This document shows positions 1 through 64,000 of a stretch of 64,000 nt of DNA, one piece after another. The first letter of the stretch is position 1. Each line of letters begins with the position of its first letter. Position numbers and translations under genes: made by a program. The stretch comes from Ophelia neglecta (lineage: Eukaryota), in assembly GCA_965285935.1 (NCBI GenBank), contig OZ260665.1:66278001-66342000 (forward strand). Reading direction: 5' to 3'. The notes under the pieces were generated by a model. That model searched no databases, was not told the origin of the DNA, and was given only the letters and a program-made list of their open reading frames with translations.

Positions 1-3000
1 GGAACATGATACCGAGTTGAGTGTTTGTCCAACATGAGTCCTCAAAGGATTGAGGAGGGGGACATTGGGCTTCAAAGTAATTAATTACAATATATCAACG
101 ACTAAAGCTGCACCTGGGCAAATGATTTGGGACGTAAAACGTTGCTAAAATGTTCGAAAGAATAACATTTTGTGGACCACATTAAACAGGGAAATTAGAG
201 GCCGAAAACTTGGGGGAAGTCCAAAGAAGGATCAAGAAAGATAGAAAGTTAAACGTCAGGTTTCCTGATGGGTCTTTGTCCTGAATGAATTACACAGAGG
301 CGGCAACATTAAAGCTTCACTGTGATCTTGTTCGACCAATATTTGACCGTTTTGCAGACACACAAGTAACATATGTCTGCTGTGAAAGTTACACATTGGA
401 CAAGGACAAACCGGAAGCCGACTTTGGCACTAGGAAAGGCTAATTTAATTTTTGAATTTGACACGTACTAAATTGGTATTGGTTTACGGAAATGCTAATA
501 CAATGAAAAGATCCCAATTTGGATTGAGACCCAGCATGCATGCTAATAGGCCCACTACTGAAGCAAAATGCTCACTCTACGTGTTTAAGAGGTCATGTTC
601 TTGCCGGCATATGTCCGTATGGATATATATTTACAGACTCGAGGTGCAGATTTGACGGTTACAGTTGTAGGAGCTGAGGCCTCAGCCATCTGTTTTAATT
701 TCCTGTTAAAGCTAGGACATGAGCACACTGCCACCTTCAACTTCTGTTTTGGGTCATTTGGTAGCTCCTAAGGCCATTTTCTGAGCTCCTAAACTTGTTT
801 ATTGCTTGGAAGTCGAGACATTCTTGGTTCCAAATTGTCTTGCTGGCATTGAAAATCGGCATTTAGCTGAGCTAATCACGTTTTACTGGTGAACATTCGG
901 TTTTATTTTCTGTTACGGATAAATGCGAACGATAAATGCCAAAGAAATTTAGCGGGCCAATATACTGTCCCATAACCGCCCCCCAAGGGACTCATATTAT
1001 TCTGTTATGCATAACGCAAAGCATCACTGCCGCCACTTTCACTTAGTGGTTGACATTTCGCCGGGGAACAATGATATTTAGTTGGCATATTTCAGCAATA
1101 AAGGCGACTGATTCTCCTAAAACGAATTCTCTCATATATTGGTCATTTGCAAGTATTACGGTTTTGTCCTTTTTTCTATGGCGCCTTTCAATCAAAAGAA
1201 ACTCCTTGTTACCTACTGGTAAAATTGTGCACTAGGAGACATATCAAACGCTCACCTATATTGCAATAAATGGACCCAACACAAAAAGGCAAAAAGTTTT
1301 TCACAGCACAACTGTATAAAATAAAATCTTAAAGCAAACGTTAGCAACCATAAAACAGGATGCAATCTCAACTGATAGGCCTATGTGAAGCAACACATAG
1401 CAAGAAGCCAGCAGGAATGCTTCATTGAAATATAAGGTAACGCTATTTCATTATAAATCTATCTGCCTGAGACACGTTGTTTCACCTCCTAAATACCTAT
1501 TTGCTGTAGAAGATGTCCCAATGGACACACTTATTTCCTTCAAACTCTCTGCGCTCCACTTACTCCAGGGGAAAGTGGTCCAATTTCTAGACTGTTCTTA
1601 GTGAAAACAGTTAAAATTTTTGAGGGATGTTAGATCTAAGGGTAGTTAGCAGGGTAGTTACGTTAAAACTCCTTTGGCAAAGCTGACGTTGCATTGGTGT
1701 CATTGAAACCAGTCCTCAGTGTACAATGACGAGCAGGTTAGAGCTACTTAAATCCACAGCTACCATAACAAATTCGAAGACCCAACTCTGTTTCCTCTCT
1801 CCTCACCTACCATACCCCCCCCCTCCCCTCCGATTCCAACATGATAGCACAGGCGCCGAACTATAATAAAGAAGAAGACGAAAAAAACACAAGCATTGGT
1901 CCCGGATGACTGTGCCATGAAATGGATGTTAAGACGACGTCACGACTGAGTGGGCGACAGGGACAGGTCTCTAAGGTGTTATTGATGTCAATGTCGGGGG
2001 CGCCATTTCCTGGATAAATTAATAACCAAATTAATAATCAACATGCCAGAGCCACAGCAATTGTCTCAGAAACCCAATTAAACCTTCCAAATGAGAATCT
2101 TATTATTTTGTCACATGACGTGGCCATCTGTGAAATTGGCGCGGGAATTCATTGCGACCCTGCAATGGAGAAGACTGTCAGCGGGCCAGCCGGAGAAGAT
2201 GGGGTCAGCCAGCGAAATGGGCCGACTCGGGGCCGTAAAGATTCACTCACATGCGTCTATATTGTCTCAATAACATGGCAGGAAGGGCGTAAAATCAATG
2301 GCGACACAGTGGGAATAGCTATCATTAGCAACATTCGCCTATCGGATGAATTCAATTTCCTTCGGTTTGATAGAATTTCAATTTTCTGCTATATTCACCA
2401 AGAACTTGCCCTGTGTGCCAGGGCAGCCAGCGTAAAACCAGAACTGGCGGGGCGAAAAACCCGTCGCTAGGCACCACATCGCTGCCATCGTCTGTGCCCA
2501 ACAGCCACTATACCTAGCTCAGCAATTTGTTCTGAATGGTTGGCGAATATCGTATGTAACCGCGTCCTCTGAATATTGTAATTATGATTTATATTGCCTG
2601 GGCCCGATTTAATTCCCTCGGCTCATCATTTGAAGCGGAGTAGCGACTTCGTGACAAGCCATTTGTCCGGGATTTTACGGGGAAATAAGCTTCCTCCATC
2701 ATCACCGCCGGAACTGGCTCGGACTGGAGTCAAGTCGTTCTCTCACCTCAGTTTAATCCGTTCAGATTGAAGGACATCCATTGCCGATGTCAGCTAAGCT
2801 CCAGAGAGCACATCTCCCAACTCGCAGACGAGACTAGAAATTTACTACTTGTCAAAATATCAATTTTCTCGCCAGCGATAGCAGTTAGCTGGTGGGACGA
2901 ATTCATTTATGGGCGCTGGTTCAATATCGTCATCGCCAAACTAGGGACCTTGGAGACTGGCAACATCGAGAAAACAATTACTTCTAGAGTACTGAATCTT

Positions 3001-4073
3001 ACGCCTACAATCCACAAGTGCGCAGTGTTATACTGATAGAACAGTCATTCTGTTCCGGGCAAATAAATAATTCACCTTAGCCTATAGTTGCGAAACCAGC
3101 TATTTTAAAGAGATGTTTGTGCGGGCACCAGGTAAAATATGTATTGTCTTGTGTTGTTCTAGAGGCTGTTCTGGTTTTGCCATCTGCTCTTTTTGTCAAC
3201 AGTAAGAAAAAAAAAGTTAATAACAGAGGTCCTGCTCTGAGAAAAGGCTTAAACCGTGTTAAATAAAGCGTATCCCTCATTTCAATCATTAGACATCTAG
3301 TAATGTGAATAGTTGACCTAATAGTTGATTATTATGAGCAGAAGTTAAGCCAGAACCAAACACGACGAGCTTGCGTACTGATGGACATGAGGTGGTCGGG
3401 ATGAAGTTTCAGGCAGTGACTTTTCCATTAAAAGCCCGTCTGGCTAGTTAATAGACTCTGTGACAATGATAGCTGGCAACCCCACTAATCCATTAACTAT
3501 GCAAAGAGAACTGGCCTGTCGATCTACAACACAGTGTCGTCTGCGATTCATATCCCCGCTACAGCCGCTCTGCGCTGGCATATAAGGTAGTTTACAGAGC
3601 ATCTGGTAACTCGCAGATTGAAAAGAAACTGTAATCCAACTAAAACATTATTGATTGATAGGGGGTGTAGGTCCCCATAGTGATTTTTCCTTCGAAATAT
3701 AGCACAAATTATTTACTTCATAGGAAGTTGGAGAAAAGGGGCCAATCGAAACCGGAAGTCAGATAGTGTTACCCAAAAACAATACCAAGTGGATGATACA
3801 GCCAATCGTCGACTTCTCACGTTTACTTAACAAATTTACACATCCCTTACCTGAACGCGTATGAAGATTACCTATTTTCATATGCGTTTTTGATCTGGTC
3901 GATTAAGCGTCATAAGAATTACTTTATGAGTAGAAAAGAAACCAAGCGGACGCTAATGTAATTTCAGTTCTCAAATCAATAGCCATAATAGCACCAGCGG
4001 AACCAACATTGTGTAGTTTGGTGCCGAAATGGCTGTAGGTTCCTGTCTTAGTATATCAAACAAACTTTGTATT

Positions 4074-4097
4074 CCCCCCCCCCCCCCCCCCCCCCCC
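4074..4097. repeat. Poly-C tract
   Basis: About 24 consecutive C. Confidence 0.9.
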
Positions 4098-7005
4098 GCT
4101 CCTCCCCCTCCTCCTCAGACACATGCTGCAATGACGTCTGCTGGTGTAGTTGGCTTCAGTCACAGATGCTTAATCGAATAAATATCGATAATCTCCATTT
4201 AGTAAGTATCTTGACATTTAATGTGCTTCCACTTCCATTCCGGAAACGAGCAAAAAGATATAAGGAATATTGTACATTTGCATGAGAGGCATTTTCCTCT
4301 GCTGTGTTGTTGTCACAAAGTGGTCCAATGTGAATGTCGTATGTTATGCTGTTGTTTAAGACAGACCTATCGCCTTTTGACCCGTCTAAGATTCGATCTC
4401 TCCCACAAGGCTGTGATGGTCAATTGCAGAGTCCCTTGAGGCCAACAACTGAACAAAAGTTTCCTTTGTCTCATTTAGTTTAACACCGCCTTCCATGTGC
4501 ATAAGTGCGTAAGTGCATGGGAAGGGGTTCGAGTTCTTACGAATGTCGTGTGACGCTTTCATGGGTGTCGTGGGTGTTAAGTGTATTTCATTGTCCTTTT
4601 GTTTATATTCAACTAGAGGGTAATTAAATGCATATCTATTAATTCCAATAACAACATAAGTTATACACATGCATTTATCAACATATTATTCAATGGATTA
4701 AGGAACATGGATCCTCGTCAAAGTTTTCCGGATTAATGATATATAACAAAATACGCATGCAGTCGGTTATTGACAAATGGGACCCGTGTTCAAGAAATCG
4801 ACTTTCCTAGTAAATCCAAACTTCTTGGGCACACTCTGCAAATTTAATTTAGTACCCAACTTCTATGATGACATGCATCTGTTGCTGAACGATTGAGCAG
4901 TGCTAATTATATTAAACAACGAGTCAATCAAAGGCTCTTTAGAGGGAGTGATGTGTGATTGGTGGTGTCGACAAGGCACGGATACAGGACGAAAACAATG
5001 AGTGGGGCGTCGAGTAGGAAAACAAGAACTATTTGCGAAAGATGTGATAGAGATGAACAGCTTCCGGTTCGTGTGCTTCTGCAATGGCTGCGGCCTCATC
5101 AAAGTCATGATGCAGGGAGCAGATCATGCTACACTGGACCACTCATAACAGTTACAATCTATTATAAATGGCCGTTACTATACACAGAACCTCCCAGTAT
5201 TAGAGGCAAAAAAAAATTATCTGATATGTATGCCAATGAGTAACGTCTTAATATTAGATAAAATTGGCCTAGGGTCATATGTGCCCATTATTATAAAGCC
5301 ATGGTTCTACCGCAGTATAATAGGGTACTTCTACTCCCATGGCATGCAATATTTAACACTTTAAATCATGTTATCAGGAGCCAAACGCTTTTAACTTTTA
5401 ATGGATATAACCTGGATTAGCCATTGATACAAAAGTATAGAAACAAAGGTTTTGGTCGATATAGTTCAATAAGTTGATGATGGCATTTCTTTGTTGTACT
5501 CTTGCAGTTAATCAAATCGGATTTCATAGTTACCATTGATCAAGCGGTGAAATTCAAAAAAGTAAACTAAGAAGTGATAAGGTCAATGAGTAGCTGGTGC
5601 AGAGGGGTTTGGTCCACTTGAGGTACCACATAAAGCACCTGCTCCCCCGCCCCCCGCGTTCTAACCACCCCTAATGGAAGGGGGCGGCCTCTACGACCCC
5701 CAGTAAATCATCATAATAACTCTCACCCTGACGCACACCAAATCCTTATGCTTTTTAAATACTCTAAATCACCCAAACCAAAGCGCTGATGGCATTTTTA
5801 AGGTGAAAAAATACGGGTTAGCTGGACACATAATAAGCGATAAATTCATTAAATTCATAAGGCCCACCTTCACCAAACGGTGGGGTATTTTTCAAGTTCT
5901 GAATTACACGCAGTGTTTCTAGTTTTGCATGAAAACTTTCGAGGCATGCCACGGTGTTAATGTGCTTTGCTAATTGGTCTTGTCTGGCTTTGACAAACCA
6001 CCAGTCAAGAATAACGTACCGCTCTGACACACTGGGAGGTGACTTTCTAATGTAAAAATATCTATTTACAACTACTGAGAAAGGTTGAAAGATGTTTTGT
6101 TTGCGTATTTCTGTTTCAGTGTATAAAAGTATTTAATTTAGTGCTCCCAAAGTAAACATAGCATATTGCTTATTTCGAGTTGCTTACACGCTGCAACGAG
6201 TTAATAGGATTTCCTGTGCTAAAGGAATGATAATTGCTCGCGTTCATTGCTAGTTTTATGTGCTTTAACTAATTAACAATGAGCGCTGCCAGTTTTTATT
6301 TCCTTTGTAGATATACATTAGGCCTATGTCACACCTAATAGATCCTGAGATAACATAAGTCCCTTAGTAGTGGACGGAGGGTGTACTTTGCAACTAAGTT
6401 GTGCTAGCTCGAAATTGAATCGAGGCCCGGCTTCTCCCTGAAGTGAAAACGCTATTAATTTTAATAAAATCGAGCGTCGACAGGGCTAATATATCGAGCG
6501 AGACTGGAGCCGATAGAGCAGCGTCGATCCTCTGCTGGGAGCTGAGCTGTTGAATTTTGTGGGCGAGATGCGCCGGATATGGGACAGTTTATCACCGGGC
6601 CGGACCCTCGAGGTCAACCAGAGAGATTTCTATTCCAAATTCAATTTGAACCCTGATACCAGCGAGAGAACGATCAGGGTCGGTTACTCTCCATATTGCC
6701 GTAGTATAGCTCCAATGTCTCCCAAATTCTCTCTGCCAACACAAACCGCTAGATATGATATATGAACATGGACATCTTAAGTGATAACAAAGGGAATTGA
6801 TTCATAATTATTTCTTTCTGACACTCGTTCGTGATCACCAACCTGAGGTTTAAAGCCTCATCATATATTGCAGCACAGAGTCGATGGAGAATGAAGGAAA
6901 AAAATCCGTTTTGCAGCCACCAGCATTGTTGATAACTAGTCCTTGAGGTGTCTTAACTAGTGATACTACTTCCGGTTTACAAATCATAAAATGGCCGCAA
7001 AACAA

Positions 7006-7041
7006 CTCATCTCGTGGCTAATCTCATGGCTCATCTCCTGG
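7006..7041. repeat. 12-bp tandem repeat, 3 copies
   Basis: ctcatctcgtgg ctaatctcatgg ctcatctcctgg. Confidence 0.75.
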
Positions 7042-10000
7042 TTATACGGAACCCGTCTTTAATCACAATATGTGTCAATTGTCATCAAAGTTGAAAATTA
7101 CGCCTTTCAGGGACAAATCCATCACTTCCGGTTTACTAATGGATTCTTGGCGACATTTGGGGGAAAAATGGGGCCATTGTTGGCAATTTTTTGAGAAAAA
7201 AAAGTTTGTTTCATAGCTTTTGGAAAGGAAATATATTGTTTGGGCTGAAGTAAGAGAAGCGGGCCTGTTTTGCAAACACAAAACTCTCCATCGATTTGGA
7301 AAAAAATGCAAATACATTGTTTATAACAAAATTGAAGTAAAAACGATAATGGTGCGTCCCTAAGAATCCACGTTAACAGGTTTTCTGTCTTATTTGAACT
7401 CAATGAGGATAAACAAAATATGACAATTTTTTTGTGTGTTTAGAATATGGTCACCCAGTTACTCTTTAAAGATACATTATTTGTCAGTATGATCGAATCA
7501 TAAGCAAAGAGCAAGATAAATGTGAAACAAAAAAAAAATATTTAGGAATAGTATCACATGAACTTCATATGTTATTTGTTGCCAAAATTTGTCATTGGTC
7601 GTCAAGCAGGATGTGGCCATGTTTCGCTAAATGACAAAAGTTGTTTTCGCGCAATGGACATTTTTTTGGAATAATTTTAATAGGATACGAAAGAAATAAA
7701 TTGGAAATCATCGGCAACAGCAAGCAAGGCACTAGGCGCTGGGCTTAATGGTGTCCTCTACAAGGGAGTTGGACGCTCAAAGATGCCAATTTGATCTCGC
7801 ACGCCAGTGGTCTTAGATAGTAAAGTACCCGTCTTTTCTTTTACCTATGACGTCGTAATTGTTTGTAATTTGGCGTCTTTCAAAAGAAAAAAGACTGATT
7901 ATGCATATAAATTATTTACAATTATACTGTAACCAGTAATTTGGCGAAATTGCCTTCAAGTATTCATTACAGGAATGTCAGACGAGAAGAGAGTTAACTA
8001 TATCAGACAGCGCTTATTCAGAGTAATATCGTTTTAGACATCTTGGGGGGGGGGGGGGGGCGCCTAAAACATATATCACTGAAATGTTTTCTGCTGCTAT
8101 TGAAATAATGACATTTTGTTATCAAGTGAAAGTACTTACTACTATGAATTGCCTTGACTGTGCTTTCACTGAAGTTTGTCAACGTTCATAAATAACAGTC
8201 TAATTAGGATGACAATTTATCACGGCTGCCAGATAGGACAATAAGAAATTACGAGTCTAGGATCAAATCAAGATTGGCCCTGTGAAGGAATGCAAAAGAA
8301 ATGATATTATTGGGTCATCTCCGTTGGAGAGGTCGCGACACCAAACGTGGTCCCCCTAAACTAGACCTACCTCCTTGACGAGATCCACCCCTCTCGTTTT
8401 ACCCAATTACCGAGTAGTTTTGACAAGGGTATTCATTTCCTCTGACACATGTCAAGATGTCGCCTGCAGCTCCTTAAATTGATACTTCAATCCTCTCCGT
8501 GCGTTTCTTTCTAGTTAAGTTTGGACTGACGGGAAGGCGCTAACCCATAATTAGGTAAGTGCATATGTCACTAGATAAAAACGGCAGGATTGTTTGTGCT
8601 GTTACTTTGCCTCCATAAATCATTTCCCGCCGCAAGTTGATTAAATTTTCATCACAAATCACCAGTTTCCACACGGTCGTAACGAACATTTCTTACCTTA
8701 TCTTAGTCGCCAGTCACATAAATAGAAAACAAGAAGGTGACTTCGTGCGACTCATATTGGCGTTTCAAGCCTGAAGCTAAAATATCCGCCGTAGACATGA
8801 TAGATATGTCTCTTTATGCAAAATGAAAAACGAACCATTATGTTAAGGGCGTTCCCAAAGCATTAACTGATATCAGGCTTACTCATGTACTGTTTTTTAA
8901 GGATTTATTAATTGAAAACTTACAGCGCAAATTAACGTAAAACAGCTTTATGCCGAACAGTATTGCGGGAGTGGCCGTTTAACTCGATGTTAAGACATGC
9001 CATACACTAAGCCAATAACATGGAATTTCTAATGTTCATTCATTTATGTGGAATGCAAAGATATAATTTATATTTCAAATTTCGGAACAACGTGATTATA
9101 ATTCATTAAAACGATAGAGTTTTAAATGGTTTAATGAATACCAGATTTGTTATCACTTTTTGTTTGCCATAGTTACAAAATGTGAACATCATTTAATGGG
9201 AAATTTAATATCCTGAAAACAGATTGCTATCGCGCAATCAGTATCAAACGCGAAATAAATTCTCCACCAACAAAAGGGAAAGTTTCACAATATTCAGAGT
9301 AACAAACAGATGCCCAAACTTAATTATTGCCATCCGTTTCGGATCTCTGTAGGAGAGGAGATTGTACTTTATTTAGGATTTTTGATCAAGCCAATCTTGA
9401 CAGCCAGCTATTAGTTTGTCACTTGCAGTTTCCTTATTCCACCCGCTGTCACACCATAGAAAACGAAATAGACTGACAAAAACATATAATTTCCGTGGTT
9501 GGACAGACGCGACTTTACAAGGTACAAAGGTTTTTATCGTAGATATGCGCTCCTCCCCTCCGCTACAAACCTATCATTACATTCAATTTGATCAGCATGA
9601 GGAGGATAGGCAAGACAGGCTATTTGCCAGCCGTGGGGTCGCGGGGGACCTTACAATAGCTATTTATCACGTAAACGAGGCTATATATTGTCAGAGAGTT
9701 GCTTATTATTTGGCCCCTAGCCTACCTTTATATCTGATACCAGAGAGCAGTCAATGGATCACTTATACCTGACTTAGTATCCAAACAGTCATTACAAGTG
9801 GAAAAGAACAGATAAAAGAAACAGCTTGAGGCGGTCATGATTTTGGTGTCTTTCCCTTTGAGTTTTTCCCAGTTTGAATTTACCCAACTAATACAAATTG
9901 TAGGTTTCAAATAGGCCAAAATATATTCCCGCCTTTCTTCCCTTCAGTTTAAATATGCATGTTTTTTCTCATTAAAAAGAGGTTTTTTTGTATATGGCAT

Positions 10001-12705
10001 CGAGATGCGCTCTTTCCGACCGAAGTTACTACTAGGCAATTTATACATTGTTTAAATCGAAACATTCGACATGATGTCCGGCTGGTCATTATTCTAATAA
10101 GGGTAGGCTTACGGCCTTCGCCAGAATTCTGGGTAATTTGCCTCAGATTTCAATGTCGTCTGCCCGATTCGATCCGCAAAGCCTCAGTATCATTCGGTAT
10201 TCCGTCCCCTAATGATTTTCATTACTGCAAACTTAGATGGATCGACGAGATATTGGAAAATTTATAGCTTTCTCCCATCCGCGGTGTTAATTCATTTGCA
10301 GCAGCGCGACACCGGTAATCCCGCAAATCAAAAACCAAACTCTATCAAGCGAAGTTCTCATCGCCTAAACCTCAGACATGATTCGGTATTCAGCCTCCAC
10401 GACAACTTGGATTAATTCTTTCGAGATAGCAAATTGGAAAATTTGCCTAAATTACATCACGGCGGATTGAGCAGCCTGCCGATCGTGATTTCTGATAATA
10501 GAAATTGAATTTTAAGGGCTCTGACTCGAAATTTGTAAAATGGATGTCAGGCAGTGTCGACCTTTCTTTAGTGCTTCGATAACCCCGTTCCTTTATAAAT
10601 CGTTGTAGAAAGCAAAGACGACCACAGAGGTTTTACAGCTAGAGTCCTAGCTTATTATTAGTCTGATCAGTATGTATAAGTATACCGTGGTCTACAACTG
10701 GTATCTACTGAAATAGGCAGCCAAAAGGGATAAAAAACCTAGTTATAATTAAATCCTTCAATGTCGTTATTTCATATGGCATGTATAGGTGCGGGCCCTT
10801 CCCTCGTGTATTTAATTTATTTAATTCACAATACACAATACACATAACCTTAAACTGGCCATTAGGGATTATCAATAATGCATGTTCTCATCTTTTTGTG
10901 GTGAATTTCTTGAGAACTGATTTTTTTTAATGTGTTTTAGACAAATTAGGAATATCTTGTCATTGTGAACAGTGTGTTCCTCTCACCGGTTATCTCCTAA
11001 AAACACTTGAAAACACACCATTTTCCCATGATTTTGATTCTCCATTCTTGTTTGTAATCTTAGGAGACTTGACTGGGTGTGGCTCCTGTGTCCTGTCAAT
11101 TTCACGCATCGAAGATCCGGCGGGGGAGACAAAGCAGGCGGCATCTGCTTTGTAATTAAAAGACAATATCAGCGGCATCAGATTGTAATGGGACGTAAGT
11201 CTGCTCGGCAATACCGTCTGACTCGGAGAAACACTGATTTAATTAGTGTTTATCTCAATTAACAATCGCTACTTTTGATTCGACCGGCAATATTAATGAT
11301 ATTTTGCAGATTTTGTTATGAATCGAAGATCTTGTGTCACATGCTGGTCAAATTAGTGTCATTCTGATCAAGATTCCTGTCCATAGTAACGTCGCTGGCT
11401 TGCATACCACACCAACTACAGGAAATTCGAGAGCATATGCCGAATCTTGCCTTATGGCGCTCTCGGCGGAAAGAAAAAAGTCTATTTAAGCGGAAAACTG
11501 TCACTCAAAAGTAAGCAGTTAATTATAAAGACACAAAACAAGTGAAGGAGAGCAATTAAGTGGATCTTCAACGATAAATTATTCACCAATTTCTGATCTC
11601 CGATTGTGGCTTGTGGCAGCTGAGGGGGAGGACAAGCCAGTGACATCACGACACCTTGCCATGGCTATCAAAATATCATCATTAAGAAATATAGCGACTT
11701 ATTTGAGTACTTTGTATGCGATAGCATAATTAAATTACAATAAAAATGAAAGAAGGCAGTTATTAGAACGCAGATGAAAAGCTTGTTGGACAGTAAGGGT
11801 GTGTCCTAGCTCCAAGACGGATGACAAATTCCTCGGAGGCTACGGGTTATATCTAAGCATGAGTGTCCTGCACAATTAACTATTAATCCCTCATTAATCT
11901 TTAAACAAAAGCATCTAGATAGAAAGTTAAGTCCATCTAATCACCACTAAAATTTGAAACAATCTTTACAGGGGGTTTTGTTAGATTAGGCGTTACCATA
12001 TAAAGGAGGTTCGCACGTGCCTTGCTTGAGGTTTGGTTTGCCTGGGATCCTTTTTATAGTGTTAATTTTTGATCCTTTGCAGTTCAGATTAACATTCTAT
12101 ACTGTCCTTCTTTTATTTTATTTCTTGTGTGTATTGTTCTACCCACATCACCTAGTTTATAGTTCTAAACTCTCAGTGAAAAGAACTTATTTTTACATAT
12201 ACTAGATATTAACAAAAATAATATAGTTTTTTCAAATGCTCAAATAAGAATCTGTTTAAGAACTACACGTGCCTACCTCGTCATGAAAGCATGATTGTCT
12301 AGAATATAGAAGAATCATCTCCATTGCTTTGTTGATCCTAAATGCCTATTGATATTGAAAAATTAAATGAACGTTCAGATCAATAGTGCTACCACGCAAT
12401 AGAGTGGCAAGGCGAAAAGGGTCCTGCTATCATGTGGGCAAGCCAAGTTAACAACCTCTATATAGCATATTATAATGAAACACGATGTTTTGACTGTTTT
12501 TAAAAGTATTTCCTTGTCAATATTAATTCCTATTTTAACTTTCCGACACGGAATGCCTCCTGTCATTATGTTTCTGAAAGTAATGTATGTTTGTTGATTA
12601 ATAAGGTCAGCGTGCAGGAAAACGGTTGGATTTGGCAAATGTCGAGTTTAGTCTAATGCAAACTAACGTGTATAAACTTATTTTTCCTACAATATATTTG
12701 TATTC

Positions 12706-12719
12706 GTTGCCATGGAAAC
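12706..12719. promoter_or_regulatory. RFX X-box motif
   Basis: GTTGCCATGGAAAC matches the X-box near-palindrome GTTGCCATGGCAAC at 13 of 14 positions. Confidence 0.5.
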
Positions 12720-12981
12720 GGTTATTGAAATATGTTGCCCTTGAGATCTCATATAGGTCCACCAGCATCCTGGTTGACACTTCTCAATTGGTTTTAATTT
12801 CCCTCGTGTAACGAAGAATTTCAGCAAACATCACTAAGTCAGGTTCTCTTGACGTCTGCTGGCTTTTATTCTCATTTTATACTACAAAGGCATATGCCAG
12901 GGCCTTTGAAACAAGAGGGGTATATGTTGTATGACATTGGCTTTTAGTAATAGGAACGCATCTCAAACAACACCAGAGCCA

Positions 12982-12996
12982 CCACCAGGGGGCATC
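12982..12996 (+). promoter_or_regulatory. CTCF-like binding site
   Basis: CCACCAGGGGGCATC closely matches the CTCF core CCACYAGRKGGCRS. Confidence 0.55.
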
Positions 12997-15900
12997 TGTA
13001 TCACCTGAGAAACGGGTGGGTTTTAATCGCATGTTGAGATTGCGTTATTTTTATGCTGTAATTACCTGCGTTAAAAAAAAAGACAAACGTTTCACCTGGC
13101 ACCAAAGGATGGTACCGTTATCATTATAATTTATATTTGGTCTGTTTGCACGTCTGCCAGTATGGGTGCGTATCACCTTGAGCAAAACAAACAGCACAGT
13201 TTCTCGCTGGATATCGTCTTTCATACAAGGCATGTCATGAATAAAGTTTCAATAAAACTAGGCAAGAAAAGTAACTTGTTGGCACAATAAAACCCATATG
13301 CTCGGAAGCCAATTGGCAGATATTGGCACGATTGCAGGTATTTGGTTTCCCCTTGTCATTAGAAAGCTGCTACGACAACTGTCTCTTCACGCTGCTCCAA
13401 GGAAATGACACAATCAAGAGAACCAGTAAATTGGGACAATAGAATTCATCCATTTTTTCCTTGGGAACTGACTAAACCGTATACCGACCTATTCAAAAAA
13501 CGTGTGTATCTACGGCAGCTTTAATTTGTGAAATATCGACTTAATTTTCATTGTGCAGATAATGCTGTAATTATGATATCTTTTAGTGAAAGCACGCCAA
13601 GTCGAAAAGTCTAAGATAAACAATGAATGGAAAACGTGCATCTTTAATCTGTGTTTCTTTTCCTTTGCATTAAGGCAGATCTATAGGTATATAATAGGAC
13701 TAATGGCAGTCTATTAGATGCTTTGAGTGATGTACATTAATACACAACATTTAGGCCCCTGCAATTAGGCCGACATAGAACAGATGAAGTGGAAACATTG
13801 TTAATGATCTTCATTCAATTACTTTAATGTAGTCTTGAAGGCGTAGATAAACAAGCACATCTTTAATCAAATAGGACTTTATCCATAGTTGTAATCACAT
13901 TAATCGATTTGGTCGAGTATCATAATGCGTCCCTTTCTGTAAACAACAATAACTTAAACGCGGCCGTAAAAGGTTTTGGGCCGTCTTTGGCCAAGGCCGT
14001 TAGCACAAAAGCGAAGCGGTTTGATAAGAATCTTATTTTGTAAGTTTTGATTGGCTTTTGGATCATTAACCGCTTGTTTGGATTGTTTCTACCAGAAAAA
14101 AGTGCGTGCAATGCGTCATAACCGCATTGTTGCAAATTGAGGCATTGTTTTTTAGTCAAGCATGAAATCCTTGTGTCCCGGATGTACAATGGGGGAGCAC
14201 TCTCCATGGCAGGTCTTTTGTCCCTGCTGGCCGCTTGATGCTACTAGAAGATCAATTTGTGGTCTGTATCTTGCCGCCTTGCTACAAAATCCAATGAGAC
14301 CACTCAGATACCCACCGCTTGATCGCCGCATGTTTATATTCGCAAATTGCCTGTATCAAAAGGCAGTCGACAATCGAGGGGACGCTGATTGAGCAGACGT
14401 CTTTTGTAGCGCCTTGTGTGCCACTTCCCGATCATCGTGTAATCATTTTAATTACAGGTGGATTAACGGATGACGGATTTTCACCTATGATGATTTAAAT
14501 TGGTTAGCGCTTAATCAATATCACATTCAATCGGGTTATGCATTGAAGCTACAGGCGCCACCATTGAGATGGTACCATTCACCCATCAGCCTTCCGGGCT
14601 TGGTAAAACCATTAGCAATTCCAACACTATGCTACGCCATTGTTCCAGTATGTTTTAAGGAGCCGCAATCGGGATTTGTGCCCATGGGCGAAAGCAATAA
14701 ACTCCAAACTGCTTGAATTGGTTGTTCCTTTGAGGCAATCCCTCTTTCAGCTCTTCAGATCGGTTCGAATCAGTTACTGTGATGTTTTTAACGTAATCGA
14801 TTTCCCTAATGTAAATAAGCAGGTCAATACGTGCACGATCAATCAAGAATTCATACTTGTTTATTAAACTGAGATACATGAGTATATTTAGGCCTTTAAT
14901 ATCAGAACGAAGGCCTGCTTTTATAGGCCTATATAATTTCAATTCCTAGACAGGGGGAAACTTCAGTATTAAACCTTTACTATAGCGGTAGGTGAAACTA
15001 ACTATATGGTAAAGCGATTAGAATTTAAGACATTTTAATTTATCAAGCTATCTTATTCAATTCATGCCGTCTGCCTTGTTAGCTCCAGAAGTAATGAAAG
15101 AAGACTGGGGGGTATGATTCTTCTACTGATTACAGCAAAAACTAACTGTCGGTGTGATCAGGTCGCACATACACCATGCTCTAACAAGCCAAGTCAGTCG
15201 GTATACGGGTATATTGTCAAGCTGATTATAGTGGAGATATGGTCCTAATTAGGTCTGATTTATTGCCGCTATACCTGTCCTCTGGATACAACACGACGTT
15301 TGTTTCTCTTCTTGACTCATAACCACAATACAACCAAAAAAGATTTGAACCTTAGTCTGGCGACTGGTTTTCATAATGAATACCCTAGACCAAATTCAAC
15401 AATGGCAACTTGCGTTCTTTTGAGGTGAAATGACATTAGTTGCTTTTTAGCTAATTTCATGTTGTGGCGAATTAAGACATGGGACTTTTTCATGTATAGG
15501 CCTTCGTTTCCGGACAGGTTGTAGCATAATGTGCATGAAGGTGTTTTCTCCACTTTTCCTAAACCTACAACAGTCTTCTTTTTTTAATCTGAATGTTTTA
15601 TTATTCTTAAAGAATTGTCACAAGAATGGATGCGACACAGCTCTGCTATTTTTCACGCTCTGCTGCTTATGCGTTCCGCCTTTAAAAACTGATGTCTTTC
15701 GAAACCCAATTAGAAACACAGTCCGTCCGAGATGACCCCGTCCATGTCCAATTGCCTCATCCAGTATGGCTGTTTCTTCCGCATAGCCCTCTATACTGCT
15801 TCGGGCCAAACTAGAAACTGAAAAAATAAGGGGGTGTAAACTCTTTAATAGAGTCATCAAGGTGGTAAATACCGTCACTGGATTGTAGCCGACGCCATCG

Positions 15901-18900
15901 CCAGGGGAGAGACTATACACCGTAATTTTCACCAATCACCTACACTAAATGATAATGAGCTTAGTCATCTTCATCATTCGAGAACATTAAAGGGGCACAG
16001 CAGCATGTCCCTTGTAAAAACGCTCATCCTCTCCATTGTATTCAACATAGAAAAGCTTGTTACTTAGCAACTTGAAGGAGAAATCAATCTCCTAAGACAT
16101 ACTGACAAGTTACAGATATTTCTGGAATCCATGACACATTATATTCTCCCAAACGCCTTGAAAGTCACCCAAGGAGACGGCGTTCTCCGCAACGAAAATT
16201 GGATTAGGAAGCGTTCGCGATAAGAGAAGAAATACGAAATGATATGACAGATGCCGGATGGGCGATATTGGAGGAGGATTGTCTCTAGGACTCTCTAATA
16301 GGTATCGGCCTGACAGTGTCAGTGATTGAGGGGGTATGTTCCAAGAAACCAAAGGGGGCTACTCCACAAATCCAAGTGGAGGTCCCTTAAAGCTACTGAA
16401 TATTGCCAGTTTGCAGTTAGTGATTTTTGCCAGTTCAATTGATGTTGACAGAGTTGTGCACCACTTGTATGGTATTGGTTGTTTGTGTTTTTATCCCTCA
16501 CAATTCTAGTTTGGTTATTCATTAATTGAATTCATGCTATAAAAAAACGCCACATGCTCTAACCAACAACAATATTTTCGTGACATAACCTTGTTTAACG
16601 TATTTCGACAGGAGTTTATGTTTCTTCATTTTTGGTTTACTAAGTATTTACCAGAAAGTCTCCTAACCTTTTTCCTTTTCTTACATGTTTATAGACTTTA
16701 ACCAAGGCGCGTGGTTAAGGTTTTCAATTTGATCTTCGTCAGGGTCTATATCATGGTGTACTATGTACACATCTTGATGTCATCTTTAATGCATCAAGTT
16801 TCTAAATCATCGCCAAAAGTATATTCAAATGCTTGGATACGCTACTATTTCATATCCGGCATATGTGGCCTATTATCATAGAATTTTGGTTTTAGTCTGT
16901 CCTTCCTGCGGCCCTCCGTATTATCCGTTTATAGCTTACCCCCTTGCCATAGGAGCTCAGATTGCCATCAGAACCATCCGCCATCTTCTACAACAGGCAA
17001 ATTAATGGGTGCATGATTGATTTCACTCGTGTCATTTTATGCCACCATTCGCCAAACATATTGGCCGAACGACCCTGATTTCTCAATGGGATCGGAAAAT
17101 AATATGAAATAATGACAAATCTCAAAAGAACATCATAATAGATTACGCCTCTTGCACTGGCAAATCATCTCCGTCTGCCTGCAAGTCTGACACGTCGCCG
17201 GATTCTGAGGCCCTTATCTTCCTCCGGGTAATTTAAAAGCATAATGTCTTAGGATGAGGAACCTGGTAAAATCTTAATTCAATCTTCGATGTATTTTGTC
17301 TTATCACTGTTCAATTACTGTATCTGCGACAGTCGAGTTTCTAGGCGACAGTGCTCATCTCGTGTCATCCGAGAACCTCGTTTGGCTGATGAGAGTTGAG
17401 CAGACGTGCGATGCTGCTCAGGGATAATGTTATAGCAACCCTCCCCTTCCGCTGGTATTTGGTACAGTTTGAAATGCCGTCTGCCATGTTTAATTCTTCT
17501 TCTTTCCACATTCACCGCAATTTAAACGATTATTCCAACATTAAACCCAAGTTTAACTTTTCATTACGCTGTTGTCGTTTGTTTGGTCGAGAAAGTACTA
17601 GGTAATAAATTGTGTAATGACTAACTATTCTATGCCTTAATCTGAACACGGCCATTATATCGCTTAATTAGAGCTTCAATACATCGGATGGACTTTTCAC
17701 TGCCATGGAGAGTCAGTGTCCTCAAGCTTATTAGGCCCTATATCTTTACGTGTGCTCAGTACAACCTGGGGGACGGTACCAACCTTTCGATGCTTGACGG
17801 CAGCCGACACGAGATCCAAACTAAGGAATAATGAATAAGACTTTATGTCTACTTTATACCGGGATATCTACTACACGTGATTAATCACTCCCCTGTGATA
17901 ATTATCTAACGGTGAATACCATGACTGATTCTGCGATTCAATTTGAGTGAATTTAGGCCAGTCTCCCGGGATGCTTTACGCGCTGAAGGCTTCCGGTCGC
18001 GTCGTTGATACTAATCTTGCGACAGACGCTCAAAAGTAGGTAAAATATATAATTGATATTATTGCTGTTTAGGGAATGGAGAAGATTTGTTTCGCATTTT
18101 ACCTATGCAGTCGGTCTGAAAGGCATTAATTGAATTGAGTGATTTCTACGAGACCAGCTATAGGTTTGCTCCTCGTGTGAGGCCCCAGTCGGCGGTAAGT
18201 GAAGAGCACACGCTGCTCATGTTGGCTCTCGTCAACCTAAGAAGACTAAAAAAACCATTCAGTGTCTGTAAGCGTCTAGAAAACTATTGAATGTTTTGGC
18301 TATAACTAGACTTAATCCCGTTCATGTCAAAAAGCACTATGAAATGCCACCAGCCGGAACCACAAAATCCCATCTATTTTTAATGACTTTTGCAAAATTG
18401 CTAGGCATTGGTGTTAATGCATTGCGCCTCAGGGTAGGGTAGACTATACCTAGATCATTGTTTATTCAATATATGTAATTAATAGCCCCAGCTTTTGAAT
18501 AGCTTATTGTTTTATGCAAGTCCAACAACTTAACGTGAATTTAAATTCATTACCAGAACTGCTGGCACAAAGGTGTGACGTTAATTCTGCAAAGCGCCTT
18601 CTAGAGCTAAAACAGCACAGATGCATTCACTGAGCGTTTCTAAGAGTATGATTAACCAAGCGAACTCTTTAATTGTGGAGCCAATGTCGCCCGTGGCGGC
18701 CATTTCTCTCCCGAATACATTATTTCAAGGTTCCAATTATGAATGTATGAGAAGCAATGAGAACTGCCGCACATCCTCGATGTTGGTTGGCAAGTCTTCT
18801 GCCCCGCCGCCCGGCGGTGTCTGGAGAGCAGTATCTGCTCGGCTGAAGGCCTCCCACTGGTTAGGCTGAGTAACGGTAGAACAGACCCTGCAGGCTTTTC

Positions 18901-21900
18901 ACTCCACCAAGAAATTACCTATAATGAAAAGAAACCCATCAAAATTCATTCGAGAGCACAAAGAAGCGGTGGCTTTTCCTGCCCGCGAGACTTGGAAATG
19001 AATAGCATAGGTTTCTATTGCATCGCCGCTGATCATTAACAATAGCTGATTAACGCAGAAATTGAATTTTACCGAGAGAAAATTGAATTGGAATATTCAA
19101 CCATTCGGTAAACAGGGGCGAGGCGCATTTATCCATCCAGCGTGTAAGTAGAGGTGACAGCTTGAGTTAAATAATGAATAAAGTTGTTCCGGAGCGCAAT
19201 CACTGATTCAGACTGTCGTCTGCTTCTCAATGGCGTTATTTGAGCAAGTCCCCCGAGGTACAACTCAGATAGCTCATTCTCCGTCATCCAACCAAACGAC
19301 AGGCCATCGAACGCCCTCTGCCTTCTACTTGTAATTTTTAATTAAGCAATAGACAAGTATGTATAGATCAAATAGCTATCAGCTGATCAAAGCTTTTTGA
19401 TTCACAAAATATTTTTGAGGGACTTTCTGGCAATATAAAACGTGTGCCTACTGCAATTTTTTTAATGTTATTTTCATTCTTCGTGTACACTATGCCTACA
19501 TTTACTTCCCTAAGCATGTTGGATTGGACCTAATTCGTACGCGTGTAAAATTTATTTTTACCTTTTTATATAGATGTACTGAAGACCGAACTGAAGTGCA
19601 CATGCCGGAAGGTGGCACAATCTGCGTCCATTGTTTTAAGTTGCCGACAACACCATAAAGACGTTTAAAGCCGGCCATATGGCCAGTCACATTCAGCCCA
19701 TTAAACGGCAGTCCTTGTAATTCAGTTGGGTACATGCTGTTCCTATCAGCCTGGAACAAACAATAGCGGGGCAAATGGTTTTTCACCCCGACAGTAGTCA
19801 CTCCACACTCATCATTTACCAGCAAATGGACTTATATAAGGCTAAATGGGAACCTCGATCGCATAGCATTGCAATTGCCTCCGTGCTGTCTGCTGGTACC
19901 TGCCGTCAAGGGTCTGACTGTAAAAACAGCCTGAAAAACGACCTCACGACGTGCTCCCTTTATTCTTATTCAATTCTGATGTCCACCAAAATAACTTTCG
20001 TTCTATATAGCCATGCAAATGTGAAACAATTTCCCTGGTCGCCTAACCCTCGACTAATGAACATCGCGCTTCCATGTCTCACGACAAATCCTCAACCAGA
20101 TTATTTTTATGCGCGCCGAAATTCCTTGCTATTTCACTTTTGATTTCCCGGCTTATGCCTAAAATGCGGACAAATAAATTGACATAGAAGCGGGATTACT
20201 GGGCGATAAATTTTGTCTGCTATCTTCGGTCAGGTCTGAGCCATCGCTCTGATGGATTTCCCATTTTCCGTTCTGTGATTAAGCGCCTTGAATTATTGAA
20301 TAGTTTTCAATAAATTGATGCCGGGGCTCGCGATGTCGTTACATGGAGAGCGATCGTGTGATGTCCCCAATATTAGAAGGTAATTATTTGTACCCCTCCG
20401 GCAGATGAGGTGGGGGATCCCCCGGGAGACGGCTCGCATCTTCCTCCTGCTTATAAATGACTTCATTGCGAGCGGGACTCAGTTACAAATGAAAAACTTT
20501 GACAAGCCCGTAGTTATCGGACATATCAATTTGTTGCCTGTTAGAGGCTAAATCAGCGCTTTACATTAACCACTCGACTCCGTTGAATTCCACTAACAAA
20601 ACGAAATGCTCGGCATGCAAAAGGCATATACTTTCTGGAGAGCGGATTTAGTTTGTAATGAATGATGGGTACCGGGAGTAGGAAGCTAAATGTCGTCTGT
20701 CGTAGGTAACGTGACCCAATAGGCTATATTGCATGGCAGCTGTGTAATCCGTGAGCGTAGTTAATCCGAGTGGATATTGGCCTATCTGGAAATAAGCCTA
20801 AAAACGTGTTATTTTGATTTGGCATTTGTAGGAACTCGCTTTTCTTTGTAATGTTTGTTAAATTACCAGTTGCCTATACATACTCAGAAAGAATTTAAAA
20901 ACTTGATAATTTCTTTTATATCGGCTTTCTTTATGGGTTTGGTTCAAGAACAATAACTTAACCTGATGAATAAAACTTATATATACATGTATATATGTAC
21001 TTATTTGGACTTAACGTTTTTCTCTCTCAGATATGACATGCAGGAAGTAGCGGAGTCCCAGAATACTCCAACACCACGGCAACAGGCACCTGACTAAATG
21101 CAGTTAATGAATACTTACATATATATAAAACCCTGGCCAATTTTGTCATCATATGCCATACTCTAGAGCAATAGTCGAGTGGGGACAAACTTCAAATTAT
21201 AAAGGTTTACACTTTTAATATTGTGCCACGCTATAATTGGTCTATTAAACGTAACATACTACTATTATTTCAATGTACCTCATATACGAGATGTCCGTGG
21301 GGAACCAGTTCCTCGATCTTGATATCTATAGACATATTTGGAACAATTATTGTTAAGTCTAAGAAAGATTAAAGGCTTTTGCTTCAGCCTGTCACTGACT
21401 ACAAACTGCTTTGGAGTTACTAGGTTTAGCATTTGTGTTTGGTGGTTTACACAGTTGAGCAGCGGTCACTGCGGCAATCGGCATTACTGTGCAGCCAGAA
21501 TAATGTGAATGGGGCAAACGGTATATACCGTGTGCTGCTCTGAGGATTAAGAGCTCGGAACAGCACCCTTGTTTAAATGCTAACTAAATGAGTAACACAC
21601 GCTGTACAAAGTACATCTGTCACCAATTAAACAGGAACTATTTAACTCTACGGACATCATAGTTTTCGTGAAACAATCTTAGCTTAATTACCTTTAATTT
21701 TCAAATAACATTACCGTATTAGCGTAGACAACAACAAGGAATGTCGGCCACTAGCGATAAATACAAGGATGCCTTAATTTGCATGAAATTGCTATGTTAA
21801 GTTCTTGATTAAACTATAAACGTCTATTGTGGGACAATTAAAAATGAAATTAGGTATGTTTACTATTATCTGTGATATTTATGTTCGCTTATTCCGCTTG

Positions 21901-24233
21901 CAGCTGATCAACTATACTTTTATTTAGTCTTTCAGTTGATAACAACGAGCGCATGTTGACCCATATTACTTTCTGTGGAGCACTGCAAGAGCCGGGAGAG
22001 GCATAAATTTAAATTAAAACTCTTGATTGCGCATGCTCGATCTTACAAGAACGGTTGCGCGAACGTAAACGAGGCTAGGCGTGCTCACACTCGAAGTGAA
22101 TGGCTCACTTGGGTCGCTCCTGTCTCACACACTAATGGACCTGTTGCGTTATTGTTGTTCTGCAGTATAGTAGTTAGAATGTATGTTCATCACATTAAAA
22201 GTACGTGGGATTAAAAGGGTAAGATAGATTATCAGTCTGGTAACTTCGCGCATACGGAGATGCACCCACTACACGGAGCTACCCTTCATCATCGGATCTG
22301 ATAAAATTGTGTTTTAATTCTTGCTTTAATTATAGGCCTTTTCATTCATCCATGCATATTCTTTTGTATTTGCTGATATATATGTAAATATATTCGTGTC
22401 GTCAGCAGGCGTGTACAGTTGTTCTGGGTTTGGAAGCTTAATTTACTTTCCTGGCACCTTTTCAGTTGAAATCCAAACGGACAGCAAGCTAGACCTCATA
22501 AATAATTGTGAAGGAACTCTTAGTTTAACAATGGTTTTGATTATTTTTAATGATAAATAAATGCAGCTTGAAGGCGAAGATAGGATCTTCGAAATAAGCT
22601 TATAGATTATAAAATCTACTATCATTATGTTAGACCTACTGGCGTTTTTTCGTAGGTGTTCTCCTTAACATATTTTAAGAAATTTATGACAAACAAATTT
22701 ATAAATAGAATTCCACCAGGTTTAAAATGGTGCCCATCTTTCATGAAATTAAAGATTGGTCAATATTAAAACTTGGTCAATAACATATTTTGTTCATAAA
22801 GTAAAACTCTACAGTTATGTAGCGACGTTGGTTTTATGGCATAAGCCTGCTCATTATCCAATCCGCCATCATGAAAACGGCGGCCATCTTTAAAAATGGT
22901 AATGGTCGAGCAGCTTTTTGATGTACAAATTAAATGCCTATGCAAAAAGAATCATGGATTTGTGGACAATTCATTAACTGGATATAGTGTTATTATAAAG
23001 TTAAATTATTTTTCAGCTATGACCTTATTTGACATTTTAGGTGAAGTTTGAAATAATTAACCGTGTTAGCGATAACATCGTTTGTTTTCATTCTCCATTG
23101 TTAGGGTCAGGGAGGCCCAGGTTCGCGGGGACAAAGCGCGTTCAGGGCCTATTGTAAACATGTGTATGACATGTCTAAATACATGCTATTGACATGATTG
23201 TTGAGGCAGCAGAAACTGGTGTAGTCCCTACAAATCAGAGGTTGAATGCTTTGCGTAAAGAATGCTATTAGCTACTAACAGAACAATGCGAATGGCAAGA
23301 AAATTGTACGATGTACACAAATCTTAATGTATCTAATAGAATTGTTGTACTAGATCGCCTGATAAATATGTCGCCCACTTGTATCTACATTTCTATCGGG
23401 CATTTAAAACTATGGTAATGTAAACATATATTGATGGGGGAACAGGGGTTGCATAAACACAGATGCCTACGAGGTTACCCCAAGTCAGCCTCGTGTTGTC
23501 AATGTTGTCTATTGAAGAGGGTGTATTAAAGATGGGTCTCTTTTTTATTGTTCGCTGAGACTGCGTAAGACAGTTTTTAATGTTTAATGTCAAAAGACTA
23601 TTGAATGAACACTCTCAATGGTACAAATGGTGTTTGTTATATTGGAGAACCATTATCAACCTTAGCTGGCTATATTATTATAAAACAGGCACAAAATGTA
23701 CAATGTATGTACAATAAACGCGCAATTGTTCCGAAGGGTGCGCTTATAGATAAAATATAAGTTGGTATCCAATCAGTGTATAGCACTGTACCATTTACTA
23801 ATTAATGGTTAACTAGTTGCTAAAAAACATTCCGTTCGCATTATATTCTACTCAATTACTAGACATTCACGATGGTATCGACCCGCTTCTCTACTAAGTA
23901 AATTCGGTAGTATTTCGGTATTCAAGCAGGCTGCTCGTGTACAGGTTTTGAACGTTACTGTACATTTGCACCCCTGTATGTTTTATGTTCAGTGTACACT
24001 ATATAGATCTGTATATGTATTATAGAATACCCGAATATCCGAATGTGAGTAGTGATTTAAAAGGATCAAAACGCACGTAATGTAATCCATTGAAGGATAT
24101 TTCGTATATCGTTTGGTCTGATTGGGGTCATACCGGGTGTCATAGCCCTGGTTAAATATGTTATAAACATTGTGTTCTATGACACTGTGTTTAAAATTAC
24201 ATATATATGACATTGTGTTTAAAGTTCGATATA

Positions 24234-24436
24234 TTTATTTTTAAATGAATATTTATATATTAAGAATGTTGCTTTTGCCAATAATATACAATCCCAGAAA
24301 ATTAATCACACTATATACAGTTGAAAAAGAATCTTTATTTATAATCAGTTTTTTTGCAGGATAACCAGTTCTCTTAAACTCAAACAGCTTATTTGAAAAA
24401 AAAAATATTAAAAAAAAAGTAGGCCTTCTATTTATT
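24234..24436 (-). terminator. Candidate polyadenylation signals (AATAAA on minus strand) in the AU-rich Uncx 3' UTR
   Basis: tttatt on the plus strand at 24431, 24334 and 24234, downstream of the stop codon. Which signal is used cannot be told from sequence. Confidence 0.4.
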
Positions 24437-24463
24437 TATAGCGTCCGAAGTTGTCCTTCAAAC

Positions 24464-25492
24464 TTAACGACTATAATTATAAGGGGCATTGTCTAGTTTG
24501 TTTAGTTTATTTTGAACACCATTTCCGGCTTTTTTACTATCTCCCATTTTGGCGACAATTGTCTCATCACATTTTGGAAGTTGCTCCAATAGGCCTATGT
24601 CAGCACCGCCACGTCGCGTCGAGTCCAACGTTGGACTCACACTGTCAATATTTGCAGACGTACAAGGCGGAATTGACGTCACTGATCTATGTTGCACACG
24701 CGTATTGTTAGTTACCATGCTCTGCGCATGCTCATCACCTCTGGTGACATCCGGGCTGCCTGTAGGTGGCGTTCTCGGTGGTGTTGGTAGTCTTTCTACC
24801 TGAAACCCCATAGGCTGGGTGATCGGAAACAACGGCATCATTCCCAAGGAGAAAGGACTCATGCTTTTGCTCGCCTGAACACGTGGATATTTGGAGTTAG
24901 GCCGCCTGCCGCGCGGCACTTTTGGCGCCTCCAGTAGACTGTCAATACTGAAGGGACTTTTGGTGGTATTGTTTGGCATCGGGTTTGGGGGCAACCGCTG
25001 TTCATCACTGGGTTGCGGCGTTCCTCCGTCGTCGTCTTGATTTTGTGTTGGTCCATCGCTCTCTGGTTTTTGAGTTGGTCTTGAGTGATTTTCTGTCCTC
25101 GAGTTTTGTTTGGCTATAGAAGAAGACTCCGTGTCGCTCTGCCCACCGCCGCCGCATAGGGAGGAGGTTCCTGAGGAGAGAGATATGTCGGAACCCTCGC
25201 CGACCACGTCAATCTCGTCCCCTTCCTCGCCGCTGGAGAGGTCATCTCCTCCCAGCTCACTCCCTTCGCCGGCCTCGTCCGTCCCTTTGCGTTTGGCCTC
25301 GAGCTTCCGCAAGCGGTCTTCCTGCTTGCGGCGTTTCTTTTCGAGACGCTCTCTCTCGCGACGCTCGAGTTCCTCTTTAGGGATTGGTTCTCCCGAGCAA
25401 GTTTGCGGGTGGGCATTGTGGGCAGGACGACCTGGACCCTTCTTCGTGTTCTCCTTCTTACGCCATTTAGCTCGACGGTTCTGGAACCACAC
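24464..25492 (-). CDS. Uncx: Uncx coding exon 3: helix 3 (VWFQNRRAKWRKKE), Uncx-specific KKGPGRPAHNAHPQTCSGEPI extension, charged coiled-coil, acidic region, eh1 FSIDSLL and C-terminus
   Basis: Lies in ORF 24464..25504(-). Acceptor tgtactttcag|GTGTGG at 25492 (phase 0). Q50 paired-class helix 3 is followed by the diagnostic Uncx/unc-4 post-homeodomain motif. Stop codon at 24464-24466. Confidence 0.97.
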   Translation of the reverse strand: MWFQNRRAKWRKKENTKKGPGRPAHNAHPQTCSGEPIPKEELERRERERLEKKRRKQEDRLRKLEAKRKGTDEAGEGSELGGDDLSSGEEGDEIDVVGEGSDISLSSGTSSLCGGGGQSDTESSSIAKQNSRTENHSRPTQKPESDGPTQNQDDDGGTPQPSDEQRLPPNPMPNNTTKSPFSIDSLLEAPKVPRGRRPNSKYPRVQASKSMSPFSLGMMPLFPITQPMGFQVERLPTPPRTPPTGSPDVTRGDEHAQSMVTNNTRVQHRSVTSIPPCTSANIDSVSPTLDSTRRGGADIGLLEQLPKCDETIVAKMGDSKKAGNGVQNKLNKLDNAPYNYSR

Positions 25493-28400
25493 CTGAAAGT
25501 ACAAAAAAAACTATGTAAATATGTTTGCCAGTGGATGTCTGAAATTAACTTGTTACCATACGGGTGTAAACAATATCTCATTACAGTAATAGAACTGTTA
25601 ATGGTATTGGGGGGATTGTCAGTCATGTCGACTGTGTAAGACTCCTGTTTGCGGGCTGTTATTAGCCTATCAAGTATCTGTTTGTTATCACTTTATTGGT
25701 TTTCACCATGAAATCTAACCCGTGTATTATTCACAGTGCTACACGAAGCTTAGTTGATGAATTATATATGCATCAAGCATTGTTCGCTTCAGAACGCTGG
25801 CCAGAGTAAATATACCAAACTGTCCTGTTTATAATTGAAACATAACTTAATTGGCATAGAAATGAAATGTGTCTTGGTTATAACCGAATGTGCTAAATGT
25901 TAAGTTTGTTAATGTTACGTTCTTCTTATAACGTAGTTTTTTTCTATACAATTACATAGGCCTAACGGTTTCTAATTGTTTTGCAGGAGAAGAACCAATG
26001 TCTAAAGCACCGCCCCTCCAGATCAGACAGGATATTTGGCTCTACCTATATGATAACACAAACGAAGTTTTTATAACAAAACTATAGAAGTGTCAGTGTT
26101 ATTTTGGTGTAAAAAGATCATGTATAATTTAAAGTGACACATAAAAGAATAATTTAAATTGTTGAACTCCTGAATGAAATGAGTACTTTTTAGATTACAT
26201 GTTGCTCTTTGCTGTTCTTTGTCCTCCCCATCAATGTTTTCTCCGAATTGATCAGATAATTGGAGCCTGAATTCATGTCGTTTTGTTAGTATTGATTCCT
26301 GTTCGCAGTGCCTAATCCGTGTTTTGTCGTTTATTGTTTGAGAAATGGCCGACAGTTGGTACTCGCCACACAGAGACCGTGCCGCCCATGCTTCTTAATT
26401 ACTGAATGAAGCAGGTAGTGAGTTGATCAACTTTGTTCCCGTGCCAAACGAGTCCAGACTTGTAACCAAATATTAGCCCATAATTAAGTTAATTAGGGGT
26501 TCAGCTTTTGTTGGACTATTATCAGTGCTACTTGTCACAGTCGGGTCGATACATTTATTGAATCATTTCAATTTGCAGACAAGGCCAATTACTTGACTTC
26601 CGCTGTCAGAGGAGGTATCATGGCTCCAAACATCAGTTGCATAAACCACCTGCATAACACATCCCAACAGATTGAGGACAAATACTGGCGAAATCAACCA
26701 AATATTAGACCGCAAAAGACACTCACTGATGGTATAATGAGATCGGAGAACGGTTCCACTTAGGGCATATTCAGTGACGGGTGTAGAAAGGGATAAAGTC
26801 ATCGGCAATCTCCACAACATGGCTTTAACCTTGGTGTCAAGGAAATTGGTGTTCGAGCGATCAATTCTTCAACTTATCAATCGAAAGTTCTTTCACTTAT
26901 CTGTGGAAGTTATTCAACATTTCCTGGCATTTTGTTCATAGGTAATGCTAATTCTTTGTATTGAGCATTTGACCCATGCTCGTTTTAAGCCTCATATTGG
27001 CCTATAACAAGTGTATGTTATTATTTCAATGCCTCTTTGTTTTTTGTTTCTTTACATTAGGACATCATGGTGCCGAGTAGAACACCTACTATTACGATAA
27101 GAATCAAACTAGGTACACCCATTTGATTTATTTTCCCTTGTAATGGTAGTTCTCCTGGCCGTACCCTGGCCATTTGGGACTGGAGACCGGGCTCGCTCCT
27201 GGGAACTAGTAATTTTCTCCCTAAATGGCCAGAAACCTATTACCGGCGATAGGCACTGTTTAACGTATACTTGCTCTTATTCTCCTTCCTATATTATTAA
27301 AGCATCAATCTTCGTTTGGGAGAGAGACATTTTCATTATGCGATGTAAATTGATATGTCCCGACCCTCCTACTTTGTCACACCGAGCATTAGTTCGTTGC
27401 TAAGCTCTTTCTTGTGGGGGCATCAAACCCTTCAATTCATCTCTGATGTTGATGGAAAAATAAGCAGTTTCTTCGGTGACAAAAATTGGCGCCAAATGAT
27501 TTTGTCGTCTGTGTCGTTCAAATGCCATTTTCACGAAATATAAATCGAGAGAATGACATATTAAGTGATGAAGTGAGGAGGGCCGGTGGCCATTCGAGAC
27601 ACATCTAAGGAGGAGTAATTTGATCTCTTGTTTGTAATTCCTTTTATTGATAATAATCATCGTTTTGTTGCGGTAATAAGTGTTTGACAAGTATATCTTT
27701 TTATTTGAAGAGATCCATCACACTTTTCTTGACTGTTGATCTACGGGGATTTTGCTTCAGTCGTAAACACTCCTACATGTGATTTACTACAGGCTCTAGG
27801 CCTAGAGATCGACTATATCGCATAATTTTAATCCTTAAACAGACAGAGAGAGTTTAGTGGTTTATTTTCAATTGGCAGTTTCCACCACATCTAATACCAA
27901 GAAAATTGAAAAGGTAAACATGGATTGAACAATGGGTACAACACTAAACCCATTTTATTGAGAAATAAATTTAACGAATGTTGTGTGTGTCCATAAAATG
28001 TGAAAAAGAAAATACATATTACTTACATAAAATGATAACACATATAAAATTATTACTGAAATACGATACCAATAGCAATCTACTGGAGGCACGTGATAAA
28101 TTTTCTTTCTTCTTAGTAATTAACTTTTTCAGTAAAAATGTACAAAGATACTTTTGACAGATACAATTCACTCGATTAACTTACAAAAATAATTAATTGC
28201 CAGCATTTTCTTGTCATCATTAATTGATAAAGAAGGGAAATGTGCGATGTTTTTTTTCGTGGTAAGTATCATAAAATCCTACTCCATCGACAGAAAATAG
28301 AATAATTTCAATGCCTAAACGCTAATATTGTGGTAATGCGATCTTTGTGAGAGGTATTTGGCAGGATAATTATAAATGCGCCGAGTAAAAAGTGTGTAAA

Positions 28401-31400
28401 GTATGGCTGGGTTGTGGGTTTGTAATTATCCCCTGCTAGTCGACATAGAGGACTGGTGACAAGCTAGGCACGGCCCCTAGTTAGCGGATGATATATGACT
28501 TCAACTCTAACCCCTTCCTCAAAACACTTTGTCAGGGCATTTATCTTGCACAGCAAGACACTAGTTTGGATTCCCCGCACATGGTGTGCCAGTATGAATG
28601 ATTTAAACCCAAAAGCTTTACTAAATATCTTCTACACCAACGCAGAGGCTCAAATTCACCAACATCATTAAATTCACAGATATATCAAGTTTATCACCTG
28701 TTTATTCAATTTATAAGTTATTTGACTCACACAAATTATTGCGTCTTATGACTACAACATTACGAAGGAATAGACAACGATCTTTTATCTATGTTATACT
28801 TCGTGCACACATTAATATTATAGGCTGTTTAATCAGACGACACTAATAGACGATGACAAGGTGAATATTCCTTGGTTTGCCAGTTAAATAGCAAGAATCA
28901 ATGCTTGATAGTTTGCTCAGCACTGTCGTCACCTATTTGTGTTTGATCGACATCCAATTAATTGAAGTGTTAGGTCATATTGTTGAATTTATTATGTGAT
29001 GAGTTCTGATTAAAATCCTATTTATCTAAGAGTCATTACATAATTAATAAACTTACTTTATTGTCAAATATTATCTAATCGCTTGATTTATACTGGCTGT
29101 CAAACACAGACCTTTTATACTGAATCAATAGCGTACGTAAATGGATGAATAAATATGCCTCCTAATTATCAATTGTTTCAAACAATCAGTTAAAAGTGAA
29201 ATTTAAAGGCCTTTTTTAGACGAGTAGGCCCATTTCAAGTAAAATCAAATGGCCATTTGCTCGTGCAGCCATTATAGTTGGGCAAAGTTGAACGCCGTTT
29301 AAACAGGTTTGCAGGGCTCAAATATTTTTGTGATTCTCTTTTGAGATGGCAGAACATATGGCAAGGCTAATGGAAAAGGGAGGAGGTAAATTTACATTGC
29401 AATTACGAAACGGAATGGTAGTAACTCAATACTGGTTCATTTAGAGAGCTCGAAAGCGACAAGTAGCTTGTTGACACCTCACGAATGTACTAACTAAACA
29501 TTGTTCAAAAGAAACGACAAAGCAGACGGAGGTTTTCGAAAGGCCATCAGATCAGGAGCCACCAATACAAGGTCTCGCTGTTTGTACAGTCAGTCGAAAA
29601 TCAAATTTACCTCCGAAATCGATGACTATTTATTCCGGGTAATAAAATAATTTTAATTTGTCAGGTCTCAACAAATGCTTCTCTGCCTGTATAGATCTGA
29701 CATTGAACTTGGTTCAAAACGCGGCTGAAGTTTGAATTCTGACAATTGTAAAGGCACAGACGAATTTAAATGGAAAACAAGATTTTCCATTCTCCATTAA
29801 CTATCCGACTACACCTCTAGATCTAAAGATACGCAAGTTTTTAAAGCTATTAAAATATAAACCGTATCTTGCTTAAGAAATTGGTGTAGGTGTATTTTCA
29901 TACGGAATGAGAAACTCAACAGCACCAACTGCATCGTCCAATCAAAATGCTATGCTGACTATCCGTGTAAACTAGGCTATGTGACACGATTCAAAGAATA
30001 CGTGTCGGCACTTTGCAAAATGCGAGAAGAGAAAGTATGGGCCGCCAATGAAGCCCATTCATTATGCCGAGAGCCTTGCCTATACGGGGCAACTTGCACT
30101 TGATCTATAGTCTGAAAAATCAACAGTCATATTTGTAGCTTCGTCTTGGAGCAAAATTAATTTCTCTGTTGACTTATCTGAAAATGCTTTTATGTGAAGA
30201 CCTCACTTGGTAGTGGGTCCGCCCCTACGGGTTAGGACACCCAAACATGTCAATAGAGGTTTTTAGGGGGTTGGCTGTGCCTTCTGTGGAGTTGAAGTTG
30301 AATAATCGTCTTTTTGGCTGTCTTTCACCCGCCACCAATAGCGCCTAGTTGACTCTATAAGAATGCCACTGGTAATGAAATAATTATCGCTTCAAAGGCA
30401 CACAATCTGCGGCCCAAGCACAAAAACAAGAACAATGGTGTTCCCCCACAGAAGTTGCCGAGCCTTTGTTGGTAGACAGTTTACAGGTGCGATCTTGCTA
30501 AGTATATTCCAGAAGGAAAATAGTTTTGTTGACTCCTGAACCCGTGTAACGTTAATTACGGCCTTAATTAGCAAGGAGGGCGTTTAATGCTTCCATCTTC
30601 GTATGCAATAATGGACAACTCGTACTATTGGCTGACTATCGTCACATTTGCTCGGCGGTTTTCCCTCCGAAATGAACGGCTCTGTGATGGCTGAGGTGCA
30701 TATTGAATGAAATATTTGGTTTTTAGCCAATGTCCATTTTAATACTGGTGTGGCCATTTCTTGTGTAGCAGTGTGATGGCAACATTTAACTCACCACATC
30801 CACACCCTCTCCCAAAAGACAAGTCAAATCTATTTCCAGGAAGCTGAGCTAATCCCCAGAGACTCCGAAATGGAATACTTCACCATCGCTTGTCACTTTA
30901 ATGTCATATCCAATAATTGAAAATAAAAATCTTCTCGCCGCCTGCCATGCTCTGTTGCCAGACGACAACATGAGACAGGACGACAAGAGCGGGAAAGCAA
31001 GAAATCTCATGCAGCCTAAGAGCGGCTTAAGTGCCCGCTGTTGCCGTTATTTATGAGCGCTTGAAGTAACAAGCAATTGGACTGACGAGCTTTCATCCTG
31101 GAGCAAGAAGTGCAATCAATTTTAATAAATTTCAATTTTAATGCAAACAAAGGTAATAGACTGTGATGGGGCTATTACCGAGGCGTGTCACCACATGAGA
31201 TGATAGAGACTGTGAGGTAAGGTTTCAGGATGAAATTTAAATAAAGATTTCATATGCGGACAATAAAACATTATAAGAATAAATAAAAACCAGATGTTTA
31301 CTCCCGGATGGGAATGTTGCTCTCGCTTGTTAGCGGGGACAGCACATGTGTCACGTAAAACTATATTTTCACTATACCCCGGCCGTTGCTTTGGACATTC

Positions 31401-34400
31401 TTTCAGTTTTCGCTTGACCAAAGACGGTAAAAGAGCATGGCCCAAATAAACCGACTTTATTAGGCTAATGTTGAATCGTATAACCAAAAGGGGGCGTTGT
31501 GGTATTGGAATATCCTAAAGATGATTTTACAGGTATGAAAAATATATCACATCCCACATCATGCAAATGGAATATACATTTTTATTAGTTTTAAATCATG
31601 TATTTTACTACAGAACTTTCAACAATTATGGTTAGGTTTGAAGCCATGCTTCAAATTATTTTTTTCCACCTAATAAGATCGATAATAAAATATCAAAATA
31701 GAGTTCCATTTTAATGAGAAAGAAAAAAACATATTTTATTTTTGGGTAGTTAAGAGAAGATTCTGTCATCATAAGCTGTTGCTTCTTTGTCAAAATACAC
31801 GTGTTCATGTTGTAACACGAATATTGCCGATCCACAATTTGCCAAAGCGGCAAAAATTTTGCCAATTAAATTGTATATTGAATGCATAACAAGATGATAA
31901 AGGAAAGAATCTAATGATTAATGACATATGTGATCAAATAGTTTCTTCTAGTTGGCAAGCTGGTTAATCGCCACCAAAACGTCATACAACGTTTACAATA
32001 TGTCGCGGTTTCAATCATCAAAGCTATTAGAAAACTAAGAATCTATCCACGTGATTTACGTGCTAGACTTTCTACACTAATTGTTTGAGTACAGCACATG
32101 GAAGAGCACTAAATCTAGACCTAATTATAAACAGATAGGGAGGTAATCAGACGAGCAGACAATTGAAATGTGCCTGTAGTACCAGCGGTCAACAATCGAG
32201 CAGGTTGTCAATAAATGATGGTCCTGCTGTCGTCTGTTGTCGTCTGACACGCCAACAACGTCAGGAGTACACAATATTCGCTGACTTACAGAGAAAGACC
32301 GTATTCGGTAAAACGAAATATGTTTTTAAATCACAAATACAGCTTATGGTCTAAGCACAAACAAGGTGGCCTAAAATTATTTTTTTCCACAATAAAACAT
32401 CATTGGTTAACCAAATAACAGAGCTTTGACATTGCTGTATTTTCATAATGACTTTCATATGTTAAATATGTGCCTCGAAGCCGTTGAGGCCCACATTTTA
32501 CATATTAACATCATTATGAAAATAGAACAGCCTCGAAGACATGTAACTTGGCTAACCATTGGTTGGAAAACAAACTCGTAAGGGCATTGTGACAATCAGA
32601 ATGATGGCACGAAAGCAATAAGTAAGCATAAAGGCTCCCTTGATGTAAGAGGCTAAATGAAGCACTAAATGTTTGATATTAAGAAAGTTGGCAAACATGT
32701 TCAACTTTTCATTTCGGATCAAGACCGAATGAAACAGGCATGTATGCGCGTGACAAACGGATACAAACTTATTCTGAGATATTGGCCGACTAAAAATTCC
32801 GCTGAATAATGTTCAGCGTTTAAGACTTTCGCTTTTTGTGAGTAGACTTGTAGGACATTAGCCTTAATCTGGCATGGAATGTCATGTCAACCACATGAAT
32901 ATAAACACGAAACACAAGCATTAAAAAACTAACTCTCAAAACAGGCTGCTGTTTTTCTTGTCTATGCCCCGCAATCATTAATTCCTAACATAGTTTTAAA
33001 TGAAGGTGTTCACTGACATCAAACTGATAAGGAACACAGTCGGAATAGGTAAATTTAATCCTTAGAGGGTTCCATATAGGAAATTTGACAAGGAGTAGGC
33101 CTATTTCCCATTTTCTACAGGAGGTAGCTATATCATGTACACTAATTTACCAACATACAAACATGCCGTTTTCTTAAATGTTGGTCCTGGTGATCAAAGA
33201 GATGGTTCTATACATGGAGTTCATCAAGGGCATATGGTCAGTTATGTGAAGTGCTTCATTGTCCCCCTCACCTGCCTTTTTGTTAAATTACAGCGCAGGT
33301 ACAACGGCAGACTATTCAGTCGTTTATCGCATACTCAATGGCCCAATGATGATGCGGACGACAGCTACCCATAATTAGGAAGTGATTCCTAACTTCCGGC
33401 GAATTTCCTGCGCGCATGTCTTCTGGGCGGTCGTCAGCCTTCTAAGGACAATACATATCACATAAACGTAGGAAATCAACGAAATTAACTTGGTGGGGCG
33501 GGTTTATACAATTACCCGACTGGAAAAGGCAAGATGCCACAATTACAATTTGATGATATTTCAATTATGTGAGATAAGCCGATGGTATTTGAGCAAGGCT
33601 ATGCCAATATGATCATGGCTATTGCTTATTTGTTCTCTCTAATTGGTATTGCCATTTCATCACCAATTTGACGAGAAACCTGCAATTTAACGTATTGTAG
33701 CCACCAGAATGACTTGGTCTTGTGTAAACGAACATTATATCGGCACACAAAACATGTATCGATCCCCTGTCGCCACAATCCAGAATTAGGCACCGCACAA
33801 ATCGGATAAGTTTCTATTTCCCACAGTGGAAATATTGAAATAAATTCACCTTGTTAAACACGGTGCAATAATCTCTTCAAACAGACGTATGGCCTAGTGG
33901 TGCCAGGCGAAAGAGTCGCCGAGTAATACAGCCATATTTAAACTGGCTGTAATGATGGCATGATGGTTTTCTAGCCCCATCGAATAAAGTGGGGTCAAGT
34001 GTCGGGTCAGAGAGACTGACACAAGCATCGCGAGCCATCAAAGTCGCATTTATTTGTCAGCTATTAACTAAAAAACACAAATTGATTTCAACTATAGTTT
34101 GTAGCATTTGGATTTGTTCCCACAATTTGCGGTTTATATTCAATCTCCTGTGTCATTTATTGTCGTGTTTCATCACGATAAGTGTTTATTCAATTTGAGC
34201 AGTTATAATAGAATATAATGATAGCACTATATGAGTCTTTCTGTATTGTTTACGCACAATATGGTGCAAAGCCAATCAAATATGTTTCTGATGAAACTTT
34301 GTTATTTCAAACCTGTACCCTATCTAGTGTGCACGGCCGCCGACACACAATGCAACTGACTTTGACACTTTCAAGGGTGGCTATAGTATTTTTCTTGCTA

Positions 34401-36361
34401 TTCTGTTGATATTCTTTTAAAAAAGAAAGAGCTAGAACAGCATGTTTGATTGGGAAATGTATAGGCGCATGTTAGTAGACGCTCTGACGAGCGTTCGTCG
34501 TCTATACTATTGTGCCTATGCCTGCCTGAGCATCTGCCGCCTTCCCACATCGACGAGCACTAATCCTTTATTTCTCACCTCCAAACACGCCAGTCTCATA
34601 GCCCAGATCGGTGGCTGACTCGGCAAATTAACAATGACACTCGGAGCGGGTAATTAGCCATTGATACGGCTTTTACAAGCCATCGAGAGTCGAATTTAAT
34701 GTAGCCTCTGCCTCCCCTGGGAAGGCGGGAGGCTAGTCGAGGCCTCTCTCCGGCGAGAGAGGCCCCGGGGACCGCCTCCGACCGCTAACCTCGCCCTTCC
34801 ACCACCCGGCTCTTCTGCCTCCACGCACACAAATAATGCCCTTCTCGCTAATGTGATGGTGCATTTGTGGGGATTTATTACCGACAGAAAGCGAACAGTT
34901 GCGAAATCATTTAACTTGTATTAATTAGCAATATGCGCACATTTGGCGATGCGAGCAAGCTGCTCATTAAGCCAAACTGGATGAAGCTGGCCATTTGTTT
35001 CCTTTCTGGGCGGTTTTTAATGGTAACATTGTCAGGAATTGTACAACACTGGGTAACCCAAGTAGGACGGGCCAAAACATCTTTTTTCTTACGCCGCGCA
35101 GACGTCGACGCCTCTTCGATTCCACTAGCTATAAGGAGGAGAGAAAGCACGTCTCCCGGACACGTGACAACCAATGACCCACCAATTAAATCGAGATAAT
35201 TGCCCTTGTTGGGAACACACAACTGGTTTATTAAATGCAACGGTTTGTTTTCAGTGTTGACAAACGTTTACAATCGTGCCAATTTCAGATTTCCGTTTCT
35301 CATAAAGGCCCATGACCAGAACTTTGTATTGAGGGAAGCCCGGAACGCTCTCAATGCCGTTGAAGCACAATTCACGAGTGCTGAAGTATTTGTACAAGTC
35401 CCATCGACAAGTGGCCAAGTTTATTAAGCTATTATGTCTAACATGTCACTCTTACCAGGCGACACAATCATCTGAGTTTCTTTGTCACTTTTAGAGATTC
35501 TATCAGGACGGTAAGCGGCAGATTGGGCTTGATAAGCAGTTGCCCACGACAGATTGTCCGTCTGCTAAACAATGGCCGACTTGGCTTTATCGGCTCGCTA
35601 TTAGCATTGTTATCTCTGATCTGTGCGCGATACAATTATTTTTCTGAATGCAAATGCGTGTTTGTGTGTGTGTGTCTTTTCGTTTTTGCTGTGAAATAAA
35701 ATTTCCGACGGAACCAGTATTGTCCGGAGTCGAGTAGCATACGTCATGCGTGCGTGTGTACGCGTGATGGGGGGAGATGAAAGGAAGTAGTCTTCATTTT
35801 GAGTTTTTTTGCCGTCTAGACGGCGTGTCACAGATATTTTTTAAGCAAATTAATTCCTAAGATACAAGTGATCGTGTTTGCGTTTTATTAGAGCATGTTA
35901 AAAATCTTTAAGTGTCAAACTACCTTCATGTTTCTATGACAGTTCAATCAATCTTCTACCTGTGTTTTCAATCAAAGCACCCGAAATCAATACCCGAGTC
36001 CACACGTTAACTTTAAATTGAATTATATGAAATGTAAAAAATAATAACTAATTTAATTTCTTCGTTTGCGAACGACAAACCAAGAAAATAAATTAGCTTT
36101 TAGCTTTGAACCATTCTTATTTCCAGTGGAGCAAAAACTTGTGCCGGAGAATGAGTTGATTAGTTTGTCAATCACTTCTGTCTTTAGATAGGACTCCAAA
36201 CTCTAAAACTGTCCAATCAAAAAGCAGCAGCGGGCGATGGGCTGATGATTAGTGTATACAACAAACTACTAATTTAAAGGACAAACTCAGTCTGCCCGTT
36301 TTTGACAGTGATTCTAAAAATATATTCGTGTATGTAAACACAGTAAATGTTGAAGGCGTAC
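25493..36361 (-). other. Uncx intron 2 (about 10.9 kb, GT-AG, phase 0) at homeodomain codon 46/47
   Basis: The Q|V junction before WFQN is the canonical intron position of PRD-class homeobox genes. Confidence 0.95.
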
Positions 36362-36564
36362 CTGTACTCTGGACTCGACGAGGTCGAGTTTGAGGGCCAG
36401 AGCCTCCCTCATGAAGACGTCCGGGTAGTGGCTGTCGTTGAAGGCCCGATCTAGCTCCTCTAACTGCCATCCCGTGAAGTTGGTCCTCGTCCGTCGCCGT
36501 TTGGCCGAGTTACCGTCTTTGCCATCCTCAGAATCCTCGCCGAAGTCGGTGTGATACAGGTTGT
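36362..36564 (-). CDS. Uncx: Uncx coding exon 2: homeodomain residues 1-46 ([47 protein letters not shown])
   Basis: Translated by hand on the minus strand; the ORF track shows only another frame here. Acceptor tctcttttcatttaag|AC, donor GTACAG|gtacgc, length 203 nt (2 nt plus 67 codons). The sequence is nearly identical to the Uncx/UNC-4 homeodomain. Confidence 0.96.
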
Positions 36565-38029
36565 CTTAAATGAAAAGAGAATATAGATAATTACACGTAT
36601 CAGGTAACGCCTCATGCTTCCTGTATAGGAAGCAAGGGATTGTGGGGTTTTCTTTTCAAGATATGAAAGTTCACTATATTATTTATATGTATGTACTGAA
36701 GTTACCTCTTGAAACGACATAGGCCTAACATGCACCTATATAGGTATACTGTACATGCATATTAAGCCGTAATTATGTAGTTATATAGACCTATACAGCA
36801 GCCCGAAATAGGCCTAGGCCTATGGGCTTATAAAAAATGCTCATGTACGCTTTGTTTATGTTTATAGAAGGCGTTTAAGTCAGCGAGTTCTTTCACGTGC
36901 CTTCTGTATATCAGCGGAAAAACCCAGCCTCAGAATTGTAGATGATGCTATAGGTCTGTAAGTATATATGACATATTGTCACATCAATCAGCGAGAAAAC
37001 AAAGGGCAATCATAACGGTCAACTTACGTAGGCACACGTTATTAGGAACGGTGCCAGCGGCTTGTGGGTCAGCACAAACATATTCATCAGCCACAAAACT
37101 GTTGGTGGTAGGTTGGTATGGGGGGGGGGGGGGGGGCTCAGAAATTTTGTCCTAACTCCTTTGCAATCTGTTCATTGTCACATATATCATTGAAATTGTC
37201 ATATTATATGACGGGGATGTATCAACATATGGATGGAAGATATATGCATCGTATAAACACTGCAAATTTGGACACTTGTAAGCACTGTATTATTGTGAAA
37301 CTAATATGAGGAACCATCATTAAAAGAATATAAATATGACATTAGAAAATATGAACATTAATGTCAATATTATACGTGCTTGTAATATAGACCTATATTT
37401 GTGGCAAATGAAACTATGTTTTGCCGATAGGTAGAGCTTATGCGGTCAGTTGTCTGGAGGTTATTTCATGATAACGGCGTGTTATAGTTCAACATGTGAC
37501 CAGGTCTACATGCACTGTCCTTCTGGCACCACAGGCCTTTTTTCTCGTACAGTTCGTACACTCGTATACCGTGGTAGGCGACTGATTCGCAACAAATCAT
37601 AAACAAAGGTTCATAGAGGTCAAGGACATAAGTATATAGACAATGAACGACACTAATATCGTCCATTAGTTTAATTAATGTCATTAGACGCCCTTGGTTC
37701 AATTATGACACAGAGCCATGAGTGAAGGGTGCTCGCTCAAGTTATGCTTGTCATAATACTACAGCTTTATATTTCTTCCCAAGTAAGGTAAATATTCTAG
37801 TGTGTTCACCCTAAGCCGTGCATACAAAACGAAAAAGAATGGATGGTCATTTTATTAAAAGCGCGGGGTATGTACTTGCATAAGAAATTGTCAATGAAAA
37901 GTCAAGAGTCAAGTGAGCTATAATCGCGCCCTTTAAATGGCCGTGCTATGGGGTGATGTCGGTAAGGGCTGGGGTCAGAGTGGTAAATGGGGGCGAGCCC
38001 CCGCGTCTGAACAGGCAGGGAAACCAAGC

Positions 38030-38390
38030 CGGAACCTGGAGTCAGGGGTCGAGACAGGTCTGTGCAGTCGGCTCTAGACTGGAGTATAATTACTGAGCCC
38101 ACAATGGTCAGTAAAGGACTGGGCTGAGACATGGGCAAGGATAGGGCCAAGGACCGGTCAGGGACAATAGGTAAGGGACTGGACTGGTGCCCCACAGGGC
38201 GGACGGCCGGACCCAGTACTGGACACAGCTGTGGGGGCTGACTGAGCACTGAGCCGAGAAATGGCCCGAGGAGCGAGCCGAAGGCCAGTGACAAGGACTA
38301 GGCCTGCAGGGTTGGGGGACTAGCCTGGTCGAGGACTAGACCGACCCAAGGGCCCAGTCCCCGGCCCGGGGACTGTACCTAGAATCTGGC
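38030..38390. repeat. Degenerate GC-rich, G-skewed tandem repeat (core GGACTRGNC) in Uncx intron 1
   Basis: ggactgggc, ggaccggtc, ggactggac, ggactaggc, ggactagcc, ggactagac and ggactgtac recur at irregular spacing, and local GC is far above the flanks. Confidence 0.6.
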
Positions 38391-38948
38391 CGAAATAAAA
38401 CTGTGTCAAAGGCTTAGCCGATGGGACAGACTGTTATGACATCCAAAAACCGTGATTCAACTACTGGCTGTGACCATCATTTTAGTTTGATGCGTAGTTT
38501 AAATGAAACCCGTAGGCTATTTTTTCTACATCTACTGCACCCGGAACTCGACAGTTCATTGGGGTAACCTGATTTAAAAACTCTAAAGGTTCAGGCCTAT
38601 TATCACATTTTAACCAAATAGGTCCTTATGTTGTTAGCACTAGCTTATTACTGTATTGGGCAGCTCACAGGCCTCTGAGTTCTTATTTAAAGATCGTTAT
38701 TAATTGTAAAGCTTATTCAAGATCATATCTTGAAATCAGTTGGTGAAATCAGTTTTATATAATTTTCCTCTATAATAGAAATTTAAACCACAAAGAGCTC
38801 CAATTTAGACTTCAGATCTAAAAAGAGTCTATTTGCCCTAATCACCATAATTACATGAGCAGATGTCAGCAACATGGCAGTAATAAAAAGAGAAAACTCG
38901 GCTTCAAAATAACAATTCTTTGTCTTAATATCATATTCCTGATGGTGG

Positions 38949-38972
38949 GTGTGTGTGTGTGTGTGTGTGTGT
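38949..38972. repeat. (GT)n microsatellite
   Basis: About 12 uninterrupted GT units. Confidence 0.9.
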
Positions 38973-41642
38973 ATCAAAACACCACACAGTCCGCCTGCGG
39001 CCCACACGCATGCTCGGTAGGCGGCTGAATATCACAAATATGTTTATGGTGTCGCGATGGGCCGGTTTTTTCTCCGCCTAGCTAATGTTATAATCAATTT
39101 CAACTTGAGCAGCACACCGCCATTATCTGCCAAACTGTGTTATTATCCAAATAATGCGAAACCAAAATTAGGGGGTTGCACAAAGTTCATCAGTATTTGT
39201 CGACTTTAATCAGTGTTAGTGTATTTTACCATGTATTTACAAATTCACTCGCCTATGAAGTTAGTGATAGTCCCACTGCTGTTAAAGTTTGAAAAGAAAA
39301 ATCAGCGCAATCCACCAGTTGGACTAAAGCCAGCAAAATATTGTTGTATTTAAAACCAATGTTGGACATATTTTTTGTATTTTTCTGCAGACCATTCTGG
39401 ATAGAAATGACAAAGAGGTGGCATTTAAATCAAAGGAATTCTAACAAGACAGGACTCTAGATAAAAAAAACAGTGTCCATTTAAGCATAAAGAAGTCCAA
39501 GGGGTTAGACCTAACAAGTATGATATATTTACTGTCAGAATAAAATATGAATACATTTTTCCACACGTATGACGAATCATTTCCCATATCGTGAACTAAA
39601 ATATTGATGAGCTGTATGAGCATGCAATACATGTAAAGCCAGAAGAAGGAAATCTCATTGACTTAAAGTTGTTATTTGTTATTTCGAAAGGTAACAAGGG
39701 TGTGGGAGCATTTTGAGGGAATTTTTATTCTATTTCTTTGTAGTACAACAGTGAGAAATATCGAATGAATATCTGTTTTCCAGGCAGAAAAATTCAGCCT
39801 ACCTTACCGGGTACTTTTTTGTTAGTAGATCTACAGTTACACACTTTAGCGGCGTGCACAAAGTTGCACACAAAGTGGAAATGTCAGGATGAAGACATGT
39901 ATTATATATATTACAAAAGAAATAAGTAAGGCAGGTAGATCATTAAAATCTCGTTGGTTAATCCTCGGGGGCTTTTCGCCATCACCCGAGCCAGTGTGAC
40001 CAATTCTACCACCATTTCCCATGTAAACTCAGCGATTAGAACGCTCAATTTCCAATTAATTGACGGCTGAAACGTGAAATTAAATTCCAAGAGATGCCGC
40101 TTGGTCTGATCACCACGGCGCTTTGCCGTGTGGAAACAAATCGTCAGTTAATTTAACACGCCAAACTTAAAGTTGATTAAAATATAAACAAGTTGACCAC
40201 GACATCTGCGAATACTCAGTCTCCGAGAAGACAACCGAGATATAGGCCTATAGGGGTCGATCGCAGTAGAAGGGGAGTTCACTCTATTGCTTATAAAGAG
40301 CAAATTCAAATCAATCAATATTTACTAAACATATATAAACGATTTACAATAAATAAGCTGTTTTGGAAAACAAACTAACCATAGAATCGAGCACGTATGA
40401 AAAGGGCAAGTATCGTCCTTAAGGGCGATTAGGTTAAATCATTTACCACATTTAAATCATTTGAGATTGATTCAACAATGTGATAGCTAAAAACCGCTTA
40501 AATTCGGTAGTTGAGCGTCCATTGAATCTTGTAATCTCGGCTGAGTGTTTGAACTAGAGTGGGGCTAACAACACTGCCGTGCAAATTTGGTGAGTTGTTG
40601 AATTAAGGCTTGTTGAATCAGAGTATTGGCCAAACATTAGCTGTGAAAAGGGACAAGGCGAGCAAGGGGGATGGTTTACACTTGAAAGCGGGGGAATTCC
40701 TTGAGAAAGGCATATGTCATGGACCCTAGTCCTTCAAATCGGCACTCTACCATGGTGTACCTTTCTGATTATTTGGAAACAGGAGCCGAGAAACTAATAT
40801 TTGGACGAGAAAGCTTCAGAGGTGCAAGATGCTTCGACTGTAGTCGAGGAAAAATTCGTTTACACACACCTGACTGACAATAAAATATGGCTTTAGGACT
40901 ATAGTTTATATAGTTCGTGCAATGAAATTCAGCCTTTGGGAATTTGAAAAGAAATAGATAGCGTTAACGAAAAAATCCATTCTCATTTTAAGACTCCAGC
41001 CACAAAGGCAAATAATCATTTTTTCCAACTATATACCCATGGTATCGACTTACAGATAGTTGTAGACTGTACCTCACTTTATCACTTGTAATCAGCGGTT
41101 GTCAGAAGAATTCATCGGCAAGATAGTACACCTATATTTTAGGTACGGATCGGTATGTTTCCTCAGTGTAAACGAGACGGTATACTCCACCCAGGCAACC
41201 GCACAGGCCGGAGTAAAACAACCACAAGGGGCATCGAGGACGAGGGGTTGACCGACCCACTATCACTATATACTGCTGACAGTCGGACCTTACCAGAACG
41301 CCGTGTCTGATCGATGAGATCCTTAATAGATATGCGGGAGTATTCTTTTGGAGCTAAACCAGGTATTTGTTAAAGACGAGATCAATAAGGCAGTACACAA
41401 GGAGTACTGCTCCTGGTCTGACCGCACTCGGCACGGTATTGGACTATATGTCATCGTTAGTGTTAAGTAAACAGACATTTGCTGTTCGCTGCCGTTGGGA
41501 AAACATCGCCTTGCTAATGTACCTCCATTTATCCATATTGACTGCAAATGACCATACTCCGAAGAGTTAGATGGCGTTTATGCAAGAACGAGAAAAGCCT
41601 GAACACTATTCGATGAATTATAGAGAATTTGTTTTGACTTAC

Positions 41643-41973
41643 CAGATTTGGCCGAGGAGACATGTGAGCTGTTGCTATTGTTGAGGGCTGATGAGATGTT
41701 GGTCGTTGAGGAAGGGCTTGAGTGACGAGCTAGTAGGCCCTCGATAGCAAAATGTCCATGACCAGTCATCTGCCCTCCCCCGGACACGGCTATCTCCAGT
41801 CCCCGGGGATGAGCTCCCCCGGGGTACTCAGGGTAGGGGAACACACTGCCAGCCTGGGACGTGGGTATTCCGAGCGCTGTGAACGGGGGACTGTAGTGCG
41901 AAAATGTCGCCGGCAAACCGTTCATTCCGTTGAATCCGTGCGGAAAATGGCTTTCCAAAAGTCTAGCATCCAT
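41643..41973 (-). CDS. Uncx: Uncx/unc-4 homeobox gene, coding exon 1 (N-terminus MDARLLESHFPH..., eh1 motif FAIEGLL); an in-frame upstream ATG pair at 42015/42012 could add up to 14 aa
   Basis: Lies in ORF 41578..42015(-). MDARLLE resembles the vertebrate Uncx start (MMDGRLLE). It ends at a canonical donor TCTG|gtaagt (exon end 41643, phase 1). G plus AC from exon 2 gives GAC (Asp), in frame with the homeodomain. Confidence 0.85.
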
Positions 41974-42099
41974 TGCGGCCTTCGGTTCCCCAGGGCTGAA
42001 GTAAGACAACATCATACAGAAAAGTTAATCACAGAGTTTCTGGTTTATAGTGCGCGATGGTAAAGTTGCGGATACACATGGAGGCAGTGCTCCTCTCGC

Positions 42100-42360
42100 T
42101 GAAGCTCGGAGATCGACTGATGAGACATCTTACTATAGTTCATAAACTCGCCGCCCGCGTGAGCTCCACTCCGGCGCAGTGATACACGCTACAGCAGCGT
42201 TCGACCAATCAACGCGCGCCCCTAATGATTGGTGTGCAGAGAGGAGGGCCTGGCTGACTTGATGGGGTACTTAGTTGACATGAATCTCCTCTCTATTGAT
42301 TGGCCCTTTGCTGCTCTCTATCTGATGCCCCCAGGGCACTGATCAATCTTCCAATTGTTA
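42100..42360 (-). promoter_or_regulatory. Putative Uncx core/proximal promoter
   Basis: CpG-rich patch upstream of exon 1. Inr-like TCAGTC on the minus strand at 42120-42115, GC box (ccgccc 42151-42156), and CCAAT/ATTGG boxes near 42205, 42228, 42299 and 42351. Confidence 0.5.
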
Positions 42361-43885
42361 AACACAAACCGCTTGCATTCTGTTCGCTTCAAGAGTAACT
42401 TTTTCCAGCAGTTTCTCAATTTTCCCACTAGTGTCATTTTTATTGTATTATTTGGCTTTAGCGGACATCACAATGCCGCTCGAGGCCGCTCCTGCTTGCT
42501 CAGGATTGAAAGGCATCGACTATTCTTTTGACAATGCTTTAACAGCATAGATCGAAGATGGTAACAAAAACACAGTGATTAGACGAACATTACTAACAAC
42601 AACACTGATTTCACCCCCGCCTGACTAGGTGGGGTGCTCTTGTCTTGTGACAAGTTTTCCAATAGTTTGAAAGTGTTTCTTTTCAAAGTGAGATCGGGCA
42701 ATGAATGCCACTGGCCCTGCCGTCCAACTTAAATTCTTTTGTTGTCATAACTCTGGCCAAACAATTTACTGACAGCACTGTTATAGACCAAATAGATTTA
42801 TGTCTGCTCACGCGAGGCGATTGACAGCAAACCGAAGATGCCAAAGGCGAGAACAAAACGACGGCATATCCTACACTGTAACTGACTATTCAGTAATAGA
42901 TTTCATCCATATTAATCAACCATTGAATTGTCGTCTTCCAACACTGAAAAATATCACCTTAGACCATCAATGAATCATTCAGTGTGCAAATCCCACCCCA
43001 TGCCTCCACTTGATGGCCCTCTAGTAATATAAAATGAATTTTACTACTGTTTGATCAGTTTGCCACCCGCAGACGATTCAAATTGTGTATGTCGTAAAAG
43101 GTAAATGTCTGCCTGAAATGAAGAAGTTACGTGTTTTTAGATAACAGACGACAATATGCTGTAACCGATGATAACACACAAACCAAGCTCTCTGAAGTTG
43201 GCACAATTATAGAATAAATCTCAAAGAACTGTTTCTACAAGCGTGCTTTACATCCACTGAGTCTGAAAAGGTAACTATCGTTTTATTGTCACGTTATGTA
43301 TTTGGTATTGGATTCTAATGGTCGTTATTTGATTTGAGGATCTAGTTTAGGCATATAACAAAAGAATAAACTGTGCGTTTCGTTTTTTGACGCTGAAACA
43401 AGGGTTACCTATTAAACGACTTGACACGTGTTTATCATAATGAAGTGTGGCATGTAATGTCACGGGCAGAGCAAACGTCCGCTTAACATTCCTAGCATTG
43501 AACACTTTTCAGGTTTAGAGACATCCATTTTATATTAAAGTCATATATTGAATGATCTGAACAGCGCCGCCTAGATAGCTGATTGTGCTTGAACGATACT
43601 TGTTGAATGGAAATATGCTTTTTTAGTACTAAACTGCACGAAGATGAAATTTTGTTCTTGAAAAAGTTGCTGGGAACTGTTTCAAATGATGTGTCCCTCC
43701 TTTTACCCAATACATGTAGTTTAATATAGAGTCTATCTATAGCCCTCGGCCTATATAAAATCCATCTATGTATAGGCCTGCATATCAGTGAAAATCACAC
43801 TATAGTATTTTAATGTTTGAAACATCAATATAAAGTGTTGGAAATTGAAGGTTATAATAGTTTATAATTATTTTGAGCTTACATA

Positions 43886-44063
43886 TACAGTGAAGCCTGC
43901 TTAACAGAGCAGCTCTTTATTCTGACAACCCGATAACTCAGACTGATATCAAACTATTCACTTTCCAGGTTAAAAGCTTGCACACTAAGACCATGCACCT
44001 TCATTACCAGGACATCATTTTCACTCCTTAGACTGGTTTCAATTCATAGGTTTCAAGGCTTGT
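43886..44063. mobile_element. Possible degenerate Tc1/mariner-type MITE remnant
   Basis: Begins TA|CAGTGAAGCCTG and has an imperfect inverted counterpart (aggtttca...tgta) about 165 bp later. Confidence 0.3.
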
Positions 44064-47000
44064 AATTATCATACAAGTATCTCCGACAATTATTTACATT
44101 GATGGAATTCATATCGACAAAGCATATAACCTCAGACTTCCATCAGGAAAACATTGGTTGCTTTGCATATCAAACAAATCGAATATATATAGCTCTGTGG
44201 CAGCCATGGTTGACTTTTGATTGATGTACAAATGTATTATGATAAATAATAGTCAGTGTATCCTAGACTACAAGAAATCTACAAACCATCGAGCTATGTA
44301 TTTTTCTTCAATAGGCCTAGCTGTGATGTACAGCCTGTCTTGAGAGATTTTATAATAGGTTCCTATATTTGAAACTATAGTTTAGGATTGTCTCAAGGAA
44401 TCACGATAGGTTGTTTATCAATCGTAAGCTGAGAATCTTCAAACTGCCATGCGATGTTTGTATTATCTGCTTTCATACACATCTGACTTTCTCTGCTGTT
44501 ACTTGACAGTTGCAAAACAACTTTAAATAGCGAACTTCAAAACGTGTAGACAAGTTATATGTGTAGGTATATGACTAAACCAAGTACAATAGCATCTCTT
44601 TAGACCTGAGTGCCTGTTGACGGGGAAAATCTCCGGGAAAATATTCTATTCATATACGAAATTGTCAGCTCATTTAGGGAATTGTCTTCAATTGAACTAT
44701 GAGGTCATTACTTAAGTCTGTGTCATTCCAAAATGGCTTGTGTCAGTGATATGAAACCTAAATACTGATAATTACAGCTGCAAGGCTTTGAAATTGCCTC
44801 CATGAAACTTAAAAGAAGATGCCAAGAGAAAATTGGAAAACTTTTAATAGATTGATGTATTGCCTGACAAGTAATTGAATAAGATTTCTCCAACTTCGTG
44901 GGTGATTTTAAGCAAATTTCGCCCTGAAGCGAAAAGAGCAACTTCTTGACATAGAAAGATGGTTGGATGGAGTGTTGTTGAAAAGTCTCTTAATACGTGT
45001 CTAATGAGACTGCCTTTCTCCGTGCTTACCGGCCGCAAACAACGAGATTGTTGGAAGATAGTGCTAGGAGGAGATGCTGGTTTGTTTGCACTCCTGTTAT
45101 TTAACACCTCAGCACTGTGGCCTGAGATGGGCTCAATAGCCCGGGTTGGGGCGGAACCATCGACCAATTATAGAAAGTCAGTGTTTGTTCACGGGGATCG
45201 CTACTGTCCCCTTATACACCCTACCCTGCCCTGCCCGCCTGTCTAACGGTATGGAAGTGAACTTAAATGGAGTACTTCTACACGGTTCGAATTTCCTAGC
45301 CCCCCTCAGTCTACCCCCCCCCCCCACCCCCGCCTTGAAACCGCCGTTGCCGGGTCACTGACAAAGAAACGGGATAGTGTTCTAACCACCAGCGATTAGC
45401 AAGTGGAAGATTTCCGATTCCAGCCAGCTTTACTGTTTTTCCGTCCCAAGGCTCCTTTCTCTTGTTCAGGTCGCTTCTCTCACCTTGGTATCACAGTTGG
45501 CACTCCACCACCAGCTGCGTATGTGCCTCTCCGCAACACAAGTGTAAACAACGCTGACTTTTTCCTTCTCCGCAAACAATCGCAAATCTCCATTAAACAA
45601 TACTGCTCCAGGTCGATCTGGGAATTATCGGCAAAGTTTTCTATGAAAAAAATCTCTCGTGGTGATTTCTAATTTTGCAATGTCACACCATCGTATTCTG
45701 ATACACTCCTCTTCAGAAATTGTCGCCCCTTTTGGTACCCAGACTAAATAGCCTTAGGAATGAAACGCTCAATTGGAATCAGCGATTAGCAAGATAAAAT
45801 ATACTTAATACGGCGTAAGAATGATCGTTTTGGGCGTTTAGATTGAAAGTCGTATCAGAATAATAATTGATCTTTTTACTTCAAAGTATCTGGTCCATAA
45901 GTGGCTTGAGAAACCTACACCAGTGATCCCACACATAAAAGTACATAAAACTCAGTAATCGTGTGTAATATTGTTTTGATAAGCAACCCCTTCGGGGAAC
46001 AATAGAAGAATGCGCTTGCAACTTTCAAATACGTGACCTGACCACCCTGGTTCTGACTGTAGCTCGGGGTAAGAAACCCTCCACCCTCCTCTTGAATCTT
46101 AAGCATTTGGTTGATGGGCATGTTTCAGAGACGCGACCCATAAAAATAAAACAACTTCAAATTGAGAAGTAACCATCTTGAGGCCTACATTGTGACTGAC
46201 TCGGTGAGACGCCCAATAAACCAGACAAAAAACCGGATAGACGAAACTGAGGAGTAGTAATCAGCCAACACACTTATGACCATTACTTCTGACCCTGTCT
46301 CTAAGATCCTTATATCGTCTGCTGAAATCTACCACTTCCCATCGTCTGCCGCGCCAAGAGACGTGTTATTAAATCTTAGTAATGGCACAATTTGGCCATA
46401 TGAGTCTAAATAAACACGTTGGAGAGGGATGTAGAGTAATGATTAGCTGTGATTAGACTGTGAGGGGATCCAGAACAAGGTCAAGCTATAAATTTCCGAC
46501 CGAATTCCTTCCCAAGTCTCCGCATGCCAGATACTGGTAAGCCTTATGACACCAGTATTGACTCTGATAACAGCTATTAAGCGTCATGATTAAGAGGGCG
46601 ATCATGCACTTCTCCGGGGTCAGAGCTATAAGAAATCAACTTAATGTTGACGAGTTATGTCGTTTTGGTGGCCTGGAGCTATAGACGAGCCTGGTATTCC
46701 GGCGCCGTGGTGTATATGCCAAGGGTCCAGACTTGCTGGCCCTATCAACCTCCTGTCTCTCCGTGTACCACCAGGCTTTACCGCCCGGGCTAGTCGCCCA
46801 TCCCGCTGACATCGCATACATTTCCCCGCTCACTCCTGAGGCCGCCACGGAATAACTTCTGACACTGCGCAAAATTGAAATTTCCACTAGGAACAACTTG
46901 CTCGATGACTTCCCCGATTTGTCACAATTCCTCGAGGAGCCATTGTTTTTGATGCTCTGCAAGCACAATTCTGTCCCAGTTAGGCGAACATATCATCGGT

Positions 47001-49672
47001 CGGCGAAACTTGGATTGAGGCACTGGAAATTGTTTAAGTGAAATTGACAAAGGGCCCAACATCTAAAAATGTAAATATTTAAAACAGTAGAATAAAGGTG
47101 AAGAAAAGCTACTAACACTTTTATAAGTCAATAGAGCAACCAAAGGCTCTGGGCATGTATGGAAAAACTAACCATGTATACACATTGTCTGCATGCTTGA
47201 GCCAAGGTCTACAAATGGGTGTCCTGTATGAAACTGGCCTGTTGTTATGACAGTTTCTCAGAGGCTCTGACCTTGAATATAGATTTAATACGCAGTTTTA
47301 TCTTTATAAGGGACTATGGGAATCAAGGAATACTAAATAGCCACCACATAATTAAATCTATAGCGCCGGACACCGCAGACACGGAATTGTTTTTATGAGC
47401 AAGATGTCTGACACAGACAATGCATATTAATTTTCCTTGTAAACGTTTCTTCTCTTGCTCATAACAACCATTATTATTTGGGCGAGTCGTCCAACTTGCA
47501 AGAGAGTTGATCTAAGTCATGTTAGCAGTCTACGACCAAATCTATAGATAGTAGGGCTATAGACCCAAAGCTTGGAAGATCTACCAGATTCTTTATTTTC
47601 CACGAGGAATCATGTCTTGTTTAGCTTAACTGACTGATACTATCCATTTAAATTATTTGCATACTTTGTTGTTGTCGTATATAGGCCTGTCGTATATTAT
47701 ATATATATAAATCTGCGTCCATGGAGCTCCTGCCAATATATATAGGTATACTTTCTGCTTGCAGACGACAGTCATGTAAATTGTTAAACAGGTTGGTCTG
47801 TGTTCGCGTGTCCCAGCTTTAAGTAATCCCACTTTCCTTCATCTTGCCCTAACTAACTCTGTCAGCTCGGAATTGGATCTTTCTATAGTCGAAACAAGCT
47901 TAATAGAAAACTCTCACTTATCCTGCTGTATCTGTGATGGGCAAGAGAATGTCAGAGAAAACAGCCTTGTCGCCTTCGTGATTTCTCTCACCTTGTAGGT
48001 GCTAGGGAGCCCCAAGAGAGTCCAGCTTCGTAGGCTGATAATTATCTTTAAGCAACGCCATTACATGAAGTAATGAGCTCGGAAAACCTGCAACAAAAGG
48101 CCAGACTCTTCTGCAATTGCGTCATCGCCAATGGTTATTACTAAAGGATGAACTCGCCAGCACTTTTCAAAAGGCAACTACGCAGTTCAATTTAGTGTCA
48201 TCTTGTTTTCACAAAACAATGCCACCAGCTTTAATACCAGGTTACCGCATGTTGACACGCCTCCCAAAACATAGCTTAAGCCTTTAATTCAATTTAAATT
48301 TGATTTGATAAACTGTTTGAGCATTCCCAATGACAGACTAGAAATTGCATCCTATTGTCAACGGGTTTGTTTAAACGAGTGCATGAATTCTGTAACATTA
48401 AGTAAACTGACTTCTCCGCGAGAACTATCTATTGACCACAGGGTAAGGAGGCGTGGATAATTTTTCTAAAACAACAAACTACAAACTAGCTATGGGTCAA
48501 ATCAAACATATCATCACGTCTTAGGTAAAGTTGCAGCATTCAGTCAGCACGCACAGAGGCGTCCGGTTTCAAATCTAATGATACTCCCTTAATGGCCGTC
48601 TTGGGAATTGATAAAGTTGAAAACTCAATGAAACGCATTCCTTTCAGTTACCAGTTAAAATTGGATGTTTTTACCCCATGTGTTTCCTAATGGTGACTAG
48701 CTCCCGTGCAGAATCATTAGACTTATTTGTTACTCTTGGCAGACGACATTTGCAAGAGAAATTACATCTACAAAGTTGTAATATATAGCCATCTCATATA
48801 GTTCTTCTAAGGTTATATCTACCTCATATCCGAATATAACGATATATCGGTTTTCTGGGACCATTCAGATCGTTACAGAGGGTGGTTAACCACTCAGAAT
48901 TAATTTTTGCCATGCCCTGATCATTATAAATCGTTCTTAGGCAAATACATTTTATGTATGAAAAATGTACCGTGAGAACCGAGCACCTGTGCACGACGTC
49001 CTCCTTTCTGATCGATACAACAATTAATAATACCCGCGAAGGACAGATCATTCCTTATTGAATGCCTGCCAATAAGGATCAGTGACAAGAGTAATGGTGG
49101 CGGCGGTCGGCGTCATGCCAAAGGGACACCACCTGTAGGGCGGGCACATTTTTTCCAGAGATCCAGACGAAACACGACGGGCTCATAATTGAATTAGATC
49201 ACCTTCGGTCCCAGCTACACACAAAAAACTTTTTTATGCTTTATGATTTTACCATCTGCTTTGAAAAAGTGACAAGCAAGTTACAGATCGATGATCGCAG
49301 GTGATTGACATTCATAACCAATGAAGCATTGGCAGGAAACTGTTGCTGGTGGGCCTAGGCCTAGAAGTGAAATCAATACGGCGTTACTACCCCGTAAGAT
49401 TTGCCGACACGCAGGTGATACCTGTACGTTGAAAACATTACAAGAAATTGATTGATTCAATAAAATAGCGCTGATTACATGGCGTAGCACATGTTTACAT
49501 GTCAGCTTGGCTGCCAACAATGGGTCTGGGACAACGCGAAATTGCTAGGTTTTTTTCTATGAATACAAATAGCATCATAATTCATACCGTTTAAGATAGT
49601 GTATCTGATAGTTATACTGTAAATAAACTTTGCAAATTGTTGGACTACGGCTGAATATAACAGCCTTTAGGA

Positions 49673-49724
49673 GGGGGGTGGGGGGTGGGAGGGGAGGCGG
49701 AAGCCCGGGAGTATGAGGTAATCT

Positions 49725-49755
<31 letters not shown>

Positions 49756-49756
49756 G
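49673..49756 (+). repeat. G-run cluster followed by (TG)n and poly-G
   Basis: GGGGGG-T-GGGGGG-T-GGG-A-GGGG at 49673-49694, then (TG)n and a long G run at 49725-49756. Confidence 0.85.
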
Positions 49757-50721
49757 CAAAGATTCTGTTATATGTCTACAGTTTATGTGGTTACTCAATA
49801 GTTTTGCATGTGCTGTTGAATCTTTCTTATGGATTATTGAAATTTATGTCGTGCATGGGCCTTGGAGGAAAGAAGTACAGGCCTTTATATTTCATGTAGT
49901 CTTTACAATTTTCCCTCATGGTGCACAAAGAAATGGGATCAGCAATATTCCTAGTCGAAAATTGTTTGCATTATTAGTTTGCCTTTTTGTTTTGTCATCA
50001 AAACGGCTAGAGCTTTTGACAGGAGCAGCACCATGGCTGCCTGAGCGCGGACTGTAAAGGGAAACCGTTTTTTTTTTCAAAATTTGCCACACGTTTGGAA
50101 CTTGGCTTCATATTCAGTTTCGAAGGAAGAGTTTCAGAGTAACAGATTTCGGCTAAAAGGCGGAATGATTGGTTATTGATTTATGGTTTTTATGTCAATG
50201 CTAAAATATTCTTGACCAACAAATTGGATTTGAAAGTTGAGGGCACATACGATGGCAGTACTGTGCATGTTTTCCCCAAAACTTTCATTGGCCTGTGCGG
50301 AAAGGTGTGCCAACTCATTGGAGCTGTCTTTAAAGGTCATCGACATCATAATTACACATCTATAGACCTAGGCCTAATATGTCAAAATCACAAATCTTGG
50401 TTTAATCCAGAGTTAGAGCTTTCACCCTGGCTGTGCACGAAGGTATTTTTCCTATATGTGTTTTGGCATAGAATGGTGATGGGAGGTAGTTGTCAATTTC
50501 ACTGTCCAAAGCCAAATTGGTAAATTATGGCTTAACTAAATGCGGGAGAAGTTTCCGGGAATATATCTAAAACATGTCTATGGCACCACTGACAACAAAG
50601 CCATATTATCTTGAACATTTAAACGCTTGCTTTGACTTGGAATTGCGCAGAAAAATAGTAAGAAAATCATTGCTATAAGGTCAAGGTTGTATTATTGTGC
50701 CAAACCCTTCATTTATTAACC

Positions 50722-50892
50722 TACATAGAGGTTTCTGCAATGTAGGACCACCACTAAATCCAAGAAAAAAGTGGTCTTACATTGTAGGTGGCCCTTCATT
50801 GGAGGTACTTTAACATAAAATAGATAGGACATGGGAATTCAAAAACTGTACTGCCGTCATCCGAGGGGCCCTACATCGCAGGGACCACTGTA
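50722..50892. mobile_element. Possible degenerate Tc1/mariner-pogo-type MITE remnant
   Basis: The right end reads ...gcagggaccACTG|TA (CAGT-type terminus plus TA target site), with internal ggaccac/gtggtc inverted motifs. The left terminus is eroded and its coordinate is approximate. Confidence 0.35.
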
Positions 50893-51204
50893 AATATGAT
50901 ACATGGTTTAGGATCTTGCCAATCTGGCCCTTTCTGTGATGCATTACATGTGTTTAGCTCAAAATGTTGCACACGCGTATATTATATGTTTCGGTATGGT
51001 TTAATTGATACGGCAAAAGTATTAAAGTCTTGATTATGCGCATTGGCAAAGGTAGCATTAAAAAAAGGTTATTACATCTGGGAAGGTTGAGGGTTATTGA
51101 AGGTAAATTCTATCGTTCTCAATGAATTTCTATTCTCGTAAACATCCCAGAGTATGGGTCAGCTGGATTTGTCTGAGCTTTCTTTCCTGGGATGACGTTG
51201 AGAG

Positions 51205-52328
51205 TGTTGCGACCACCAACAGAGGGTCTAACGTCTCCTTCCTAGTGACTAAACCAGTCCTTCCGAGAGACTAAACCGGGCCTGTGACCATGGTCGGGGG
51301 GTATAAGGTCTTCCTTTGGAGGCTCCCAAACCAGGGCTGTCACCATGACCTGAGGGTCTTAGTTCTCCCGTCGAGTTCCAAAAACCAGGCCTGCGACCAT
51401 GATCAGGGGTCTAAGGTCTCCCGCGGAGGCTCTCAAACCAGGGCTGTCCCCACGACCGGAGGGTATTGAGGTCTCTTTTAGAGAGACCCAAACCAGGACT
51501 GTCCCCACGACCGGAGGGCCTTGAGGTCTCTTTTTGAGGGACCCAAACCAGGGCTGTCACCACGACCGGAGGGCCTTGAGGTCTCTTTTAGAGAGACCCA
51601 AACCAGGGCTGTCCCCACGACCGGAGGGCCTTGAGGTCTCTTTTAGAGAGACCCAAACCAGGGCTGTCCCCACGACCGGAGGGCCTTGAGGTCTCTTTTA
51701 GAGAGACCCAAACCAGGGCTGTCCCCACGACCGGAGGGCCTTGAGGTCTCTTTTAGAGAGACCCAAACCAGGGCTGTCCCCACGACCGGAGGGCCTTGAG
51801 GTCTCTTTTAGAGGGACCCAAACCAGGGCTGTCCCCACGACCGGAGGGCCTTGAGGTCTCTTTTAGAGAGACCCAAACCAGGGCTGTCCCCACGACCGGA
51901 GGGCCTTGAGGTCTCTTTTAGAGGGACCCAAACCAGGGCTGTCACCACGACCGGAGGGCCTTGAGGTCTCTTTTAGAGAGACCCAAACCAGGGCTGTCAC
52001 CACGACCGGAGGGCCTTGAGGTCTCTTTTAGAGAGACCCAAACCAGGGCTGTCCCCACGACCGGAGGGCATTGAGGTCTCTTTTAGAGGGACCCAAACCA
52101 GGGCTGTCCCCACGACCGGAGGGCCTTGAGGTCTCTTTTAGAGGGACCCAAACCAGGGCTGTCTCCACGACCGGAGGGCCTTGAGGTCTCTTTTAGAGAG
52201 ACCCAAACCAGGGCTGTCCCCACGACCGGAGGGCCTTGAGGTCTCTTTTAGAGAGACCCAAACCAGGGCTGTCACCACGACCGGAGGCCCTTGAGGTCTC
52301 TTTTAGAGAGACCCAAACCAGGTTGTCA
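51205..52328. repeat. 55-bp minisatellite, about 20 copies (15 near-perfect units at 51481-52305, degenerate units on the left, a partial unit on the right)
   Basis: Unit GAGAGACCCAAACCAGGGCTGTCCCCACGACCGGAGGGCCTTGAGGTCTCTTTTA recurs at exact 55-bp spacing (51481, 51536, 51591 ... 52251, partial at 52306). Confidence 0.97.
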
Positions 52329-55300
52329 GCTTCAGTCAGCGGAGAGTAAGCTAAAGAACAGTTGGCTACCTCTTGAATCCTGACATCGCACACAAAGGAA
52401 TGTGGCGGGTCATGACATTACTATCCCTCGTGTGGGAAACCAGAAAGTGAGGAAGAAACAGAAGCGCCAGAATCGTAAAAGTCTGATACCCTCGCCTCAA
52501 GTAGGATAAACATTGGACAAAAGCCCCGCAGCCAGATTGTCCGATAAGGTCACAAATCCCAGCAGATCACAGGCCAGATACGGCGTCCTTCTTCGCTTCG
52601 CGGATCAAGGGGGAGGACGCTCTTCCATGGAGTCTCTTGATCAGTCCAACGATCAGGTTCAATGCCGTCATTAATTAACACAAATTCTACCGGACAGTAG
52701 GACTGAAATAATGTACTCGGATGTATAGGTTAATTAGTACTTGCAATTAGGTGGCTCGCAATGAAAGAAAATGAAATTAACTTTCAGATGAAACAACCAC
52801 ATTAATTATAGGATGAATGAAGTGAAATGGTTATGGCTTTCTATAAAGATTATTTGTAGTAACATGTCTGGTACAGTCGTCCGAATCATGAAATAGAGGT
52901 CTAAATCCAAAGCAGGCTGTAAAGGGCAGGCCTGCTAGGCTTGCGTACATTTGTGTACAGCTTTGTTTGTGTACACGTAATTCTTGCTAAACTTGTGGTT
53001 CTAGGGTATATAAGCAATTCAGAGTTTATTCAAAACGTTTAGTCGTATAACGTTGCAGGTTTTGCAATAGATAATTAACAGAGACACAATTTGCCGTTCT
53101 GTATGTACCATTGCGCAAAAAACAAAGCCACTTCTCACACCATCTTCCGCTCCGCAAATCAAAACAAACTCAAGGAAAATATAGTTATCTTTAGCTTAAA
53201 ATATAAGAGTTTTTTTTTATCCTACCTTTCAGGCCAGATCCTTAAGGGCTTTGTTTGTTCCAAAACGAAGACAAACCAAAAACTAAAATCAATTTCTAGG
53301 CGAAGACAGAGCAAAGCGTGCTGCCATACTTCAGGAGCCAGACTAGATCGATTTGGTGTGGGCTTGTCTTTAGTTGGGTTTTGATAGCAGAGAAAACACT
53401 TAGAAGCACTGTGTAGAAAACTTGACGGCATAAGAAGTGTAATTGTGGGCATGTCTGAGGGCTCTTGACCCGCTAGTAGCGGGAAGCCGATAGTCGGATC
53501 GACAATAATCGGCACAGACATCTGAGACTCCCTGTACAAGATCGCTATTCGACAAATCGTCCGTGATGGGAGCTTGGCCTCCTAATAGTTTAATGGGCAG
53601 ACGATTAATTTGTTTCTGACTACTCCAAACGAGCGTCTAATCTGCGGCGAGACGCGACGCTGTGTAAATGTTTATCTGGCCGCAAGGGTTTAGTGCCAAT
53701 AATCGTTAGATTACGGTAGACCCCCTAAGATGGCGGTGTGATGCGCTCCAGTGGGGGGCTGGGGATGTGGGAGGATGAAGATGACGGAGGACAGGCCCTA
53801 GGCCATAGGATGGATGAAGGGATGTATGAAGCGGGTGCTTGTTTGGAGTGTGGATAGAGGGGGTCGATTTATGTACGAAATGAAAATACTGGCACATCGG
53901 CATTAAGGAAAACTTCAGACTTATATTTATGTATAAAAAATTAATTTTGTTCCACCGTACAGTTGACGTAGCCTTTTCTCTATCAATGTATGTCTGGACC
54001 AGTTAAATGTATTTGCTGGTGTTGTGGGTGATTTCCAAGGTGCCAAAATATGCGATGTTTGAACACATCAGCCTACTGGCGGTATGCAAATTGCATTGAA
54101 ACAGCCTATTTGTATATACGCTTTTCCTTCGTTGGAGGTTAAACGCTTTTTCACATTTCTATATGTGCTTATAGCGTGTAATGATGATAGTAGTAGTAGA
54201 TTCTAGCGTTATCTGTATAGATGTGTTATTTTCTGGGTAAGAACTGTTCAGAATGGCAGTTAATAGATTTCCAAGTTGATAAGACAACCAAAACATTTCA
54301 GCCTGGTGCATGAAATTATTGACAAGGAAACAAATGGTTATATGATGAATATTTGATTGACAATTTTAACAACCTGTGTCCGTGGGTGCTTAACACGGAG
54401 CGAAAGAAAAGTACAGTCATCAGCCTGATGGGAGAATACGTCTGTGATAATTGATGGTCATCTTGAGGCTTTGTTGTTTTGAACTAATTTACGATAATTA
54501 ATATATTTATCAAAACGTCTGTCATGTAATGTAAACATAGTTGAACAAATTGTACAAACCAGAAAACATATGTACACATGAAGAGCATCAGATTAATTGT
54601 CGATACAACATTAAGGCCGTTTGAACATATGGCCTGAGGAGAATTTTCTAGGTTTTATAGCGGTATGTCATGTGGCAGTCTGACAGTAATGATGTTTCTT
54701 TTGACTAATGTTATTTTTATGCATACATCTGATACATAGACTATAAATCATATGTACAAATTTCCAATAAAAAAGCAATCAGATCACATTGTCTCTATGG
54801 CACATCCGTGTCGTGTTGGCAATTAAAACAAATTATTAAATTGCCAATGTGTATATATGAACTGAAAAACGTCGGCCATTTTAAACTCGATCTGTAACCT
54901 CCATGGCAAGAACAGTAATAGTTTTGTTATTTGAATGAATATTAGATTCATGAATGTTCCTGATGTTATAAATAGCTGGTGGAAGAGATATCCAGACTAA
55001 ATACTGTAGACCTATGGCATCTGCCGGAGATATCTGTGTGATTTCATCTCATAAACTAGATACCGCTGTGTGTCTGGCAGATCTGGTCCCAGGAAAGTCG
55101 CCGCGGTTTGAGAGGTGCACCAATCGACAAATTGATCTAATGAATAAATGAATGAGATTATACTAGGTGGTCTTTGATCTAGCTCATCCATCTATCTTGA
55201 TAAATGATTATTTGCATTTCGTTGCTTAAAACGGACGACTTTTGAACTGGCGACCCTGCCAGACCTCCTTGAACTAAACACAAAGCTGATTATTTGATTA

Positions 55301-58300
55301 AAAGCAAAGTGAATTTTATAGGTTATCTGTTTGCGGTGAGAAGATTATAGTATACAGTGGTGGTTAGTGTTTAGAGAAGCTGTTAAGGCCACTCGTGCAA
55401 GTGGACCGCCACATTCTCTGTGGTCAGAGGTGAGAAATTTGTCGCCATCTTCTCGCGCTGAATTCGCTTTTATAGCTAACGAAACTCCCCGTTCGTCCCC
55501 TTGTTATCCAAGTATTGTTAGACCCCCAGGATGAAACGCCAACACCGACTTTCTCCTCTTTGAATCCGCCACTCATTTCCATGTAGACAAAACCAGAGGC
55601 CGGCCCCTGCACTAGATGGAGACCAAACCTGTATGATTTATACCGACAAACAGAGGTTCGCTTAACAAAGGGGCTGGCCAATATTCATGAGCTTAGGAAG
55701 TCTGCGGTCGGGGTTACTGAGAATAAAACTAGTCAAAACCTGGGCTCGGTGTCGGTGAAATGTTCCTGCAAATGTAAATGATACTTAGGTGTGGAAAAGT
55801 ATTATCAGAGTAACTTGACATGTATGGGGCCTCTATCTTTTCGGACAACTTTTGTCGACAAGCCCGTGAGGAATATGTAGCGAGGACTGATATAGGAGCT
55901 CACAGGGCAGGCCAGAAACAGACAGTATTTTCTCCTTCTTTATATACACTACACTGAGTGTACATTGATTAGAAACAACATATTGAAAATTTTCAGTCGC
56001 ATTATCACTATTTACTTGTATTTTGAATACAACTTCGTACCATCAAAATCCCCACAACACTTGATAGCTGTAATAATGCTTGTCTATATTAAAAAGTAAC
56101 CTCCCCCCCTCTGACATATGAATGTGTTTTGGATAAAATATAAAACATGTTTTTCACAATGTGACAGTATAAATTCGATTTATTTGCTACACGGACGGTA
56201 ACTCAATAATTAATCAAAATTGATGAATTTTTCCATTAACAATATTTAAGCAACTTGTATGACGAATTAATTTCCAAATTATCAACTCATTACAGATGAG
56301 TGTTAGAAGATTCCGTGTTAGTATATATATAAATATGTATATAAATGATTTTTTTACAAAGAAACACGCGAATATACAACCTCGTGTTAAACAGTATCAT
56401 AATCATAAAATTATTAAGTTAGAAACGAAAAAATTGCCGAGATATTCTTTCGAACAGAAGATAAAACGAAAAGAGGAAACATGTACCGAGAAGTTTGTTA
56501 AGATGCCTGATTAGGCATAAACACGTTAATGAACCAAGAGTGAAAAAGAGAATGGCTCCCATGCATGCGTGATTGATAAAACAGAAGTTTGTAAGAACGG
56601 ATCGGGCTCTATTTTTAATTTGTGCAAACACGGTCAATGAACAATAGCCACCCTCAAATCACAGTAAATAATAACCTTACAATTATTCTTTTTATAATAA
56701 TCATCAGCCTACCTGAGTGCTGTGTTATTCGTCTTTGATGTAATACAAGTCAGAGTGTGCGTGTATATCAGTTCAAGATAGCCGGTATGTCGCCATGACA
56801 GACGACACCCTGACAGCGAATATTAACTGATGCACATCTTAGTACTCACCGTTTATTGGAAGGTATTATGGGTGACCAAAAAGACAAATTATAAGTCAGG
56901 TGGCAACTATCTATTTTAATAGATGGTGGATCGAAATCGCAGTGTGGTCTTCGATCAATTCATTAATGCTGTCATAATCAAACTTTACATAAATTTTACA
57001 TCGATATCGTTGTACGTTACGTGACTTGAAATACTTAGAACACTCATATATTCAAAAGGCATATCCTAAAGACAATAACCTCCTTGACACCCCTGTGCTT
57101 TTATAGGTTATAACAGTATTGTTATTTTCATTTGTTTCTAAAATAATAAGTGGCGTTCTTTATGGTTCCGTTCGTGTATGCCGGTAGCCCCTGCGAGGTG
57201 AGTTGAACACGGTATCTTGTCCTGCCGCCCTCGTCACGGTCCGCTTGGTGACTGATCGTCTGCCTGCGGATATATTACCCCGCTTGATATCCCCCCATTC
57301 AGCTGGCTGCTCAATCTAAAGGGGTAATTGATGGGGGTTGTGATACTTTGTTAAGCACTATGTAACGTTCCATTACGGCAGGGGCGAAGTGAAAGGAGAT
57401 AGATTTCAGTTAACAACCGGCATGGGATGGCGGACATTTTTGTAAATTAAGACGGAATTTTAAGCGTGACGGCCTCGCTAATGAAATTTGTCAACTTTGC
57501 TAAGGAGGTTGTCTACTCGGAGAAGGTGTATTCGGCGGCGCGTGACGAGAGGTCTGTCATGAAGACAGGTGAAGTGCTCGACTGTAAAATACTTATTCAG
57601 GAAAGCGAGGTTGTCAATTCGCGCCGTCTTTCTCACGACGATCTTGTATTGAAAATCCACCATTAGGCCTTTACTCTTTTCACTTTCGCCTTGCAAGCCA
57701 AATGAAGCAATCAGGCAGACAGAATATTGCAATACACGAGGTGTGCTAAGTTGGAGGAGAATACATAGAGGAAAAACAATTTTCTTTTCTTCATAGGCCG
57801 AGCAAAAATGATGGATTGTGGTACGTGTCAAACGGTACACTAACCAACCTCTTTAGCATTCAATTGACATAAAATTCCACAAGTAAAATGTCGTAAAATT
57901 CAATTTCGTTTCCCCCACGTCGGTTTATTTTCGTCTGAACGGTAACAAAGCACGGAGAGTGAAGATGAAAGATTTGGAGCCCATTTAAATAACTCCTTGT
58001 ACATAACTTTTGAACTGGATAGTGTCATCCAAACTTGAGTTTGCATTTTACAAGTTGCCATAAAGCCCATAACCCTTTGCTCCTCTTTGGTGGCCAAGCC
58101 GGGACCACCCCTCAATAACAAAATCAGACTTTAGTGTCCCATTATTGGGCTTTGTTCTTAATTTTATTGGCCAATCTATTAGACACCTCCTCCTACCAGC
58201 CTGCCTGTCTTAATGTTTTTTCGATGACACTAACGCGATGCAGTAAAGTCATGAGATCTGGACCAATCGTCCAAGCTAAATCTTATCTCCTTATCGACAT

Positions 58301-61027
58301 TTTTCTTAGATTGGCGTGGGTAGCATCTTCAAAACGTCCATTCCATTCAGGAGGTGCCCATTTCCAGGAGCACTGACATTAAAGAACGCCAAGAAGAATG
58401 AAAAGTATAGATAAAACAGGTCGAGGTATTTGTTTGTGGCGATAACTGTCTTAGATAGCTACCTGTTGGCCTTATCACGTGCGACCCATCAACTCAATTA
58501 TATACCCCGATGATGAAGCAATTGAACATGAACAACCCAGAATGAGAGAAACTCCTATAATAAAAGCCAGCAGAAGCTTCCCCGTGGGGGATTCCAATTC
58601 AAATCACCAATAAAACCTCATCCTGTCTTTTATAAAGCTTCAATAAAACAAATTTAAAGGATTTCAAGTGATATAACTTCAAGAGGGGTAATGTATTCCG
58701 AAGGCAGTTTTGTTTCTATCGTAAATAATTTGCATTCATGGGTAGGTGACCTCCCACGAACAAATATTAAATATAAATGAATTATGCCTACGGTCAATTA
58801 TTTCTCGGTGCGCTGCATACAAATGAAATTGAATTAAGACAAGTAAAGTATTTCAATTTTGGGTTCGGCATGATTCGGCGTTAAATGAAAAAATCAATTG
58901 TTTTGCTCGGAAGTAAGATGACCTTAGGAGTTCACAAAATCAGCACTAAATTATTAACAGAATCATATACGCTCAGAACAACAAATGATGAGGCTTTATT
59001 CCTTATTCCCGACCATAACTGTATAAGTACGGTTTTAGGCCTAATCGAGTCATCTAGGCCTATACTTTCCTGATTAGTATCGTTTTACTTGAATACGTAT
59101 ATCTAATTTTAATATGCCTAGGCAGAGAAAACTCTTAATATAAAGCAAAATCTCCAACCCAATAAAATTAAAAAGAAATTATATATACCATGATGGGTAG
59201 CTTGTCTTCAAGAAGGTGATTTATTAAATTACTGTTTAAAACGCGATTAAGCCTTACTTTTGTTATTTTCGAAGGCAGCATAAGTATACATCATTGGTTA
59301 TTATCAGCCGACAACGTTTGACGACGGGTCCTGGGCCCTTTCAATGCTCATATCGGAATATTGCAGCGGCTTATTTCATTGGTACCGACTTTGATCTTGG
59401 GGCCAATCCAGTTCGGTTTCAATTTTCAATAATTGGTTAAGTCAGATCCTAAGATTGAAACATACAAATCGCCAAATGGTCATTATTAAAAGCGAATATT
59501 GGATCGACATAACTTCGCTCCCTTGTTGAAATTTGCTATTACCGTGTCTAGGTCGTGAGCGCGCTTTCAATTATTAACTAATCATTTCCTCATCGATCCG
59601 GTATCATCAATTCAGCCCCTTGTTGGCGATTTGATACAATTTGATGAGATTTCTCAAAATTAATGCATAAATTCCTAGGGTGTAAAATCACAAACGCCGC
59701 TCTTTGATGACAGATGGAACAAAGTGAGTTCCCAATCGCCAAAATTTCATTAAATATTGGCATTTGCGCGGCAATAAAATGGCTTGATTAGAATTTTCCT
59801 TGCATCAGTTCCGCCGCTAGAGGATAAGCGCGAGTTGAAAGTCAATTTGTCTGAGCCAATGTATTATATTGCCGATCATATACCATTTATTTTCGTGGGT
59901 CGATATGGTGTAATTCACAAAGCGTACACAGACCCAAACCATTCTGGAAATGTAAACGATTGTAAGCAAATTAACTTTAAATTCATTAAGATCAAAGTAA
60001 TAAAGTTTGCACTTCAATTATGACTATTTAAACTATTTAAATCCTGGTGAAACTTCCTTGACTCACCCAGAACTTATTTCTGTTTAGTAGAATCGCGTGT
60101 GGCAATCTTAGTTTTTCTTTTAGTAAATTGAACGATGATTAACACGCAAGCGCAAACTGATTATCAGGGGCACTTTATGTACAGAGGTAGGGCACAGCCC
60201 GAAAAGATCGCCCTCTCATATTTAAGGTTATCGGATGTGAATCAACAAACTCACGGTAAACTACGGCCTAGGGAGCTATGTTAAATATCTTGGCAGAGGC
60301 AAAGGGGCCCACCCGAGAGTGATTTTGTCCTATCTACAACTAGTATTAATGAGCCAAGCTCCAGTCCACGAGGTGGTTTAGCCTACAGCTACGCAATCAT
60401 CAACCGTACATGATTGTTTCTTTATTCCATTTCAAACAATGTGACAAATATCTGCCTTTCGGTCATACAGGGACATTCCTCATGTATAATATTTATGTCA
60501 TGTATATGTACAAACTACATATAGGCCTAGATACATATATAGGCTATAGGTGAGCAACAAAATATGAATTATATATTCATACGCATGCATTGATCACCGC
60601 CCACAGAGTCCGGAACTATTTATTCACACAAGAATTTTGTGAATAATGTATCATTTTTTTGCAGTCATTATATAACCTATAGATATCAAGATATTTTTTA
60701 AGCCATAAATCATATTTTAACCAGGGTCTTGTGGCAGTAAAAAAAACGAATCACGGCTGTAAAATGAAAGGTCGACTAATCTTCAAATCAGATTTATTCT
60801 AAAGACAAAGATCAGTGAATGGACCCCTATATCTGTCACCTGACAACCAAGTATTCTTAAATACCATTTAAACGCTCAAATTATTTCGTTCACATTAGCC
60901 CTAGTTCGTGAAAAATGAACAAGACTTCGGTGTCTATCACCCTTAAAGGATCAGTTATGATATTTTTAAACACCAGAAAATGTGGGAAGTATTATCTTAT
61001 AAGGTATATAATATATGTAAAAAAAAC

Positions 61028-61067
61028 GTATATAGATATAGACTTAGGTATATAGATATAGACTTAG
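61028..61067. repeat. Perfect 20-bp tandem duplication
   Basis: gtatatagatatagacttag occurs twice head to tail. Confidence 0.9.
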
Positions 61068-64000
61068 TCAGATAGACAATCATATCCTACAGATAATCAC
61101 ACTAATAGACCCATACAAATACTGTCCTCGGCGAGGAGCGCAGGCGACTCGTTTTGAATGAAATATTAATACAGATCCAACCAAATTACCTTCAACCACG
61201 CATTCTTTTTGTTCTATATTGGAAGAAGGAACACAGATCAACACTTAGCTGACTGTTCGACATTCCGAGCTCACACTTAAGCCTATACTAAAGTATATTT
61301 TTTGTTTTGATTGCTAGAAGAACATAAAAAGCACCATGAATATACACAAGTCGGAGAACCCTGACCTTTACACACGCTTCCTAGGTATGGCATTACATTT
61401 AAGTTATATTGGGGGTCAAATAGGAAAAAATACAAGTCACAAACCACAAATATTATTGTGCTAAAATGTTGCCCATCTTACAAATATAATATATAAATAT
61501 ATACACTCGTTAAATGAAGAGTGATCTCTTTGCACTTCAATCAACAATGTCGATGTCGATGAATAAAGTTAATAGTGTTGTAATCCGCCTAAGAACATTA
61601 AATACATGTCATTAGCGAGTTAACAACACGAGTAAAGCTGGCAGGAATAAACTGCAGCAAAAGTACATCCTTCGAATTAAATAATTAATTAATGACTGTC
61701 ATGTGCATTAGACATAAGAAGGAAAAATCTGACATTCCCACAGCAAGGTGTGGGGTGAGGAGGAAGGCAAGAGTCCTGGGACGCGAATAGCCAGGCGCAG
61801 GTGAGAACCTAGTTTTACTGGCTCGAGATTAAGTCCTCATAGGTTTGTTAGTTAAATGTCGTCCCTAAATATGATATATAGCTACATGTTTGACGACTTA
61901 ATTAGAAAATTGAGCTATGGTTTATTTGCTACGGGATGAAAAATATTACACGGTATGTTAGAGGTTTGTTTAGAAAACAAATCAATTTGATACCGTCATG
62001 CACGAAAAGAAACTTTAAATTACAAATGCCTACTATGTTGTTTTACACTTTTTTTTTCTGAGACAAGTTTGAATATGTCTGGCAAAAACTAGCAATTCAT
62101 TTTAGATATGGTGTTGTCATCTGTCTCTGCAAATTAGTTCGATTATAAATAAAATGTATGGAAGGCTTATTCATGTGCACATCACTAGAATAAGTTAAAT
62201 GTTAATTTCGTTGCATGTTCAGTTTTGTGAAATTGTTAATTAGGTAGTTGCCTGCTTGACAAAGATAAAGAAAACATAAAATATGTCTCCAATTAAAGAG
62301 ATGACAAAGCATTCTTGGATATAATGATCCGGTTAGCCCTTTGGATCCATAAATGTTGCTTTGATATCAGTCTATATAATTCATATATTCTCTATCAAAT
62401 AGAAATAAAACACAGTTACAGGAATAAGGCAATAAAATCCCAAAAATAGTATATTACACAATTATAAGGGAAGCAGGCTGATTGCTAATGATAACTCTTA
62501 ATTATCATTGAATAATACATCAGTTTGAATCTACATGATATGAATATTATTATAAATTTAAACTTCTAAATAAAGATTTCTAATACGATCAGGGTAAATA
62601 TGAGTTCCCTACTCTGAAAAAAAAGACACGAGTCGGCTATTTTATACAGCCTCTCATTGTTTTAATTGTGTGCATATAAATGTTCAAATTATGTAAAGTA
62701 AAATGGAATATTACCCGCCAACAGCTGGTTTTTAAGCCCAGCCCGTGGGGTATAGAGAGGCCATACAATAGACTAAATTGTCTGATTACCCACCACCATA
62801 TCTAAACTAACATACATCATTTGATATCAGGACCTGATTCTGCGTGCCTCGGTTTTAATTGAGACAGGTGCGTGGAGCGACAAGTCAGCTAGCGGCGAGG
62901 CATTTAACTAAATTGTATGTCTCTAAGGAAAATCTGAGACCATCTTCTTTAATTTCCGCTCAGTTTTTATTGTTTAGCTGATAATGGCTCGCGGTACTGG
63001 CAGATTTTGGCCGCTGATAGCTTTTGGCCTTTTGATTTCATTTTAAAATTTGGCCATATCGCAATGCAGCATTCGCACGTCGTTTGCCAATAATTTGCCG
63101 CGATGTATTGTGGGAAGGTGACAGAAAGACGGGTAAAAGATTGAATTTGAAAGTGGATAGGACACTCCATTCAGGTTTTGTGACACAGGTTAAATATACC
63201 TTATCTCCCTAATTACTGGGCTACATTTAATATGATTAATGCTAACCATTCCAAAGCGGCAAGGCATGTTGAATAATCCCTGGCCATGACATATAGGTCT
63301 ACAGGAATTGAAATACACTAACTTATTTCAATAAGTGGCATTATGTAATTGAATATGTTGACAAGATTTGCTTATAGATTATGCCCTAAAACATTAAGTT
63401 TAGTTTAGCCTTTGACTAAACAAATAAATAATTCTTGGACCTTAATAACAGTTGAATCAATTTAATCCTTTGATTTTACTAAACAAAGCCGATTAAACCG
63501 CCAGCAAACATAATCATGATATTCTTATTGTCCGTCTCGAAAAGAAAGACAATAAAATGCCATATTCAGCAAACTTAAATGAAAGTAATCCCATCTTAGA
63601 TCGGCTGAAGATATAGCTTTTTGCTGAGTCTAAATCAGTATCAGGCTTCGTCGTGTCAATCCACATTGCTTGTACCTACATGGTCGATTATATTCGGAGC
63701 AAACATACAAAATTGAATAAAACATCATGATCTATTATTTTGTCAATATTGTGACAATAACTGTGATTCTTGAACAAATATATGATAAGCGGATGTAATT
63801 TTCTGTGACATTTTATGATTCAATTTAGACGCACAAAAGGCCGGATGCTTACACGCTCCACTGCCGTGTCTGCAGATATAACAAAATTTAATAAGCAGAT
63901 TTATATCACAAGTATCCACTCTCTTATTGTGCCAATGTAAATGTTTTAATGGCCAAGAGTATCGCGCCACCCTCGATGTTTGTTTGACAGTAATATACAT

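Follow-up and report, generated by a model that had tools for sequence, protein, structure and literature searches.

Zelda in Drosophila is a general accessibility factor and shows the same type of distribution as the motif described here. Many regulated genes likewise have, in their distal DNA, homotypic clusters of the word of the C. elegans factor EOR-1 (consulted part of PMC5741055) or of that of the Drosophila GAGA factor. Only the distributions are alike, the sequences of these words being different from GCAGACGACA, the motif of this study. Regulatory genomics of annelids and molluscs relies on vertebrate and fly motif libraries, and abundant motifs without a match in them therefore get dropped. 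For Dimorphilus gyrociliatus a motif set was drawn from 10,241 adult ATAC-seq peaks, and TGTCGTCTGCTA, TCGTCTGCTA and TCGTCTGC are given there as HOMER de novo motifs numbered 10 of 25 (PMC7854359, supplement file 4). At TAD and domain borders of annelids a YY1/Pho motif with a CCAT core was reported, and in Capitella a motif without database match was found at 57.6% of the TAD borders and 68.8% of the loop anchors (bioRxiv 10.64898/2026.05.18.725834, as far as consulted).

Here we describe GCAGACGACA. In the genome of Ophelia neglecta it ranks among the strongest words, repeats apart, at Hox and other developmental loci. Motifs of this kind are common, and the word itself had been tabulated before in a supplement; what is new is that distant genomes share it and that it is concentrated at developmental loci.

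The 9-mer at the Uncx locus

The stretch of O. neglecta DNA analysed (the window, 64,000 nt) contains an Uncx/unc-4 homeobox gene on the minus strand, whose three coding exons form an open frame of 520 residues. Its nearest named relatives are unc-4 proteins from annelids, nemerteans, one brachiopod and molluscs, and a tree of 31 Uncx exon-3 rows left the phylum unresolved. A second Uncx paralogue lies tail-to-tail with this gene, immediately left of the window. The gene pair is absent from the sequence-only reading, an earlier note on the window in which the 9-mer CAGACGACA was pointed out. The exons and motif sites are:

41643..41973, minus strand: Uncx/unc-4 predicted coding exon 1 (predicted start codon; an additional upstream exon is possible)
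36362..36564, minus strand: Uncx coding exon 2, first part of the paired-class homeodomain
24464..25492, minus strand: Uncx coding exon 3, end of the homeodomain and Uncx-specific tail
3535..3543, minus strand: CAGACGACA copy within a full GCAGACGACAC, between the two Uncx paralogues
10154..10162, minus strand: CAGACGACA copy, GGCAGACGACAT, intergenic
19214..19222, minus strand: CAGACGACA copy, AGCAGACGACAG with Dimorphilus-type 5' flank, intergenic
20691..20699, minus strand: CAGACGACA copy, 3.8 kb beyond the Uncx stop codon
27503..27511, minus strand: CAGACGACA copy, Uncx intron 2
28834..28842, plus strand: CAGACGACA copy, Uncx intron 2
30959..30967, plus strand: CAGACGACA copy, Uncx intron 2
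32228..32236 and 32238..32246, minus strand: CAGACGACA doublet, head-to-tail, 10 bases apart, Uncx intron 2
43145..43153, plus strand: CAGACGACA copy, upstream of Uncx, 1.2 kb from the predicted start codon; a variant, GCAGACGAT, lies at 43070
47762..47770, plus strand: CAGACGACA copy, TGCAGACGACAG, upstream of Uncx
48740..48748, plus strand: CAGACGACA copy, GGCAGACGACAT, upstream of Uncx
56799..56807, plus strand: CAGACGACA copy, upstream of Uncx
2825 (plus strand) and 4132, 12850, 15065, 17475 and 46313 (minus strand), spanning 2825..46321: six more sites with one mismatch to GCAGACGACA outside the core

The sequence-only reading had counted 13 exact copies, and all of them were found where it had placed them, 6 on the plus and 7 on the minus strand; the near-variants it named also exist, one to two bases or less from the places given for them. 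The DNA between the two Uncx genes has four copies, intron 2 has five and the upstream DNA four, and none of the 13 is inside the three Uncx coding exons, in agreement with the claimed non-coding location. The proposed chance expectation of about 0.3 copies was confirmed by 100 dinucleotide shuffles of the window (mean 0.28, maximum 2, never 13). Markov models trained on the window expect 0.25 to 0.61 copies at orders 0 to 3, 1.2 at order 4 and 2.9 at order 5. At orders 6 and 7 the expectations rise to 6.5 and 10.1 against the 13 observed, because the copies themselves inflate the model. When simple repeats and the TAGGCCTA family are set aside, CAGACGACA is the top 9-mer of the window. In Rfam there were zero matches.

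A location of the copies in GC-elevated patches, which had also been claimed, was not borne out: within 100 bases of the 13 copies the GC content is 0.415 as compared to 0.404 at random places (p = 0.27). When sites of other loci are added to those of the window (80 in all), it is modestly raised (0.42-0.46 vs 0.40), with 0.40-0.44 for words of the same composition. In one individual, none of the 40 listed allele differences between 26501 and 35500 (4 more are unlisted) falls into the five copies of this region, where about 0.2 would be expected, a number too small to give the comparison any power with regard to purifying selection.

Anatomy of the motif

The consensus derived from 860 kb of DNA at regulated loci is RGCAGACGACAY. 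The 9-mer of the sequence-only reading is real at this locus, but it is part of a longer motif and is not special to the window. The CAGACG core is fixed, substitutions in it reducing the counts to or near background, with the A at place 4 being least strict. The 3' end is tolerant, and words changed at the final three places still run at 2-6 times background. The base preceding CAGACGACA is G in 56 of 89 copies, and the preferred 5' flank is A/G-G. Like sites cluster: 21 of 80 sites have a second CAGACGA no more than 150 bases away (6.3 expected), while a fixed spacing between the sites was looked for and not found. With its short, graded matrix and its unrelated flanks, the motif is built like a predicted protein-binding site and not like a transposon remnant.

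Distribution in the genome

In the whole genome (762 Mb) CAGACGACA is present in 14,315 copies, or 1.2 per 64 kb, and the reversed word in 7,713; for the 11-mer GCAGACGACAC the corresponding numbers are 1,703 and 501. With 13 copies against 1.2 expected, the window is 11 times denser than the genome average (p = 6e-10). The 100 kb to its left contain two copies, the DNA there turning CpG-poor 30-80 kb out, and a tandem array to its right contains zero.

For a held-out test, 10-kb stretches were picked by gene class before counting, and stretches at fixed round-number positions served as controls. The Hox cluster stretches harbour 25 CAGACGACA copies (present in 13 of 20) and those of other homeobox genes 23 (14 of 20), which makes 48 copies in 40 homeobox stretches versus 8 in 40 controls, six of which have the word. 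The homeobox stretches are about six times denser (p = 5.6e-7), and the enrichment is kept when they are compared with 22 CpG-rich controls (6 copies, p = 1.3e-4). A comparison with a Markov background, which had been proposed as a check on the 9-mer, gave the same picture beyond the window: an order-4 model expects 5.0 copies in the 400 kb of held-out homeobox DNA, so the 48 copies seen are not explained by it.

The word is not exclusive to developmental regulators. Stretches at Fox genes contain 13 copies (8 of 20) and those at GPCR genes 15 (10 of 20), and transcription-factor and GPCR stretches do not differ in CAGACGACA (p = 0.18). Proteasome and CCT genes have three copies (3 of 20 stretches), with zero in those 20 of their kilobases that are richest in CpG. 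In CpG-rich DNA the number of copies per 10 kb is 1.45 at Hox, 1.21 at other homeobox, 0.86 at Fox and 0.80 at GPCR genes, 0.36 in controls and 0.17 at housekeeping genes. CpG-poor DNA has five copies in 481 kb, and outside CpG-retaining DNA the word is hardly found. Of the first 100 GCAGACGACAC sites listed on C1, 16 have a homeobox no more than 50 kb away (1.8 expected) and 2 are near the 11 listed GPCRs (2.35 expected); of 55 doublet loci, obtained by collapsing the 100 listed of 129 matches by eye, 8 have a homeobox at such a distance (1.0 expected). A bZIP gene with a Fos-like look has seven CAGACGACA copies in 10 kb. Motif clusters picked blind, with 58 of 325 candidate frames scanned, lay at a bZIP gene with repeat-rich DNA, at an ANF-receptor-domain gene and in a tandem array. 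Altogether, the density is highest at Hox and homeobox genes, yet it is similar at GPCR stretches and high at the bZIP gene. Any preference of the motif for a gene class is tentative, the 9-mer being common at GPCR stretches and the perfect 11-mer not being enriched near the 11 listed GPCRs on C1.

This distribution bears on a role in recruiting Polycomb to developmental genes, like the motifs of fly Polycomb response elements. Such a role would agree with the density in CpG-rich DNA, which peaks at Hox and other homeobox genes and is lowest at housekeeping genes, and with the perfect sites listed on C1, which are concentrated near homeobox genes but not near GPCRs. However, the motif was recovered from open chromatin in Dimorphilus (consulted part of PMC7854359), it is very dense at the Fos-like bZIP gene and common at GPCR genes, and YY1/Pho words are not co-enriched with it. 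We therefore regard Polycomb recruitment as quite unlikely.

Repeats and CpG retention

The abundance of the motif could be a by-product, the copies being remnants of a repeat family or words kept by CpG retention in unmethylated DNA. Some copies elsewhere are indeed repeat-borne, namely in an array at C1:3.51-3.53 Mb and in minisatellites, and repeated flanks were detected at 5 of 15 perfect sites sampled systematically across the genome, which is about a third; the near-confinement to CpG-retaining DNA also agrees with such an origin. Against it, repeated flanks were found at none of the 13 sites in the window and none of 46 homeobox sites in a comparison with 1.97 Mb (0.26% of the genome) that detects abundant repeats only. 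A genome-wide search covering the 7 of 13 copies in 17001-37000 found all seven outside repeats. The sequence-only reading had doubted a transposon origin on account of unshared flanks. The window copies are indeed alike over at most two bases on each side, which together with the seven searched copies upholds this doubt.

CpG richness does not account for the excess either, since it survives the comparison with CpG-rich controls and the reversed word, of equal composition, is at background in the gene-class stretches. Moreover, the same word occurs in ATAC-seq peaks of the distant annelid Dimorphilus (consulted part of PMC7854359). The by-product explanation is thus largely refuted, and we give it hardly any probability. 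An origin by CpG decay was rejected as well, the TG form (7 vs 10.2) and the CA form (10 vs 12.5) being at background in regulated loci. Genome-wide, the TG form of the 11-mer is present in 781 copies versus 117 of its control, and five of six sampled places are inside other repeat families.

Relation to Smad sites

The composite Smad element consists of a GC-rich site and an SBE at 5-base spacing. GACG and GRCGNC were named as Smad-bound variants, and both AGAC and GACG are bound (consulted part of PMC4605309). The Smad binding element (GTCT/AGAC) and the Mad-type GRCGNC sites described there share AGAC and GACGAC with GCAGACGACA. The motif could accordingly be an extended Smad site, in which AGAC is overlapped by a GACG/GRCGNC variant and which would be read by BMP/activin Smads alone or with a partner. 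In line with this, the word includes AGAC and the overlapping GACGAC, and the genome has four MH1 genes; the hairpin region was detected in three of these loci and there has the predicted reading.

However, GCAGACGACA differs from Smad sites by its invariant CG and preferred ACA extension, and plain Smad words are not enriched. Counted over 864 kb of DNA at regulated loci, the words CAGACA (646 vs 605), CCAGACA (130 vs 127), GTCTAGAC (12 vs 16) and GGCGCC (198 vs 175) are at background, and only CAGACG is doubled (467 vs 227). The composite GRCGNC-N5-GTCT occurs three times at homeobox loci and twice in controls, GTCT at 5-base spacing is present at none of 131 CAGACGAC sites, and with only four MH1 genes in the genome there is no Smad expansion. 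The sequence-only reading had doubted that the CAGAC in the word means plain Smad binding; the background level of plain words and the absence of the composite spacing support this. We consider an extended Smad site rather unlikely; should GCAGACGACA prove to be one, it would imply a DNA preference beyond the Smad words tested.

YY1, insulators and domain borders

CAGACGACA loosely resembles the YY1/Pho word AAGATGGCG, and the two are separate motifs in the Dimorphilus list (consulted part of PMC7854359). A YY1/Pho variant was rejected, since CAGACGACA lacks the CCAT core and YY1 and intermediate words are at background. Changed YY1 fingers were rejected as the cause too, because fingers 3-4, over their aligned part, do not differ from those of the human structure 1UBD; for the region of fingers 1-2 the best YY1 match has an E of 1.5e-42.

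A further candidate is an architectural protein which, at developmental loci, would tether loops or domain borders and whose motif may be that of the Capitella TAD borders and loop anchors. The Capitella motif is mostly intronic or intergenic (bioRxiv 10.64898/2026.05.18.725834, as far as consulted); GCAGACGACA likewise is intronic or intergenic, and dense at Hox and homeobox loci. On the other hand, the Capitella motif is termed species-specific in the consulted part of that preprint, while GCAGACGACA is listed for Dimorphilus. Further, the sites are spaced through the domains, one per 5-10 kb, and they show no strand bias (26 plus and 20 minus at Hox, p = 0.46) and no preferred orientation to the gene (50 with and 37 against, p = 0.20). 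In view of this, an architectural protein of this kind is unlikely. For an oriented insulator of the CTCF type no support was obtained: within a domain the copies would be expected to share a strand or to converge, and this was not seen. The strand pattern of the window, with left copies on the minus and right copies on the plus strand, is not general at other loci.

The motif in Dimorphilus and other animals

The Dimorphilus motif 10, TGTCGTCTGCTA (sheet Supp Data 5), has the reverse complement TAGCAGACGACA, which holds CAGACGACA exactly (consulted part of PMC7854359). TAGCAGACGACA also fits the preferred 5' A/G-G flank of the O. neglecta motif. In the consulted part of that supplement TGTCGTCTGCTA is a column name of a peak table, which gives no statistics for it and no link to a protein or gene class; it possibly appears as a logo in Fig 5e of that paper. 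The enrichment at developmental loci and the scarcity at housekeeping genes are results from O. neglecta.

Conservation is patchy: in 80 homeobox-bearing metagenome contigs from other animals, many of them short, exon-rich or redundant, only two CAGACGACA copies were found in 356,843 bases, and the closest Uncx matches among these contigs have zero. No text naming the motif or its protein was found in the literature, where figure logos are unsearchable, so that an earlier annotation is possible. The motif was unmatched in the consulted parts of the supplements of PMC9977687 (motif tables excluded), PMC12862220, PMC12460157 and PMC11618098.

A candidate enhancer-factor site

The sequence-only reading had taken the 9-mer for the site of an abundant sequence-specific DNA-binding protein. 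This part is strengthened by the held-out loci, the matrix, the clustering and the Dimorphilus ATAC-seq word, whereas an oriented insulator role gains no support, a strand bias being absent. Replication at held-out loci, a graded matrix, homotypic clustering, no detected repeat origin and the same ATAC-seq word in another annelid point to a protein site, and it is very probable that some protein binds the motif. Judged from sequence and distribution, GCAGACGACA/RGCAGACGACAY is probably the site of one orphan factor, conserved among annelids, that would act on the enhancers of regulated genes; the sites are most dense around developmental regulators.

Near regulated genes, in non-coding DNA that is unique and retains CpG, the predicted DNA-binding protein would recognise RGCAGACGACAY and help to open or mark enhancers. 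We infer that one protein may read the whole 10-12 bases, a size that would suit a three- to four-finger C2H2 protein, although the latter is a guess. Like Zelda or GAGA factor in flies, the factor would serve enhancers in many tissues and would not depend on a single signal upstream of it. The invariant CpG, when methylated, may block binding, which is plausible because methylation-sensitive motifs are known from unmethylated regions of annelids (consulted part of PMC11292947); the CpG ratios, in turn, suggest that the motif DNA is unmethylated. A pioneer-like or general enhancer role would fit the distribution of the motif. It is tempting to go further and to regard GCAGACGACA as the site of an undescribed spiralian pioneer factor, a counterpart of Zelda and GAGA factor that licenses Hox and developmental enhancers and is shut off by methylation of the central CpG, but this is a tentative and rather doubtful possibility.

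Words of other known factors were tried and rejected: an EOR-1-type word (2 vs 2.5) and a ZBED1 word are at background, and a HINFP-like word is just mildly raised (37 vs 21).

As a bait, GCAGACGACA could be of use in the search for a general spiralian enhancer factor. It also offers a simple sequence marker of enhancers in genomes that have no chromatin data.

Finally, the palindrome TAGGCCTA, which the sequence-only reading does not mention, is over-represented in the window at least as strongly as CAGACGACA. This palindrome is also in the Dimorphilus motif list (consulted part of PMC7854359), and it is co-enriched in O. neglecta too.

A second motif, the palindrome TAGGCCTA

Besides the 9-mer, the palindrome TAGGCCTA is a second motif that is shared widely. 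It has 16-17 sites in the window, spanning positions 1376 to 60522, and is strongly over-represented in homeobox loci, with 88 per 400 kb versus 19 in controls. When transcription-factor loci were compared with GPCR loci, it was found to be more specific to the former (p = 0.002), and the pooled closest metagenome loci are also enriched in it. TAGGCCTA is present among the HOMER de novo motifs of adult Dimorphilus gyrociliatus ATAC-seq peaks in supplement file 4 of PMC7854359.

The 9-mer and repetitive elements

In the genome assembly (G000), seven copies of the 9-mer lie within 10 kb at a bZIP gene which looks Fos/ATF3-like (L183, G000:C1:24760001-24770000), one of them inside an open frame. 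This gene opens a 220-kb region of the same contig that is rich in the motif and in repeats. Two minisatellite arrays between homeobox genes (G000:C1:147569140-147581136) have a unit of approximately 38 bases which includes the motif; tandem amplification may create clusters of its sites. The window itself contains the following repeats:

32401-32561: hairpin repeat of 160 bases, with dispersed relatives genome-wide
51434-52322: minisatellite with a 55-base unit, 16 copies, 97% identical

The hairpin repeat, which appears MITE-like, lies 155 bases from the doublet site (two head-to-tail 9-mer copies). A uniform, CpG-rich tandem array of approximately 90 kb with 174-base sub-repeats starts 10 kb to the right of the window (L012-L020, G000:C8:66352001-66442000) and contains zero copies of any motif counted.

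Homeobox gene arrangement

Two Uncx/unc-4 paralogues are arranged tail-to-tail, separated by approximately 29 kb:

24464-41973 (window): Uncx/unc-4 paralogue
G000:C8:66267577-66273604: second Uncx/unc-4 paralogue

Their DNA identity is 94% for the homeobox part of exon 2 versus approximately 73% for exon 3, and this difference may reflect gene conversion or strong constraint. On contig C1, 11 homeoboxes, all on the same strand, extend across 550 kb (G000:C1:60527353-61080003). This arrangement is consistent with an intact Hox cluster.
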